From contig QPGO01000056.1 of the NCBI GenBank assembly GCA_008632985.1, positions 62,001-126,000 on the forward strand: a stretch of 64,000 nucleotides of DNA, given 5' to 3'. This stretch comes from Psammoneis japonica (Eukaryota). The notes under the pieces are model-generated. The model ran no database searches. It saw only the letters and a program-made list of their open reading frames with translations, and was not told the origin of the DNA. This document shows positions 1 to 64,000 of this stretch, piece after piece. How positions within the stretch are numbered: position 1 is the stretch's first letter; each line of letters begins with the position of its first letter. Position numbers and translations under genes: made by a program.

Positions 1-2430
1 CAACACAAGTCCTGACGAACTCCAGACCTGCCATGAGTTCACTCACGTGCTCTTGAAAAACATCTGGAGCTCCGCAGATTCTCACAGGCAGCCTGCAGCA
101 CTCATGTTTGCCCCAAGGCATGATGATTGTGCACAAGCAACGTGCGTGCAGAGTTGATTTGATGTGACAGCATCCCATGTTCAAATCAAGTGAAGTGGCA
201 TGCATGAAACCCTTGAGCTTCTGCAGCACATCTTGAACATTGGGTGGAGGAAATGGATCACACATTGACCTCTCATTTGGTTCACAAAAGTCTGATGGGA
301 ACCAAACTTGACCAATTTTCTTTGGCTGAACAAAGGTTGGAGCTGCCCATTTGCAACAATTGATTTTTCTTAAGACCTTTGGCTTGCACAGTCTTTCAAC
401 TTCCTTTCCAGCAGTCACCTCCAAGGCTTGTGATGTGGGAAATGGCTTTGTGTGATGCGGACTTGCACCCGATTTCAACTTGAGATCCACTGGTTTCCCA
501 GTCTGTTTGCCCAGAGAACCATCAAAAAGATCCTCAAATCTTTTTAGAAGAAAGTTCAGTTGTTTTTGCTCCTCTGGAGTTAGATGAGTTGCTGCTGCAG
601 CCACATTGTTGAGGTCAGCAGCATGATGATCTGAGTCAAGGATCCAATTGACTGTGTCATTAAGACCAATCACGGCATGAGATTCCTCAATGTGATTGGC
701 AACAAACTTGAAAACATTGGCATTGAAGAGTGTGTCAATGTTCTTCACAGGTGCAGTTGCTTCTTCCTGTTTGATTTCTTCATTCAAAAAGTCCAATGTG
801 ACTCCAAGACTGGACAACAAGTTGCATCCCATGATCACATCACAACAACTGGAGGAAGAAGGGGTGTTGTCAACATGTGCTGAAGTTTCCATCATCTCAT
901 GTTTGTCAAATTCAAGTGAGGTGAAATGGATTTTACACTGACTGTCAGTCGTGAAGAGTCCTCCTTTGGTTTCCCAAATTTTGGTGGCAGATTCTTTGGT
1001 TCTGAGTTTCCGCGTGAATTTGTGCAAAATTGTTGTTGACGATCTTCCGCTGTCAAGGAGAATGCACAGAGGCTTGTTTTTTCCTTGCCCAAGGATGCAT
1101 TCACATGGGCAATGACTTCTGGACCAGAGTGAATTGCTTTGGCCTTTTTCCTTGTCTTTCTAGCAACATCCAGCAACACACAAGACTCCTCTGGTGGAGT
1201 GAGTCATTCTTCAAAATCGCTGTGGGTCAATTTTTCAAATTGACGGTTTTCCTCACTGAGGGCATCTGAGTCATGATCCTTGCTCTTGCGCTTTGCATCA
1301 TTGTTCGGGCAACTCAACTTGAACATTTTTTGAACTGCCTTGTCAATCATGGCATTCAGCTCTTCTTTGCGAGTGGCGTTTCCATTGTTGCGACATGACC
1401 ATGTGCGATTGCCATTCGAACAATGCCGTTTTTGATCACGCCCACAATTTCCATTGCATTCCTTGGCAAGTTTTTTAATGACCCAGCATTTGTGTGTGTG
1501 TTGTGAGTGTCCTTTTTGCAGCACTTACACCACTTTTCAGGATCATCTCGTTCAGCACCAGATTGGCAACCATTTTTGGAACCATGACTGGATCCATCTT
1601 TGGCTTTTGACCCAGGCTTGCCACTGGCATCAGCCTTGACATTGACAGAGTCAAAGATGTCCTCAGCAACCTCCAGTCACTCCAAGAACTCCACCAACTC
1701 ATCACAGGCATGCTTTAAATTCTTGAAACCTTGAAGAGTCAACTGGCGCTGCCATTTGCATGGCACAAGGTTGTAAAAGACATCCTTGAGCTTGTTGCCC
1801 TTGAGCTTCTGATCTTCTGCAAAGGGAGGACAATGCTTGAGGTCTTCGTTGACTTCTTGGATCCAAGTGGCGATTTCTCGGATCTTCATGGTTTCTGGTT
1901 TCTTGAGATCATGATGTGGATGAAGCTTTTGAATCTGGAGAGTGTTCTTTGGAAATGCGTGCCTTGTGAGGTGTTGCAGACATTTTTTGAAGGCTGCTTT
2001 GCTCTCTTCATCTTCAAGATTTGCAGCGCCATTCTTGAGTGCATGCAGAGCATCTCCTTGCAGCAGCACACACATGAGACAGAACTCATTGGCTTGTTTC
2101 TTGATGTTCTGGCCCACCAAGAGTTGTCTGTGGTGCTTCAAAAATTGGAGGTGCTTGGGAACACCTTGCTTCTTGCAGTGCTTGACATTGATGGTGTGAA
2201 TGCAACAACTGTCTGTCTTGTCTGGATGAAAACACTGCTCCATCTTGAGACACTGGCTTGGTTTGAGCATCTTTGGCTTGGAGATCAAATCCAAGGGCTG
2301 AGGAACAATTTTCTCCTGCCTTGAGAAAGACTTGGAGTTGGCGGCATGAGGCGAAAGCTTCATTTTTGTTTCTTTTGCCTTCTGTGGTGTGCACACACAA
2401 TGCACTGTGCTCGAAGAACGAGCATCATCA
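1..2430 (-). mobile_element. Ty3/Gypsy LTR retrotransposon, degenerate (gag, protease, N-terminal RT; runs off the window's left edge)
   Basis: Gag ATG at 2363 (MKLSPHAANSKS...), CX2CX4HX4C knuckle (KWCKCCKKDTHNTHKC, ~1490-1535), protease LLDSG (~1045-1062), RT motifs LQKLKGFMHATSLDLNMGCCHI and MPWG (110-235). Colinear with the plus-strand copy at 49.9-54.2 kb. Confidence 0.93.
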
Positions 2431-3154
2431 GAGACCCATGGAAAAGGCCTTGAGTCACAAGTCATCAAACCCCACCATCTCATGGCGTGCACGTGCACGC
2501 CTAGATTGGTGGACCCCCTCCAGATTAAAATCGACATTCACTCATTGCAAAGACAACATTTTTGTTTGTTTTCAATTTGCAGATCAGGCATGGGATGTCA
2601 TGCATTTGTTGCTCCACAAAACATTTTGTTTGAGGTGGGCTGTCGGCCCATTTTTTTTTCGCACGTCTTTTCCGGGTTTTTGCGCATTTTTGACGGGTCG
2701 CGACAGAAAACAACACGACAAAAGCACAAGCGACAATGATGATGTTCGCAACGAGTGGTGAGTTGCAAAGCATCACCTCACGAGGGACCCTCATTGGTTT
2801 TGTTGTCGTCATGCAGTGCAGATTGATTTGTGTGCTTTCGTCCCTCGTGCCACTGGGCCAATTTTGAGAGACAGCACAATTGCCGTCATCGTCGTGCTTC
2901 GATCGCGGTGCCTGATGTTCTCGTTTTTGTGGGCGATCGAACAATTCTTGCATTTAAAACCAACAATTGCAAACAAACGCATTCAAACACATTGCCAATT
3001 TTAGGACAAATGTGGAAAAAACATGTCGGTGGTCCCCCTTGAGGCTGGGAACCCCCTTGTGTTTTCGACATGTGTTTGTAAAAAGCATCAAAAACAACCA
3101 ATCTTTTGATCATTTGTGGTGCAATTGTGGAAAAAATGTCCCAACGCGTTCGGC

Positions 3155-3353
3155 GCTCACCGTGCAAACAACACGACAATGGCCGAAATGCCGTTCGTTC
3201 TCGAAAACTCAGTGGGGCAGCCTCCAACTTTTTTCAGAGTGTGTCATGTTTGACATGGGCAACAAACTTGTGAAGAAAGTTGGAGGCCTCCCCATCTCCA
3301 TTGCGCTCAATGAACGGCATTTCAGCCATTGTCGTGTTGTTTGCACGGTGAGC
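3155..3353. repeat. 45-bp inverted repeat with ~110-bp spacer (second copy at ~7469-7666)
   Basis: gctcaccgtgcaaacaacacgacaatggccgaaatgccgttcgtt (3155-3199) versus its near-perfect reverse complement at 3309-3353. Confidence 0.85.
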
Positions 3354-5883
3354 TCAGAATTCGCGCTCAAGCTGTTTGAGCGTTTTCCACAAATCTCACG
3401 CATTCGCAAAAAATGCTGTTTCATTTCATCCGTTTTTCTGGTGAAATTTCCAAAGTTCCCCCGAAAACAAGGGATTTCCCACCCTTGGGTTTGCATTTGT
3501 CAACTTGAGCACCAAAATGCCAAGTCACACGGCCACATCATTCCCTCAACTGAGGACAATTGCATTTCATTCCAGCTTAAAAAACATTCATTTTCATGTT
3601 GCACGTGGCATTTCTTTTGCCAAAATTTCTGCATTTCCGTCCTCATGATGGATGTTGACAATTCCGCGAAATTTTCCACCATTTTCTGCTTCCCCTCCGA
3701 AACCTCCTCCTCTCTGCCGAACCACAATCTTTCATTTGCACCATTCCCCTGAGCCATCATGTTTGGGGCATTTGTCCCTTCCACTTGTGATCTGCGGGTC
3801 CAATCCCCCATGTTTTGGTGAATCAGCGCAGAGCCACAAAAGCAGCATGATGAGAAGTCCATGGGTTTCTGTGTCCTCTGTTCATGCCGCAATCGCCCAT
3901 GGCGGTTTGTCTCTCCCGCCGTTGCGACCATGCCCCGTCTCAAAGTCACACCCAAGTGAAAGCAACGTGTCTCTCTTCTTGCTCTGAATCATTTGGGGAT
4001 GACACCGAATGTGAAACTCACCCATCGCACCGCTTTGTCACGTCTCCAGACCACAACGGCTTGCTCAATGATGTTTTTTCGACATCCAACATGGCAGCAA
4101 ACCTCTCCAATGACGTCAATCTTAGCTCTGACGATGCCTCCGATGGCAACAACTTGTCTGCTCAAGACCTTGATGGTTGTGCCAGTGATCTTTCTTTTCC
4201 CAACGAAGATGATGCAGGTGTCGATTCTTTAGACGGAGGCAATGTTTCTGTTCTTGACAACCACACCAAAGTGTGCACAAATGGCATTGAAGGCACCTGC
4301 GTGACGAAGTCCCAACTTAAAAAAAATCATCAAGATGCAGCACCACCATCAGAAGTTCATCAAGACTCACAAATGGACACCCTCCGCTGATCTCATTGCC
4401 CTGCCCTTCGTTCATTGTAACTGCCAGAATTGAGTCTCCCATTTCTTCATGGAAGTGTTGATGGTCAATGATGTGGTTGCCCATTCTCTTGGCTGCAAAG
4501 ATGGCTTTCATTGTGTAAAAAGTCGTGGCTGGATGTGTTCTTGTTGCAAAGATGGGAGGCATGTTCTGGAGTGCTGCAAGCTGGCCAAAACATTTTCCAA
4601 TCTTTCCTGATTCAGCAAACATCTCCGTGCAATCATTGACGATTTGTGCAAGATGACAGCAAGCTAACAAATTGGCAATGACCCTTGCTTCCTTTGGCTC
4701 AACAGCTTCAGATCCAAATTGGATTTTTTGCACAATGCCTGAGCATCGCTGTCACCATGACAGACTGTTGCTTTCTCCCTCACGTCGACAAAGAGTCAGG
4801 CAATTTTTGATGCTGGTCGACCATTGTTTTTTCTGGCTGCAAAAAGAGGAAACAGTTTGTGCTGTTTTGCAATGATGTTTTGACCCTGATGAACACAGAT
4901 CAGAAGTTGAAGGATGGGAAGGTTGTCAAGAAGATCCTCGTTGATCATCTGGAATGTGTCAAGGCTTGCGTCAACACTCATGCCATGGCAAAAGGCATGG
5001 CACAAAAACACCAAGAGTTGGTTGAACATGAGCTCCATTCCACCTTCAAGCACTCCTGCAAGGACACAAATTGTCTCAAGTTCCGCAACCTGGCAATTGT
5101 GCGATCACGTGTCAGCAATCTCATGCATCCATGCCTTTCCCATGAGGCCAAGGCAAAGTTTGTTTCTTCCACCAAGAGGAGAAAGAAGAGCAAGGAGTCC
5201 TCCAGTGTGTCTCTGCTGGTTCTCCAGCACCTCCGCCCACTTCATCCAAGAAAGACACCAACCAGAATCCTGTTGCTCCATCAGCACACTTGCCTCCCAG
5301 TTGCAACCCTGACAACAAAGTCAAGGCATTGTCGGATGGAGAGTTGCCATCGGCGGGTGAATCATTGACTGATGACAACCCCATCCAAAATGTTCCCAAT
5401 GCCAGTGCTGTGGGTCCATCCCTGGGAGGAGTTGCTTCTTCAGCATCTCCATTGAAGCCAAGCACATCGGCCAGCACCACAACTTCCTTGTCAATTGAAG
5501 ACTGGTTCCCCCATGGTCTTTGTTGCCGCTTTGCGTCCCTTGCTGATGTCTCAAGGCATGCTCCTCGCGTTTGTGTTTTTTATGATCCAGACGATGATGA
5601 TGATGACAGCGAGCAATCTGCCAATCGTGAGCCAAACCTGTGTCATTCTCCAGCAGACCATTGCTCACTTGACGATCTGCAACATCATCTCCATTCCTTT
5701 GTGATGACGCAACCACTTCCTTCTGCCACAAATCATGATCGGGAGCTGGCGGTTGTCCCACCCAGAGCTCAACACATTCAGGGTGACGCTGCCATTTTGC
5801 GATTGTCCTCATGTCTTTGGCAGAAACACTTTGGATCTCTGCAAGTTGATGTCAGCATGATTGCCTGTTTTGTGCTTGAACAC

Positions 5884-6320
5884 AGCTTTGCTCTCTTCAT
5901 CTTCAAGATTTGCAGTGCCATTCTTGAGTGCATGCAGAGCATCTCCTTGCAGCAGCACACACATGAGACAGAACTCATTGGCTTGTTTCTTGATGTTCTG
6001 GCCCACCAAGAGTTGTTTGCGGTGCTTCAAAAATTGGAGGTGCTTGGGAACACCTTGCTTCTTGCAGTGCTTGACATTGATGGTGTGAGTGCGACAACTG
6101 TCTGTCTTGTCTGGATGAAAACACTGCTCCATCTTGAGACACTGGCTTGGTTTGAGCATCTTTGGCTTGGAGATCAAATCCAAGGGCTGAGGAACAATTT
6201 TCTCCTGCCTTGAGAAAGACTTGGAGTTGGCAACATGAGGCAAAAGCTTCGTTTTCGTTTCTTTTGCCTTCTGTGGTGTGCACACACAATGCACTGTGCT
6301 CAAAGAACGAGCATCATCAG
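5884..6320 (-). mobile_element. Duplicated 5' gag fragment of the Ty3/Gypsy element
   Basis: ORF 5809-6381 is nearly identical to the N-terminal part of ORF 1677-2537. Confidence 0.9.
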
Positions 6321-6755
6321 AGACCCATGGAAAAGGCCTTGAGTCACAAGTCATCAAACCCCACCATCTCATGGTGTGCACGTGCGCGCCTAGATTGGTG
6401 GACCCCCTCCAGATTAAAATTGACTTTCATTCATTGCAAAGACAACATTTTTGTTCATTTTCAATTTGCAGATCAGGCGTGGGATGTCATGCATTTGTTG
6501 CTCCACAAAACATTTTGTTTGAGGCGGGCCGTCGGCCCATTTTTTTCGCATGTCTTTTCTGGGTTTTTACGTGTTTTTGACGGGTCGCGACAGAAAACAA
6601 CATGACAAAAGCACGAGCGACAATGATGATGTTCGCGACAAGCGGTGAGTTGCAAAGCATCACCTCACGAGGGACACTCATTGGTTTTGTTGTCGTCATG
6701 CAGTGCAGATTGATTTGTGTGCTTTCATCCCTCGTGCCACTGGGCCAATTTTGAG

Positions 6756-7174
6756 CAGTGTCAACCAATTGCTGGGATCGACTGCAATCAGCCTCACTTT
6801 GATTGCAGTTGCAATTGCAAACTCGATTGCAGTGACCTGATTGTCAGGAAAGAGCCAAGGTCGCAATCACAGTCGACTGTTGCAGTCGATTGCAGTCAAA
6901 ATTCAAGCTCTTTTTTTAGCTAAAATCAGTGAAATGGCTCGATTCTTTGCCTGCGGCGGGCTTTTCTCCTGTGCGGAGTGCGCTCTTGCGCAGAGAGCGC
7001 CCCTGTGTGGGGGGCATGCCTGGCCGGCGGGGCGACTGCAGCCACGATTGCAATCTGTTCGTCAGACCGCGCAATCGCTGCGTGATTGCAGTTGACCAAT
7101 TGCTGTTCCACAGCGATGCAATCGACTGACTGCAATCTGATTGCTGCAGAAAACTTTGCAATTGGTTGACCCTG
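6756..7174. mobile_element. hAT-superfamily MITE (419 bp)
   Basis: 17-bp TIRs cagtgtcaaccaattgc / gcaattggttgaccctg (1 mismatch). 8-bp TSD attttgag at 6748-6755 and 7175-7182. The empty site with a single attttgag is at 2861-2868. Many subterminal gattgca/tgcaatc motifs. Confidence 0.93.
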
Positions 7175-10100
7175 ATTTTGAGAGATGGCACAATTGCCGT
7201 CATCGTCGTGCTTCGATCACGGTGCCTGATGTTCTCGTTTTCGTGGGCGATCGAACAATTCTTGCATTTTAAATTGACGATTACAAACAAACGCATTCAA
7301 ACACATTGCCAATTTTAGGATAAATGCGGAAAAAACATGTCGGCGGTCCCCCTTGAGGCTGGGAACCCCCTTGTGTTTTTGACATGTGTTTGTAAAAAGC
7401 ATCAAAAATGACCAATCTTTTAATCATTTATGACGCAATTATGGAAAAAATGTCCCAACGCGTTCGGCGCTCACCATGCAAACAACACGACAATGGCCGA
7501 AATGCCGTTCGTTCTCGAAAACTCAGTGGGGCAGCCTCCAACTTTTTTCAGAGTACATCGCGTTTGACATGGGCAACAAACTTGTGAAGAAAGTTGGAGG
7601 CCTCCCCATCTCCATTGCGTTCAACGAACGGCATTTCAGCCATTGTCGTGTTGTTTGCACGGTGAGCTCAGAATTCGCGCTCAAGCCGTTTGAGCGTTTT
7701 TCCATAAATCGCACGCATTCGCAAAAAATGCTGTTTTATTTTATCCGTTTTTCCAGTGAAATTTCCAAAATTCCCCCGAAAACAAAGGGATTTCCCACCC
7801 TTAATTTGCATTTGTCAACTTGAGCACCAAAATGCCAAGTCACACGGCCACATCATTCCCTCAACTGAGGACAATTGCATTTCATTCCAGCTTAAAAACA
7901 TTCATTTTCATGTTGCATGTGGCATTTCTTTTGCCAAAATTTCTGCATTTCCGTCCTCATGATGGATGTTGACAATTCCGCAAAATTTTCCACCATTTTC
8001 TGCTTCCCCTCCGAAACCCCCTCCTCTCCGCCGAATCACAATCTTCCATTTGCACCATTCCCCTGAGCCATCATGTTTGGGGCATTTGTCCCTTCCACTT
8101 GTGATCTGCGGGTCCAATCCCCCATGTTTTGGTGAGTCAGCGCAGAGCCACAAAAGCAGCATGATGAGAAGTCCATGGGTTTCTGTGTCCTCTGTTCATG
8201 CCGCGATCGCCCATGGCGGTTTGTCTCTCCCGCAGTTGCGACCATGCCCCGTCTCAAAGTCACACCCAAGTGAAAGCAACGTGTCTCTCTTCTTGCTCTG
8301 AATCATTTGGGGATGACACCGAATGTGAAACTCGCCCATCGCACCGCTTTGTCACGTCTCCAGACCACAACGGCTTGCTCAATGATGTTTTTTCGACATC
8401 CAACATGGCAGCAAACCTCTCCAATGATGTCAATCTTAGCTCTGACGATGCCTCCAATGGCAACAACTTGTCTGCTCAAGACCTTGATGGTTGTGCCAGT
8501 GATCTTTCTTTTCCCAATGAAGATGATGCAGGCGCCGATTCTTTGGACGGAGGCAATGTTTCTGTTCTTGACAACCACACCAAAGTGTGCACAAATGGCA
8601 TTGAAGGCACCTGCGTGACGAAGTCCCAATTAAAAAAAAAATCATCAAGATGCAGCACCACCATCAGATGTTCATCAAGACTCACAAATGGACACCCTCT
8701 GCTGATCTCATTGCCCTGCCCTTTGTTCATTGTAACCACCAGAATTGAGCCTCCCATTTCTTCATGGAAGTGTTGATGGTCAACGATGTGGTTGCCCATT
8801 CTCTTGGCTGCAAAGATGGCTTTCATTGTGCAAAAAGTCATGGCTGGATGTGTTCTTGTTGCAAAGATGGGAGGCATGTTCTGGAGTGCTGCAAGCTGGC
8901 CAAAACATTTTCCAATCTTTCCTGATTCAGCAAACATCTCCGTGCAATCATTGACGATTTGTGCAAGATGACAGCAAGCGAACGAATTGGCAATGACCCT
9001 TGCTTCCTTTGGCTCAACAGCTTCAGATCCAAATTGGATTTTTTGCACAATGCCTGAGCATCGCTGTCACCATGACAGACTGTTGCTTTCTCCCTCATGT
9101 CAACAAAGAGTTTGGCAATTTTTGATGCTGGTCGACCATTGTTTTTTCCGGCTGCAAAAAGAGGAAACAGTTTGTGCTGTTTTGCAATGATGTTTTGACC
9201 CTGATGAACACAGATCAGAAGTTGAAGGATGGGAAGGTTGTCAAGAAGATCCTCGTTGATCATCTGGAATGTGTCAAGGCTTGCGTCAACACTCATGCCA
9301 TGGCAAAAGGCATGGCACAAAAACACCAAGAGTTGGTTGAACATGAGCTCCATTCCACCTTCAAGTGCTCCTGCAAGGACACAAATTGTCTCAAGTTCCG
9401 CAACCTGGCAATTGTGCAATCACGTGTCAGCAATCTCATGCATCCATGCCTTTCCCATGAGGCCAAGGCAAAGTTTGTTTCTTCCACCAAGAGGAGGAAG
9501 AAGAGCAAGGAGCCCTCCAGTGTGTCTCTGCTGGTTTTCCAGCACCTCCGCCCACTTCATCCAAGAAAGACACCAACCAGAATCCTGTTGCTCCATCAGC
9601 ACACTTGCCTCCCAGTTGCAACCCTGACAACAAAGTCAAGGCATTGTCGGATGGAGAGTTGCCATCGGCGGGTGAATCATTGACTGATGACAACCCCATC
9701 CAAAATGTTCCCAATGCCAGTGCTGTGGGTCCATCCCTGGGAGGAGTTGCTTCTTCAGCATCTCCATTGAAGCCAAGCACATCGGCCAGCACCACAACTT
9801 CCTTGTCAATTGAAGACTGGTTCCCCCATGGTCTTTGTTGCCGCTTGGCATCCCTTGCTGATGTCTCAAGGCATGCTCCTTGCGTTTGTGTTTTTTATGA
9901 TCCAGACGACAATGATGATGACAATGAGCAATCTGCCAATCGTGAGCCAAGCCTGTGTCATTCTCCAGCAGACCATTGCTCACTTGACGATCTGCGACAT
10001 CATCTCCATTCCTTTGTGATGACGCAACCACTTCCTTCTGCCACAAATCATGACCGGGAGCTGGTGGTTGTCCCACCCAGAGCTCAACACATTCAGGGTG

Positions 10101-10859
10101 ACACTGCCATTTTGCGCTTGTCCTCACGTCTTTGGCAGAAACACTTTGGATCTCTGCAAGTTGATGTCAGCATGATTGCCTGTTTTGTGCTTGAACACGG
10201 CTGTTCCAATCCAAACCATGACAAGAAGATCAAGCGCTGCAAGAAACACAACAATGATCGGTCCAAGCAGCCAGAGAAATGGGGCCGGATCGATTGTGGC
10301 TGCCAGGGAACATTTTGTAAAGAGAGGAATCGTCATCGTCATGCTCATTGTCATTGCAACCCTTGTCTTCCTCTTCCTCCTCTTCCTCCTCCTCCTGTGG
10401 AAAGCTGGGTGAGTTGTCATCTCTGTTGAGGTCCGTGCTGCGATTCAGTGCTTTGTCATTCTCAGATGCAGAAATGGACAACTTACAAGCAATTTGCTGC
10501 TCTTGGAATGCAAAAACGGCGGCTTGCAACAACTGGCTCAATTGAGTTGTGGCAGACGCACGAGGACGGGCTACATTTTGTGAGTGGTGGCAGCAATGGT
10601 GGCAAACAGGCATGCCAAGCTAAGAGTGTGATTGGAGACAAGGAAGGCAAAGATGCATGATGAGACAATTGGATGCTTGTTCACAACCATTTGTTGGCAT
10701 GCAGGTGTTGGATTGATTTTTGAATCAAATTGTTGAGTGTGCACCTGGTTGATTTTTGAGTGGGAGACACTTGGCATGGTGGCAATTTCCACCAGAGGGT
10801 TGGCCACAGGGAGGCAATTGGACATGAGGGCACACACATGTTTGGAAATTAAAGATGAC

Positions 10860-12446
10860 AATTTTTGAATTGGAGAGAGGATCCATTAAAATTTCAATGC
10901 AGATGTCCAGCCAAAGAAAGAAACACTGGTGAAAGACGCTGTTCAGGTGAGTGGAAATTTACACAGGAAAATGGAAAAGGACAACCGTCACCCGCACGTC
11001 ATCCGCAAGACTCAACCACATCCATCAACACACTTCCATGTGCTTCAGGACACACCAGAAACAAACACAGTGGCAGCAGCAGAGGACGATGGTGCATGTG
11101 GAGCGGGAACCAAGCTCAACCAAGTGGATGGTGGACCAGGCCAAGGTGATGGAAGACATGGCAAAGGTGAGTGAACATGTGAAGGAAACATTGTTCCTCA
11201 GTGTCACACTCACATTCGATGAAAAGGAAATGGAGGAAACGGGCATGCTCTGCCAAGATTGTGAACAGAGTTGCGGCCCCAAGATGATGCATGGCCTGCT
11301 GAATGAACTGCTTGAGGCAGAGCAAAAAACAAACCTGCAACATCTGTGGCTTGCAATGAAACAAAAAAAGATGTGTCAGGAGTGGCTGTGCACCAGGTGC
11401 AGCAGGACAAGTTCCACGGTGAGTGATGATGGAGTGTGCAACAAGAACAGCCAATGGGATTGCTGACAGTGTCGTCACTTGCTTTTCCTGCTGTGAGCAA
11501 AGCTCTTTGTGCACACTGCAAAGAGAAGAATTGCATCTTGCCATCACCAGAAAGATTCCAAGATTGCTTGGGAAACCTGGCTTTGTAGACAGTGTTCCAT
11601 GACTGCATGCTTCATCTGATTGTTGGAGACGCACACTGGAAAGAGTGCATTTCCAAGAATGAGAGGATGGGCACAGCGTGCGCTGAGGCGTTTGCTCACA
11701 TGCTCCTCAAGAACAACTGTGATGCGTGGCATGCTGAGCACAAGAGCTGAAACAAGGAAGGGAATTTGATGACGGATTGTGACGTGGAGTTGGTTGATGA
11801 TGGAGGAGGCAAGGACTTGTGTGAGATGATCATGCCAGACATCACGACAGCAGAAGAGAAGGATGGCCAGGACCAGAGCAAGTTTGTGCTGCTCCAAAAA
11901 GATCCACAAGAAGAAGAGATGTTGGAGGAGGAAGGTCCATCAGCACAAGAACTGAAGCAGAAGTTTGAGAACACAAGGGAAGAGTCCATCATGAAACGTG
12001 ATGCCATGTTCAAGAAGATCAGAGAAGAGCCAAATGCTGCACTGCAAGTGATGGCTCTGACCGAGACTACGAAAGGGCTTGTTAACATCCAAAACGATGC
12101 AGATGCATCCAGCAAAAAGAGAAAGGTTGTCAGGAACCTCAAGCATTTCACAGCAGCAAAGCCAAAAAACTCGGATGGAAACCTGGGACCGTGGAAGCAC
12201 AAGACACCAAGGAAGAGCAAAGGGTGGTTGCCAAAGGCCAACAAGTTCTTTGTTGACATGGTCAAGGAGATCAAGCAAGATGTTGCAAGCAGATGCCTGG
12301 GCCGGTGGGAAGAGCTCTGCAGAGCTGTTGCGACCAAGCAAGATCAACGGGCGGCAGAAGAAGCACAGGACGGCAGCTCGGATGATGAAGATGACCAACA
12401 GGTCAACTGTGCCAAAGTGTGCAAACTGGAGTTGGTGGCGGTTTAG
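10860..12446 (+). pseudogene. Degenerate TE-associated ORF with EAFAxxLLKNN...GW motifs (family unassigned)
   Basis: GTACAEAFAHMLLKNNCDAW at ~11670-11730 and KGWLPKANKFFVDMVKEIKQD in ORF 11766-12446. Same motif layout as ORF 46896-47516. Frameshifted. Confidence 0.5.
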
Positions 12447-15400
12447 TTGAGAGTGACTCAGCAGCCATGCACTGCAACTGCACTCATTGAAAGTCAATTG
12501 TGGTGGAGACATGCAACAAAAGGATGAGACCATGGAAAACACTGTTTGAACACGCCAATCAACCCATTGACTTCAACCACAAAAATTGAAAACGAATCAG
12601 AGCACGGCATTCAGTCATCTCCCAGTCGGCCCCAATGAGAAAAGTGACGCCCAATGAAGCAACTGGTTTGGAGTCATCAACTGATTGGGTGGCACCCCAC
12701 TTGTTGGGATTGATGGCTGTTTTGGAAAGCACGCAGACATTTGTTGGTTGGTGTGGACATTCATTTATTTTCAATCACGACCATTTGTGGTGAACAGCCA
12801 TGATTTGCATTAAATTGCCTTGATTCATCACAAATGAACATGTGTGCAGGCTCTGACAAACACCATCACAAACAATGTCTGTTGGCATGACCATCAGACA
12901 ATTCATGGAAACGGGCCTCTGATGATGAATGAAAGCAGAATGAAGTGCAAAAAGTGAAAATCATGAGATCAGATTTTGCTCAATCATTTTGGGATTCTTC
13001 GAACAAGTTCTCAATGGCCCAAAGCTTCTGCACTGCTTCTGCAGACCAAAGTCCTTTTGGAGGATGTGTTCATGACAACAGATTGTCCGGATGCAATTGC
13101 TGTTGATGCACAAGATGTCAACATCGTCAAGCAATCGTGTTCACAAATTTCGACATGCAGTCAATTCTGTGTGACTGATCTGTCCTTCACACGACCCATG
13201 GTTGATGTGCAATTGAGAATGTGATGATGTTCAAATGCACATGACAATGCATGTTGCAGCTGTCACCAAAAACACAAAAAGCTGTGCATGAGAAAAACTT
13301 GAAACAAAAAGTCTGACCATTGAAATGGGTGCATTTGTTCTCATTGCACTGGCCTCCTCTCCAGTTGCACAAACCCCAGCACATTGAGCATGGCCCTTCT
13401 GCCTTCTGCAAGGGAAAATGCATGATGACAGGTCCCTTGCTTTCTGTCCGTCTGTGTGCCACCATGGTTCATCCATGACATTTGCATCTGCAGAGCAATG
13501 TTTTTGGCACCAGCACAGAAATGGCACCAAGATCTTGTGTGGACTTGTGAGGGCAAGACTGCAACAGAAGATTGCACATTTGTTTTCTCAACTTGAAACC
13601 TTCACCATGATGCTGGAAGTGTTTTGATGGCCACCGCAAGTGTGTCATGCACTGACAATCAGCTCATTGCATCATTGACCTTCGAAGAATGTCCCACAAT
13701 GCTTGTTTGCTTGAAATTGCACCGAAATTAAAGAGGTTCAGTTGCCAACAATCAGGGAGAAATGTTGAAGCATTCTGAGGGTTCCAACAAGTGGCAACAC
13801 GGCGGGGTTTCGTGTCTGTTCATCTTGTTGAACCGACAGCTGGAACATTGTCTCTTTCAAACATTCAAGGTGAGCCAAAGGTGAACATTGCAATTCAAAA
13901 CAATCCCAAAATGTTGAAATGTGCTTTTCAATTTTCTCACTTTTGATTTCTTCTCTTGTGCACTCTGAAGAAGAAGCAAGAGTGCTCAATTAATTGACAC
14001 TTCTGTTGCAATGTCAAGGTCCAACATTGTCACATGAGAATGCAAGAATGCAAATGTGGTGGATCAACTGCCACATTTGGCACTGCTGGTTTGTTTTTTG
14101 TGCCATTTGACACCAGTTGTTGCACCTGTGATTCCACTCACTGTGCCAAGGAAAGAAAGTGAGAAGGCCTTTTGGTTTTCATTTCATTGTGGTGCAAAGC
14201 TCTTGTGTTGTCGCAAGCACATGCAAGAATGCAAATGCATGGTTTGAAGTGTTTGGTGTTGACTGAATCTTGCTTTGCCTTTTGTTGCATGTTCTCACTT
14301 TCAACATCTTCTCTCTGTGGACTCCGAAGAAAAAGAAGTGAGCACTTGTTTGAAGTTGGCTTCCATTGCAGTGGCAAGCTCTCATGTTGTCAAGTGGACA
14401 TTCACAAATGAGAATGTGTGGGGTGTGTCATGTGCCACCATGTTCATCTGCTTGTTTGTTGCTTCCTGCATTCGACACAAGACGTTGCTCCGATCCAAAC
14501 CAGCCAGTGCCAAGGAAAACACTGAGAAGGCTCAATGGCTTTTGGTTGGTTTTGTGCAGCACAAAGCTCTCATGCTGCAGTTTGGACATGTCAGAATGCA
14601 AACATGGCTTGATGGGTTCCAGTCCCAGGTGGGACTCCGTGTGACATTGGGCCCACAGAATTCTGCGTGCCAGCTCCGCAGCAAATTTATGCTGCAATGA
14701 AAATGTGAATGACCGCCAACAGAAAAAGAGCAATTTTGTGAATGCATCTCCTCCTTTACACTTGCAGCACATCATCAACAGTTTGCCTGGGTGCATTCTG
14801 CAGACATCAAAGAACATGCCCAGCACATTTTCATTCTCATGAATGTTGAAAATAGAAAGTTTTTGGCTTCGCAAAACAGGGGGTGTGAAACAATTTCATG
14901 GAATGCAACACGTGGAAATGCACATGCGCGACATGTGACACAATCCAAAAAACCATTGATGTCACAGTGCAGCAGCACAAGGTTCCACCTGGAGCTGGAA
15001 TGCGTCGCTTGTGCTTTTTGCTGCTGACTGAGTCTTTGCCAAAACAGTTGACAAAGAAAGCGCATCAGCCAGCAGACGAAGATGGCAAAACAGGATTCCA
15101 AAAATGTGTCGGCGACATTCGCAATGGATGGCAGTGTCTCATTGGGGTTGTGTGGCCCAAATGAGAAAACCTTCCAGCAGCCAATCATGCAACTTGCCAG
15201 CACTTTGCATTTTATGTTGGTGGGAAGTTTGGCAATGCAGGGATCTTCCTCCATGTCATCATCCGACTGTTCAAGCTTCTCCCTTTTGCAATGCTCGTTG
15301 TGAAAAACACAATCATTGCTGTTGTCCACATTGGCCTTCTTCAACTTCTTGTGGCTGAGGCATGGTTTTTGACGCAGTTTTTTGTCCACCTGCTTCCTCT

Positions 15401-16686
15401 GAGCGATTTCATTTCGAACAGAGCAGTGGTTGCAGATTGAACCCCAGTGCTTTTTTGCAGATAAAGTGGGACATCTTGTTTCACAGTGGAGCTTGACGTG
15501 CAACCCTTTCAAAGCCAACATTTCAAAATGGTTCTTCATTTCCTTTGAAGACTTGGTTTGCCACCAACTTTCACATGACATCGCCAAAAGGCAGCCACAC
15601 ATGGATCCTCAAATCTTTGGTTGACTTTTCATCATCGCACGTTTCTGGGTTTTGAATGTTGACCAAAGATGCCTTGTGGAATCAGTGCTTGGCATTGCAT
15701 GAATGATCAGCAACACATCCTCCTTCATCAAGTGATTGCTCCCAGCAGTCTTCATTGCTGCGGATCTTCATTGCAACATTCTGATGCTCTGGGCTGGAAT
15801 GAGGCAATGCCAAAACAATGGCAGAGCTCATTGGAGCAATTGTCTCCTTTGCACACAGGGCAACAGTGTTGCCTCTGTCATTCTGCATGAGATGATCCCA
15901 CTCCCAGTGCTTGCGGACATCCACCAGGTCGGAACGTCATGGTGTCCGTGATGTCCTCAAAACCCATCACTCCCATGTGGCAAGACTTCAATGTCTCTTC
16001 TGACAATGGAGACATGCACCCATCTTCTTGACAACACCACAGCAAATGGCTTGGGCAAGTCCAATCAAAAAAGGACAAACACCTTGACTTGACGGCATGA
16101 TTGATTGTCTCTTGTTGCCCATCCCAACCTCCACAACCTGAGACTCTGTCACACAGACGCAATCAACAAGCAGGCCAATGTTTGTCTTGACATGGTGCAT
16201 CAAAACAGCAGCAACATTTTGCTTGTCCTTGATGGCATCCCTCATCAACATTCCTGATGGCACCACAACCAACATCAAGAGTTGCTGGTTCTTGTCCTTG
16301 ATGCATTGGCTTGGTTGCGGTCGATTCTCAGCATTAAATTTTTCACAAAACCAATCGACAACAGTGTCACAGAACATGTCCCATGTTTTGGCACTGTTGA
16401 ACCCATCGAAACCATTCTTGTGATGAAGAACATGAAAGAGAGGGCTCATCTTGTTGGTTCCACGATCTTCCGTGGTCAGGATGCTCAAATCTACAAGACA
16501 ATGAGGGCACGCAAGGGGATCAACTGCATTGTGGAGAGGCACAGTGTGCCAAGTTTTGGCTTTGCCCTGCGGTGGGTGATGTTCCTCAAGTGCCTTGATG
16601 CAATGTTGCTTGAGGGGAACTGCTGCCAACAAGATGCTGCTGGGAGGCCACTTTGGCCAATGTGTCCATGGCAACTGCACTGCTTT

Positions 16687-16945
16687 TGCACTCCTGTTTG
16701 TATGACAAATGCACTCCAGAGAGGGGGCCAATGTCAGTTGCCGCAAAAGTGATGCAGATGAACAGAGGCAGCCTCTGAGGCAGTTCCAGATGCTGGAAAG
16801 CATCAAACAGCATGCTGCACTCCTGCTTGCACAACAAATGCACTCCAGAGAGGGGGCCAACATCAGTTGCCACGAAAGTGATGCAGATGAACAGAGGCAG
16901 CCTCTGAGGCAGCTCTAGATGCTGAAAAGCACAAACAGCAAGCGT
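16687..16945. repeat. Two-copy tandem repeat, 129-bp period
   Basis: caaatgcactccagagagggggccaa...gatgaacagaggcagcctctgaggcag starts at 16706 and at 16835. Confidence 0.9.
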
Positions 16946-19900
16946 CACAGTGAAAACAAACCAAGACAAGTTTGTTCCAGTGGCAACTGCATTCAGAGAA
17001 CATTCGGGCAAACACTTGAGTTTTGTAAAAATTCGAAGGCCCTGGTGCAAAACAACCATAAAACGAGACATGAGAAGCAACCAGAAAAATGCACTCGTGC
17101 GGTGACACACGCAAAAAAAAATGACAAATCGACTTGCCGAATTCGAAAATCGAGAGAGTGTCAGAGCTGCAATCACATTGTGATGACAATGACGTGACTT
17201 TGAAATGAAAGGAACAGAAGGTTCCATGCAACCAAAGGGTGAAGAGAGGGTTGTGGAGAGGTGACAACGGTGTGCTGCGTCATGGGTGGTGTGTGTGTTG
17301 GGTGGACGGCACGTGTTTGCAGAAGTCAGCATTGTTCTGCACATGGCAGAAAAACATTAAATGCCAACTGACATGATTCTTCCTGTGATGCATGATGCAC
17401 CTCAGTTGTTGCAGATGAGCACCAACATCACAAATGCATTGCATCATCGAAATGTTTAATGTTCACAAAAAGCCAAAAAGTGCGAGCTCTGCCGGGTGGA
17501 GACAAAAATGTCTGGCACTGAAAACTGTGCAGAAAATCTAGTGTGGTGAAAAGCGGATCACCTGGAGCTGGAACAGGCCTCTTCCATTTCTCTTTTGAAA
17601 GTGTTGAACCCCACCATGGCCCCGTTTTGCTGCAATGCCACCTTCACCCTTGGGCTCAATGGCATGGCAGCAGATGTTCCTCCCTTCTTCTCATGGCATT
17701 TCTTCCTCATCGTCTTGTGGTTTGAGTGCACGGTCTGTTGTTTGAGAACATGCCTGCCAGTTGGGTCTTGTTGAGTCTTTTCCAGTCCTTTTTCAATCCA
17801 CACTTTCCTGCCAAAAGCTTGACACTTGGAACAATGACTGTCATTTTGCAAATGCTGTGCATTTGATGACATTGCGCTGTCACAACAAAGAATCCATCAT
17901 GTTTTATCATGCATTGCGTGTGTTTGTGTGAGCATTCAAAGCAATTCAATTTTTCATTCAAACACCATTTTTCACCTCTTGAATCAATTTAATCATCCCA
18001 ATGTCATCTTGACAAACTGATGCAAACACAAATTTTAGTTCAACACAAATTTTCTTAACCGTGACAGTTCAGTGAATGCAATGAATTCAATGTCTGCCCT
18101 CTCCAGTGTTCCTCTGTCCACATCCCCAGGGACAATTTGTTTGGTTCCTGACAGGGACAATTGGTTCCAAATCATGTGCTGCACTCATGTTGTTGTCTTT
18201 GTGAAGGCACCTCACAGTGTCGTCAAACCTTGCTCCTGCCAATGACCCAATTGGGTGGCGGGAAGTCTTGCATGATCTTTGACGGTCCTCGTTCCTACGA
18301 AGAATGACCTGCTCCTTCAAACACACCACACGCCAGCTCTCCTCTGCGCGACACATGTGAGGACTGCAAATTTGGATTTGTCCTCCCAAACTGTCTTCTC
18401 CTTGCACAGCAATGGAAGCAGTGTCATCGGATGTGCACCACCTCATGGCTTGCTCCACAATTCTGGGATGGATGAAGCAATGAAGAGACATCATGACTGG
18501 CATGCAAGTTCGGTGGACACCATCTTCATTGGCACAATTTCAGTGACAACACACTGTGTGCAATGGACCAATGATTGCACAGCTGGTGCAATTGCCTGTC
18601 TGGGGAACCCATGGTTGACCCTGTCCTTGGTCGTTCCCAGCTCTGCAATGTGCGCAATCACGTTCCTTTGGCTCAGTTCAAAGCAAGCACTGTCCCTGTC
18701 TGGCATGGTGCAGTGTGACATTGGCTCCTCAAACATCAAATCCAGGCAACTCGGCTTCATGGTGCATGGTGATTTCTCAGTCTGAAGAACTTCCACTCCA
18801 CTTCACCCTGACAAACACAAATGTTTGAGAAGTGCATCACTTGTTCCCTTTGATGTTTGTGTGCATGTTGCAACATTTTGCATCTTGCACAGAGTGAGAT
18901 CACTGCTTTCCTCATGAACCAACATCATTTGAAATTTGCTCCTCACTTTTTGTTGCTGTGGATGCTTTGCAATTTTGGCTCCATCTTCAAAAGCAGCGTC
19001 ATGCAATGAATGTCACACATGAATTCTTGGTGCCATTTTCTTGTTGTGTTGTTTGTGCCATCCACCCTGGTCTTCCCCCCCCTTGGCACAACCCAACACA
19101 ATGATTCCCAACACTGGGTTGTTGCTTTTTGTCATTCATCTTTCTTGTGCCTCATGATGAACAATCACCTGTTGCCCCAACATGGTGGCACCTCCTGCCC
19201 CTGTTGCAAGTGCAGCTTTGTGCAAACTCCACAGCACTTTCATCACCACCCCCACTGTGCCTCTTTCACATGAGAGACTGCTGTGCTGTCTGGTGGAGAT
19301 GCGGTGGCAGCACCCTTGTTGTTTCTTGATGGTGCTCCAGCTGCGGTGCACAATTCGTCCACAAGACTTGCTGATGGATGCATTGGCCAAGATTCTACAA
19401 GTGTCCAGGAAACAACAAGCTTGTGGCAGTCATGCACCCATGCACACACCAGCCCAAAAAACACTTGATGACAGAATGGGTTCAGCACACAGACCTGGTC
19501 AGTCATGGGCAATTGGACCAAGTCAAAAACCATCATTTGTCAAGGGCAGAAAAAAGGCGGTGCACTCTCCGAAACTTTTCTTGGTGCCCGTTGATGCCAT
19601 TGGTAAAAATTGTTGGTGTGTGTGAAGAGCAACCGGGTGTTGCAGAAACACATGAGAAAATGAAACACGTTTGGGTCATTCAAGACAGGAGAACAACGTG
19701 GGCTGGCAAGTTCCACAAGACCACATGACGACAACACTTGGCAAATTAATTTCCATCACTTGTGGAGTTGGTCGTGAAAGCAAACGTCAACATTGGCATG
19801 TGAGACTTCCACACAAGGATGCAAGCATTTCCTTTCACTCACCTGAATCGAGCAAGCTGAGCTGTCATCAAGAACCAATTTGATGTTTTTGCTTGAAACT

Positions 19901-22900
19901 CAGGAAAAGGATTGGCTGGCCACCCCTTCTCGGCAACCCATGGAAGACACCCACTGCATCTTTTTTTTCTGTTTCTGGACAACAGTCTCGGATCTCCTTT
20001 TCCATTGCACCTTCTTGTGTCACAAGCCAAAGCTTCGTTGTGTTCTTTGTGTTGCCAAAGCAATCCATGCCAACAACATTGCAAGGAAATCTCTTGGACA
20101 TCCTGACATTTGGTCCTGCATCAACACTTGCGGTTGGGGCATGAAGCGCTCTCCCACAAAGAAGGGTGAATTCCATCTTTGCCATTGTGAGACACACAAA
20201 GCTCTTGAGAACTCAATGACACCTGGCAAGACTGAGAAGCAGAGGTTGCATTGTTTCAACCCACACTGCAGCACAAAGGCGATGGCAGAGTTTGTCCACC
20301 AAATCATCCACGGTGACAACCTCAATGACCCAACAACGGGCAAGCCTTGTTTCCATTTCCTGAAGTTAAAAAGTCTCCTTAATTGCATGGATGATTGAGC
20401 ACACAATCTTCACACTGCGTGCTGCATCACAGAAATGGTGATGCATCATGTCACCCATCCTCGAGCCAAAGACACATGTCATTGGTTCCTCCAGATTTTC
20501 TGCAATGTCACTGCCCAGAAGGATTGGTGCCTGTTTGTCAACAGCTTTCTCATGCTTCGTGATTTGAACATTGTTGGTTCAGAGGAGGAGGTTGTGAGGA
20601 AGCACCTTCCCTGAACAGGTGACATCAAGGACCTTGTGACAAAGGATGGTGATGCCCTGTCCCTTTGTCTGGCTCACGAAACAAAGAGGTCAATTCCATG
20701 TTGCAAGAAGAATTTGGGGCAGAGAAGCATCCGACCCAGGTGCAGCAAACAACTCACCATGCTGCGTTGCCAAATGTGGCATGACCAGAGGGCTGACTGC
20801 TTGGCAGACAGACCAAAGCATGCCTGCACTTCAAAAACTGAGTGCAAGATTTGATGCGCTTGCAAAGACAGCACCTGTTTGTATGATCCTGGCAAGCACT
20901 TCTGTTTGTTTCTGTTCTTGTGTGTGTTTGCTTCATCTCATCCTGTTGTTGTTTCATCTGCACTGCAGTCTTGCTGCAAGAGCCTTCTTTGACCGTCCCT
21001 TGGAAAATGGCAAAAATCTGCTTCTTCTGTCCCAGCCCCTCCCTCGTCGCCTGGCAATGTTTTGTCACAAAGGGAGTTGCACCGCACCCTCACCTCTGAC
21101 CTTCCCACCTTGTTGGAGAATGTCACTTGTTCTCCACCCACTTCACCCTCCAAAGTTGCTTTAGAGCCCTCCCAAGTTTCCACCAGTGCACCGCTGGATC
21201 CCAACAACACATCATTGCTTGATGTGTCTGTGCTTCGTGAACGATTTGACCCGTCCAAATGCCGCCCTGCCACGTCAGAGGAAGTTGCTGCTCATTTGTC
21301 TAGCCTGCATGCAACAGACTTGGCCGCTGATTCTGAGCATGTGATCCATCACTCTGCTGGTGACTTTTACCTCACAGACAACTTGGCAAACAATTGGCAC
21401 AAATTCTCAAACCAAACTCCAACTGGAGACCCCACGAAGGGCCCTCGTGTCAGAGTCAAGCACCCTGTTGATGTTGAAAACTGCTGTTTGAAGGCACGTG
21501 TTGAAGTTGTTGTTCTGAGCTTGGGTCCAAACAACTCCATGCCAAAACCATTGGCAAAACATTCAATGTCATCAAAAGACACATCATCATCAAACACAAA
21601 GGATGGATTGGGGTCTGCCTTGTCCACCGATGGCATGCAGTTGTTTGACGACGTTGGCACCATGTTTGGTTGATGATTGATTTTGTCATGCAGAATCTGC
21701 ACAATTCATGACAGTGCATTCACAGGCCAAATGGCATTTGGGCAGGGAATGTGCTGTCATGAAATGAGCAGAAAATTGTGCATGTGCAAAAAATGCTGAG
21801 CACTGCGCAGGAAAACAGAGAAAGGAAGTTTGGGAGGAATGAGAGGAGCAAACATGGAGAAAACACATGCGTGGCAGCAAGTTCATGTGACACGAGCAAG
21901 GTGTGCAGAGGGCAATCACCACCGTGAGCAGGAACGTTGCACTGAAAAAGAAGTTCAATCAAAAACCATTTGACTTTCAAACACATGCTTGCTGTTCAAC
22001 GGGAAACAGACGTGCATTTTGGAGACATTTTGATGTGGAAAGTCATTTGGCAAATGCAACTAAATGCAGCAAACAAAATGACAGATGATTTGATGTTGAT
22101 TTGGTTTTATCAAATGATTTTGCTTGTGCCATTGCACAATGAATTGAATGACATCACAACAAATGGACAAATGTTTGCATGCAAAAATGGAAACCACAAC
22201 ATTCCCGCCTCTGATGTGGAAGGATTGCCTTCTTGTCTGCCTTGCAGCCAAATCTTGCGTGGACATCATTGGGTGGCTCATCTGGATGAATGAGAATTTG
22301 GACAACAAGCATGCTGCAGTGTTTGAAGATCCACTGGGCATTCCAGATGCAGGTCCCTTTGATGCAACATTGTTGTTGTTCAGTGCATCTGTCAAATGGG
22401 AGATCCCAACAGAGCCTGAAGCACTGAATGATGCTGTTTGTTGCTTGGGAGCACAAGCTGGTGGGTGATTGGCATTGGAGAACTTGTTTCAATCCCTGCA
22501 CATGTGGTTCATTGCAGGGTAAAAGCAGAGATGTGAGACACAAATGATGACATTGATCTTGGTGCATTGACTCTTGAGAGCTTGCTCAATTTTGTGGTCC
22601 ATCATCTTTCTGGACAAAATGCGGTGCTGCTTGATCCATTGAGCTGGAACTGGCAACCTTGAAAGACATTTTCTTCAAGAGCAACGCAGCAACTGGTGGT
22701 GCACTGGCAGGGTCAAGAGTCACCAGGACAATGAGTTCTTGAAAAATGCACTCCTGAAGCAAGTTGATCATGCTGTCCTTGGATTTTGCATGTTTGGAGT
22801 CATCAAAAAATTGATTGAGATCAACAATGATGCCACCATGAAGATTGTTGAAGTGCTTTGTGACCTCATTGTGAAGAGATCATGTTGTGCATTGTGCAAA

Positions 22901-23529
22901 GACAACAGAGATCTTGTCAGTGTGGTCAAAAAATGGGCTTTTTGGGGGTCAAATGCACCAGTGTTTCTGAGGTGTGCAAAATTTTTAGTCATGCACATGC
23001 AGAAATCTGGTGCTGTTCTGCAGAGCCTGTGTGCCGATGCAAAAATTGCTTTCAGGATCAAAAATGGTGGCAGGCTTGTTCAGCTCTCCCCACACAAGCC
23101 AAGCAAATCATGGAGGGGGGAGTTGCAACACAGGCCCACAACCTGACAGAGTGCCAATGGCAAGAGCGACAAGCCAAAGGGTTCCCTGCAAACTGGTGAC
23201 AGTGGACAACACTTGCACCTGGCAAGAAAGAGTGAGAGAAGCAGATCTCAAAGGATCTGGCTGGCTGATTGTCTGTCTAAAACCATCTGCCCATCATCCA
23301 CACACAGCCCAACTGCACACTGCAGCTCACCTTGAGACAACCAGACAGATGAAACCAACATGACAACACAGTTGCCCGATGCAACCCAACTCAAGAAAGG
23401 ATCTAAAAGATGTGAAGAACAAGCAATCTGTTTGCAATTGTTCCATTGTGATGCAATGCATGCCACTCCAACACAATTCATTTGGTCCCCACGAGCGAAC
23501 CAATGCCAAAACAAACACCAAACCGGACC

Positions 23530-24300
23530 CCCCATGCTTTCCCAAACAACACCTTTGCCAACTGATCAGCCAACTTTGTGCCCCCATCCTCTTTCCCAGC
23601 TCAAACAATCCATGCCACTGCTGTCTCTTGCACTGCATGACAGCCAACTGCACTGTGCTTCTTGAGCAAAACTGACTCTGGTGTTTGCTCACATTCTTGA
23701 TGACTCCATGGTTGTCACAGAACACACTCATTGTGCCACTGGCATGCCAAAACATGACAGCTTGTGCCATGAAGCCATGACCAGCTCCTCACAAACTTGC
23801 AATGCAATGAACTTGCTTCCAAGTGTCACCAACTCTGCTGCACTCTGTCTCTTGCTGAGCCAAATGATCAGATTGTTCCCAACAAATGGGATGACACCTG
23901 CGCATGTGAACAACAAGTTACAATGTTCCCAGCAGCAGCTTGTGACAGTGGGCACTTCTTCTCATTTGAATCACAAGCAATGTCCTTGATGGTGTGAAGC
24001 AACACAGCAAAATCACTGACCTTCTTGGCTGCAACATGTCCAATGCCATTCTCAGCTTAATTGTTGGCTTGCCATGTTGCCCCATGACAATTGCAAACAC
24101 CTTGGCCTTCTGATCTTTGCAATGCTCCTCCAAACTGCCTTGTCCTTTTCTGCATTGCTGCTCATTGGACAGTCAGGTTCTTCAGGTGTCAACTCCTCCA
24201 ACTGCAAGACTCGTTGTCTTTGTGTGCTGATCAGCTTGTTTTCCAATGTCTGTCATTCCATGCATGTGATCCTTGAGCTCAGACATGTTTGTCTTGTCTT
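23530..24300 (-). mobile_element. Ty1/Copia (diatom CoDi-like) remnant: RNase H plus a possible gag fragment
   Basis: GVIPFVGNNLIIWLSKRQSAAELVTLGSKFIAL, VFCDNHGVIKNVS and GKEDGGTKLADQLAKVL match the Copia RNase H C-terminus. KAKVFAIVMGQ upstream resembles gag. Confidence 0.82.
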
Positions 24301-24744
24301 CCCATGCTGTGGCCACAGCATAAAATGAGTGACCAGTCAGCTTTGATGGAGTCAAGGACATTGGAGATGCAGTGCTGGAAAGGCATCACTGTTCCATTTT
24401 AAATCATCAAAGTACAGAATGCATCAATCATCCCATCCTTGTTGTGGAAGAACATCCCAGAATCCATGAAACAATTGAAGACAAAGGTTGTTGCAACATG
24501 ACTGAACTGATAATTTTTCACCGTGCAATGCTTTTCGTGGCATAACACTTTCGCGAGCTAGAGGCTTACGGCATGCATGTCACTACAATTACAGCATGGA
24601 GCTTCCCCAAAATGCCTGGCACAACACTCTCATTATACTAGTTATTGGGCAATGGCCCATCACAATATTTTCTTTCTTTCCAAATAAGACGCTGGCTTCA
24701 TATTCATCTCAACAAAAACTGTGTGATCTCTCATACATGGCACT

Positions 24745-27531
24745 CTAGGGAGAGTTGTTTAGCGCTGAATCATTAAGATCAATGTGCAGATGATTATTGT
24801 GATCATTCCGATACTGAGTAACCTTTGCCTGTGACCAGGTTCCAATTTCAAGGTTCAGTGTCCTGCCCATGGTGTCCGTCACTTTCCCAGTGGTAAGCAG
24901 GTCCTTTGCCCAGCCACCCTTTAGCACACCGGAGGCAGAGCCTCGATGGTATATCATACTTGCCACTGTGTTGAGTGCCGCCAGGTTGTCAAGGCCAGTC
25001 CGGGAGTCCGTCATCCAAGTTTTTACGCTCGCCTTCGCCGAAGCGCTCCCTTCAAGTGCAGATTTGACGGCATCACTGAGTTTAATGATGTTATCATTTC
25101 CGTTGAATGACCCCCCAGTCAAATCCGTGAAGTGGAATGTGTCCAGATCAGTACCGCGAAAGTGAGTGGTGTGGCCAATGTCCCGAGAGTGCTCGCCGGA
25201 GATGTCGTCCACCCTCGGCACTCGGTCTTTGTTGGTAATTAACCATTCGTACGTGCCCTTAGAACACCACCCATCGCCACCGGGGTCACGATATCCTTTG
25301 CGAGGCACAACATCTGGAAGCTTCCACAAGGCTTTACGGGGGTTCGTGTCCTTTTGATCAGAGATTGTTTCGCCATCAAGTTCACCCTCGACCTTGAAAC
25401 GATAAACAAAGTTATGCGTTTGTGGTGGGGTTGAGCTCAACATCGAGGGATTGCTGCCGGTGTTAGTGATTGTAACCTTTAGTGTCTCAGTGTTCTCTTC
25501 TGTGACAAGCACCCCCCCTGGTGCCTCATCTACTATAGTCGCTAGCTCTGTACTGCCTGACACAAGCTTTGCTGTGACTCTGGTTATCATTGTCATGTCT
25601 GGTCGACTGATCTTCAGAGTATAGGTCCGTTGATTAGTATTGCTGGAGCTGGGGCGTGGAATGCTGTAGTAGCTGGAGTCTCCTTTGGTTGGCACTACAG
25701 TATCCGCGATCATCTCATTGATTCGCAACGCGGACGTGAAATCGATCGTTGCTTGAACGGATGTCGGCAGTATTGAGTCGCCAATATTGGTAGCCGAAGC
25801 GGAGATCACAATCTCAGTATCAGCTGTCATCGTAAATGCAGAAACGTCGAATTCCATTTCAATCAGACCGGTTGATCCGTCGGATTGAAAGAAAGGTTGA
25901 ACAAATATCATTGAATTCACCTGACGTGAGATCTGGAAAAGCTGTCCGCCATTTTTGTTCACCAGATTCAGTGACCAGACGTCATTGAAAATGCTCTGTG
26001 ACAGCACATAAAATGGGTATTCGGCAGAAGAAACCGTATATTTGAGCACGACCTTCTCGGTGCCCATCGGAACTGTGAGGGAAGCAGAATCTGTGATAGC
26101 TGCTCCCTCTGTTCCGGCGACGACTGACACAGAAGCACTGTTTTTGAAAGGTATGGCCTGGACTGGCCTTTGCCGTTGGAGGTACGCTTCATGAAGGGCC
26201 GCGCGGTCGGTATCCACCTGTTTTTTCTGAAGGAAGCGTCGAAAAGTGCTAACAGAGAATGGAGGCACATTGTTCAGGATGTCTTCAGTTGTACGCAATA
26301 CCATGTCTACCTGAGTGTTGGATCCTGGCTCAGAAAGGAAAGTGGCGAAGGCATTGTAGACTTGATCACCACTCTTAGTGGTTGCAGTGAGCTCCCAGTT
26401 ACCTGCAGGCAGGACTGGAAATGAGAAGCTTCCGGTAGCATCGGAAAAAGCTTTCTTTATCGAAACCTTGGGGGATACAAGGAAGCTAGCCTCAACCTCC
26501 AACCCATCAACTTTCAATGTTGGGTTTGAGGGAGGAGCTACAAGCGTGCCACTTATCATAGCACTAGCAACAAAGAAGCCAAGCACGTCACTGTAGACTA
26601 AACCGTTGGCGTCTTCGCCATAGGCCTCAATCTTGGCCTCGCCGAATGTCAACCCGGCCAGAAGGGTACGGAAGTCCTCTATATTGACAAGAACGATCTC
26701 CTTTGTAGCATCATTGAGCTCAAAAAAGTCAGTCACTTGCACCCTGCTGTCTGAATCTTGCGGCGACTCCAGAAAGACATAGTCAAAGAAAGACAAAGGA
26801 GCAGTGTCGCCTGAGGAGCGGACGAAGCTCAGAGATAAAAAGTCGAAACTGATATCAAGAATACTGTTCTCGAGAGCAGAGACTTGCAGAGCCGCCTCCT
26901 CAGATACGCCTTCATCTCCTTTCATGACTATCGGTAACACCTCATTCGGATCTTCTGCGATGAACAAAGTCGTGCCACCAACAAGCCCAACCTCGAGGGC
27001 CCGAATCTTGTACTCCTGACCCGGCACCAGGTTCACCATTAGATCACCATTTGATCCTGTAGTTCCCACAAGGTTGTCGTCAACGAAAACAAGAACGCCT
27101 CCTCTGGCTTGAGACGTGGGATCTTCACGGAAAGCCTGGACGATGACCTCGGAAGACATCGGGGTTGGTGGCATAGTGGGTGCCTTTGGAGACCCTTTGC
27201 TGGAGCTCGGTGACTTGGGTGTCTTGCTCTTGCCTTTATCACCCTTACTTTTTCCTTTGCTCGAACTGGGCGACGTGGTCTTGCTCTTGCCAGCTTTGCT
27301 CTTTCCTTTGCTTGAGCTGGGTGATTTGGTTTTGCTCGAGCCGTTTCCCTTGCTTGTGCCAGCCTTGCTGGTGCCCGGTGTCTTGCCCTTGCTTGCCGTC
27401 AGGTTACTGGCCAACTTGGCTGTCTTAGCCAAACCCCGAAGGTTCACTTCATCATCGTGTGGTCCAGTAGGCTCTCCAATCGCAACCGATATGAGGAAAG
27501 AGAAAATGAGAGTGGTACTATAAAGTTTCAT
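24745..27531 (-). CDS. Secreted 928-aa protein: signal peptide, K/S/G-rich linker, probable beta-sandwich region, C-terminal LAS/MepA(M74)-like zinc metallopeptidase domain
   Basis: Uninterrupted ORF with normal Tyr and TpA content. Signal peptide MKLYSTTLIFSFLISVAIG from the ATG at 27531, just after a probable 5'UTR intron acceptor (...cttctgtag). SKGK repeats and PTMPPT linker. C-terminal GHTTHFRGTDLD and HNNHLHID motifs. Confidence 0.88.
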   Translation of the reverse strand: MKLYSTTLIFSFLISVAIGEPTGPHDDEVNLRGLAKTAKLASNLTASKGKTPGTSKAGTSKGNGSSKTKSPSSSKGKSKAGKSKTTSPSSSKGKSKGDKGKSKTPKSPSSSKGSPKAPTMPPTPMSSEVIVQAFREDPTSQARGGVLVFVDDNLVGTTGSNGDLMVNLVPGQEYKIRALEVGLVGGTTLFIAEDPNEVLPIVMKGDEGVSEEAALQVSALENSILDISFDFLSLSFVRSSGDTAPLSFFDYVFLESPQDSDSRVQVTDFFELNDATKEIVLVNIEDFRTLLAGLTFGEAKIEAYGEDANGLVYSDVLGFFVASAMISGTLVAPPSNPTLKVDGLEVEASFLVSPKVSIKKAFSDATGSFSFPVLPAGNWELTATTKSGDQVYNAFATFLSEPGSNTQVDMVLRTTEDILNNVPPFSVSTFRRFLQKKQVDTDRAALHEAYLQRQRPVQAIPFKNSASVSVVAGTEGAAITDSASLTVPMGTEKVVLKYTVSSAEYPFYVLSQSIFNDVWSLNLVNKNGGQLFQISRQVNSMIFVQPFFQSDGSTGLIEMEFDVSAFTMTADTEIVISASATNIGDSILPTSVQATIDFTSALRINEMIADTVVPTKGDSSYYSIPRPSSSNTNQRTYTLKISRPDMTMITRVTAKLVSGSTELATIVDEAPGGVLVTEENTETLKVTITNTGSNPSMLSSTPPQTHNFVYRFKVEGELDGETISDQKDTNPRKALWKLPDVVPRKGYRDPGGDGWCSKGTYEWLITNKDRVPRVDDISGEHSRDIGHTTHFRGTDLDTFHFTDLTGGSFNGNDNIIKLSDAVKSALEGSASAKASVKTWMTDSRTGLDNLAALNTVASMIYHRGSASGVLKGGWAKDLLTTGKVTDTMGRTLNLEIGTWSQAKVTQYRNDHNNHLHIDLNDSALNNSP

Positions 27532-28508
27532 CCTACAGAAGAGAGCAAAGAAGTGTGAGAAACCAATCATACCATGAGCACGGCATAACCACAATGCAGT
27601 GCTGATCATTTTGCACTCAAGCTGTATCGCGGAGAAAGAAATGATTAACTAGGGCATACATGATAGCGCCTTCTGTGGAGGTGACCTTATTGATAGAGTC
27701 TTCAGACCCTTTCGACTTGTCCTTTCCACCACGTCGATTGGACAATTCTTTTTGCTCAACCAATCTCTGAGCTGTAAGTGAATTGGAGACAGCTGCGCAG
27801 TGCACCTCTGCCAGCATCGTCAAGCTTCCGTTACATTGGCCTGAAATATTTGTTTTCTTCCGTTGGGACCGAAATATTTGGTTTTCTGCCGTTGGGTGAG
27901 GTCGAAACATTGGGATTTCTTCCGTTGCTTCGAGCATCTGTGATAGGAATGGACTGCAGCACAATCACTGTCCATGGCTCAGTTTGAAGATCCAGCAGTG
28001 GGCCGCAGGAAGTTGCTTCTCAATGGTCAAAAGTCAGGCCCAAGATCAATGGATCAAGGACTTGGCCCTCTCTGCTACTCTCTAGCTCAAAGAGAAAGGT
28101 CATCCCCACGTTTATCATATAAAATTATAGTGGAATTTGAATAAGCATATTTATAAGAGAGTGTATTTTTGAAAACAAAAATTATTCTTTGTTGTCCACA
28201 CCGATCGCCGATCGCGCACGAAAACGATAACATCAAACACCTCGATCGAAGCACCACGATGACGACAATCGTCGACATTTCTCAAAAACGTAGCGTGTCG
28301 TGCGCAAAACTTTTCATGCATGTAAGATCTTTGACACATAAACAACATAAAATAAATGAGAGTTGGTGCACGGACTCCCATCTTTACAGACTTATGGCTT
28401 GCTGATTTACACCACGGTGAAGCACGGTGAAATTCAGAAAAAAATCATGCAAATCACGAGCTGTTCGGCTGAATTCGAGCCAAAAAAGCACAGCCTCACC
28501 ACACGTTT

Positions 28509-29530
28509 TGCGGCTGTCACAGCCTTTCTCGTTCGCTCTTCTTTGTTCTCGAAGTCGAGGACAGTTGGAACACAGTTGGTTGGACTGGAAGGCTTTGCTA
28601 GATTGGGATGTGCAAGCCTCAACCCCAATCCCAAGCTGGACGGCTGGGCCATCCAGTGCCACCCAACGTGCGAGCATGTTCAAAGGGCAAGCACATGATT
28701 GGGAGAGGAGTGCAGGCCTGGCTGGAAGGCTGTGGCGCTGCGGGGCAGGTGGCTCGGGGACGTTGTTGTTGGGGTGAAGAATGAAGTTGCCGCCTTCAAG
28801 CATTTCATGGGCAAAGTTGCGCGTGACAGGTTCGGCCTGGAGATGCAAGCAGCGGAGCATCTCATCGAAGCGCCATCGGCCTGAGAGGCGGATGATGTCG
28901 GTGTCAACACGTGTGCAAAGGAGTGCCATCGCACCGGTGGCCCAAAGGCAGTGGGCAGAGATGTCAGACGTGTTGAATCCCAAAGTGGCGGGGCCAATGG
29001 TGGTGACGGCGGTGCGCAGGATGCCGGCGATGTCAGTGGCGAGACGCGGTGCCAGGCGCCATTGTGAAAGCACACGCTGATGGGTGCATCAGAAAGGGCA
29101 CCGCAGGTGTGCAAATGCTGCACTCATCAAATTAAAGCACAAGCGGGGCAGAGGCGGGGGTGTCCCGATCGGCCAAGGCCAATGACTTCACCACGGACGG
29201 CATTCTTCTGGGTCGTGAACGTGAGTGTCACGAAGGTCGCAACATCAAGGTGTGCAGCGGGCCCGTTGCAGGCATCCAAACATTGTGTGCTGGAGGCGAG
29301 GCGCATGTCAGCGAGGCAAAAAGGTGCAGTGTCAGACGGAGTGGTCATGTGCTTGCCTGGGCACAACAAAAAAAAGAGCGCAGTGGCGCGGGTGCCTGGA
29401 TGAGGGCTTGTGGCAGCGGCAGTCATGATCCAGAGGAGGACAGCGATGGGGACAGGTTTTACTCTGTCAGGTGGTGGATCCTCTTTCTTGTAGAAACTGA
29501 CTTGTCCAGACGGCTGTTGTTGTCTTTGTC
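28509..29530 (-). mobile_element. Fragment of a related tyrosine-recombinase retrotransposon (YR domain plus B-type terminal repeat)
   Basis: KKEDPPPDRVKPVP, FFLLCPGKH, TGAMALLCTRVDTDIIRLSGRWRFDEMLRCLHLQAEP; homologous to 44268-45422. 28509-28650 is homologous to the B repeats at 45510 and 45865. Confidence 0.9.
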
Positions 29531-29699
29531 CTTGCTTCCGAAGAATGGCCAAAGTTGGAAGGTTGCCGTCTTCTCTTGCACAGATGATCGTTCAATTTTT
29601 TGAGCGGCAAGAGCAAGCGGTCAGCAACCATGAAATGGTCACGACAGTTGCCATTGGTTGTCTCACCTCGTTTGGCCACTCAAGGGGGGTCGGTGTCAA

Positions 29700-31420
29700 A
29701 AATTTCGACACCGGCACTCATGAGTCGAAAGAAGCGATCCAGATTTTCATGCGGGAAGAAGCACTCTCACACTCCCTCCAACACAAGATGCACTTGATGT
29801 TGTCATTGTTTGCATTCATCAGGCTTGTTCAACAAGTGCACTTCCATGCCAAATGACAACTGACAACAAGGAGAATTTTGAAGACAATTTTGGACATGGC
29901 AAGTCCTTTGCAAGGGCCATGTTGCTGTCACAAGGAAACATGTCACATGGTTGACACAATGACAGCAATGACTCTCATTGAAACATGCTGTGCCCTGGCA
30001 CTGCATTTTTCTTCTTTTGTTTCATTCCAGACCTCCAGAATGGCTTTGGCATTGATGGTGAAGTTGAGTGGGAGGAGAAGATCTGCAAAGCTGCCGGCAA
30101 GTTTGGTCGCCAAGCATTGTTGTTGTGCATTTGCTGCTTGTGCATGCATCTCACTCATGTTCATGCTTTTGTCTGTCATTGGCACAGCTTCAGGCATGGC
30201 AGCCCGTTTGGGAATCAGTTGACAATGGTGCTTTGTCAACCACCCCTTTCATCCCAAACGATTTGCAAGAGGACATTGCAGCACCAGCCGACACATCTCA
30301 CAGCACCCTTGTGACATCATCAAGCAGCAGCCATGCTGCACAGCTGGCTTCAGTGCCACCCCAGCCCACCCACCATTGCCATGACTGTGGTCAATCTTCG
30401 CATGTGCAATGCTGGGAATGCACAATTAACTGGTGGAAATTGGTGAACAAGGCAAGGACACAGATTTGAGCAACAAGCAGATCCGTTTCCACTTGTGCCA
30501 AGAAGCTGTCTTTCTCTTCCATGGAATTCTTGGGCACGGCAATTGCACGGAGCTGCCAGACTGCATCCACAGGGAGACACTTGATTTGCGCCCTCAGACC
30601 CGTGATGGACTGCACACCAGCTTCAAGAAAAGTGGCGACAATGCTTGGCACCTTTGTGGCTTTGGCTTGTGGTCAGCAACTTGCATTGAAGAGTTTCAGA
30701 GTTGTTTGTTTCTTTCCATTTCCAACTTTGCAAACAAGTTGTCAGCACATCAACAACGTGTTCACTGAACCTGTTGTTCAAACTTGGCATTGCACTGCAT
30801 CTGTCAGGTGACACACAAACCTGTTGCTGGTGGCACCAGAAATTGAAACTCCTGTGTCAAGAACTTGGTGTCACACTGCATCTGTTGGGTGATGGGCACA
30901 ATCCTGTTGTTTTCATTTTGTGCAACATGGTTTCCATGTAAACCAAAGAGGCCAACATTCATGCACTGTCCTTGTGCATGTCTTTCAGACAACCTCCAAA
31001 TGAATGATGAAGTTGTGCATGCTTTGCATCTGCCAGAACAAAGAACTCAACCCCAAACTTGGTGGGCTTGTCTTTGTTGTGTTGTCTGATGGGACAGATC
31101 TGCAGTGGACAACTTGTTCCACCTGCATCAAATGCACTGTGAGAAAGGGAACTGATGACAGTGGACCCAGCAATGGCACCAGCAGTCCTCAAAGCAGTTG
31201 CATTTTGAGTTTTTATGACAGCAGGGAGTGTTCTTGGAAAAGACACCCCCCAACTGGCCACATTTGTTTCCTTGCATGCCACATTCTTGGCACTGACTTG
31301 AGTGCATTTGTGCAATTTTGTTGCTTTCTGCAACTCCTCTTTTGTTTGGTTGTCATTTGGAAACATGTGGCTCAAAAATTTTCCTTCTGTGCACCTCCAG
31401 GCAACAGTGACAGATTGTCC
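29700..31420 (-). mobile_element. piggyBac-like transposase remnant
   Basis: CPIRQHNKDKPTKFGVEFFVLADAK (~31025-31100) matches the piggyBac RQY..DKP.KFG motif with Y>H. The rest is frameshifted and the boundaries are approximate. Confidence 0.65.
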
Positions 31421-32139
31421 CACTTGACTTGAAAATGATCGTCATTGGTCTTCTGTGGACACACCACCACAGTGCCTTCCATCATGACCTTGTCAAATGG
31501 CAACATGCCCGAGTGCAGCTCTTGGTGCTGAGCAGCCACAAACAGTTTCACACAACCCTGCAGTTCCTTTTTTGAGGGTCCATCTCTTTGCATGAGGTTG
31601 CAATGTCAAAACAAAACGACGTTGCCAAATTTTTGTCAGATGTGGATCCCCAACATCTTTGGATGTTCAGGACTGCACATCTCAGACACCAACAATCCAG
31701 GATGCACCCCTTTTGTCAAGAATGCATGACACACAGTCAGCAATTTGCTTCATTTAATCCAAGATTTGGCCCATTTAAAAATTCTGGATTCATCAAACTT
31801 CTGACCACAAGCAAGTCCATCCCTGCATTTGGCACATTTTGCACTGCATGCATGAGGGTGATGTTTTGTTTGTGTTCACATCAACTGCTGAATTGCATGT
31901 GCGCCCCGCATTCCTGGATCCAAAGCTTGGCATTTGTCCATCAAGTTGGACTTTGTTGTTTTCCAAAAATTTTTCCACCTGAATCCACCATCCATTGCTT
32001 TTTTGTAACACCTTTGGTTGCCTTTTCACCCTTGTTTTTAAGCCAGGTTTCCTCATTTTGCCGGCTGCTTCCTCCACATGGTGGAAAAGGTTTTTCATTT
32101 TCCGCGTTCTTCTCATTGTTGTTTTGCAACAATGAGATG

Positions 32140-34000
32140 GTGATGCCTCCCGTTGGCCTTGTGTGTCCTTGTTGCAATCATTCTGGATTTACTTCCAAGT
32201 GTGGACTCGCCATCATCTTGCCACCAATTGTTTCACTTTGGGTGTCCCAACCAAGTCTTTTAGTTGTCCATGTTGCGGACAACTTGGCTTTGACTCAGAA
32301 AGCCAGGTGCAGTGTCACCTCCAGCGCTTCTGCTTGTCTTGTGCTGAAACACCCTCCTGGGAATTTTGTCCATTGGTTTCTTTGCATGCTCATGATGCCA
32401 TCTCTGTTTCCTCTCTTGGGTTGACTCCAATGGACCGAAATGTCCTCATTGCAAAGTTCCCTTTTCCAATGCTGCCCAGCATCTCCAGAAGTGTGTGCCC
32501 TGTCATGAAAAGGAGCAGGCTTCTTCTCAATGTGTTGCTGCTGTTTCCAATTCCACCAACATGTTGTCCTCTCCAGATGACAACACATCAGGTGGTGAAC
32601 CAGATGACAGCCCAATGTTTGGTTTTGCTGGCAACAATCCAGCCCTGCCTCTCCTTCCTGAAGTTTGTTTGAATCCAGATCCACCCACTTGCTTGGGTCG
32701 TTCATCCACCGCCATCAAAGTGGCTGCTGCCAATGCTTGCCAATGTGTTTTGTTTTCCAATGATGGTGTTTCCACTCTTGACAAGGAAAGCCCGGGCCTG
32801 TTCCAGCTCCAGGTGAGCGCTCAAAGGGCAATCGTGCACAAAACATTTTTTGTGTGCATGTGATTGCCTTTCGATTTTCAAAATGATCAAATTTGAAGGA
32901 GTTCAATGTGCTAAATTGCGCCAAAAATTGGCCTTTCGCGTGATGGATTGAGCATCACCTGGAGCTGGAACAGGCCCCCGCTGATGTCCCTGAGTTCCTT
33001 GCTGCAGATTTTCTCTTGGGTGCTGTGTGTTCTCCTTTGATGTCACGTTGGGCAGATGTCTCACCCTCTCCTCCTGTTGCTGACAACTTGGCAGGAGATC
33101 CCTCTTTTGATCACAAGAATCCACTTGGACCCACCCATGAGCTTTCACCGGATGAGGACTTTGACGCACCTCCGGCCATGCACTCACCCAGCATTGTGCC
33201 CATGACGCGGCTGCTGCATCTTTGTTGTTCCTCTGGTGTTGCAATTGACTTCATGGACAAAGTCACAAGAATGACTTGCGAGGAGCACTCTGAAAAACGC
33301 CTTGATTTGACCAAGCCTCCAGTTGCAACTGCAGCTGCAATGAAGCAACTTCTGGAGCTGTTCCCAAATGTCCCTCTTCTGCGGACTGCCACTGTGATGT
33401 TGGAGTGCAACAATCCATTGCAGCAACAAAAGCACATGCCCAAGCACAGTCGATCACCACCCTTCCCAGTTTGTAATTTCTCTGAGACTCTGCAAGATCT
33501 TTTCACAGAGCCTGTGTTCCACAACCTTTCAAAGTTGCAGGCAAATCCAAACAAATTTGGTTGCCCCATGTGCCTCCTCCTGAGGACACAGCTGTCAAAT
33601 CTGAAAACTCCATGGAATCTGGTGAGACATTTGCTTCCCTGATTTTTCCAGAGACTGGCAATTGTTCCGTCCAAGTCAAGACATGGGAGACAGAGAGTGG
33701 TTCCAATGCTGCTCCAACACATTGGCTGCCACTTCTGATTTTCACATTTGCCATTTTTCAATTGTTCCATCAAGACTGGTGTCAATGCAGTCAATCCACA
33801 TGGGATGGAGCCACTCATGCACTTGCTTGTGCCAATGATTTGAGAGAATGTTTGCCATGATTGTTGTTGCTGGCATCCTCTTGGGTTCATCCCCAACATG
33901 AACAAGCAAGACAAGAAGGATGAGACTGGGTGTCTTGCTGTGGCAAAGTGCCATCACATCCTGAAGGCAGTGCTTTGTGGACTTCTTCATTGTCAGGCCA
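32140..34000 (+). mobile_element. Plavaka-like transposase remnant with N-terminal zinc fingers, interrupted by a MITE
   Basis: CPCC..(HH)..C fingers at 32160-32335. Then FPVCNFSETLQDLF...NLSKLQANP, KTGVNAVNPHGMEPLM, WHPLGFIPN and CHHILKAVL, following the Plavaka DKT...EP...W.LG.IP...YH..L layout. Confidence 0.6.
32795..32976. mobile_element. 182-bp MITE with perfect 22-bp TIRs and a 4-bp TSD
   Basis: ggcctgttccagctccaggtga (32795-32816) / tcacctggagctggaacaggcc (32955-32976). cccg flanks both sides (32791-32794, 32977-32980). The same TIR occurs alone at 17558-17579. Confidence 0.88.
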
Positions 34001-37000
34001 TCAGGCTAATCCACCCACCACACATGCAACAAATCGGAAATGAGCACCAGCACATTGCAGTTGTTAAAAAGAATCTTGGTGTTTCTCCCACAGCACAAAC
34101 CACAAACCTTGTGATCTGCGTCAAGGAAAGACCTGTGAATCAAAGCAGGAGCCCAACTCATGACAAGAAGAATGGTGAAGCTCAATGCTCCATGTGTGAG
34201 AGGAAGGAGCAAGCAAATGACAAGCAACAGAAAAACCAGCACAAGCACCACCAGCATTGATGAACCTGAAAATGCTGTTGCAGCAAGCTGCAAAGAAGGA
34301 GGGGTGTGTGACAACCTCAGTGAAGAAGTCAAAGTTCAAATTGCTTCCGTGAGAAGCAGGACCATCTCCAACAACACAACCAAATTCATGATCAATGTCA
34401 GGCATGTGTTGGCAGCAAGGTTCACGTGCATTGAGGCAATTGCGGCAGCTCACAACAACCATGTCCATGAAAAACAAGAACAACGGTGGGAGAAATGTGA
34501 GGGAATGGAGAATGTGGGAATTTGTGAAGAGGGAAATTGGATCTGTGTGGAGATCTCTGTCAAGTGACAAAAGGATTGTGCTCAACGGCAAGTGTGCATC
34601 AGCAAACAACCAGAAACTTTCAACACAAGCAAACAATGTAAAAATTGGCAAACTTTTAGACCCATTTTGAATTGATGGACCTTTTTTGGCAAACATCTGA
34701 TGGACCATCATGACAGTGCTAACTCTTCAGACCGCAGAAGCCACAAAACACCAAAATCAGCCGCAATGATGATGACACCCCGGCTCACACTGCTGACCTT
34801 GCCATGTCCTTTTTTTGTGATTTGCACACTGTTGAGGAAGCATCTAAGTTCCTTGATGTCTCTGCAGCTGCCTTGTGCGTTGTTGAGCTGCTTGATGGGG
34901 AAAGATGCTCCACCTCTGGATGTGACTGCCCTGCCATGCACCGCAACAGATCAAGAGGACCTGGCTCCAGCCACTTTTGCATTCTCCACCATCAAGGCTG
35001 GTTCCCAAAAGCCGATCAAGGAAGCAATTGTTGAGGGTGGGGTCTCTGTGGGTCTCAACATCTCCGTGATGAAGAACTTGGTCGCAAACAGAGTTGATGT
35101 TGTTGCAACAACAGCTGCTTGAAGATTGGCTGCTCTGCAACAAACACATGGATGCCCCAAAACAAGGAAATTTGGACCAAGATCACAAATGCCATGGGCA
35201 GCAACCTCTCAGATGCAGTCAAGGACAAGCTTCGAAATGAGCCTCGTGTGGGACTGTGGCTGGCCCCTTGGCATTTTAAACCAGAAGAAAGGATGTGCAA
35301 CCCCAATGCAAAAGAGTGGATGATGAACAAGGTTGATGCCAAGAAGAAGCATTGTGATGTTGACCACTTTGTGTGGACCGGCTTTCCACCACCAAACCAC
35401 CTGCCTTCAAACTTCATTGCACATGAACTGTCTGATCCTTCTTGGGAACAACCAAGCAACCATTGGAAAAGGAGGCATGTGGCACCAGCACAAGGTTCAG
35501 GATTGCCGTCGGGGGTTGCGGCGCACCATTCTGTTGAACCACTGAGTGAGTGTGATCCCCAAACTCCCCTTGCGCATGTGACATTGGCAAAAACTCAAGT
35601 TGCTCTGAAGAAAATGTGTGAGATGGCTGCATTGAAAACAGAAGAGTCAAAAAAGAAGGACGACATTGTTGCAAATCTTTGCAGTGCCCTTGCACTCGCA
35701 AACCATTGCAAGAAGGTCTCAGAGAACAATGCAAAGCAACTTCAGACCCAACTGGCTGGAGTCCTGCAAATTGGAGCTCAACAAGTGAGGATTGTCCTTT
35801 GACCTGTGATGATCTTGCACCAGGTGGCAGACTGTCAAAGGCTGTGCGGACGCACATGCATTTTCCAAACTGTGAGGCACATGAGGCCTTCCTGTGAGCA
35901 TTGAATTGGGATGATGACACAGAGGGAGTTGGTTGCAACCCCAGTGACGGATTGTGTGTTGGATTTTGTCATTGCAGCAGGGTTTCCACCGAAGAATGAC
36001 TCAGAGAAGTCAACGTGAGTGACCAGGAGTTTCCAACAAAACCTGAAGCAAGAGCAATCAATTGGAAGACCAAATGCTTGATCTGTTGCATGCATGTGAA
36101 ACTTGGAATCTCGCATGAAGCAATTGTGCCTTTGTTTGCTGTCTCGTCCAGTGTCACAAGTGACGTGGTGCACACATGGGCTGTCTTCTTGAATTGTTCT
36201 CTTTCACTGTGGTTTCCCACCCCAACCCAATCACAAATGCTGTGGGCTTTCCCTGATTGATTTGCATGGGCTCATGATGGACATGCCCTTGTCTTCTTGC
36301 TTCTCGATGCAACAGAGCATTGGACACAGATGACAACCTCGAGTGATGCTCACTTGAGCATGCACAGTGACCACAAAGGTCACAACACAACAAAAAATGC
36401 TTGCGGGCACAGATCCCATTGGCTGTTCTCACAATGGATCCATCACGGAAGATGGGCACCCTGGATTGATTTCAGATCCTGTTGCAACAAAGATGAGCAA
36501 GCTTTTGGACAATGTGCCCTTTGGTCACATGACTCTGGATGATGACAAAGGATTCACGATCGACAATTTTGCAGCACGGATTGGCGTCAGGACCCAACGA
36601 CCTCCAAAAAAGACAAAGCTCCAGGTGAAGCAATCAGAAGCGGACACGGCTGCCATGCAAAAAGTCGGGAATCTGTGAATCTTTAACAAGATGGTGAATG
36701 GAGTGGCAAAGATGTCAATGCATTGCTTTGATTTGCTGGTGCCAATCCTGCAGCTTGGTCTTGCGCCTCTGATGTTCTGAGTGGCACACCTGATGCAAAA
36801 CTTTCATCCTGCATTAACCCATGGGCAGACGTCATCATGCGTTGACGAAAATGGCAAGGTTCAGTCAAGAAATTGACCATGCCATGGCGCGATCCAATGG
36901 TGTGGTGCAACAGATGAAGGCCTGTCTTGCTGCAGAGGTCATGTTCATCTTTGGGGTGACATGAAAGAAGTTGAATGATTCACTTGCCTGAGAAAGGGGC

Positions 37001-37599
37001 ACCCAGATGAGAGTCTTGTCAAAACAGGCAAGATGGTGCTGCAAGAGAAATGTGATGAAAAGCTGTGAGCAGGGCACACAAAGCATGTGGTTGGCAACCC
37101 ATGAATGACAACAACAAACAACCTCACTGATGCCATCGGTGCAACAATGAATGTCAATGTTGTCATTGCAACAACAAATGTTGATGCTGTCATTGCAACA
37201 CCAAATGAAAATGCCACTGTTGCAATGCATGAGGCCAACAATGTTGTTGCAACAACCAGCGCTGACACGTCACCACTCCAAGACTCTTGCAGCATTCTGA
37301 ACAGATCTTTGATTGCGGCATGATCACTGTGAAAGCAAGCTTCATCAAGCATTTTCTTGCATTTCACTGTGGTTCCATGGATTTCAAAGTTAGCTCCAAC
37401 ACCCTTTCTGACATTTTGAAAGGTGCCCAAATCACGCTTCTTTGAAAGCTTCTTCTCCCCTTCTTCTGTGGTCCTGGGCACTCTGGCAATCTGCATCTGT
37501 GAAACGTGACTTGCTGCTCTTCTTTGCGGTTGGCTTGAAGATGGTTGAAGCCACGCACAAAAGCCAATTGTTGACAGCTTCTCCACAAGGTGGTCTTTG

Positions 37600-39360
37600 C
37601 ACCAATGAAAGCACTGTGGCCCCATGGTCCAAGCTTTGTGACTGCAGCAGCCCAGCCCCGCGGTGCATGGACCCATGCAGAGTGATGCAATGATGCCCGT
37701 GCTTCAACCAAGGTTGTGTTTGTCCTTGTCAAACAAAGTCTCCTCCACTCGCAGCACAAGCAATGTCAGATGCAGCCGTCAACGAGCTTGTTTGCCTGGA
37801 TCTGTGTTTCGTTTTGTGCTGGAATTGGTTGTCATGGATGCGGGTTATTTTGCCAGGATGTGCAGCAGCTTTCTGTCCTCCAAGAAACAGATGGCATGAC
37901 AGCACAGCTGTTTCTCCTCATGCACATGATGCTGCAATGACCCCCCAACACTTTTCTGACCAATGTTTCCGCCAATGTGAGCAAAGCATTGATGTGTTGT
38001 AGACTCGGGTGGTTCAGGTTTTTCGGTGCAATTGTTGTCAAAGTCATCACTGAACTTTCTTCCAGCAAACAAGTTGTGGCAGTCCTTGAGGTGCTTCTCA
38101 ATGTGGCAGCTCCGTGGATCCAAAATGAACGGGTTGATCAATTGGTTGTTCAAGATTCAGAGAATGGATTCTTTGCCATTGTTGCATTTTGTCTCAATTT
38201 GTTTGAATGATCCACTGGTCTTCTTGCCTCAATTGCATGCATGACACAGCTGGGGAATGGAAGAGAAAAGGTTTTGGAAGCCTCGTGGTGACCGCCTCAT
38301 TTCATCACGTGACATGGCGGATCCCATGTCATTTGCTGCATTTCCACCATGTGCACTCAAGCAGTCTTTTAATTCAGCAACAGCACATTCTTCCACTTCC
38401 TTGTTCTTTGGCAGCAAGAAGCTGGCTGTGCTGTTAATCTCCTCTTTCAAATGATGCAGCAGCTGCGATGCACCTGTCAACTCCAGTGGTTCTTTTTCCT
38501 TCTTGGAAAATTCCTTGCATGTTCGTGGATTGATCAATCCACCCAAATGCTGCCTTGTCCTTTCAGTCAACCACTCTGTCATTTTGCCAGACTGCACAGC
38601 ATTGCTGTTGCTGTCGCAACAGCAACACTCTTCACAACATGTCACAATGTCACAAATGTACGTTTCGCACTGTTCCACAGCATGCAAGTCCTTGTGAACA
38701 TTTTTGTGTTGAGTTTTGAGCTAAGATGGAAAGCAAAGCTAGACACCAGCAATTCAACTGTCAAACCTGGACAACTCAACATTGAAGGGAGTGTGCATCA
38801 GCCACCGATTTCTTCCCAGCACCGTGTGCTTCACTTTTGTCTGGCGTGTGATCACATCCGAAACAAGCTCCACAAATCTGGAGCACAACATGGCAGATGG
38901 ATTGTTTGCTTTGAGCTCTGGACTGTCTGGAGTTGATGTGAGATCAAAGCATTGAAACTCCTCTCTCAAACAGCTGTCAACTGCCACGACACACTGGTGC
39001 CCAAGTGCAAGGAGATCGCTGTCACCCATGACTGCAGCATGCGGACGGCTGCTGTCATCATTGTTGATCCCAGACAGGCGGCATTGGTGATCTGCCTCTC
39101 CACATGCAACAATGGAATCAATGCCAAGGTTGTCGCACACCTTCTTTGTCATCACTGTGAACAATGGATCCATTCAACTGCTTGATTGTTTGCCTGGTTC
39201 AGCAGCTTCTCGGCGGGGCATTGCGATGCTCATGTTCATGGCTCATGGCGTTTGTTGGCCAAGTCTTGACCATCAAAGACCACAAACATGTTCCACTGAC
39301 ACATGCATTGGAAGTGACAAATCTTGCGAGCAAAACATCTTGAGGTGCAAGACATGATGC
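37600..39360 (-). pseudogene. Degenerate XPG/FEN1/EXO1-type 5' nuclease domain with a downstream SWIM-like finger
   Basis: LGIDSIVACGEADHQC...AAVMGDSDLLALG (ORF 38754-39173) matches the XPG I-region EAD/DSD motifs. CTAGLGCCSH at ~37640-37670. Confidence 0.65.
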
Positions 39361-39886
39361 AGCTTCAGAGAAGGCCTGACACATCAAACAACACACTGTT
39401 TTTCCCAAAATTCAGATGGCAAAACGTTTTTGGCCTGTTCTGGGGCAAAGGCACTGGTGGCAGAAGTCCATGGATTCCCATGGGGCTGCTCAGAGATGAT
39501 GCTTGGCACAATTGCTTTGGCGAGTGCACCTCGACGTTGTGCCGAAAATCCAGAAAAAAGTCAGTGCTGTCACAAACAGTGATTTTCGTCTGCACGTCTT
39601 CCGCCAAAAAAGGTCTGTTAAAAACACCCACCTCGTGTCGTTCGACGAGGCGAAATGACCCAATTCCGACCGTTGGGTCATTTGTGGCCGTTTAAATGTT
39701 TGAACATGCTTGCACGAGCATGAGAGCAATGGTCGTTTCTCTTGGTTCACTCCCATCGACTCATTCTTCCGAAGAGCAACCAAGAGCAACAGCCGGTCTA
39801 GACAGTTTTTAACACCATCACTGCGGCAGAGGATGCCTTCCGCCGTCGCTCACGTTTTGTTTGCAGGAGAAGCTTTGTCGCTGCAC

Positions 39887-42110
39887 GATGAACAATCAGC
39901 AGCCACCAGCACCACAGGCGCAAGTGCCCCAGAACCCAAATCAGCAGAATGCGCAACAGCCTGCTGCCACTCAAAATCAACCAGCACCACCACCGCCACA
40001 GGTGCAAGTGCCACAAGCCGCTGCAGTGCAGCCACCACAAGGACAAGCACCGCAAGCCGCACCACAAGTGCAAGCCCCTGGAGTCCCTGCAGTGCCGCGA
40101 GTGGCACCAGTCATCCAGAGCTGCCGTGATTGTCACCTCACGGCGACCAACGACCCACACGCTGGAGAGCATGCCGAAGCCATGTTGGATTTTGCCGCTC
40201 CACTGCAAGGGCAATCGCGACACAACCCGGCAAATCTCCACGCCCGAGTGGCCGCCGCCTCAAGCCACAATCAACCCATGGCCATTGCCACACACTGCCG
40301 TGCGGCGGGTGCAGCAGATGAAGGGCACATCCAAATTGTGCGCCGACTGTCAACCCATCCGACCACGGTGGTCGGTACACCCGAACCGTGGGACGACCAA
40401 ACTTTTGCCATTTTTGGCGATCTCATGCTTGGTCAGTTTACATTGGTCGAGTCAGGCGACGACGCCTTTAATTTGGTGCCGCAAGGAACATGGGTTCTGA
40501 ATCATGCGGCGCTTCAAGGGCACATCGCCACAACACCCGAGGGCCTGCACCCACATGTGCTCGCCCAAGCAGCGGAGTCTGAAGAAGTGCGCACTCGAAA
40601 CGCCATGTTTGTGCCATTTGAGTTCGTAAATCTCCTCATGGCGCAACCCTTGTGCCCAAAGGACGCTCATCGCCGCATTCACGGCGCCACACAGACAGCT
40701 GACAAAGTGGCTGCAATTGCGCCACTGCCAGACTTCCTTCGAGTGGCGTGTTGCGCCACTCTCAACGCGCCGATGCAATCCGCCGTTGCCGTCACTTGGC
40801 CGAGCATGACTCGGCCGCCCAACGAAGCGCCAGTGCGCCATTTTGATCCCAAGGTCAAGCGCGACATTCCAGGTCGCACGGGACGAGCCCAGGTGCAGGC
40901 ACCACAGTTCCAACCTGCAATTGCCACAACAGAGGGGCTCACCACCGAGCAGCGCCGTGCACGCACCGATGCCAAGGATCGTCAACGAGCTGCGGTGCGA
41001 GGCAAGATGCCGAACGAGTTCTTCGGCGATCACGGTGTCACCAAGCTGTTGCGCTGGTGTCAGATCTACAACGAGGCCGCACTGCCACCTTCATGGGCGG
41101 CACTCGCCGCAGCACCCAAGACGGGGCGCCTCGCCGTCATCCAAAACGCCATTGACGAGCAACGCCAGGCGCTGGGCGTGCATTTTGACGTGCCCGTCAC
41201 GGTGAGTTCATCACCAAGCTGGTCCAATTGGATTTTGCCGGCTACAACCAAGAAGAGCCGACTCAGGCATTGCGCCATTCTTGTTTGGACTCACAATGCC
41301 CGAAGCCGCCGAACAGATTTCCTGCCAGAGCGCTGTGTGTGAGCATGTTCACAGCGGTGCCGGCGCCCCTTTGCTTCCAGACGTCCAGCTGTTGGAAGCA
41401 CCGGACAAAGTGCTGGCAGCCACCACCATGCAAGCCGCCCAGCAGTCATGCGATGGGCATCGCCTCCTCCCATCCGCTGCACCAGGGGACAACCACCCAG
41501 TGGTGCACTGGCTCAGCCGACAGCGTCACAACATGGACCGACATGCCGATGAACTTGCAGTGCAGCATGCACTCCATGCCACCCTCCCAGCTGATTTCCA
41601 GTGCTGCGCTCAAGTCGAGATCCGGCACTGGTTTCGCACACAATCCAATGCTCTGCAAGAAGTGCCGTTCACCCCCTTGGAAATCGTGCACCAGGCGGCC
41701 AAAGGCACGTTGTGCTGGTGCTTCCACCTCCCGGCCACTGTGCAAGCTGCCGTGCCACTTGCTGCTGCCATGCCAGACCCACGTGGCCCCACGCAACCAG
41801 CGCCAGCACCACGAGACACCTCTAACTCGCCGGGCAGCAATGGCATCGTGCGCAATCCATCGCACGACCAGCGCTTCAGCAAATTGCGCGATTGTCCCAA
41901 CGTGCGCTCTCGTGATGTCAAGATGCGCTGTGCACGGGAAAAGATCGACCCGCCTGCCGATGACCAAGGCCGCACGCGTTGCTGTCCCTGCCACTGCAAG
42001 GGCCAGTGCAACACCAATTGTGGCTCTAGTCATGATCATCGCAATGACCATTCTGACGATGAGCAAGCTCGCCTCCTCAAATGGGGAGAGGAGCACTGGA
42101 AGACCGAACA
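39887..42110 (+). pseudogene. ORF1 (gag-like) of the YR retrotransposon, frameshifted near 41.2-41.3 kb
   Basis: P/Q-rich N-terminus (ORF 39861-41342). It continues in ORF 41281 up to a Cys/His finger, RCCPCHCKGQCNTNCGSSHDH. Confidence 0.7.
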
Positions 42111-44330
42111 GGTCTTCGGCAATGGAGCAAGTTCGGGGACTTGCCTCCAAGAGCCACCCTTCGCACCGGCCAAGAGGCCGATGCATCCACAACCCCCGAC
42201 TGTGGAGAGTTCAAAGCGTCAGCGCACCCGCCCCGCCACACGCGGACAGGATGTTGCTGTCGCCACCCACAATGACAAACTGGGTGAGCACATTAAAAAT
42301 GACACGTCTTTAATGCGTCGTCGAGGTCTCAGTTACTTGTTGCACCAACGTAGCGGCAGAGGCGACTGGGGAAACCTGCACCGGGTCCAACAACACCCGG
42401 CACACCGGTTGCTTTGGAACTGCAAGTGCCGAGGAGCACCAATCACCGTCGCCGACAAGCCTTGGACACAAGCTGAGCTAGACACTAGCATCGCCAGGGG
42501 CCCCCACAAGTCCGCCCATGAACACATCGAGTTTTTGCGAGAAGACATGGCCGACATGGTCGAAAAGGGCTTTTGGGTCGTGCCACCCTACTCCGAGGTT
42601 CGCAACACACCAGGATTGCGCCTCAGCCCCATCGGCGTCGTACCACAACATGGCCGACGTCCTCGCCCTGTCGTAGACTACACCCACTGCGGGCACAACA
42701 CTTCCACGCAACCCAATGCACCCATGGAAGCCATGCAATTTGGTTGCACGCTAGACCGTTTGCTTCGCCGTGTCCTTCTCGCCAACCCTGCCAAAGGCAA
42801 AGTCCACCTCATGAAAGTCGACCTTGCCGATGGCTGTTGCCGCATGCAACTGGTTCCAGAGCGTGCGCCCCTCCTAGGAGTGGTGTTCCCCAGTGCTCCG
42901 GGGGAGCCACCACTTGTTGCCATCCCAACTAGATTGCCCATGGGCTGGGCCAATTCACCGCCGCTGTTCTGCGCCGCCACAGAAACTGTTGCCGATCCAG
43001 CCAATCTGGATCTTGTGCACAACGTCCAAGCTCCACCTCATCCGCTGGAGCATCTGCTGGACAGCCGCCCCGAACCACACCAACCCACGCCTGTTCATGA
43101 CCCAGCCCACGCCGTGCCTGCCCCTGCTCGCCCGGATCCCCATCTCCGTCCGGACCGACGCCGTCGCCTGCAGCACATCGACATCTGTGTTGATGACTTT
43201 ATGGGCGCCGCCCAAGGCTCGCACTCAGCATGCCGCAACGTCCACAGGGTTCTACTCCACATCCTGGACGACACATTCCGGCCACTCGATTCACACGACC
43301 GTCCCACCTGCAAGGAGCCTGTCTCCGTCAAAAAGCTCCGCAAGGGTGACGCGACTTGGTCGACACAGAAAGAAGTTTTAGGATGGATCATTGACACTCT
43401 GTCAATGACCCTGCACCTCACCCCACGCCGACGCGCCCGACTTCGCCAAACGCTGCACCAGGACTTTCCCCGCACACGCAAACGTGCCGACACCACCGAT
43501 TGTCACAAGTTGCTCGGCGAACTCCGTTCCCTCGCACTGGCCATCCCAGGCTCTCGAGGGCTGTTCTCCGAGCTCCAACACAATCTCCGCAACACCAATC
43601 CGGACTCCCGAATCCGGATCAGCAACCATTGGCACTGCGCCCCAGACGATTTTCGTGCCCTCGAACCAACGTTGGAACACCGACCCGTTCGCATCCAGGA
43701 ACTGGTGCCTCTCCCACCAACCATCACCGGCTGCCACGACGCAGCAGGTCATGGAGCTGGCGGCATCACACTCCCCACTGACACTGCCACACCTCGCGCC
43801 GCGACTCTACACTTCAGCAACGGACGCAAATGTCAACAATGCGACGCAGGCCCCATTGTTTGGCGCCAACCTTTCCCGAAAACTGTCGCTGCACTCTTGT
43901 CCACCTGCCGCAATCCCCGTGGCCCCATCACCAACACTGACTTGGAACCAGCTGGGGGCGCAATCCAGTCACACGCAGCCGCCGATTGCTTTGACATGCT
44001 CGAGCGCACACATTTGTCTCGCACCAACAACTCGGGAACCATGTGCTGGGAATGCAAAGGCTCGACGATGACCATCAAGCCAGCTGCCAAGCTCCTTTGT
44101 TTTCAAGGCCATCACCAATGATGCCACCGCCATGTCAGCCTCTATGACTGCTGGCCGGGTTTCCTCAACACAGCCGCCAACGATGCATCTCGTCTCCAGT
44201 CCCTTGCCAACCATGAATTTTTGCGCCATTTTAATCTCTGTCATCCGCAGAAACTCTCCTGGCACCTTTGGACGCCGCCACCCGAGCTGATTTCCTTTGT
44301 GATCTCGACGCTGCTCAACACGCCGTGGCC
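42111..44330 (+). pseudogene. Reverse transcriptase / RNase H of the YR retrotransposon
   Basis: LSPIGVVPQ..RRPRPVVDY, KVDLADGCCR, LPMGWANSPP, HIDICVDDF (YVDD>CVDD), LGWIID, HDAAGHGAGG, ITNTDLE. The in-frame TGA at 44119 is followed by an NTAANDASRL RNase H tail. Confidence 0.92.
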
Positions 44331-45422
44331 CACGGTGTCACCTCTAGCCGAGCCTCCGCCGCCAATGCCCACTGGGACAAATGGCGTGAGTTCTGCACCA
44401 CTGTGGCCCTCGACCCATTGCTCCAAGATGTCGACGACCCTGTTGTCTTCCTGCAAGTCTTCCCACACCGCTGCAGAACTGGAGTCATCGCCCCACAAGG
44501 CAATCCCATCTGCGGCCGCACCGCTGAGGATGCCGTGTGGTCGGTTGGCCAAACGTTCGCTGCGATGGGGGCCCCAGACCCACGCCACACATCCCAAGGC
44601 AACATGGATTTCAGACTTGCCCGCCAAGTCCGTTTCCACAAGAAACAGGATCCTCCCCCGGGCCAAGTCAAACCCGTCCCGGTGGCTGTGCTCATGTGGA
44701 TTGTGCACGCAGCAGCCAACAGCAATGATCCGGGCACCCAAGCTGTCGCCGACATGATCGCCACAGCTTTTTTCTTTTTATTGCGTCCCGGCGAACATGC
44801 CACGATGCCGTCGGATGCTGCCCCGTTCCGACTGGCAGACGCACGCTTGGCAGCCGGAGGCGTCTACCTTGACACCTTCCAAGCTACGCATGCCCAACTC
44901 GACGCTTCCACCTTCGCCACCCTCACGTTCACTGCTCAAAATAACGGAGCACCAGGCAAAGTTCTCGGCTCAGGCTTGTCTGGTCACCCAAACTTGTGCC
45001 CTGCCCAAGCCTCAATCCGTCACGTCAAACACTTGCGCACCCATGGCGCGCTGCCTGACACTCCCCTTGGCATCCATTTCCACAACAACGCCTGGTGGCG
45101 CATGTCGCCGGCCGATGTCACCAGCGTTCTGCACAACGCTGTCATTGCTCTCGGTCTGGCAACCCTTGGTTTCACCACAAGGGACATTGCCGCTCGGTGT
45201 CTTCGCACCTCTGGCGCCATGGCACTGCTTTGCGCCCAAGTTGACACCAATCTCATTCGGCTCTTGGGCCGCTGGCGGTCTGACGAGATGCTGCGACACC
45301 TGCACCTGCAGGCCGAACCCATCATGCGCAACTTCGCCCGCGACATGCTCGCAGGTGGCGATTTCGTCCTCCACCCCAATGCTGAAGTGCCTGTGAACCC
45401 GCAAGATCCCGTCCAAGACTGA
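44268..45422 (+). pseudogene. Tyrosine recombinase of the YR retrotransposon; catalytic Tyr replaced by His
   Basis: FFFLLRPGEH (box I), ARCLRTSGAMAL, LGRWRSDEMLRHLH. The codon at the catalytic Tyr position (45297-45299) is CAC. Confidence 0.92.
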
Positions 45423-46799
45423 TGTCGCCACCAGCCCTCCAGCCTCCGCCCACCCACCCACCCAATGGTGCACACCTCTACAGTGCCATGCACTGTGGTG
45501 GTGCTGGAAGGCCCTGCCATTCCAGCTGGGGTTTGGGAGTGAGGCTTGTGCATCTGCTGGCAAAGCCACCCCAGTCCTGTTTCGCCAAGTTTTAGAAGCT
45601 CTAGCTTCAGCTAGAGAGCCACAGGAGAAGGAACGAGAAAGGCGGCATGAGCCGCCTGCCTCGNTGTCGTTCGATGAGGCGAAATGACCCAATTCCGACT
45701 GTTGGGTCATTTGCAGCCGTTTAAATGTTTGAACGTGCTTGCACGAGCATGAGAGCAACGGTCGTTTCTCTTGGTTCGCTCCCATCGACTCATTCTTCCG
45801 AAGAGCAACCAAGAGCAACAGCCGGTCTAGACAGTTTTTAACACTCCCACCTCTCCCGCCCTCTGGCCCTTCCGTTCCAGCTGGGGTTTGGGAATGAGGC
45901 TTGTGCATCTGCCAGCAAAGCCATTCCAGTCCTGTTTTGCCAAGTTTTAGAAGCTCCAGCTTTGGCTAGAGAGCCACAGGAGAAGGAACGAGAAAGGCGG
46001 CATGAGCCGCAAAGACGCATGCGTGCATTGCTCAAATGGGTGCACAATTTAAAACAGTGGAAAATTGGAAAAAATGCAAACGTTGAGTTGCACGTGGGCC
46101 TCACCACAATGACGGTGTGTGGGTCGACATGAATTGCAGCAATCTGGGAGAGGTGGACAATGGCCAAATGGGAAGATCACTTGCAAAAATGGATTCATCA
46201 CACAACTTGTTCCCTGCCACAAACCGGCTGGGACAACACACAAAATTTGAGAAAAGCGGCAGTGACACCCTGTCAAATGGGAAGGCAATGGACAAACCGA
46301 TTGCAGAGGGAGTGAGGACTCAAGATGTTGGGAGTGCAGAGTCAAGCAGCAAGTTGGGTTGACAACAGTGGGAGGATGAAGACAAGGACTGTCACCAACC
46401 AGCAGCAAATGGGCTGTGGTGTGGTTCTGTGCAGTTGCCACCAGCCCAGCTCCTGTGGGGTTGTTGAACTTGCAAAGAAACAAGCATGGGGAGTTGAATT
46501 GTTTCCAGCTGTTGAGAGGTGGCGGGAGTTCAACAGCGACACACCAACAGAGGGACATCATGTCATGGATTGGGCTCCAGCAGTGGGTGAAAAATTGATG
46601 GGGTCCATGTTGACAGAGGTGGTCAATGAAAGTGTGTGGCCATGTCAAAAGTTCATCATCTTCAACAGGGAGTTGGTGGCAGGAGGAGAGTGCATGAAAA
46701 TGGTTCTCCAGGAATTGAGGAGCATGGCATTGATGCTGGAGACAAAAAGCCAAACAGGAAAAGAAACAATGCACAAGACAATGTGAGAAAGAGGGTGAC

Positions 46800-47516
46800 A
46801 GATGTGAAAGTGTGACAATTGTGTGTGACTGTTGAGGACAAGAGAGACTGAATGTTGTCTCTGCATTCCTTGCTTTCTCCAATGCAGTTTTTGCTTTGGA
46901 AGGGAACCTGGTGGAGTTTGAAGATTTGCACAAAGGCAGGGATGACAAGGACATGCGCACATGGTTCTTGGAGATGACAGTGCCTGCGGTGATGGGCCAA
47001 GCACAGTTTGGAAGGAGCACATCAGATCTGCTCAAAGAGTGGCTGACAACATCTTCTGAGGCCTTTGCTCTGCTGCTGCACACAAACTTCTGTGACAAGG
47101 TCATTGACACAGCAGGGATGTTGGAGAAGAAGGACAACAGAACAAGGAGCAGAAAGCTGATGATGATGGGTGCAAAGAATGCCAAGTGCATGGCAAAGGC
47201 TTGGGAGGAATTGGCAAAGAGGAGCCAAGGTTGGAGCAAGGCGGGCATCGTGAAGCACAATGAGCTGTGTGCGTGGGTGGTGCAAGACTGGGAGAAGAAT
47301 GATGGATTTGGTGTGTGGTTCAAGGAACAGAGATGCACAAAGGCTGAATTGTCAAAGGAGGTGGAGAAGAAACACAAGAGGGAAGAGAGCAAAAAGAAGA
47401 AGAAGGAGGAAGGGTGGGATGCCCCAATGGGAGAGGCACTGCCATTGCAGTGGGTGGCTGCCAACGATGGCACAAATGAAGCAGCAGCAATGGCGACCCA
47501 CCAAACTGCTGTGTGA
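46800..47516 (+). pseudogene. Degenerate TE-associated ORF (SEAFALLL...GWS..G..NEL motif family)
   Basis: ORF 46896-47516: LTTSSEAFALLLHTNF ... GWSKAGIVKHNELCAWVVQD. Confidence 0.5.
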
Positions 47517-49939
47517 ACTCAAATTGCAGCAAATGACAAAGACCAGAATGTTCAGAAATAAAATAAAAACTGGGGTGCAACTTTTGATGCAACAGTCAGT
47601 GAAAAACAATTGGTTGTTCAAACATTGCTTTTGAAGCAAGAACGAGGAGATTAAAAAGGTGGGAGGAAATCACCAGAGCAATTCTGGTTTACATGCAGAA
47701 ACAGATTCTAAGAAAAAGCAAAAAAACCAACATGCAAAACAAGAGGCAAGTTAGATTGTGGGCAACCATGGTCATTGTTCAAAGTGAGGTGCAAGGTGGA
47801 ATCTAGAAATTGCAAACCCAATCATTTCTGAGCTCACATTTGAACAAATGCTTGACTTGAGAAGGAACAAAAATCTTGGTTTGAAGTCAAGCCATTGGCT
47901 GCCGGATTGTGACAGGTGGCCAAGCCCGGATCATTGGCATCCCAGATGCTCCCCAGAGCTCCTGTTCATCTGCAAACATTTGCACTGGAGCTGCCAGCAT
48001 GATGAAATTCTGATGCAGAGCATCAAAGGGTTGCAAACCAAGCAAAAAGTTTTGGGCTAAAGTGCAGAGCAATGGGGTGTGGAGCCCCTCACTCATTTGT
48101 GACAAGCCCATCAGGCGCTGCAACTTCCACTTGGCACCTGGGAGCTCAGGACACAAGGAGCTTGTTGAGAAGACAGCAATGGAGATGGCCTTCATGGGAA
48201 GAGTTTATGGGAAGAAAGATCTGCTTTCAAGCAAAATTCAACACGCAGGGTGAATGTGTCGTCTTCCCTTCCACTTCAACCATGTTGAAATGGCAGTCCT
48301 CTGAGCCTCATTTGTCTGCAATCCAGGGCAGCCGAGGTGTGGAACACTGTCAACATTTGCATGATTGCACAAAGTGTTCTCTCTGTTGAACATTCTGTTG
48401 TTTAAATCCACAAGTGACTTTCTAGGTTCTGCAGAAAGAGCTGCTGTGGGGCACAACAAATTCAACAAGGAGCTCTCTGGACCTTCAATGAGGAGGCAGG
48501 TGAAAGCAAAGTCTTCTTTGATGGTGCAAAATTTCATTTTTTTTTTTGGAGGAACAAAAGTCAGCGCCCAATTGTGGCATTGTCACCTTTCTTTTTCCCT
48601 TTCAGCATTTTGGCAGCTTGGTTGCATGCACTTTTCATGTGTGGCTCTGTCACAATGAGGTTGCATCAACCATTGAGATGCATGATGCACACTCAACTCA
48701 ACACAAAAGCAACAGGTTGTTCAGCACAATGACAGAGAGTTGTTCAACATGTCACAAGAGGGCAACAAGGTCTCAAACCTTGGTCCATGACAAACTGTTG
48801 CATTCCTGTGACCGATCTCAGCACTGACTCTCCCACCCACTCAGCCACTTACAGTCAGTTGTTCACAAATGAAAGTTTGATGTCACTTGACTGGGTGGTC
48901 AGTGAAAAGCATCAAGAGGAACAGATGAAACAACAATGCAAGAGAAGACACAAAGCTGCAGATGTGTGAGCAAGACTTGGTGGTGCACTTTTCACCATTG
49001 CCATTGCTTCCATCATTGCAGTGCAGGAAGGGCCAATTGGAAGCAACAATCAGCAGTGTCATCGAAAATGTGGACAATTCTTTTCTTTCCCTCAGCGTCA
49101 CTCTGCAGCGTGCTCTTGCCAACCATGCCATGCTCCATTGCTGGTGACAGAATGCCAACAGTTTTCAAACACAGACTCGTGCATTCTGTTTGTCACTGTG
49201 GAATGAAAAAGAGAATGACTGTTGCATGAAACAGGCTTTTCACATTCCTTGAGCACACTGCTCAAAACAGAATGTGAGGTGCATTCCATGAAAAGAGGCC
49301 TCCACAAAACATGCAAAAACGGTCTTGTTTCTTGTGGAATGGCTCAGAGGAATGTGAGAAAAAAGGCTTGTTCCACACATTTCTGTGAAGTCTTGTTTGC
49401 ACAGAAAATGCAAACCCCCCAAGATGGCACCCATGTTGGGGGACCCCTTTGTCCATCTTGGGGGACTCTTGTTTCTGTTTCACCACGGCCCCCCTGCTGT
49501 CGCATGTTGAGGGGTTGTGCCGCAACTCAAGGTTCCCACTTCAAACCCTCGGTGCAGGCTTCCCGCACATGCTCGGCATGTGTCAAGGTTGGCATGTGGA
49601 GCCATCAAACCGAGGGTCTTCATGCCTTCACCCGACATTGCGCAATGGCTTTCGCTCATCGTCGAAGAAAAACAAACAAATTTTTGGGCTGTGATCTTCG
49701 TTTTTCTGGATGTCGAAAATGGCAAATACGATCGTACGATGATGTTGACATCTCATGTGTCAATGTCAATCGCATCCGGACAATCTGTTGTCACGATCTT
49801 ATTCTCCGAAAGGCCTCTTGTCTGTGGGAACAGTGCAAATGCTTTAGGCCATTGAGAACTCATTCGGAGAAACCCAAAATGATTGGATGGAAACAATTCT
49901 CATAATTTTCACTTTTCATGCTTGGCTCTACTTTCGTTT

Positions 49940-52900
49940 GTGCTCGTTCTTCAAGCACAGTGCATTGTGCACACACACCACAGAAGGTGACAAGTCGAAG
50001 ATGAAGCTTTCACCTCATGCAACTAATGCCAAGACTTCGTTGAGGCAAGAGAAAATCGTTCCTCAGCCGTTGGAATCGAATTCCGAGCCGAAGATGCTCA
50101 AACCGAGTCAGCACCTCAAGATGGAGCAGTGTTTTCATCCCGAGAAGAAGGACAGTCGCACCCACACTGTCAATGTCGAGCACTGCAAGAAGCAGGGCGT
50201 TCCCAAGCACATCGAATTTCTCAAGAGCTGCGGTCAACTTCTGGTGGGCCAGAACATCAAGAAGCAAGTGGACAAGTTCCGTCTCATGCATGTGCTGTTG
50301 CAAGGAGATGCTCTGCATGCTTTTGAGAATGGAGCAACGAATGTTGAAGACGAATCTGAAGAAGGAAGCTTCGAGAAATGCCTGCAGCACCTTGCGCGAC
50401 ATGTGTTTCCCAAGAACGCACTCCAGATTCAGAAACGGCATTTGCATCGCGATCTCAAGAAGCCAGAGTCCATGAAAGTGCGCGAAATCGCTGCTTGGGT
50501 CCAGGAAGTCAATGAAGACCTCAAGTTCCATCCTCCCTTTGGAGAGGATCAGAAGATTGAGGAGGACGAGCTCAAGGACATCCTCTTTAATCTTGCACCT
50601 CGAAAGTGGCAGCATCAGTCGACCGTCCAAGGTTTCGAAATTTTGAAACACACCTGCGACGAGTTGGTTGAGTTTCTGGAGCGCCCAGAGGTTGCAGAGG
50701 ACGTGTTTGACAGCATTCATGTCAAGGCTGATCCCAGTGGCAGTGCTGGATTGAAAGCCAAGAATGGCTCCAAACATGGTTCCAAAAATGGTCACCAACA
50801 TGGTGCCGAAAATTCTCAGTCCAACAAGTGGTGCATTCCATGCAAAAAATCCACTCACAACATGGACAAATGCTCTGGTTGATTAAGAAACTGGCAAAAG
50901 AACGCCGTGGAAACATTGAGTGTGATCCAAAACGGCGCCGTTCAAATGGCAATCGCACGTGGTCGCGTCGCGATGACGAAAATGCCTCTCGCAAGGAAGA
51001 GTTGAATGCCGTGGCAGTCCAGGCAGTTCAAAAAACACTCAAGGCGAGTTCCTCAAACAAGGGAAAAAAGCACAAGAGCAAAGATTGCGACTCTGATGCC
51101 CTTGATGAGGAGAACTGTCAACTTGAAAAAATGACGCGCAGCAATTCTGACGAATGACTTGCACCGCAAGAGGAGTCTTGCGCATTGCTGGACATTGGGA
51201 AGCCCAGAAAAAGGGCCAAAACAATTCACGCTAGTCCAGCAGTTGTTGCTCACATGAGTGCCTCATTGGGCAAAGCAAAAAACAAGCCTCTGCACGTTCT
51301 CCTCGACAGCGGAACATCGTCAACCACAATTTTGCACAAATTCACGCGGAAACTCAGAACAAAAACATCCGCCACCAAGATCTGGGAAACCAAAGGAGGG
51401 CACTTTACGACTGACAGTCGGTGCAAAATCCAGTTCTCCTTGCCCGAATTTGACAAACACAAGATGATTGAAAGAACGGTGCATGTTGACAATGCCCCTT
51501 CTTCTTTGAGTCATTGTGATGTGATCATGGGACACAACTTGATGTCAAGTCTTGGAATGGCATTGGACTTCTCAAACAAAGAGATCAAATGGGAGGGCGC
51601 AACTGCACCCATGAAGAATGTTGACACACTCTTGATGCCAATGTTTTTAAGTTGATTGCTGATCACATTGAGGATTCTCATGCTGTGATTGGTCTTGATG
51701 ACAGGGTCAATTGGATCCTTGACTCAGATTGTCACGCTGCCAACCTTGACAATGTGACAGCAGCAGCAACTCACCTAACTCCAGAAGAGCAGAAGCAGCT
51801 AAACTTCCTCTTAAAAAGATTTGAAAACCTTTTCAATGGTTCTCCAGGCAAATGGACTGGGAAACCGGTGGATTTAAAGTTGAAGTCGGACGCGAGTCCG
51901 TGTTGTGCCAAACCATTTCCCATGCCACAAGCCTTGGAGGCAACTGCTTGAAAGGAGGTTGAAAGACTGTGCAAATTAAAAGTCTCAAGAAAAACAAATT
52001 GTTCTGAACAGGCAGCTCCAACTTTCATTCAACCAAAGAAAAATGGTCGAGTTTGGTTTTTGTCCAACTTTTGTGAGCTGAACAAGAGGTTGATGCACGT
52101 GCCGTTTCCTCCACCCAATGTTCAGGACATGCTGCAAAAACTTGAAGGTTTCATGCATGCAACATCCCTTGATTTAAACATGGGACACTGTCACATCGAA
52201 TCAATCCGCATGCACGTCGTTTGAGCACGATTGTCATGCCTGGGGGCAAATGTGAGTGCTGCAGACTCCCTGTGGGAATCTGTGGAGCTCCAGATGTTTT
52301 CCAAGAGCACGTGAGTGAGCTCATGGCAGGTCTGGAGTTCATCAGGACTTGTGTTGATGACATGCTGTGCCTGTCAAAAGGTGATTTCCAAGACCACCTC
52401 AAGAAGCTTGAGACGGTGCTTTTGCACCTTGAACAAGCCGGGTTGAAGGTCAATGCCGAAAAGTCTTTTTTCACTAAACCCGAAGCAGACCATCTGGGCT
52501 TTCATGTCACCCGCAATGGCATCAGCCCCATTCCAAAAAAGGTAGAAGCGATTCACACGATCGCAACTCCTGAAACTTGCAAAGAATTGCAACGCTTTGT
52601 CTGCATGATCAACTGCTGTCGAGACATGTGGCCTCAATGATCTCATGTTCTGGCTCCTTCAGCCAAACTTTCTTCAGACCAAGCAAAGTGGCAATGGACC
52701 AAAACAGAACAAAAAGCCTTCAAAAATGTGAAGCGCATCATCTCCAAAGACACACCACCATCACATCCGAATTTCAACACACCCTTTGAGATGTGTGCTG
52801 ATGCAAGCAATTCTCAATTGGGGGCGGTTGTCACACAGAACAACCAACCAATTGCCTTCTGCAGCCGCAAGCTGAATGGAGCACAGACACATTACACTGC

Positions 52901-54160
52901 AATGGAAAAAGAACTGTTGTCCACAGTGGAGACGTCAAAAGAGTTCCGAAATGTGCTGTTTGGCCAACAGACAAACATGCACACAGACCACAAAAATCTC
53001 ACACACAAAAATTTCACAACGGACAGAGTCATGCATTGGCATCAATGACAGAAGAACACAGTCCCGAAACAATGTGCCTCGAGGGCAAGCCCACCTTTGT
53101 CACAGATGCAATTGGTCAACTTGCCATGAAAAACACAGAACCTGTGGAAAACCTCAGCACAGAAGAGCCAGCTGAGAAGGTCCCACCAAAATCCTGCGAC
53201 AATGTCTTTCCATTAAATTGCAAAGTTCTTGACACTGAACAAAAACAGGATGAAGACATTCTCTCCAAATTGTCTGACAAGACATTTCACACGAAGACTT
53301 TTCGTGGAGGTGAGTGAGACTGGTTGCTCATGTGTCACAAGGGTGAAATCATCATTCCAAAGACATTGCAAAAGGCAGTGACAGACTGGCATCATGCGTG
53401 CCTTCTTCACCCTGGCACAAATTGAACAGAAGAAACAATCTCACAAAACACTTGTGGTGGTCTGCCTTGTGTGAAGACATGCGAAAATACATGTGGAGAT
53501 GTGAGACGTGCCAAAAATTCAAAAAGAAACACAAGAAATGCGGACATTTGTCTCCCAAGTGTGCAGAATCAGTGCCATGGGAACGACTGTGTGTGGATCT
53601 TGTTGGACCATGCAAAATGCATTGCAAGGGAAAGAAGAAACCCCCAGTCCTGAAATGTTCAACAATGGTTGATCCAGCAACCGGATGATTGAAGTTGTGG
53701 AAATTCCAAATGAGGAATCCACAACTGCAGCTGGACTGTTAGAACGGACATGAGACATCCTTGGTCATCGTCAATCACTCATGACCATGGAAGTGAGTTC
53801 ATCAGACACCAATTCAAGGACATGGTGCAAGATGATTGTGGCATTAAAGTCAAGCCTGCAACCACATGAAATCCACAAGCAAACGCAATTGTTGAACGCG
53901 TGCATCAAGTGCTGGGAAACATGATCCGTGCACTTGATTTGCAACATGCACCTCTGGACACTGAAGATCCTTTCACTGGAACATTGTCAGCAGTGGCATT
54001 TGCAGTGCATTCTGTGCATCACACCACTGCTGTGTGCAAGCCACACCTGGACAATTAGTCTTTAACAGAGACATGATGTTTGACATCCAACATGTCGCAG
54101 ACTGGAAATTCATCCAGCAGCGAAAACAAAAAATTGCAAATAAAAACAATGCTTGACCAT
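49940..54160 (+). mobile_element. Ty3/Gypsy retrotransposon internal region (gag-PR-RT-RH-IN), degenerate and 3'-truncated
   Basis: Gag ATG at 50001 with a CIPCKKSTHNMDKC knuckle; protease LLDSG (~51300); RT SLDLNMGHCH and TCVDD; RNase H CADAS...AFCSRKL...EKELL...HTDHKNL; integrase H..HPG...CETC, CVDLVGP, HDHGSEF, NPQANAIVERVH. The domain order is diagnostic of Gypsy. Confidence 0.96.
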
Positions 54161-54289
54161 CAAACAAATTGCGCGGATCAAAAGTTCAGAATCAGAGCCA
54201 AAATCGACACAGGCATGTGGTGGGCTGTCTCTGAATCTTCATGACTAAAATTGGCCCCAAAAAAAGGCGCGAAATTTTGAAATGAGAAA

Positions 54290-56660
54290 AAACTTGCTCA
54301 GTGCACGTCGCCGTCACCATCACTCTCCTCACCATCATCTTCGTTGTTTCGATCAACTGCACTGGACAGATCAACAACAACAGCATCAATGGGGATGGCA
54401 ACATCCTCATCCTTGCATGTCTCATCAACAACAAGGTTTCCAATGGTGCCAGAGATGCTGCCGCACAACTTGATGAATGTGTTGTCCATCTGTCTCACGG
54501 CTTCATGACAGAGTCCCATGCAGTTGACGGCGGATTTCTTTTCATCTTCAGGTGCATCTCCATCATGCTCATTTCCATGCCATCCAGTTCTAAGATCCTC
54601 AATTGTTTGCTTCATTGTTCTCTTGTTGCAGCAGTTGTCAGCAACGCCATTCTTTCTGCACACCCAAAAGATCTCTGTCGGCTGCAAATCAGGACAGCAC
54701 GGCGGAGTCCAAAGTGTCTTGTGCCCGCGGTCGGAAAGGCATTTTTCAACCTTGCAATCAAGCAGCTCTGGTTTGTTCTCTTTGCAGCAGGTGACAAAAG
54801 CCAACTTGAGCTCCTCAGAGGAAGCCACCCCTTGGCAAAGTGGATCCCGCTCATTGCAATTGTTCTTTGGTGCAAAACGGAACGCGAGTGATTTCACAGC
54901 GGTCTTGGACTTCGCTGTCCTCGCCAGAATCAATCAGATCAAGTCTTGAGTTGCTGAGAGGCAAGTCAACATGCTCCACTTCATGCTTTTGCATTGGCTC
55001 AACCATTTTCTTCTTTGACAGGTTCGCCAAGGAACCAGCTTCTCACTTGTGGTGGCATGGCGCATTGTCGGCTGCAACACACAGCTGCTGGTGAGAGTCA
55101 ATGCATCACGGCGACGTGTTGCAGCCTTTAAATGTCACAAAGGGCATGACAAAAATGACCTTTTGTCTGCATGCATGCTGCACTGTGAATTCACAGCGGA
55201 GTGGTTCATCGCAACCATCAGGCAGGAGGCCAGGGGTTCGAAACCCTGAGTGGGAGTTGTCTGCAGCAACGTTGATCACTGTCGAACGCGCAAAACTCTG
55301 TGCAGTTCTGTGTGTTCCTTCGCACGCACCCACACTCTTCCGCCAAAACCGTGCAGTGTCAGCACACGTTGGCAAAGAGCCGCATGGACGCGCGACACAT
55401 GGGGAGGAGTGCAATGTGCAGCTGCCAATGAGAGTCAATGTGTCACGGCGACGTGTTGCAGCCTTTAAATGTCACAAAGGGCATGACAAAAATAACCTTT
55501 TGTCTGCATGCACACTGCACGGCGACGAGTGCCATTTTTTTCCCTGAAAACTTGGACTCGAATGTTGGGACGAGCTTGTTTGCAACCCACCTCACAAAGT
55601 TCTCACTGCTCACATTAAGACGGCAGTCTCCTGACTTGCTGTCAGCCATCCAGAGGCATTCAGCAGTTCTGCTTCCGACTGGAGCAGTGCCCTCACCTGG
55701 ATGCGGCGTGTCACCTCTCCAGGTGAGGTCATCCACCGGCTTGCCATTCTCGTTGTAATCACACAAAGGCCCAAACTGAGTCATTGCGCACAAAATGATC
55801 AACCTTCGTCCCTTGCCAGCGCTCTTGCCAGTGTGTTGGTTGTCTTGGGAATGACACGAATTTGAAGTTCCGCGCGCAGAGCGAACATGCGACTCATCCG
55901 TGAATGCAAAGACAAGGCCTTCAGGATTGCCCTCGTCAATGGCTTTGACCACAGTGTCAAAGTCGACAAGAAAGTCTCTAACAGCTTCATTTCTGAAACT
56001 GCTTGGAGCTCTTCTCTTGGGCTTTGATTTCCTCCATAACAGGCCGAGCTGCTTCATCTTGCATTGGACTGCACGTCAATGAACATTGACACCTTGGTCC
56101 TTTCGAAGCCAACCACGAATCTTCCGGTTCGTGACATTGCGGCCTTCTTGATGTTGACCATCAACCCACTTTGCCATCTCCAGAAGTGCCTCTGGAGGAA
56201 CCTTTGACTGTTTTGAAGAGTCACAGTTCTCGGAGGCACCGCCGCGTCCTCCACCGCCAAATGCCAGAATGGATCCATCATCAAGGAAGTTTTTGCGAAT
56301 GTCTGACACATGCTCCCACCGAACCATGAAGTCTTTGGCAACTTCTTGCTCGACAGAAGTCCAGGCAAGCTTTGGCGCAGAACCACATCCTTCCTGGATG
56401 GCATCCAATCTCCATCGCAGACATGCGGCAAGTGCAAGAATCAGCACTTTGTTCTCTTCACATGATCGTGAACGTCCATTTGGGTTCCTGAGAGTCGAAA
56501 TCGTGTCGGCGAAGACATTCACCTGGTCAAACCACTTCCTGCTGGCCTCGAGGTCACGTTGCCGGCCGTTGGCACCCTTCTTGCCCCTCCTCTGCTTCTT
56601 GTCAGGCAGTGGCATGATGCCGGTGCATTGGCACACAAATGACAAAATCTGAGGCAAAAT
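54290..56660 (-). mobile_element. IS630/Tc1-mariner DDE transposase pseudogene, split by a TRIM insertion
   Basis: FTDESHV (D1), GKGRRLIIL, MALVA|DNAPCHH (D2, restored by removing 55073-55523), WTPPCCPDLQPTEIFW (E). HTH-like N-terminus in ORFs 56054-56657. Element termini not identified. Confidence 0.9.
55073..55519 (+). mobile_element. TRIM-like miniature LTR retroelement (447 bp)
   Basis: 110-bp direct repeats 55073-55182 and 55410-55519 with TG...CA ends. 4-bp TSD cggc at 55069-55072 and 55520-55523. Polypurine tract ggggaggag (55401-55409) abuts the 3' LTR. Confidence 0.92.
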
Positions 56661-57532
56661 GTGAGCACCAACATCTCAACAAGCATGTGCCAGCGAAAAA
56701 AGCCCAACTTGGCATTGTTCTTCATTGTTCGTGGAACACATTCGGCAACTCACTTGTTCGATGCAACCATTTTTGAAGGACAAGACACATTTCTCTCATC
56801 AAGAGGGTGCATTGTTCCCAGAAATTTTGGCGAGTTTGAAAACTCGTTCGGAGCTCCACGAGAATTTGAAATGAGAGATTCGGCCCTCCACAGCCCGAGT
56901 GTTGAGACATTTGTTTTTCATTGCTGAATGGCTTGATGGCGTGCTGTCGACAACCATTGTTAAAAAGAGGGATTCTCATCGTCAAGTGGTCCGTTGCGGT
57001 GGCGATAGAGCCGTTGAAAAAACGCGCGAAATGCGCGTTCTGGTTTGCACCAACCCTGCGCCCCTCTACGTGCTCAGTAAAACATGTGTACATTCTGAGA
57101 ATTCCGAATTCCTACAATGTCGTCTGTAATTGACACGAAATGTTTTTAGTCATATGATTCGACCGACGCTAATACCGACCACCGCACGTAGAAGTTGAAC
57201 CGTGGTGGTGCGCTGGTCTTCGCTGCGCGCTCGTACGTACCGTACGTGAGAGCTGAACCAAAGAGAATCACTCCCCATCGTTCGTAAAATTAGAGGTTTC
57301 GGTAATATATGATAGATGTACCGTATATATGTACCGGTAGATAGTTTAGTGTTACGTAGAAATCTACGTAATGAGTACCTAGAGTGTATTTCTACGTAGG
57401 CCTAAGTTCTCGCCTAACTACTTTTACAGTGTTATTTGTGTCTCAGACCTCCCAAGCTGGGAGTGTTTGTGTCTGAGCATCTTCATTACGAACGCTGGGG
57501 AGTGAGTGAGAACTCGCGCGCGATTGCGACTA

Positions 57533-57851
57533 CTACGAATTGCTGAACAATTGCGCGATACACGTGCCCGAAGCTCGAATATCGTTGCCCGAAGCAACAA
57601 TCACCGTTCGCGCAGATGTCCATTCTACATAGCATATGGTATTGAAAATACCATTGGAGTCGTATGAGTCGTCGCGGGAATTTCATGAAATGACCTCTGT
57701 GGTACGGTGCTACGTGATCTACACAAATCGGGCATTCTCGAATGCTGGTACATATTCTACGGTCTCTACGTGCGCGAAGCTCGAATTTCGTGCCCGAAGC
57801 AACAATCACCGTTCGGGCACGTGTATCGCGCAATTGTTCAGCAATTCGTAG
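57533..57851. mobile_element. Tc1/mariner-type MITE with perfect 40-bp TIRs and TA target duplication, upstream of the ABC transporter gene
   Basis: ta|ctacgaattgctgaacaattgcgcgatacacgtgcccgaa (57531-57572) and its exact reverse complement at 57812-57853. Internal ~40-bp direct repeat (57570-57610 versus 57776-57814). Confidence 0.85.
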
Positions 57852-58095
57852 TATCGGTAATTGCTGGATGATGATTCGCTCTGCTGTAGAAGCTACGTGC
57901 GATGCATACGGCAAATTTCGCGCGATTTTCAATTTTTGTTGTGCATGAAGATTTCCCGCCAGATGATGAGGATTCTCTATCTCTGGAGCCTGAAGCAACA
58001 CAGAAGGAGCTTGAAGCATCATCGGGTAGGTCAACCATACATAGTAATAGTACCCGCCTTGTTCATACGGTGTAGCCGAAGAAACAGCCTTCATC

Positions 58096-61000
58096 ATGGA
58101 GGGGGAGGATGTAGGTAAAGCGCCGTCAGTTGAGATAGCAGCTGACGGTAGCCCGCTTCCGGAGGAGGAACCATCGACTCCTCAAGAGGCTAATGCTGCT
58201 GCTGCTGAAGATCCCGAACAACCCTCCAAAGTGACCTTTGGAGAAGACGTACCTGATGATGCACCGGAACGCGCAGGAGACTTTGTCTTGTCTCCCGGTG
58301 CCTCCTTGCGGCGCTTGTCTGCCCGCTCCTTTTACCAAAAGGAAGAACGTCAGGACCACTTGCATCAATTGGTGCGGCAGAGGCGTGCCAGCGTCCGATA
58401 CATGGACCAGGTGATTGACCATCAGACGAGCTCGGTGCTATCGGATTCCGTTGCACCTCTTACCTCTACCATCAGGAAAGGGGTTGATGATAAAGCCAGT
58501 TACCTCAAGGAGGCCGAAAAGTATCGTGCAGAAGAGATGAAGCACTTTCCTGAAGCTCGTGCTCGTATGGAGGTGCGCTTGGACGGCTTTTCCTATGTTG
58601 TACAAGAAGATCCGTCTTCGGATAAAATCAAGACCGTGTACAACCAGAGTCCTGTGTACAAGATCAACAAGTGGGTCAAGCGTGTCTGGAAAAGGTTGCC
58701 CAAACCCCGCCCACAACCAAAGACCGTGTTGGACGACGTTAATCTCGCTCTCAAGGCTGGAAAAATGTACCTGGTACTCGGCCCTCCCGCCTCGGGCAAA
58801 ACGACCCTTTTAAAGGCCATCGCGGGGCGCCTACCCATGGACAATGGAGAAGAGGTTCAAGGATCTGTCAAGTATAATGGGTTAGAGATGAAAGGTAATC
58901 ACTTTGCGCTGAATGGCAAGATCCTTAAGGCGAATCGAGAGAGTATTCATATTGAGAATGCCATTTCTTTTATTGAGCAACTCGATCGCCACGCGCCTCG
59001 GCTTACTGTAAAGGAGACCTTTGACTTCTCGTTTCAATGTCAGAGCGGTAAGTCACCATGCAGGGGAGGACACGTAAAGAGCCTGTTAGAATTTTGGATC
59101 AGAATCAGCTGATTTGTTGTTATTTCGTTTTGCTATATCAGGAGGCACACACGCAGGATGCCGAGAGGTCAAAACGGAGGAGGCAAAAGAATATATTAAA
59201 AAAGTCGATAACGACGGGGTTCGTGTTAAACTCGTTATGGAAACACTTGGACTTGCCCATGTTGCAGACACCTTTGTGGGTGACACCACGGTTAGGGGTG
59301 TGAGTGGCGGACAGCGCCGACGCGTGACGGTTGGCGAAATGTTAACGTCGGGTTGCTCCGTCTTGTGTGCCGACGAGATCTCGACCGGTTTAGACGCGGC
59401 GTCGACCTACGATATGATCAATGCGCTCATGATGTTTAGCAGAGTTTCGAAAACGAGCCGTGTTATTTCGCTCCTGCAGCCGAGCCCGGAGACTGTCAGT
59501 CTGTTTGACGACATTATCTTGCTTTCCAACGGAAAGTTGATCTACGCTGGACCTCTCGAAGATGTAGAGAACTACTTTGCTTCTCTCGGATACACCGCTC
59601 CCGAGTTTATGGACCTTGCCGATTTCTTGCAGATGCTTTCAACCCCGGACGGTGCTGCGCTGTTCAATCCTCCCGACAACACAAGGTCCGAACCGTACAC
59701 GGTCGACGAATTGGCAGAGGCCTTTAGGGTCAGTACTCACGGTTTGAATATGGTGCGCGATCTGAAAAAGCCCTGGAAGTATCGTTGGGCCAGCCAGGTG
59801 TTTGACTTGGGAGAGGACGAGGTCGACGATGCCAGCGGAAGGGCAATCGACATGAGTGATTTGGAGAGAAAGTACTCAAATTCTTTTGGGCGGTCGACCA
59901 TGCTGAATCTGAAGCGAGCTTGGACAATTTGGACGAGGGATAAGCGTTTCATCATTGCAAATGCAATTAAGAACGCAATTATGGGCGTTAGTGTAGGTGG
60001 TGTCTTCTTCAACACTGATGACCCGGTTTCTATAATGGGTGTGCTGTTTCAAGCAATGCTCTTTATCATGCTGGGTGCCATGGTTGCTGCCCCCGGGCAG
60101 TTAGCTGATCGAGCCGTCTTCTATCGGCACAGTGATGCCAACTTTTATCCCGCTTTCCCCTATGGTGAGTTTTTAGTTTCATGACTTTGCGGTAGGGCGC
60201 ATTGCCTCACTGGCTTGACTAAATCCATTATTTCCGAATCCCGTGTTTCAGTGATTGGAAGGTCGATTGCTGTAATTCCGCAGGTAAGTTGTTAGCGTGT
60301 TTTACGCCATTGACGCCAGTCTCTATTTGAGCGGGTTTCTCACGCGAAACATATTTCCTTCCGATGAATGTAGGCAATCACGGACGTGTTGCTTTTCGGA
60401 ACGATTCTCTACTTTATGGTTGGGCTAACCAGGACGGCTGAGAACTATTTCATTTTCATTGCAGTTCTCGTTGTGTTCACTTTGGTTATGAATCAGATGC
60501 TTAACATCTTCGCGTCGGTCTTGGCAACGGCTTCTGCTGTTCAAGGGATGAGTGCAGTCGTTTTGCTGTTCTCGGTTGTTTTTGGTGGTTTCATTGTCGC
60601 TCCAGAGAGTGAGTAGATTCTTACTATCTTCTACCAGGTCTTGCGCTTTGATGCTCACTTTTGTTGTTGCTGTCTAGTCATTCCGAATTATTATATTTGG
60701 ATCTACTGGTGGAATCCTCATGCCTGGGCGTACCGAGCTCTCGTCGTCAGTGAGTTTTGGAGTGATGACTGGAGCGATCCAGTGACAACTGGAACTGGTG
60801 AAATTGTTCCAAAGGGCGAACAAGTTCTTGATTCTCTTGGGTTCACCAGCGGTGGCGAGGTTTTTGGACAAGAATGGGTGGGTTATTCTTTCGCTTATCA
60901 ATTACCGTATCTTCTTCTCTGTGCGCTCTTGACTGGTCTTGGACTTATTTTCGTGCGCGTGGAAGGCTCTGACAAGTCTTCAGACAACGCCATGCCCGTT

Positions 61001-63390
61001 GACCCTCTTGCGAAGAGCGGAGAAGGCGTGGAAGAGGAAGAAGAATTTAACTTGGAATTCACCCCTGTCACAATTACTTTCGAGGACATTTGCTATGATG
61101 TGAAGGCGTCGAAAGGTAAAGAGCAGCTAAGGCTTTTGAACAATGTGAATGGTTTCTTCGCTGCTGGTCGAATGTGCGCGTTGATGGGAAGCAGTGGTGC
61201 TGGCAAGACGACACTTATGGTAAGTTTCGCTGCCATAGTCAGTAGCTCAATTTTTTGGGGGGTCTAATGGCACTTCTGCAAACGTATTTCCAGGATGTCA
61301 TTGCGCTTAGGAAAAGCACAGGCACAATTACTGGTGACATACGGCTTAACGGATTCCCGCAGGAAGCTGTGGCCTTCAGACGCTCTTCTGGATATGTGGA
61401 ACAGTTCGACGTGCAATCTGCTGAATTAACAGTGAGAGAGACAGTGCAGTTCTCTGCAAGACTTCGCTTGGACTCCAATGACCCTGCAGTAGCAAGCGAT
61501 GAAGCGAAGGATCGCTATGTTGACTTTGTGCTAAAAACTTTGGAGCTTACGCCTCTTGCTCAAACTACTGTCGGAACCGACGAAGAAGGTGGTCTTAGTT
61601 TCGAACAGAAGAAGCGTTTGTCCATAGCTGTGGAATTGGCTGCATCACCGTCCGTCATTTTCCTTGACGAGGTTAGTAGTTGCGATACCTCACGGATATA
61701 CGTATCTTCTCTTTCGATTCGGTGCTCACAATTTTTCTTTAACTTTCGTTTCTGCGAACCACAAAGCCGACGTCGGGGTTAGATGCACGTGCCGCTTTGC
61801 TAGTTTGCAAGTCGCTGCGACGTATTGCCGACACGGGACGAACGGTGGTTGCTACCATTCATCAGCCCTCTTCTGCTGTGTTTGGAATGTTCGTAAGTTC
61901 CTTCCGTGTTGTGTTCGAGGATGGCATTGAAATATGTTGTTTATCATTGTATTGCTTAATCGACGTCGTTGCTTCTTCACACAGGATGACTTGCTGCTAC
62001 TCAAAAAGGGAGGGAGAACAGTGTTTTTCGGGGAGTTGGGCGATGATTGTGGCCATCTTGTCGATTACTTTGAAGAACGTGGCGCTGCACCGATCGGCAG
62101 AGGCGAGAACCCAGCCAACTGGATGCTCAAAGTTATGGGAGGCGGTGTTTCTGATTCTGAAGTGGACTTCGCTGAAAAGTACAAAGAGTCCGACGAAGCA
62201 AAAGATGCGCTCGCTAAAATACAAGAAATAAGGGACAACCCAGACCCAGAGAAGGAAGTGAGGTTTGAGAGTGAGTTCGCTGCTCCATTTAACACCAGGA
62301 GGCGGCTTCTCAGCAAGCGGTTGCAGACCATATACTGGCGCTCTCCGTCGTACAACCTCACCCGAATGCTTATTTCAGCGGTGATCGGCTTCATTCTCGG
62401 GTCGATCTTTCTATCGAACAGGAGGCCAGAGGTAATGTCTGAAGTATACATGACGTCTCTCTTTGGAACAGTGTTTATCTCGTTCATCATTACCGGAGTA
62501 AGCGCAATCACCTCAGTGCTTCCCGTGATGTTGCAAATCCGAGATGTCTTCTACCGCCATCAAGCCGCGGGAATGCTTGGCTACAAATCGCTTGCGCTTG
62601 CGCTGGGAACGAGCGAGAAGTGGTTCATCGTCATTTCATCGTTTCTCTTTTGTGTTGTGTATATTCCGTGTTCCGGAGTAGCGACAAAAGCGGGGCCGTC
62701 AATTGCCTTTTGGGTAAGCTCGAGGCAAAAGTGAAAGCTGCGCAGTGCAGTTGGTTTGTTTCTTTGTTTCTGTTTGGCTTACATGATTCTGTTTGATGCC
62801 AATTTTCGTCTAGGGTTTCTTCACCTTCAATGTTGCGATCTACTCATACTTTGGCCAATGCTTTATGGCTTCCGTCCGTGGTAAGTATAAACTTCATAGT
62901 TTGCATCAGCGGATCATTGTGAGATTCTTCGGTCTGTCCGATGAACTCACGTTTTCTTCGGTTGTTTCATTTGCAAGGTATGAGCACTGCACAGATTTTG
63001 GCTTCTGTCTTTATCGGGATTAACAATTTCTTCAGCGGCTTTATCGTGAGGCCTCAATTTCTGGAAAGCATTTTCAAGGTATCTGCTTATATCACACCGG
63101 GAAGCTATGTGTACGAGGGAATGATTGTTGCTCTTTTCAAAGAGGATAACCGTACTGTGGTTGCTAGCCAGGGATCTGAGTTCTTTCAAGAACTTGGATG
63201 CGACGAAACTACTCCTATCGGAGAATGTCAAGGATCGGTGATCGACTTTGTGAATTCGTTCTTTGGCGGTGAATATGAGCTATCCAACGAGCGAATTGCG
63301 CGAAACGCAGTTATTCTTGGTGCCTTCCTGATCATTGCAAGAGTGGCGACGGTTGTAGCTTTGAAGTACTTGAGGTATACCTCAACTTAA
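58096..63390 (+). CDS. Full-size ABCG / PDR-type ABC transporter (NBD-TMD-NBD-TMD), 10 exons
   Basis: Walker A GPPASGKT and GSSGAGKT; signatures VSGGQRRR and LSFEQKKR; Walker B CADEISTGLD and FLDE|PTSGLD; two TM domains. GT-AG introns read at 59048-59141, 60165-60251, 60284-60373, 60609-60677, 61220-61293, 61672-61766, 61893-61984, 62714-62813 and 62881-62977. Stop TAA at 63388-63390. Confidence 0.96.
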
Positions 63391-63511
63391 GAAAATGTGT
63401 TGTGTTATTTGCTCTCATGAAATGCGACGAGTTACTCCGGGTGGAGCGAAGCGCAGGATTGTGAGTTGGTAGTTTATTAAAGTTCAGTTATGTCGAAAGC
63501 TTCCAAGTAGT

Positions 63512-64000
63512 CTATTGCTTCTTTTCAAACGCTTCAATCCGGGTAACCATTTCTCTTAGGAACTCTGCCTGGACTCGCTGAGCCATGGATCCACTTTCAA
63601 GTCCTAGAACTTGCTGTTCAATTGCACGTTGTACTTCGCCGAGCAGAGCCCCTGGTGTCACTTCACCCTGCTGCAAGCCCTTGCCGATTTCTTCGTCCCA
63701 TGAGTCAGTGTCAACGTCGAGGAGTTTCTCAAATAGCATTGAAGCAGGACTAGGATCCTTTGATGTCGACTCAGTCTGCGCCCGCACTCGTGTAACTTGT
63801 GTTCCTGCGTACATTTGGAGCACCTTTTGCAGAATCCCAACCATTCCGTCCATTCCGTCCTGATGACTTTTGTTCATCCACGCATCCACTGTCGACAAAA
63901 ATCCCTCATCCAACGAGGCAGGATCCAAATCCTTAATAGCACTTCTCATGGCATCTAAACGTTCCGTGGTGAGAGGAACGAGAAATTCTCCTGAATCCGG
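63512..64000 (-). CDS. 3' end of a host protein-coding gene of unknown function (partial, convergent with the ABC gene)
   Basis: Frame is open from the window end (PDSGEFLVPLTTERLDAMRSAIK...) to TAG at 63512. Ordinary composition, helical-looking sequence. Confidence 0.8.
   Translation of the reverse strand, partial: PDSGEFLVPLTTERLDAMRSAIKDLDPASLDEGFLSTVDAWMNKSHQDGMDGMVGILQKVLQMYAGTQVTRVRAQTESTSKDPSPASMLFEKLLDVDTDSWDEEIGKGLQQGEVTPGALLGEVQRAIEQQVLGLESGSMAQRVQAEFLREMVTRIEAFEKKQ

Follow-up and report, generated by a model that had tools for sequence, protein, structure and literature searches.

Organization of the Locus

The 64-kb window—that is, the whole stretch of DNA that was analysed—contains two TA-poor, CA/TG-rich domains of transposable elements (TEs) and two TA-normal gene regions, with the features listed below (dinucleotide frequencies are given as observed/expected ratios, o/e).

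1..24400, no strand: TA-poor, CA/TG-rich TE domain 1; TA o/e 0.03-0.13 in 2-kb windows; extends past the left end of the window
1..2424, minus strand: Gypsy copy A, cut by the window end; 78.4% identity to the reverse complement of 49941-52356 (self-BLAST)
1987..10202, plus strand: duplicated unit of ~4 kb, TE sequence of no assigned class; 1987-2868 matches 5876-6755 (95.7%) and 2861-5887 matches 7175-10202 (96.7%)
7275..7754, plus strand: patch of the duplicated unit where TA and CG persist in copy 2 but were lost from copy 1
24401..28408, minus strand: TA-normal gene island; TA o/e 0.40-0.56, CG o/e 0.64-0.85; sharp switch at both ends
24748-27648, minus strand: P0001, a 967-aa open frame with an apparent signal peptide, inside the first gene island
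28409..56960, no strand: TA-poor, CA/TG-rich TE domain 2; TA o/e 0.02-0.22 in 2-kb windows
28769..29504, minus strand: fragment of the GC-rich retroelement family at the edge of domain 2; 64% identity to 45379-44625
36358..36675, plus strand: putative PIF/Harbinger-like DDE transposase remnant; DDE_Tnp_4, E=0.0019, sub-threshold in Pfam
39631..46010, plus strand: GC-rich (58-61%) retroelement bearing a reverse transcriptase (RT); TA o/e 0.08-0.22, CG o/e 0.76-0.90
49941..54223, plus strand: Gypsy/Ty3 copy B, a decayed element comprising gag, protease, RT, RNase H, and integrase zinc finger; frameshifts and TGA stops
54451..54888, minus strand: putative Tc1/IS630-like DDE transposase remnant; DDE_3, E=0.0075, sub-threshold in Pfam
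56961..64000, plus strand: TA-normal gene region with a promoter and an ABCG/PDR-type transporter gene; TA o/e 0.53-0.85, CG o/e ~1
57531..57853, no strand: MITE-like 323-bp element; 42-bp terminal inverted repeat (57531-57572 and 57853-57812, 100% identical)
~58.05-63.44 kb, plus strand: full-size ABCG/PDR-type transporter gene, NBD-TMD-NBD-TMD, with short introns; Pfam ABC_tran and ABC2_membrane each matched twice

Two homologues of P0001 share 54-58% identity with it, and it has a weak CarboxypepD_reg match in Pfam. The exons of the transporter gene are joined by a spliced contig (X2), with nine GT..AG introns of 69-100 nt, and all named homologues of the transporter are diatom proteins. 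A separate contig set (X1) consists of the Logan k-mer contigs of one run, possibly the assembly's own reads; it therefore excludes a consensus artefact and does not stand for an independent individual. Against an X1 depth of ~60 for single-copy sequence, the bin of the MITE-like element has a depth of 3,096, showing the element to be multicopy, and the summed depth in the bins of 54673-56006, around the Tc1-like remnant, is 19,460-45,801, marking that stretch as highly repeated.

Gypsy copy B matches RVP_2, RVT_1 (4.5e-10), RT_RNaseH_2 (6.3e-25), and Integrase_H2C2 in Pfam, and 150 homologues cover 50750-54223 in tblastn, with a sense-strand TA o/e of 0.08; in copy A, the Gypsy homologues align along the minus strand from 4 to 1159 (tblastn). 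The GC-rich retroelement carries direct repeats of 185 bp (39631-39815 and 45659-45844) as well as a second repeat pair (45510-45655 and 45865-46010), and has more than 375 homologues, part of them with PF00078, the named ones being from the diatom Cyclostephanos tholiformis; homologues of this family also align to 28812-29492 on the minus strand. Of the altered motifs from which the initial annotation had argued, those looked for were all recovered at the places given, namely ICVDD (43183), TCVDD (52347), AFCSRKL (52854), and HTDHKNL (52980), as well as the Tc1 motifs DNAPCH (55052-55069) and TPPCCP (54691-54708) on the minus strand. Its further claim, that DNA transposons are hit besides retroelements, holds for retroelements, on both strands, whereas the DNA-transposon identities rest on sub-threshold Pfam matches. 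Because the DNA-transposon evidence is weak, the case for action on DNA is made from the both-strand hits in retroelements.

Dinucleotide Composition and Domain Edges

Pooled dinucleotide counts were taken over the TA-poor parts (1-24400 and 28409-56960; 52,952 bp) and over the gene parts (the remaining 11,048 bp). The TA-poor parts hold 225 TA (o/e 0.06), with CG at 0.48, CA at 1.64, and TG at 1.72, vs 449 TA (o/e 0.61), 0.95, 1.12, and 1.15, respectively, in the gene parts. The ratio of TA-poor to gene values is 0.11 for TA, and just 0.88-1.14 for the 12 dinucleotides other than the YR steps (CG, TA, CA, and TG); the TE parts and the gene parts are close in GC content (48.7% and 48.0%, respectively). 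The excess of CA+TG (3,619) balances the loss of TA+CG (3,374-3,876, made up of 1,879-2,382 TA and 1,495 CG), and the two products are nearly equal in number (CA 5,689, TG 5,419). In 2-kb sliding windows, the blocks at 1-24 kb and 29-57 kb have a TA o/e of 0.02-0.13, with a maximum of 0.22 within the GC-rich element at 41-46 kb, and a CA+TG of 1.43-1.94, whereas TA o/e is 0.40-0.85 across both gene islands. These counts confirm the rarity of TA and abundance of CA and TG that the initial annotation had described in both TE blocks, alongside normal TA in host genes.

The change is restricted to the TE domains, and its edges are sharp. TA density switches at ~24400-24511, 28408-28599, and 56961-57067, each transition being 100-200 bp wide, so that expressed genes, promoters, and a small multicopy promoter repeat are spared; domain 1 has 0-8 TA per 500 bp vs 10-25 in the gene island. 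The repeat in question is the MITE-like element, which lies in the ABCG promoter without hypermutation (TA o/e 0.92, CG o/e 1.72), and its escape may reflect either a length threshold or protection by its promoter location. Within the domains, non-coding and unclassified DNA is depleted of TA to the same degree (2-kb windows), and depletion covers whole domains, including stretches now at single-copy X1 contig depth. The earlier description of the process as repeat-restricted is thus too narrow: whole TE-rich domains are hit, single-copy-depth stretches included, and a multicopy element is untouched.

Direction of Change

Two retroelement families that are unrelated to each other have 32 Tyr codons conserved within the family; TGY or CAY now stands at 24 of these, and 3 still encode Tyr. 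In Gypsy, 1 of 23 consensus-Tyr codons is kept, with 12 now TGY, 5 CAY, and 4 TTT, and one being an overlapping-frame artefact, whereas 307 of 430 non-Tyr positions are kept (Fisher p=7e-11). In the GC-rich RT element, 2 of 9 consensus-Tyr codons are kept, with 4 TGY and 3 CAY, vs 367 of 492 non-Tyr positions (p=0.0017). The replacement of Tyr by His or Cys proposed in the initial annotation is therefore borne out by polarised comparison in both families, and the proposed I>M/T and L>S substitutions, with ATA and TTA precursors, are likewise compatible with the Gypsy comparison, in which Leu>Pro (CCA, five times), Leu>Ser (TCA, four times), and Ile>Thr (ACA) or Met (ATG) fit CTA, TTA, and ATA precursors. 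Thus, TA was lost, and TG and CA were gained. On the sense strand, the 24 Tyr events comprise 16 TG and 8 CA outcomes; with both TpG and CpA products present, both DNA strands were acted on.

Cytosine changes accompany those at TpA. In Gypsy, 15 of 32 consensus-Arg codons are now TGN or CAN (Arg>Cys/His/Gln/Trp/stop), and 5mC-type CpG decay is a second process at work in these domains.

Comparison of Copies, Relatives, and Read Contigs

Gypsy copies A and B are discordant—Cys in one and His in the other—at three of six shared Tyr codons, and hence each chromosomal copy was hit independently, after the copies had diverged. In the 3-kb duplicated pair, 57 YR-dinucleotide differences comprise 38 of CG vs TG/CA, 11 of TA vs TG/CA, and 8 of CA vs TG, and the estimated per-copy conversion (96.7% pair) is ~0.52 for TA vs ~0.20 for CG. 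In the patch at 7275..7754, copy 2 keeps TA at nine sites where copy 1 has TG or CA, and never the reverse; over the patch and its flank (copy-1 coordinates 2904-3373), CG is kept at nine sites in copy 2 vs three in copy 1. The 2-kb windows over this patch have TA o/e 0.12-0.13 and CG o/e 0.78-0.85. By a two-copy estimator, which is biased by site heterogeneity, the common ancestor of copies A and B might itself have been poor in TA, at ~30 TA in 2.4 kb.

The closest Gypsy relatives elsewhere, at 77 metagenome loci, all have TA o/e of 0.51-1.18 (median 0.75), including 13 loci with CG o/e of at most 0.34 and yet TA o/e of 0.51-0.88; judged from these relatives, the family is natively TA-normal. 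Among 150 representatives, five Gypsy proteins from other public assemblies are likewise Tyr-less; around one of them, an unrelated contig is TA-poor for 8.2 kb.

The same sequence was recovered in X1, a separate set of accurate DNA contigs built from reads, the contigs of which hold 95% of the words sampled from 20001-30000 and span 30 of 30 bins of 44001-64000, at lengths of up to 8.7 kb; contigs with a single placement differ from the window by 0.1-0.75%. As a proxy for recent activity, the window and X1 were compared over 6,658 bp of TE sequence: 3 out of 30 sites with TA and 13 out of 209 with CG differ, and just five differences lie outside YR steps. Over 6,171 bp of gene sequence, there are four differences; among the three listed, none touches the 240 TA sites. 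CpG transitions account for 16 of the 28 differences listed, and so predominate in current polymorphism.

Flanking-Base Context

Conversion depends strongly on the flanking bases, a rule derived here from the TA sites that survive. YTAR makes up 131 of the 225 TA that survive in the TE parts, whereas the gene parts have 77 YTAR among 449 TA (p=9e-27); ATAT is absent from the survivors. A typical survivor consists of a T-tract, TA, and an A-tract, and RTAY has been almost wholly converted. A test on product counts was mixed: a "+1 pyrimidine" rule agrees with the excesses of ACAA/TTGT and GCAA/TTGC, but not with the classes ATAC and ATAG. A test on Tyr codons went in the right direction without reaching significance.

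Proposed Explanation and Alternatives

With a probability of roughly 0.8, the TA-poor blocks are transposon islands, old and silenced, that have been hit by a DNA-level process converting TpA to TG or CA, and in addition by CpG decay. Nearly every 5'-TA-3' would have been turned into TG or CA by an A:T>G:C change, the palindromic TA step being altered at its A or at its T, with ordinary 5mC-type CpG decay feeding the same CA/TG sink. The initial annotation had proposed just such a mutator, acting on both strands and sparing host genes, and it is supported by the polarised Tyr changes in two retroelement families, and further by copy discordance, the CA+TG mass balance, the TA-normal relatives, and presence in read contigs. 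CpG decay likewise enriches CA and TG, occurs in the same domains (CG o/e 0.48 vs 0.95 in the gene parts), and, through ancestral CG, could account for most CA-vs-TG discordances between the Gypsy copies; that it acted alone, or that the elements are natively TA-poor through adaptation or selection against TA, is nevertheless very improbable. CpG decay can neither remove TA nor alter Tyr codons, at which the copies are discordant; all 77 closest relatives have TA o/e of at least 0.51, the 13 strongly CpG-depleted ones among them; non-coding and unclassified DNA is depleted alike; TA was lost faster than CG in the duplicated pair; and the GC-rich element lost 7 of 9 Tyr while retaining a CG o/e of 0.76-0.90. 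An assembly, polishing, or base-calling artefact, such as misreading of a modified base at heterochromatic TpA, deserves equally little credence. Modified bases can yield systematic long-read miscalls, and the edges are abrupt, but the X1 contigs contain the same sequence, the amino-acid changes agree with codon structure, and Tyr-less Gypsy proteins are found in other public assemblies, one of them inside a TA-poor stretch.

Hyperediting of retroelement RNA by an ADAR-like enzyme (A-to-I), fixed by reverse transcription, is largely refuted. ADARs prefer a 3' G, and the survival of TAG contradicts this preference; moreover, sense-strand T>C, which is impossible via sense genomic RNA, accounts for 8 of the 24 Tyr events and for the Leu>Pro/Ser and Ile>Thr changes, the depletion is uniform over entire 24-28-kb domains, unclassified sequence included, and TA sites at fixed loci differ between the window and X1. 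Both verified element families are retroelements, and the 5' U preference typical of ADARs fits, but the comparable process in Bigelowiella natans strikes a single-copy, transcriptionally silent insert (10.64898/2026.01.13.699255). Error-prone repair or replication in heterochromatin, with no dedicated editor, is only slightly less improbable. CpG decay in the same domains implies methylated, late-repaired chromatin, and Pol eta produces A>G at WA motifs; the WA>WG misincorporation suggested in the initial annotation is disfavoured, however, since AA is undepleted (o/e 1.25 in TE parts vs 1.16 in gene parts, ratio 1.08) and AT unchanged (0.99), with TA alone lost, and the near-complete conversion and tight flank rule resemble a sequence-specific agent. 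More weight, though still well short of an even chance, belongs to the same targeted process with the thymine of TpA as the base attacked, either modified (for example by TET/JBP-type oxidation to 5hmU/5fU, which mispairs with G) or excised, with error-prone repair. Dinoflagellates are known to hydroxylate thymine preferentially at TpA, and kinetoplastid telomeres carry base J at TpA. T>C reads as A>G on the opposite strand, the product symmetry is compatible with it, and the survivor rule is equally readable as "R before T"; judged from the sequence, the symmetric products make attack on A indistinguishable from attack on T. The group that described the B. natans process favours adenine deamination, without proof (10.64898/2026.01.13.699255).

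Relationship to Known Systems

Repeat-induced point mutation (RIP), known from Neurospora and other fungi, shares with the present case dinucleotide-specific transitions, irreversible inactivation of selfish DNA, and a sharp-edged compositional scar. RIP, however, turns CpA/TpG into TpA (C>T), and is set off by duplication before meiosis, whereas here TpA becomes CpA/TpG, a multicopy 323-bp repeat escapes, and single-copy-depth stretches are hit. Fungal RIP was rejected as a candidate, since TA o/e of 0.06, CA/TG of 1.64/1.72, and GC of 48.7% vs 48.0% are the opposite of TpA enrichment and a fall in GC. The animal APOBEC3 and ADAR systems of innate defence are similar in leaving context-specific clusters of deaminase-type transitions on selfish nucleic acids; they act on cDNA or dsRNA intermediates with a strand-asymmetric footprint (C>U for APOBEC, A>I for ADAR), whereas the hits here fall on resident chromosomal DNA, in both strands, and TAG tends to survive. 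As to cytosine, TE methylation in diatoms is DNMT5a-dependent (Hoguin et al., 2023, PMC9998398).

The mutator proposed in the initial annotation is not unprecedented: the same TpA>TpG/CpA spectrum has been measured in mutation-accumulation lines of B. natans, in the sole report so far (Mettrop et al., 2026, bioRxiv 10.64898/2026.01.13.699255). According to that preprint, two integrated viral regions acquired 231 single-nucleotide mutations, of which 230, all at TpA, were A>G or T>C, at ~6e-7 per site per generation, with the process running in asexual lines; RT and DDE domains were over-represented among low-TpA coding sequences, and 1-kb windows poor in TpA and rich in CpA+TpG were clustered (10.64898/2026.01.13.699255). 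The present case is alike in its A:T>G:C changes at TpA, with both products, in selfish DNA being hit, and in host genes being normal (TA o/e 0.61), and by analogy is probably the same kind of process. It differs in that the host looks like a diatom (Stramenopila) rather than a chlorarachniophyte (Rhizaria), the targets are TE islands, and the evidence is a footprint with polymorphism rather than a measured rate; furthermore, the signature is saturated, with TA o/e 0.06 over 53 kb, vs a Rho of 0.45 for the NCLDV insert of B. natans, and comes with CpG decay and a flank rule, neither of which is analysed in the main text of the preprint (10.64898/2026.01.13.699255). New here, then, are the apparent diatom host, saturation over whole TE islands, the coincidence with CpG decay, the survival of TA mainly as YTAR or T-tract-TA-A-tract, and the escape of the multicopy MITE-like promoter repeat.

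Candidate Agent and Significance

If the process is real, the most likely agent is a TadA/ADAT2-like adenine deaminase, to which we give about even odds, with thymine oxidation as the main alternative. In their natural substrates, TadA and ADAT2 act on an A preceded by U (U33-A34; UAC for bacterial TadA), which fits the TA(Y) preference suggested here; should the -2 position matter, the disfavouring of a pyrimidine there would be unlike the tRNA anticodon loop edited by ADAT2. We know of no natural enzyme of this type acting on chromatin at domain scale. Homologues of ADAT2 have been reported to edit DNA (cited in 10.64898/2026.01.13.699255). Pfam profile searches detected no deaminase encoded within the 64-kb window, in agreement with the initial annotation, which saw no responsible enzyme there. 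A deaminase of this kind would be recruited to silenced or foreign chromatin and would make inosine from the adenine of 5'-TA(Y)-3' while the DNA is transiently single-stranded, plausibly inactivating selfish DNA irreversibly.

The TE blocks are probably what a DNA mutator specific for TA has left behind over the long term. More tentatively, and with the odds somewhat against it, diatoms and chlorarachniophytes, perhaps together with much of SAR, may share a chromatin-guided natural DNA base editor that deaminates adenine in 5'-TA(Y)-3' in silenced foreign DNA, alongside cytosine methylation. If so, this editor would erase Tyr codons as well as TAA and TAG stop codons, and would constitute a eukaryotic genome defence of its own kind, the natural counterpart of laboratory adenine base editors.

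Composition and content of the TA-poor domains

Outside two gene-bearing islands (24,401–28,408 and 56,961–64,000), the dinucleotide TA is strongly depleted, with observed/expected ratios of 0.02–0.13 over 1–24 kb and 29–57 kb in 2-kb windows and a maximum within the TA-poor stretches of 0.22, in a GC-rich element at 41–46 kb; in the same windows, CA+TG is 1.43–1.94 and CG mostly 0.1–0.5. When the TA-poor parts were pooled (1–24,400 plus 28,409–56,960; 52,952 bp), 225 TA were counted versus about 3,480 predicted from base composition (ratio 0.06), and the ratios of CG, CA, and TG were 0.48, 1.64, and 1.72, respectively. The corresponding values in the pooled gene parts (11,048 bp) are 0.61 for TA, 0.95 for CG, 1.12 for CA, and 1.15 for TG, and the remaining twelve dinucleotides differ between the two compartments by 0.88–1.14-fold only. 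TA density changes over within 100–200 bp, at about 24.40–24.51, 28.41–28.60, and 56.96–57.07 kb. This anomaly is genuine, large, and sharp-edged, and the initial description of TA as very rare and CA and TG as abundant outside the host genes holds (sliding TA ratios of 0.02–0.22 versus the pooled gene-part value).

The window contains 46 open frames of at least 200 aa, the majority within the TA-poor parts, where long meaningless frames arise because the stops TAA and TAG are nearly absent. In a Pfam run on all 236 stop-to-stop frames of at least 100 aa, families were found on only five ORFs of the TA-poor parts, and one clear element, a decayed Gypsy, was recognized. The features are as follows.

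Features of the window
1–2,424, minus strand: second Gypsy copy, 78% identical to the copy at 49.9–54.2 kb (self-comparison)
1,987–5,887 and 5,876–10,202: duplicated unit of about 4 kb, 96–97% identical (self-comparison)
24,748–27,648, minus strand: gene for a 967-aa secreted-looking protein (P0001), an intronless open frame in a spared island
36.4 kb: sub-threshold DDE_Tnp_4 match (Pfam)
39,631–46,010, plus strand: GC-rich element of 6.4 kb with 185-bp direct repeats (self-comparison)
49.9–54.2 kb, plus strand: decayed Gypsy with protease, RVT_1, RNase H, and integrase zinc finger (Pfam)
58.05–63.44 kb, plus strand: full-size ABCG/PDR transporter gene in a spared island (Pfam, spliced X2 contig)
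54,451–54,888, minus strand: putative Tc1/IS630-like remnant (DDE_3, E = 0.0075, below the Pfam cut-off)

Relaxed Pfam, NCBIfam, and PDB sequence searches with the ORFs of the GC-rich element gave no match. Public data contain over 375 homologues of its long ORF, some of which carry precomputed PF00078 (reverse transcriptase, RT) labels, and the element is assigned as RT-bearing on that basis; the named homologues are from the diatom Cyclostephanos tholiformis. The sole N of the window, at 45,664, lies within the 3′ direct repeat of this element. A 129-bp unit in tandem duplication (90% identity) is found at 16,687–16,943, within the first TA-poor domain.

The 967-aa protein begins with a signal-peptide-like sequence and contains a low-complexity stretch rich in Ser, Lys, Gly, Thr, and Pro. 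Its CarboxypepD_reg match is weak, and the His/Asp motifs near its C-terminus may resemble those of LAS-type metallopeptidases; just two homologues were found, with 54–58% identity. The ABCG gene has nine GT..AG introns of 69–100 nt, with the exons joined in a spliced contig of run X2; this run, labelled ‘DNA?’, therefore contains transcript-derived sequence. The run search listed no RNA data set with this sequence, and most transposable element (TE) bins have no X2 cover; neither observation counts towards a view of TE expression. A TA-rich, microsatellite-like stretch in which TA steps recur every 4–6 bp (57,300–57,435) lies between the 57.0-kb boundary and the ABCG gene, on the TA-normal side and close to the boundary. 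Every named protein homologous to an ABCG exon comes from a diatom (Nitzschia, Pseudo-nitzschia, Grammatophora, Cylindrotheca, Amphora, Odontella, Mayamaea, Epithemia, Cyclotella, and others), with 42–52% identity, and no Bigelowiella protein is among the named homologues of either this exon or the GC-rich RT element. Homology of the exon and of the retroelement relatives thus suggests a diatom-like host, short of identification.

Direction of change

An exhaustive HMMER search with the Gypsy RT–RNase H stretch provided 150 representatives as outgroups. Tyr makes up 0.4% of this stretch in the window versus 3.6–3.7% in the homologues; the stretch is also richer in His, Cys, Met, and Thr and poorer in Ile, Leu, and Arg. 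All homologues were then mapped by tblastn onto both Gypsy copies, and a majority residue was obtained at 453 codon positions. Among the 23 consensus-Tyr codons, one is still Tyr, 12 are TGT/TGC (Cys), five are CAT/CAC (His), four are TTT, and one is an overlapping-frame artefact, whereas 307 of 430 non-Tyr positions are kept (Fisher p = 7e-11). Changes of Leu to Pro (CCA, five cases), Leu to Ser (TCA, four cases), and Ile to Thr (ACA) or Met (ATG) match CTA, TTA, and ATA precursors. CpG decay is polarized as well, since TGN/CAN now stands at 15 of the 32 codons where the consensus has Arg. For the GC-rich RT element, which is unrelated to Gypsy, the nine consensus-Tyr codons are now two Tyr, four TGY, and three CAY, with non-Tyr positions kept at 367/492 (p = 0.0017) and Arg at 30/44. 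The replacement of family-conserved Tyr by His or Cys, proposed in the initial annotation, is therefore polarized in two elements (17/23 and 7/9), and the Ile and Leu substitutions in Gypsy likewise fit the ATA and TTA precursors proposed there.

The excess of CA+TG over the gene-part baseline, 3,619, equals the summed losses of TA (1,879–2,382, depending on baseline) and CG (1,495); TA has thus been converted to TG/CA and not merely avoided.

Action on both strands, copy by copy

On the sense strand, 24 Tyr events comprise 16 A>G and eight T>C, and the pooled counts of CA and TG are almost equal. Editing of RNA followed by reverse transcription is excluded, because a sense-strand T>C change is not inheritable via the genomic RNA of a retroelement. 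Between duplicates, CA-versus-TG discordances cannot be apportioned, two copies being unable to split ancestral TA from ancestral CG and the simple estimator being biased by site heterogeneity, and Tyr and Arg codons were therefore used for copy comparison. At six ancestral Tyr codons that the Gypsy copies have in common, both now encode Cys or His; three of these sites are discordant (CAT versus TGT twice, TGC versus CAC once), as are two of four shared decayed Arg codons. Because the outcomes differ, the ancestor of the copies still had TAY or CGN there, and the chromosomal copies were struck separately. These observations uphold the earlier proposal of action on chromosomal DNA and on both strands. 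The 96.7% identical duplicates differ at 102 single bases, 65 of which belong to 57 YR-dinucleotide differences: 38 CG versus TG/CA, 11 TA versus TG/CA, and eight CA versus TG. A simple two-copy estimate, rough owing to site heterogeneity, puts the fraction converted per copy at about 0.52 for TA and about 0.20 for CG.

Comparison with other data sets

An assembly consensus or polishing artefact was ruled out, as the same sequence is present in the accurate DNA contigs of run X1, although this run could be the one from which the assembly was built. In this run (single-copy depth near 60), 95% of sampled words of 20,001–30,000 are present and 30 of 30 bins of 44,001–64,000 are covered. A natively TA-poor composition of such elements is not seen in the closest Gypsy relatives (50–59% identity): all 77 metagenome loci have TA ratios of 0.51–1.18 (median 0.75), and the scan found TA-normal relatives only, with no further TA-poor locus. 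Thirteen of these loci have CG ratios of 0.34 or less and still retain TA at 0.51–0.88; therefore, CpG decay does not deplete TA.

Single-placement X1 contigs differ from the window at 25 letters in 6,658 bp of TE and at four in 6,171 bp of gene sequence. The 28 differences listed for the TA-poor part consist of 16 CG versus TG/CA, three TA versus TG/CA, five of other kinds, and four rows that form two adjacent CA-versus-TG doubles. In the five long single-placement contigs, 3/30 TA sites and 13/209 CG sites of TE sequence differ, with just five differences outside YR steps (CG, TA, CA, TG), versus 0/240 TA sites of the gene part touched by the three listed of its four differences (Fisher p = 0.0013 if the unlisted difference is also off TA). 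These small numbers fit continued TA and CG hypermutability limited to TE domains.

Among the Gypsy representatives from other public assemblies, five of 150 have a Tyr content below 0.5%, the corresponding alignment columns being occupied by Cys or His. One such protein lies in an 8.2-kb stretch (TA ratio 0.07–0.23; 46% GC; ~107,400–115,818 of contig G001:C8, loci L078–L084) at the end of an unrelated 115.8-kb contig, and no nucleotide similarity to the window was found. The other 107 kb of this contig, from a metagenome-assembled genome labelled Actinomycetota, are bacterial-looking, with 61% GC and compact genes, and the TA-poor/TA-normal edge in L078 was accordingly dropped as a second biological boundary. 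The join is probably a chimera with eukaryote DNA bearing the same footprint, and only the 8.2-kb TA-poor part counts.

Targeting and sequence context

The TA-poor domains are also the CpG-poor domains in 2-kb windows. In a 480-bp patch of one duplicate (7,275–7,754), nine TA lost in the twin are kept, and in or just beside it CG is kept at nine sites versus three kept only by the twin. The two losses are nevertheless separable, because the GC-rich element has lost 7/9 Tyr with CG ratios still at 0.76–0.90. Diatom TEs are CpG-methylated through DNMT5a (PMC9998398), which accounts for the second process, CpG decay.

Restriction to repeats, as initially claimed, is too narrow a description: single-copy-depth bins (for example, 48,003–48,669 and 56,007–56,673) match the high-depth Gypsy and Tc1-like bins in their lack of TA. 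Conversely, a MITE-like 323-bp element in the ABCG promoter (57,531–57,853), which has a perfect 42-bp terminal inverted repeat and lies in a bin of about 50× single-copy X1 depth (summed contig depth, not copy number), has TA and CG ratios of 0.92 and 1.72 and was left untouched by both mutational processes. Copy number alone does not explain the targeting.

Surviving TA have T-rich 5′ and A-rich 3′ flanks. YTAR accounts for 131/225 survivors in the TA-poor parts versus 77/449 in the gene parts (p = 9e-27), made up of TTAA (65), CTAA/TTAG (43), and CTAG (23); ATAT (0), ATAC/GTAT (4), and ATAG/CTAT (2) are rare. The simplest reading would be that A is efficiently converted before a pyrimidine (that is, T after a purine), with TA surviving only if both strands read TAR. 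This rule is provisional because tests by product are only partly consistent, with mixed product counts on which flank matters.

Candidate agents and relation to known systems

A TA-specific A:T>G:C process has acted on resident DNA, on both strands and copy by copy, within TE domains. The TE-targeted A:T>G:C mutator postulated in the initial annotation is supported by the polarized Tyr changes, the mass balance, the discordant copies, the TA-normal relatives, and X1. Textbook repeat-directed mutators (RIP, 5mC decay, APOBEC) run towards A:T, opposite in direction to this process.

The substrate of bacterial TadA is UAC. Given that the process is real, a TadA/ADAT2-like enzyme deaminating adenine to inosine, which may be recruited to silenced chromatin, is the favoured agent (probability about 0.5), because of the 5′ T requirement, the apparent 3′ pyrimidine preference, and the precedent cited in a recent preprint. 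Oxidation or excision of thymine would leave a footprint identical to that of adenine deamination, and is the main, though less probable, alternative. Pol-eta-type WA mutagenesis, an earlier candidate as error-prone repair (WA>WG), is disfavoured, as AA is not depleted. Editing of the ADAR type is disfavoured both by the sense-strand T>C changes and by the survival of TAG.

In the literature searched, the TpA>TpG/CpA spectrum was described once, by Mettrop et al. (bioRxiv 10.64898/2026.01.13.699255), and the phenomenon was not found in diatoms. Of the 302 nuclear single-nucleotide mutations in 15 mutation-accumulation lines of Bigelowiella natans, a chlorarachniophyte and thus a rhizarian alga, 231 were located in two viral integrations, an NCLDV and a virophage; 230 of these 231 were A>G or T>C, all at TpA, at ~6e-7 per site per generation; just some of the lines were affected. 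The authors also described a class of low-TpA coding sequences with an excess of RT and DDE domains, as well as 124 clusters of TpA-poor windows, and proposed an ADAT2-like DNA adenine deaminase. The main text of the preprint contains no CpG, flank-context, or diatom analysis; the CpG link and the flank rule come from the window. The window adds, in saturated form, a second and distant lineage to a kind of process described only in this 2026 preprint.

Because they are nearly devoid of TAA and TAG, hypermutated regions give rise to spurious long ORFs, and public databases contain Tyr-less ‘proteins’ of this origin. This applies to the TA-poor parts as a whole and to proteins P0144, P0192, P0207, P0230, and P0271. 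Homology-based TE annotation also largely fails in such regions. For finding the enzyme, the flank rule (RTAY converted, YTAR spared) and the genes common to both hosts and missing from footprint-less relatives offer handles. Overall, the saturated footprint in an apparent diatom extends the process to a second lineage, one of ecological dominance, with transposons as a main target and a spatial tie to CpG-methylated chromatin.

Follow-up and report, generated by a model that had tools for sequence, protein, structure and literature searches.

TpA hypermutation of transposon copies in the diatom Psammoneis japonica

Two Gypsy retrotransposon copies in a 64,000-nucleotide stretch of the Psammoneis japonica genome (contig QPGO01000056.1, positions 62,001 to 126,000; hereafter the window) spell the same reverse transcriptase (RT) motif with different codons, which raises the question of what these codons were before and by what process they changed. 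A sequence-only reading had proposed TA-containing ancestors, with mutations arising independently in each copy after insertion and reaching near saturation. The motif codons and the two differing gag leaders on which it built were found as described (Table 1). Near saturation is supported by TpA observed/expected (O/E) ratios of 0.056 for copy A and 0.074 for copy B; the window's two genic blocks stand at 0.55 and 0.65.

Table 1. Features of the window, with O/E ratios for TpA and CpG
Feature	Position	Strand	Remarks
TpA-stripped repeat domain	1..24400		TpA O/E 0.057, CpG 0.39
Gypsy LTR retrotransposon copy A: gag, protease, RT start	1..2424	-	truncated by window start; 10 TA remain
RT motif codons, copy A	164..172	-	TGC-TGT-CAC (C-C-H); natural homologues: Y-Y-H/T
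gag leader, copy A	2386..2399	-	tgtgtgtgcacacc
Third gag copy, partial	5896..6314	-	within local duplication 1987-2868 / 5876-6755
Solo LTR	12925..13216	-	same family as Gypsy copies A and B
Spared block, 967-codon open frame, sharp edges	24500..28300		TpA 0.55
TpA-stripped repeat domain	28400..57000		TpA 0.074, CpG 0.54
Gypsy copy B: part of 5' LTR, gag, pol	49707..54156	+	RVT_1 E=4.5e-10
gag leader, copy B	49966..49979	+	tgtgcacacacacc
RT motif codons, copy B	52186..52194	+	CAC-TGT-CAC (H-C-H)
Single-copy stretch, putative Tc1/IS630-like DNA transposase	55600..56700	-	4 TA in 1.1 kb
Spared host genes: ABC-G-type transporter and diatom-like gene	57100..64000		TpA 0.65, CpG 1.06

The substrate consists of Ty3/Gypsy LTR retrotransposons, with LTRs flanking gag and PR-RT-RH-IN: LTR pairs of ~380 bp lie ~4.8 kb apart in 17 of the 20 copies fetched, RVT_1 and weak protease matches were obtained, and homologues carry RT, RNase H and integrase Pfam domains. 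A 3' LTR match was looked for in copy B and none was found. In a Pfam scan of 22 frames, 16 had no match; the stretch at 55600..56700, which from its motifs we take to be Tc1/IS630-like, likewise gave no Pfam match.

Copies A and B share 78.4% identity but lie 56 transversions per 1000 bases apart, so they represent different subfamilies and are not a recent pair. CA/TG swaps between them occupy 71 of 502 CA/TG sites (14.1%), compared with 29/1899 (1.5%) for all other double transitions (Fisher p=3e-28). In the 60 swap columns overlapped by other loci, these loci carried TA only in 20, CG only in 15, both in 1 and neither in 24. CpG decay, a second and slower process, thus contributes as well and accounts for part of the pair's swaps.

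Genome copies established the direction of change in transposon copies as TpA to TpG or CpA. Among 40 motif codons in 20 copies, 22 were TGY, 12 CAY, 5 TAY, 1 TAA and 0 CGY, and natural homologues read Tyr-Tyr in 56/61; with other copies still carrying TAC or TAT at the motif, the TA origin of its codons is upheld. Conserved Tyr was kept at 73/256 sites versus 382/419 for Arg (p=7e-66), and conserved W, F, D, Q, G and P at 98-100%. Within a subfamily of 13 young copies (0-3 transversions per 1000 apart), ~20-75% of the comparator's TA sites differ versus ~7-12% of its CG sites, and only 1-3 of the ~146 comparator TA sites become anything besides TG, CA or CG. In the 203 columns of these copies that hold both CA and TG, the third state was TA in 137, CG in 15, both in 8 and neither in 43. 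The change thus consists almost entirely of transitions, on both strands of nuclear DNA and almost only at TpA. TAA and TAG stops disappear in the same way, so that long frames stay open in dead elements.

CpG decay alone, in which deamination of 5mC turns CG into TG or CA, would also make CA/TG pairs. CpG is indeed depleted in the TpA-stripped domains (O/E 0.43 versus 0.95), CG was the only third state in 15 of the 36 resolvable swap columns between the window copies, and these old copies keep conserved Arg at just 10/22 sites. However, such decay cannot remove TpA and would add it via CpA and TpG. As a sole cause it is refuted by the Tyr loss far exceeding the Arg loss, by the third-state counts and by the absence of CGY codons, which leaves it hardly any probability; the CG-only reconstruction that the sequence-only reading had set against its own proposal fails on the same 203 columns.

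Much of the TpA change falls after insertion, as had been claimed. The 17 LTR pairs (L022, L036 and L039, for which no LTR pair was obtained, are left out) differ at 316 positions, of which 250 are TA-type or CA/TG (165 TA/TG or TA/CA and 85 CA/TG); the rest are 36 CG-type, 19 other transitions and 11 transversions. Asymmetry is frequent: an LTR with hits can have a twin, 5 kb away, that carries none. Hits did not all arise independently in each copy, however: at sites hit in both of two young copies, the state is the same 63% of the time, not the 50% expected of independent hits, and roughly a quarter of such doubly hit sites may therefore descend from partly mutated source copies.

LTR replication copies RNA edits into both LTRs, and the heavy differences within LTR pairs therefore contradict ADAR-like editing of retroelement RNA, fixed through reverse transcription. 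Hits occur on both strands of a single copy and extend to DNMT gene copies and a likely DNA transposon, and TAG is disfavoured, whereas ADAR favours UAG. The inherited hits, two A_deamin genes in the genome and the 5' U preference of ADAR described in a preprint (bioRxiv 10.64898/2026.01.13.699255) are consistent with RNA editing. LTR asymmetry nevertheless largely refutes it, and we consider it very improbable.

Hits lie in sharp-edged, kb-scale tracts, with clustering in 7 of 13 copies (z 3.9-6.9). TA conversion inside hit tracts was 81% (2515/3112), a value that is partly circular, since the tracts had been defined by TA state. With the older copy L035 excluded, private CpG transitions numbered 115/4984 in hit tracts versus 2/1145 in spared ones (p=2e-8; 13-fold), private non-TA A>G changes 75/22759 versus 2/5115 (p=5e-5), and private background changes 54/44762 versus 10/9869 (p=0.75). 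Since background change is equal, we rejected the idea that spared tracts are younger DNA or arose by recombination or conversion; the places where they recur (5' LTR, mid-pol and 3' end) are common to copies that other markers do not group together. Inward spread from flanks was rejected because, by eye, flanking state did not predict LTR or tract state, and strand-coordinated processive mutation because no strand coordination was seen in the 13 copies tested (z -0.8 to 1.5). From the CpG decay we infer that the tracts are CpG-methylated.

The 3' context of per-strand change was TAT 0.35, TAC 0.35, TAG 0.23 and TAA 0.18 (TAY > TAG > TAA). Non-TA A>G amounts to 0.3% private changes even within hit tracts and shows no YA preference (AA 29, CA 30, GA 42). 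These spectra bear on error-prone long-patch repair of the polymerase eta type, which would mutate A:T pairs neighbouring deaminated 5mC and would account for tracts common to TA loss and CpG loss. Pol eta leaves a WA signature with many transversions, but AA shows no excess over GA or CA in these copies, comparator TA sites almost never change beyond TG, CA or CG, and TA loss is far above CpG loss, which makes this repair an improbable source.

The change reaches about half of the genome bins sampled (two of the 40 requested stretches were nonexistent). The targets are foreign or selfish DNA and host genes are spared, with the exception of amplified copies of a host-type DNMT gene, which are stripped (TpA 0.07-0.10). 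These copies, together with the multi-copy elements, would fit RIP-like homology pairing between repeats, and not a chromatin mark, as what sets the targets. However, eight rDNA copies of 99.7-99.9% identity are spared, a 650-bp tandem duplicate of the host gene Lhc has an ordinary spectrum, and an LTR can be hit with its twin untouched. Moreover, the stretch at 55600-56700 is TpA-stripped with one assembly match and gene-level depth (one case, whose former copies may be lost), as found in a search rerun without a 450-bp LTR-like repeat that had flooded the first DNA-transposon search. Pairing as the targeting signal is accordingly given little credence. An assembly artefact is argued against by short-read contigs of run X1, which match the stripped single-copy stretch with 10 differences/1340 bases, although X1 may be the source sample and is thus not independent. 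Run X2 gave no coverage of the repeats and was not counted as evidence.

We slightly favour a host adenine deaminase (A to inosine to G) that, recruited to silenced, probably CpG-methylated chromatin, rewrites transposon TpA on either strand and in sharp-edged tracts, with much of the change postdating insertion. The tracts would be heritable 5mCpG domains, because CpG decay is up 13-fold inside them and background change is not. A TadA/ADAT-fold enzyme would deaminate adenine to inosine, then read as G, giving TpG or CpA from TpA on either strand. Hits would accumulate across many rounds, because a single copy shows hits of the two strands in random mixture, and the outcome would be defence, because conserved Tyr codons turn into Cys or His.

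A>G on one strand and T>C on the other look alike in sequence, and the spectrum fits a thymine target equally well: the T in R-T-A, oxidised or handled by a RID/DNMT4-like enzyme, would be read as C, the literal reverse of RIP's CpA to TpA. The genome holds 29 DNA_methylase matches, several intact genes among them. On the other side, we know of no C5-methyltransferase chemistry that converts T to C, and a Tet_JBP search of the genome, a loose first look and no proof of absence, gave 0 candidates. Diatom DNMT4 is described as related to fungal RID, its function not known (PMC9998398). Overall we regard a thymine target as unlikely, though less so than repair or homology pairing.

An adenine deaminase acting in silenced chromatin remains our best guess and a candidate. 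The genome encodes an ADAT2-like gene (HxE, PCxxC and an N-bearing 'GCRNDRFGGC' stretch), a TadA-like gene and the two A_deamin genes, the second of which fell only into generic editase clusters in an Atlas look-up; these deaminases look like housekeeping tRNA enzymes. The N residue does not discriminate, because it is reported as conserved across eukaryotic ADAT2 (PMC10354150). The sole natural ADAT2 whose measured DNA context that article gives, amphioxus BjADAT2, favours GAA and also deaminates C in TCG, unlike the TAY preference here (PMC10354150). TadA-derived adenine base editors make A>G changes on DNA, and the YAY > YAR preference of ABE8e-YA resembles our 3' preference, but these editors are engineered and Cas9-guided, unlike the diatom process (PMC12528748). 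The YA preference of engineered TadA is also missing from this genome's non-TA A>G changes.

How does this process relate to known systems? Editing by APOBEC and ADAR targets either RNA or a single strand in the course of replication. The diatom process shares with them deaminase-type, context-specific hypermutation of LTR elements, but it affects both strands after integration and non-retro DNA too. RIP of ascomycete fungi changes CpA to TpA, is AT-enriching and stop-creating, takes place before meiosis, depends on RID and requires a homologous duplicate. Both RIP and the present process are host-driven, dinucleotide-specific transition hypermutation that wrecks repeats and is linked to a methylation-type system, which for RIP involves RID, the fungal relative of diatom DNMT4 (PMC9998398). 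The direction here is opposite (T:A to C:G, TpA to CpA/TpG, stop-removing), and in place of a duplication trigger with both partners hit, we found single-copy DNA hit and asymmetric LTR twins.

The closest counterpart is already described: a 2026 preprint on Bigelowiella natans directly measured hypermutation from TpA to TpG/CpA in integrated viral DNA, with 230/231 hypermutations AT>GC, a rate of ~6e-7 per site per generation (~1000-fold, active in a subset of lines), TpA-poor CDS enriched for RT and DDE domains, and ADAT2 proposed, unproven, as the enzyme (Mettrop et al., bioRxiv 10.64898/2026.01.13.699255). As far as the preprint describes it, that system shares with the diatom change at TpA only, near-pure transitions, both strands, nuclear foreign or selfish DNA, and a single-copy region that can be hit without a duplicate (one case in the diatom). 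The host differs (stramenopile versus rhizarian), as do the targets (transposons over about half of the sampled bins versus two viral regions) and saturation (O/E about 0.06 in old domains here versus 0.45). Sub-element tracts, the 3' preference and co-located CpG decay were seen in the diatom; the preprint's main text does not contain 'diatom', 'stramenopile', 'CpG' or 'trinucleotide'. Its near-absence of GC>AT does not extend to the diatom, given 36/316 CG-type LTR differences and the CpG decay in hit tracts, although time scales differ; this excess may reflect diatom CpG methylation. Literature searches found no diatom report of TpA hypermutation and no second paper combining TpA, hypermutation and Bigelowiella.

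A process known from a single preprint, on two viral inserts in a rhizarian, is thus extended to a diatom, in which about half of the genome sampled has been reshaped by it. Its presence in both points to a eukaryotic defence that is either old or has evolved more than once. More tentatively, and with the balance somewhat against it, rhizarians and diatoms may have in common a natural SAR genome defence by adenine editing of DNA, in which heritable CpG-methylated tracts guide a TadA/ADAT-fold enzyme that goes on converting TpA until roughly half of the genome has none left. If true, nature would have its own adenine base editor guided by chromatin, and RIP-like defences would gain a second class, of reversed polarity. 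A targeting rule open to testing follows from the tract structure and its association with CpG decay, and CRISPR editing is reported as feasible in diatoms (PMC9998398). A natural enzyme that acts on chromosomal adenine would be relevant to base editing. For annotation, stripped transposons lose TAA/TAG stops and Tyr, and the false ORFs that result are long, rich in Cys and His, and missed by Pfam. Dating by total divergence will make LTRs and repeats come out far too old.

We compared the two Ty3/Gypsy LTR retrotransposon copies of the window, A and B, whose reverse transcriptase (RT) motifs were located where the sequence-only reading had placed them; the gag leaders of both copies likewise agreed with its text. 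The copies are 78.4% identical. CA/TG swaps occupy 14.1% of CA/TG sites (71 of 502); the rate for other double transitions is 1.5% (29 of 1899; p=3e-28). Because 56 transversions per 1000 separate them, A and B are old members of different subfamilies. Tyr was retained at 1 of 13 conserved sites in the window copies.

Features of the window and of two fetched deaminase-type loci
Feature	Position	Strand	Observation
Copy A RT motif TGC-TGT-CAC	172-164	minus	copy spans 1-2424
Copy B RT motif CAC-TGT-CAC	52186-52194	plus	copy spans 49707-54156
TpA-stripped domain	1-24400		TpA O/E 0.057
TpA-stripped domain	28400-57000		TpA O/E 0.074
Spared 967-codon gene	24745-27648	minus	weak CarboxypepD_reg match, Ser/Lys-rich linker
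GC-rich element, two copies	39631-46010 and 28384-29504		no Pfam match
Very high-copy repeat, ~450 bp	55072-55520		begins TGCAA; 110-bp internal direct repeat
Direct duplication, 3 kb	2861-5887 / 7175-10202		96.7% identical
Deaminase domain fused to DIOX_N/2OG-Fe(II) oxygenase	L084:319-1791	minus	likely nucleobase salvage (putative)
Deaminase-like frame	L234:1315-1773	minus	borders TpA-stripped block; Cys/His at expected Tyr positions

The sequence-only reading had derived the swaps from TA. Of the 61 natural pol homologues compared, 36 have YYH at the motif and 20 have YYT. The 40 corresponding codons of the best 20 genome copies, a set that includes copy B (L001) and the near-identical L002/L003, comprised 22 TGY, 12 CAY, 5 TAY, one TAA and no CGY. 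At residues present in at least 85% of natural homologues, 20 full-length copies retained Tyr at 73/256 sites and Arg at 382/419, with W, F, D, Q, G and P at 98–100%. In the young subfamily (13 copies, 0–3 transversions per 1000 apart), 203 column pairs carried both CA and TG; at 137 of them the third state was TA, at 15 it was CG, 8 showed both and 43 neither. These third-state and codon counts bear out change from TA to TG or CA, and the third-state counts reject a CG-only origin. In 60 swap columns of the window pair overlapped by other loci, counts were noisy, the comparators being sister subfamilies: TA only 20, CG only 15, both 1, neither 24. CpG decay is a real second process beside TA loss.

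Both LTRs of an element are identical at insertion. LTR pairs were detected in 17 of the 20 fetched copies, and their 316 differences comprised 165 TA/TG or TA/CA, 85 CA/TG, 36 CG-type, 19 other transitions and 11 transversions; frequently one twin was hit and its partner untouched. Much of the change therefore occurred in chromosomal DNA after insertion, and the same asymmetric differences rule out RNA editing as the main cause. Where two copies were hit at the same site, their states were identical in 63% of cases; part of the hits is inherited. The earlier account of independent post-insertion mutation thus held for direction and much of the timing, but independence failed in part, and the account did not fully cover CpG decay and inherited hits.

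In the young copies, approximately 20–75% of comparator TA sites read TG or CA and 7–12% of comparator CG sites differed, with 1–3 TA sites per copy changed to a state outside TG, CA and CG. Per-strand change was 0.35 at TAT, 0.35 at TAC, 0.23 at TAG and 0.18 at TAA. In the old domains of the window, TTAA survived best (1.25 vs 2.06 per kb) and ATAT was absent (0.00 vs 3.46). The strand of hits was mixed randomly (z -0.8 to 1.5), and 7 of 13 copies showed clustering of hits. When 18 copies were segmented into two states, 4 were hit end to end and 14 contained spared tracts of ~0.15 to 2.7 kb, repeatedly at the 5' LTR, in mid-pol and at the 3' end. These tracts are no younger than the hit ones, since background private changes were equal (10/9869 vs 54/44762 in hit tracts, p=0.75). 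CpG transitions were 13-fold higher in hit tracts (2/1145 vs 115/4984, p=2e-8), indicating that CpG decay and TA loss are co-located; non-TA A>G changes rose 8-fold (2/5115 vs 75/22759, p=5e-5).

Among 380 1-kb bins (38 stretches of 10 kb at fixed positions, without length weighting), TpA O/E was bimodal and fell below 0.2 in 184; CpG O/E was 0.43 in these bins versus 0.95 in bins with TpA of at least 0.3 (Spearman 0.79). Eight rDNA copies (TpA 0.86–0.87) and a 650-bp tandem Lhc duplicate were spared. The eight SSU rDNA copies are spread over seven contigs of assembly G000 (C10, C57, C80, C115, C419, C475, C596), with upstream sequences that differ between copies, some of them TpA-stripped. 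Light-harvesting family matches in the genome number 82. In the window, domain edges are sharp to ~100 bases, and the two normal genic blocks have TpA O/E of 0.55 and 0.65; the spared 967-codon gene forms an island flanked by the two stripped domains.

Single-copy DNA was also stripped: a transposase-like stretch (55600-56700, minus), interpreted as a DNA transposase, matches the assembly once, with a depth of 59.2 versus 59.8 at gene level, and contains 4 TA in 1.1 kb. Amplified, partly tandem C5 DNA methyltransferase copies (L092, L093, L094; G000 contigs C301, C297) had TpA of 0.07–0.10, and methyltransferase loci L087–L091 and L095 were unstripped; host-type or TE-captured genes become targets once amplified. 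Contigs from short-read run X1, at approximately unique depth, disagree with the assembly at three places (54561-54562, 45714-45715, 56038), two of them CA/TG swaps and the third a TA/TG change. These differences are possibly allelic, in which case homologues would have been hit independently.

Stripping is not confined to this genome, being a minority state among the 124 metagenome loci listed with the RT motif: at least 106 were Tyr-Tyr and at least 6 stripped alike. The latter (L200, L213, L217, L223 and L110, L183; TpA O/E < 0.3, Cys/His motifs) form two groups, both unrelated to the window Gypsy family. L200 carried TG or CA at 22 of 23 TA sites of its close relative L220.

A TpA-to-TpG/CpA process almost certainly operates in this genome, and the phenomenon is striking as well as real. 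It was already described in Bigelowiella natans, and the diatom case is a variant of this recently described kind. That 2026 preprint reports hypermutation at TpA only, to TpG/CpA, in two integrated viral regions, of which one is single-copy, and gives a rate of ~6e-7 per site per generation; ADAT2 is its candidate, and TpA-poor genes are enriched for RT/DDE domains (bioRxiv 10.64898/2026.01.13.699255). Our case agrees with that account in spectrum and targets but departs from it in host group, scale, saturation, tracts and CpG coupling. RIP follows a like logic, but neither its direction nor its homology requirement was found here. Literature searches, which missed most subscription papers, returned no report of TpA hypermutation in diatoms.

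As mechanism, we lean towards an adenine deaminase acting at silenced, probably CpG-methylated tracts. Such tracts would recruit the enzyme or expose DNA to it, inosine would template C, and hits would accumulate on either strand across many rounds. The chromatin step is plausible because, in a model diatom, DNMT5a loss depleted methylation and de-repressed young transposons (PMC9998398). The genome encodes ADAT2-like, TadA-like and two separate A_deamin (ADAT1/ADAR-type) genes (L097/L100 and L098/L099); a loose first search of it gave no Tet_JBP match. An engineered TadA favors YAY over YAR (PMC12528748), resembling the 3' preference seen here. Against an adenine deaminase, amphioxus ADAT2 is described as preferring GAA, and its key N as widespread in eukaryotes (PMC10354150); moreover, A-centred and T-centred chemistry leave one sequence signature. 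The L234 frame is a probable mutated paralogue.

Differences within the 3-kb duplication were mostly CG-type (38, versus 12 TA-type and 8 swaps), so it likely arose once most TA had been lost. The GC-rich element has frames that we take to be RT-like and tyrosine-recombinase-like; its C-terminal motif carries CAC (MLRHLH) in one copy and TGC (MLRCLH) in the other, a second complementary pair that probably falls at the catalytic Tyr. Named homologues of one window gene include two labels that are presumably diatoms; these and the light-harvesting family matches point to a diatom host. The ~450-bp repeat sits inserted within the transposase-like stretch and is interpreted as a solo LTR from a different family.

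Follow-up and report, generated by a model that had tools for sequence, protein, structure and literature searches.

How do two recombinase genes lying within one stretch of DNA come to have lost the same catalytic tyrosine in two different ways? An earlier note on this stretch (64,000 nucleotides, hereafter the window) had pointed to two copies of a tyrosine recombinase in which the nucleophile position reads His in one case and Cys in the other, and had traced both to an ancestral TAC. In our judgement, these are probably the nucleophile codons of two independently decayed Ngaro-type copies, inside tracts of regional, nearly saturating and context-specific A:T>G:C hypermutation at TpA in a diatom-like nuclear genome. 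The coordinates of the features discussed are collected in Table 1.

Table 1. Features of the window (positions are those of the whole window)
Feature	Position	Strand	Remarks
TpA-purged tract 1	1..24320	.	1-14 TpA per kb
Gene island, ordinary TpA (observed/expected 0.37-0.59)	24321..28408	.	967-aa ORF at 24745-27648 (-)
TpA-purged tract 2	28410..56960	.	holds both recombinase copies
B-type terminal repeat remnant downstream of copy 2	28507..28671	-	74-78% identical to B1/B2
Copy 2, 5'-truncated recombinase relic	28747..29534	-	family residues 121-389
Copy 2 nucleophile codon, TGC (Cys)	28849..28851	-	preceded by C
Copy 1, full-length Ngaro-type tyrosine-recombinase retroelement, A1-gag-pol-YR-B1-A2-B2	39636..46010	+	repeats, ORFs, composition, homologues
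Terminal repeat A1	39636..39815	+	96% identical to A2
Gag-like ORF	39813..41342	+	509 aa, 0.2% Tyr, no Pfam match
Pol (RT/RNase H) region	42187..44757	+	aligned to homologues
Copy 1 tyrosine-recombinase ORF	44235..45422	+	395 aa, open
Copy 1 nucleophile codon, CAC (His)	45297..45299	+	preceded by A; family: TAC or TAT
Terminal repeat B1	45510..45655	+	92% identical to B2
Terminal repeat A2	45665..45844	+	single N at 45664 just ahead
Terminal repeat B2	45865..46010	+	
Gene island, ordinary TpA (observed/expected 0.5-0.97)	56961..64000	.	ABCG-type transporter gene

The elements and their recombinase

Copy 1 shows the A-[ORFs]-B-A-B order of terminal repeats, which corresponds to the A-pol-B-A-B arrangement by which PMC3783388 defines the Ngaro group, and it shares with that group, as characterized there, the gag-pol-YR order and the lack of a methyltransferase domain. 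In agreement with this, gag, pol (RT/RNase H) and YR are present in copy 1 without a DIRS-type methyltransferase domain. Of the 120 pol homologues listed, some carry PF00078 and none carries PF05869 (Dam) (precomputed Pfam annotations only), and, as the recombinase ORF begins inside the end of pol, there is no room for another domain. The DIRS1 group was considered and rejected, as the ends are direct split repeats and no pair of inverted repeats bounds the element. Unlike the Ngaro group, the proteins of copy 1 are recognised by no Pfam model, and the relatives of this Ngaro-type family among the matches are unnamed metagenome proteins only. The earlier note had taken the two recombinases as copies of one family, a view that had to be abandoned: their DNA is only 64% identical and their proteins 56-61%, so that they belong to different lineages.

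Sequence models do not recognise the recombinase, with no Pfam match (PF00589 included) at E values up to 0.1, no match in phmmer and profile searches of PDB sequences, and a probability of 0.4 when aligned to Cre by hhalign. This is a sensitivity limit and not a defining feature of the protein. An AlphaFold2 model (pLDDT 88.4, pTM 0.82; weak at residues 342-356) has Cre as its best matches in Foldseek (E 9e-7), and VIA-align places its residues 1-349 on residues 19-321 of Cre (Z 17.6, rmsd 3.7, 276 aligned residues). The predicted structure is, thus, a two-domain Cre-like fold, in which the catalytic residues are matched by order and spacing and not by residue-by-residue superposition. The family set (R184, K236, R321-x-x-R324, W347 and Y355) is invariant or nearly so and parallels that of Cre (R173, K201, H289-x-x-R292, W315 and Y324); the spacing from R to W is 23 in both, and that from W to Y is 8 in the family versus 9 in Cre.

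Judged from its codons, neither copy would encode an active recombinase. In addition to the nucleophile Tyr, copy 1 lacks the catalytic lysine (K236N, at 44940-44942), and copy 2 carries R184C (29361-29363) and R324W (28942-28944), together with R321H (28951-28953). The recombinase of copy 1 departs from the family at 23 of 157 columns with a conservation of 80% or higher, and copies 1 and 2 differ at 11/117 and 19/93, respectively, of the columns conserved at 90% or more. Copy 1 also has an in-frame TGA in pol (44119-44121), where 117/117 homologues have Arg, and copy 2 has a frameshift near 29037-29061 and two TGA codons at Arg positions (29124-29129). Apart from the nucleophile, the lethal changes in the two copies are mostly CpG decay.

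The catalytic codon

The readings given in the earlier note agree with the DNA. The plus strand of copy 1 (GGC CGC TGG CGG TCT GAC GAG ATG CTG CGA CAC CTG CAC) gives GRWRSDEMLR-H-LH, and the minus strand of copy 2 (ggc cga tgg cgc ttc gat gag atg ctc cgc tgc ttg cat), with its TGC running from 28851 to 28849, gives GRWRFDEMLR-C-LH. In both, the mutated residue lies 8 positions past the Trp of GRW, and three things back its identification as the nucleophilic Tyr: its conservation in the family, its place in the order and spacing of the catalytic residues, and the fold.

The alignment of homologues and the tabulation of their codons, which the earlier note had proposed as a check, support its account of the ancestral codon. 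Tyr occupies the nucleophile column in 118 of the 119 aligned proteins (120 homologues were listed), and neither Arg nor His was found there among these 119; the lone exception, an environmental protein (P0002), has Cys and is itself Tyr-depleted. Similarly, Tyr is found at the site in 78 of 79 homologous metagenome loci, the remaining one (L078) stopping short of it. The codon is TAC in 61 readings, TAT in 18 and CGC in none, these 79 readings coming from 78 loci because one locus (L066) was counted twice. Thus, with TAC or TAT and never CGC as the ancestor, CAC and TGC represent T>C and A>G, both within a TpA, so that one hit fell on the T and the other on the A, as had been claimed. CAC and TGC are each also one CpG-type transition away from CGC, and CpG decay has been active in both copies, so an Arg ancestor has to be weighed. 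Nevertheless, its probability is close to nil, since Arg appears in none of the codon readings or aligned proteins, more steps and a non-functional ancestor would be needed, and the same His or Cys outcome is seen at 14 further Tyr columns of copy 1. With regard to the two different ways of loss, they are what would be expected, as His and Cys are the sole products of non-synonymous transitions from TAC.

Loss of tyrosine and the context of the target

Every Tyr codon (TAY) holds a TpA, so that a process directed at this dinucleotide would erase Tyr wholesale, the catalytic Tyr included. TpA hypermutation would leave CpA and TpG on opposite strands, and, as the target is contained in both TAC and TAT, transitions in it would yield only CAY (His) or TGY (Cys). 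In copy 1, 15 of the 17 Tyr-majority columns have changed (9 to His and 6 to Cys) and the other two keep TAC; in its pol region, 10/12 such columns now read His or Cys, and 3/4 have changed in copy 2. Where conservation reaches 80%, Tyr has changed at 7/8 columns, versus 52/404 for other residues (Fisher p 6e-6). Changes at other residues are in line with such a process: in pol, three cases of Leu>Pro as CCA, and in the recombinase, Val>Ala as GCA (twice), Leu>Ser as TCA, and Thr>Ala and Ile>Val at codons that follow a T. P0002 reads HCHYC at five Tyr columns that are CHHHH in copy 1, while none of the other 118 homologues has more than one His or Cys there. As read from the homologous sequences, the polarity is clear: TA is the ancestral state. 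The nine His and six Cys on the sense strand show that both strands were hit, which excludes editing of the sense RNA alone.

The TpA dinucleotides that survive also reveal a preference. Outside the two copies, 60% of them are YTAR and 4% are RTAY, whereas 374 kb of family loci give 20% and 27%, respectively (chi-square p 2e-39), and in copy 1 the figures are 39% and 6% (p 0.003). As the survivors are mostly YTAR and RTAY is almost gone, the preferred target is TAY/RTA. TAT is depleted as much as TAC, a G after the triplet is not needed, and the loss of TAG is milder than that of TAY. This preference for TAY is a bias rather than a law, a pyrimidine preceding 5/9 of the Tyr>His changes.

Ordinary neutral decay, in which random transitions and CpG deamination struck the Tyr codon of both copies by chance, might appear to be a simpler account. 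Both copies are plainly decayed at conserved columns, CpG-type changes are about as common as TpA-type changes at the conserved recombinase columns of copy 1 (about 8 each of 23), and a missense transition in TAC can yield nothing but His or Cys. However, chance decay does not explain why 15/17 Tyr columns were lost versus about 13% of other conserved columns, or why the surviving TpA are biased towards YTAR, and it cannot bring the TpA observed/expected ratio down to 0.02-0.10 across 52 kb while raising TpG and CpA to the levels given below. Consequently, we consider this account very improbable.

The TpA-purged tracts

The loss of TpA extends far beyond the two copies. About 52 kb of the window are purged, with TpA observed/expected ratios of 0.02-0.10 in most of the depleted bins and TpG and CpA at 1.5-2.0, and these 52 kb hold 223 TpA, versus 453 in the 12 kb of gene islands. 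In tract 1, 23 of 24 one-kb bins lie at 0.02-0.10 and the other (7001-8000) at 0.19; CpG observed/expected is mostly 0.1-0.7 there, with TpG and CpA at about 1.4-2.4. The borders are sharp (about 24320-24400, 28408 and 56961-57006), and tract 2 begins, on its left, where the copy 2 relic ends. Within these bounded tracts, the two Ngaro copies are the only mobile DNA recognised, the genes at the borders being spared: no Pfam match was obtained for 29 long ORFs of the tracts outside the two copies, and sequence that recurs in the window makes up just 17-42% of each tract. The ABCG-type transporter has diatoms as its closest named relatives (one exon, 50-59% identity).

The earlier note had set the TpA process apart from CpG decay, and the data confirm this independence: copy 1 (60% GC) has a TpA observed/expected of 0.14 while its CpG observed/expected is still 0.85, within a region where TpA is almost gone, and its Tyr columns have become His or Cys. 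By contrast, in the same element family elsewhere the median TpA observed/expected is 0.64 and the minimum 0.38. The further claim of the note, that TpA targeting kills elements through their tyrosines, stands in part: the catalytic Tyr has been lost, but both copies bear other inactivating changes.

A motif-specific signature such as this one resembles the basecalling errors known at modified motifs, and a modified base at TpA that is systematically miscalled could, in principle, produce it. Contigs of run X1, whose library type is not on record, match the region at 99.4-100% identity with a word depth of about 50-70, and at a word depth of about 50 they span both codons, with 4 differences in 934 bases for copy 2 and 1 in 988 for copy 1. 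This is an agreement of contigs and not a letter-by-letter check of the two codons (the 40 of 149 differences listed miss the one of copy 1 and one of the four of copy 2), and X1 is possibly the source data of the assembly itself and, thus, not independent. An artefact nevertheless seems highly unlikely, because TpA is normal in the adjoining genes and in their non-coding flanks, P0002 has the same Tyr>His/Cys pattern, and the comparable result in Bigelowiella natans came from Illumina reads, as described in 10.64898/2026.01.13.699255.

Timing and chemistry

If the process that we favour is real, it would act in situ on integrated DNA. Comparisons between duplicates lend modest support to an action after insertion. 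The differences between terminal repeats and between internal duplicates are mostly CG versus TG/CA, and A1/A2 and B1/B2 show just one TA-versus-CA difference. A 3.9-kb duplicate has 12 TA-versus-TG/CA differences, which could be ordinary C>T changes making TpA. Across duplicates, 10 TG-versus-CA double differences are seen and about 4 are expected from CpG double hits under a simple model; such double differences also occur between the window and run X1.

Alternatively, the RNA or cDNA of the elements might have been edited before integration (ADAR-, ADAT- or APOBEC-style), the tracts being stacks of insertions that were already purged. In favour of this, the two examples with a date are both retroelements, copy 1, which its repeats and its CpG content mark as young, is already poor in TpA, and the single difference between its repeats fits such an early event. 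We think this improbable, however, as the two strands are hit about equally, more than 40 kb beyond the two copies, where no element is recognised, are also purged up to the borders of the gene islands, and TAG, the triplet preferred by ADAR, is less depleted than TAY. Furthermore, according to 10.64898/2026.01.13.699255, B. natans acquires its mutations de novo, in DNA that is already integrated and present as a single copy.

The chemistry that we propose would be the deamination of adenine in 5'-TA(Y), for which a TadA/ADAT-like enzyme may be responsible. The same regional process could also proceed through thymine, if the T of TpA were oxidised to a base of the hydroxymethyl- or formyl-uracil type that pairs with G, giving T>C. 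Oxidised thymines mispair with G, the signature is strand-symmetric, and T>C at R-T-A is indistinguishable by sequence from A>G at T-A-Y. This route is unlikely, as no sign of such bases or enzymes in the host emerged from this analysis, whereas TadA-family enzymes prefer U/T-A-C and recode Tyr TAC to Cys TGC, as reported in PMC5630033, and an ADAT2-like candidate has been reported in B. natans (10.64898/2026.01.13.699255).

Comparison with known systems

Fungal RIP turns CpA into TpA and creates stop codons. The process described here resembles it in that regional, dinucleotide-specific transitions degrade transposons while neighbouring genes are untouched, but its direction is the opposite: instead of C>T at CpA and an excess of TpA, TpA is depleted and CpA enriched. 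As TpA is destroyed, TAA and TAG included, the decayed elements keep long open frames, and what inactivates them is missense change (Tyr>His/Cys, Leu>Pro, Val>Ala). The clustered transitions in retroelements, which would be driven by a deaminase, also recall ADAR hyper-editing and APOBEC3 hypermutation. However, APOBEC gives C>T and G>A, and ADAR is an animal enzyme that acts on dsRNA. ADAR prefers a G after its target, contrary to the sparing of TAG observed here. A point in common is that it favours a U ahead of the edited A (cited in 10.64898/2026.01.13.699255).

The adenine deamination by E. coli TadA, with T/U before and C after the target, is similar, and 12/12 TadA-dependent mRNA editing sites at TACG in known genes recode Tyr TAC to Cys TGC (PMC5630033). 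In that description, nevertheless, RNA is edited at a four-base motif within a hairpin, whereas here the change is heritable and in DNA, and TAT is equally depleted.

The closest parallel is B. natans, as far as its description in a 2026 preprint (10.64898/2026.01.13.699255) goes, and it is the one, unrelated, alga in which TpA hypermutation has so far been reported; we found no earlier report in the literature of a TpA>TpG/CpA signature in diatoms. In its mutation-accumulation lines, the A>G and T>C changes gained by integrated viral DNA were restricted to TpA and arose at about 1000x background, and reverse-transcriptase and DDE domains are over-represented among its TpA-poor coding sequences. 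The window shares the A>G/T>C changes at TpA, with polarity from TA to CA and TG, that give TpG and CpA, and in both cases the signature lies within bounded tracts, which in B. natans are of foreign DNA; TpA-poor windows rich in CpA and TpG also cluster in its genome. There are also differences. B. natans is a chlorarachniophyte (Rhizaria), while the host gene here looks diatom-like; its NCLDV region has a Rho(TpA) of 0.45 and its clusters are of three or more 1-kb windows, versus 0.02-0.10 over 24 and 28 kb in our window; de novo mutation was seen there, and here the process is deduced from comparing sequences; and the main text of that source does not mention third-base context, Tyr loss or recombinase elements (10.64898/2026.01.13.699255).

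Implications

By analogy with B. natans, the process would be a defence aimed at transposons and other foreign DNA. If it is real in a diatom, TpA-directed hypermutation would not be peculiar to one chlorarachniophyte, and the defence would be common to distant algal lineages or would have evolved twice. We tentatively put forward, as a possibility that we do not favour over its contrary, that diatoms, and perhaps many marine protists, have a RIP-like defence of opposite chemistry, in which a DNA adenine deaminase of the TadA/ADAT family, guided by heterochromatin or small RNAs, would turn 5'-TA(Y) into TG(Y) in transposon and viral DNA, acting on both strands, until hardly any TpA is left. 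Proteins would be inactivated through the erasure of Tyr and, with it, of Tyr-dependent active sites, and the removal of TAA and TAG would make dead elements resemble intact ORFs.

The window would represent the long-term end state of such a process, near-total TpA loss in bounded tracts, and the third-base preference for TAY/RTA narrows the search for the enzyme. There are also consequences for annotation, as purged tracts yield many long spurious ORFs, purged transposons evade Pfam models, and an intact ORF does not mean an active element in such genomes. The signature in proteins is predictable, with Tyr replaced by His or Cys, Leu (CTA) by Pro and Val (GTA) by Ala, and with TAA and TAG stops disappearing, and, because TpA loss and CpG decay both end in TG/CA, conserved Tyr codons, including the catalytic one, offer a simple way to tell the two apart.

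Loss of the catalytic tyrosine

The loss of the catalytic tyrosine in both recombinase copies is confirmed, and the overall reasoning of the earlier note was sound. This loss is one instance of a regional purge of TpA, the polarity of which is established by conserved tyrosine codons. Re-reading gave the sequences it had reported: GRWRSDEMLR-H-LHLQAEP in copy 1 (CAC at 45297-45299, +) and GRWRFDEMLR-C-LHLQAEP in copy 2 (TGC at 28851-28849, -).

The position after GRW, which had been claimed to be the nucleophilic tyrosine, is taken as such here from conservation, spacing relative to Cre and predicted fold rather than from residue-level structural equivalence. The recombinase homologues (807 matches, 120 listed, all environmental proteins) show little or no variation at R184, K236, R321, R324, W347 and Y355 (family numbering) in the alignment of those listed. 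A cluster look-up for seven homologues yielded neither names nor accessions. The catalytic residues of Cre from phage P1 (R173, K201, H289, R292, W315 and Y324) follow the same order, with an identical Arg-to-Trp spacing of 23 and a Trp-to-Tyr spacing of 9, against 8 in the family. Cre was also the best structural match (Foldseek E 9e-7) of an AlphaFold2 recombinase model with a pLDDT of 88.4 overall and below 50 at 342-356, and VIA-align placed residues 1-349 of the model on Cre 19-321 with a Z of 17.6. Sequence searches of the PDB (phmmer with the protein and hmmsearch with a 60-sequence profile) returned no match, and hhalign could not usefully align the family profile with Cre, so that the proposed mapping of catalytic residues draws on order, spacing and fold.

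Tyrosine occupies the nucleophile column in 118 of 119 aligned homologues (from the 120 listed), the exception being the environmental protein P0002, which has Cys, and in 78 of 79 homologous metagenome loci, the remaining one (L078) ending short of the site. The tabulation of codons across homologues suggested earlier gave TAC 61 times and TAT 18 times (L066 counted twice), and neither Arg nor His was found among the 119 aligned proteins and the 78 loci reaching the site. Consequently, a CGC (Arg) ancestor followed by CpG decay is excluded, as the earlier note had argued. Its proposal of a TAC ancestor, hit once on the T and once on the A, agrees with CAC and TGC each being one transition away.

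Structure of the two copies

Copy 1, a block of 60% GC within a window of 47%, contains gag-like, pol and recombinase reading frames one after another. Its split direct repeats (96% identity between A1 and A2, 92% between B1 and B2) follow the A-[ORFs]-B-A-B order that defines Ngaro, while DIRS1 has inverted repeats and a Dam-like domain (PMC3783388). A single N stands at 45664, exactly between repeats B1 and A2. Among the 120 pol homologues listed, PF05869 is found on none and PF00078 on some, and Pfam gave no match for the gag, pol or recombinase of copy 1 or for the pieces of copy 2. The latter is interrupted by a frameshift and by two TGA codons in frame, and its DNA is only 64% identical to that of copy 1; thus, the copies belong to different lineages of one superfamily and are not two recent copies.

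Coordinates of the features in the window
Feature	Positions	Strand	Remarks
Copy 1, complete element	39636-46010	+	ORFs and split direct repeats
Copy 1 gag-like frame	39813-41342	+	
Copy 1 pol	42187-44757	+	Extent from alignment of homologues
Copy 1 recombinase	44235-45422	+	
Split direct repeat A1	39636-39815	+	
Split direct repeat B1	45510-45655	+	
Split direct repeat A2	45665-45844	+	
Split direct repeat B2	45865-46010	+	
Copy 2, 5'-truncated relic	29534-28747	-	Recombinase residues 121-389 only
TpA-normal island	24001-29000		TpA observed/expected 0.37-0.59; holds 967-aa ORF
967-aa ORF, intronless	24745-27648	-	Ser/Lys-rich N-terminal part; in island abutting copy 2 relic
TpA-normal island	57001-64000		TpA observed/expected 0.5-0.97; holds ABCG-type transporter gene
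ABCG/PDR-type transporter gene	58051-63390	+	Multi-exon, short introns
Internal duplicate, 3.9 kb	1987-5887 vs 5876-10202		96-97% identity
Internal duplicate	1-2424 vs 49941-52356 (reverse)		78% identity

Regional depletion of TpA

The window holds 676 TpA in 64 kb (observed/expected 0.16). Across 1-24000 and 29001-57000, most one-kb bins have a ratio of 0.02-0.10 (1-7 per kb); among depleted bins it peaks at 0.19 (7001-8000) and, inside copy 1, at 0.10-0.33. The ratios of TpG and CpA in these purged tracts lie mostly at about 1.4-2.1, and that of CpG mostly at 0.1-0.7. Elsewhere, the element family has a median TpA ratio of 0.64 (minimum 0.38) at a median GC of 53%. As copy 1 combines a TpA ratio of 0.14 with a CpG ratio of 0.85, the TpA purge can be told apart from CpG decay and is the faster of the two, which bears out the distinction originally drawn between the two processes.

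The borders of the purge are sharp (about 24320-24400, 28408 and 56961-57006), that at 28408 being the end of the copy 2 relic. A TA-rich run at 57300-57430, with TpA every 4-8 bases, lies just inside the TpA-normal island, about 350 bp from the border of the purged tract, and illustrates how abrupt that border is. Dense TpA also persists in non-coding DNA beside the genes, so the purge is not general to non-coding DNA. At 28400-28500, word depth in the sequencing run X1 reaches about 1,800-14,000, against about 50 nearby, which places a very high-copy short repeat at the junction of the gene island and the copy 2 relic.

Stop triplets on both strands of 1-24300, 29600-39600 and 46100-56960 number 201 TAA, 69 TAG and 2309 TGA. 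As TAA and TAG have been lost, about 90% of these triplets are TGA, and long ORFs are plentiful in all frames. Pfam matched none of the 29 purged-tract ORFs that reach 200 aa, so open frames there are not evidence of genes.

As to the genes in the islands, a transporter exon has its closest named relatives among diatoms (Grammatophora 56%, Nitzschia and Odontella 52%, Mayamaea 49%), and oomycetes come next at about 31-40%; the Protein Atlas assigned its family only, the taxon being uninformative. The 967-aa ORF matches CarboxypepD_reg weakly (E 1e-5) and falls short of the Pfam cut-off.

Context of the surviving TpA

The 176 TpA surviving in the purged tracts outside both copies comprise 105 YTAR, 64 mixed and 7 RTAY, compared with 20%, 53% and 27%, respectively, in 374 kb of family loci (chi-square p 2e-39), and the 33 left in copy 1 comprise 13, 18 and 2 (p 0.003); these skewed shares show that the survivors are not a random sample. 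Density ratios between purged tracts and gene islands are highest for TTAA (0.6) and CTAG (0.32) and lowest for GTAC (0.03), ATAC/GTAT (0.015) and ATAT (0). TAY is lost more than TAR (TAA 0.23, TAG 0.09, TAC 0.05, TAT 0.03), and the products TGC and TGT are enriched above TGA and TGG.

A per-strand rule, in which T>C at 5'-R-T-A equals A>G at T-A-Y on the opposite strand, fits roughly. At the two nucleophile sites, a purine precedes the codon in copy 1 (CGA|CAC), leaving the T>C route open, and a pyrimidine precedes it in copy 2 (CGC|TGC), the A>G route. In copy 1, five of the six Tyr>Cys changes lie behind a pyrimidine, and the nine Tyr>His changes are divided between purine (4) and pyrimidine (5). 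The TAY/RTA rule is thus a bias only.

Tyrosine loss beyond the active site

Tyrosine makes up 0.2-0.34% of copy 1 proteins, against family medians of 1.9-2.0%, and His and Cys are higher. At Tyr-majority columns (at least 40% of homologues with Tyr), His or Cys now stands in copy 1 at 5 of 5 recombinase columns and at 10 of the 12 pol columns, which adds up to 9 His and 6 Cys, with TAC kept twice. In copy 2 the figure is 3 of 4; all three TAC codons retained by the two copies are preceded by C. The reading of an RT motif 'CVDD' (43186) as a lost YVDD was dropped, its column being absent from the Tyr-majority list. At columns conserved at 80% or more, Tyr changed in 7 of 8 cases and other residues in 52 of 404 (Fisher p 6e-6). 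Further changes are of the kind expected from TpA loss. In pol, Leu has become Pro (CCA) three times; the recombinase has two Val>Ala (GCA), a Leu>Ser (TCA), and both Thr>Ala and Ile>Val immediately behind T.

The earlier view that TpA targeting kills elements through Tyr-dependent active sites is only partly borne out, as both copies carry other inactivating changes. At the conserved columns of the recombinase, CpG-type changes are about as frequent as TpA-type ones. Copy 2 owes its most severe damage to the CpG type (R184C, R321H, R324W and two Arg>TGA), and a CpG-type nonsense codon in copy 1 pol (in-frame TGA at 44119-44121, Arg in 117 of 117 homologues) makes this element dead independently of its Tyr losses.

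P0002 (391 aa), which at 68% identity is nearest to the copy 1 recombinase among the matches listed, has 0.51% Tyr and His or Cys at four of the five Tyr columns, including the nucleophile. These columns read HCHYC in P0002 and CHHHH in copy 1, and none of the other 118 homologues has more than a single His or Cys at them. Different outcomes at the same columns, between copies 1 and 2 and between copy 1 and P0002, imply independent hits in separate lineages. As both His and Cys arise on the sense strand, the changes cannot stem from editing of the sense RNA only.

Authenticity and timing

The sequence of the region recurs in X1 contigs, which have a word depth of about 50-70. A 934-base contig spanning the copy 2 codon (28566-29499) has four differences, and a 988-base contig spanning the copy 1 codon (44539-45526) has one. 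Three of the four are listed and lie away from the codon; the other two belong to the 149 differences in total, outside the 40 shown. Both nucleophile codons are thus probably, not strictly, confirmed; X1 may be the assembly's own data. The Tyr depletion of P0002 independently supports the signature being real.

The 40 differences shown include 23 clean CG versus TG/CA cases, and near-identical contigs gave three TG-versus-CA doubles (28914-28915, 37903-37904 and 37921-37922) and TG in the window versus TA at 37804 (CTAT context); allelic or paralogous variation could account for them. The terminal repeats of copy 1 differ mainly at CG versus TG/CA sites (seven), and also by three TG-versus-CA doubles and one TA-versus-CA. 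The internal duplicates in the purged tracts are possibly parts of another repeat family; CG versus TG/CA prevails among their differences, and TG-versus-CA doubles are numerous. The 3.9-kb one has 60 CG versus TG/CA and 12 TA versus TG/CA differences, 7 shared TpA and 10 TG-versus-CA doubles, more than the rough expectation of about 4 from CpG double hits. The 12 TA differences were rejected as proof of ongoing activity, because ordinary C>T at many CpA/TpG sites could give a similar number. That the process continued after insertion is the weaker conclusion.

Precedents and significance

A literature search for the loss or hypermutation of TpA in diatoms and other organisms, mostly outside subscription journals, found only a preprint on Bigelowiella natans (10.64898/2026.01.13.699255, version 2026-04-14). 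It reports the same TpA signature: 231 of 302 nuclear mutations in mutation-accumulation lines fell within two integrated viral regions, and all of these except one were A>G or T>C, all on TpA, at about 1000x background. It further describes 124 genomic clusters of TpA-poor, CpA+TpG-rich windows and proposes an ADAT2-like DNA adenine deaminase (10.64898/2026.01.13.699255). Judging from the transporter exon, which is nearest to diatoms, the host of the window is not B. natans. Third-base context, tyrosine, recombinases and retrotransposons are absent from the main text of the preprint. The TadA family offers a precedent for the triplet, as E. coli TadA edits TACG in mRNAs, converting Tyr TAC to Cys TGC at 12 of 12 sites within known genes (PMC5630033). 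In the window, however, TAT is as depleted as TAC.

Having been described once, in another supergroup, the signature is not categorically new. The mechanism would be DNA adenine deamination, which may be targeted at foreign DNA. New here are a diatom-like host for the TpA purge, near-saturating and sharply bounded TpA loss across tens of kilobases, the finding of Ngaro elements among its victims, the TAY/RTA bias and the erasure of tyrosine at the proteome level; moreover, as TAA and TAG stops are removed, dead elements keep long ORFs.
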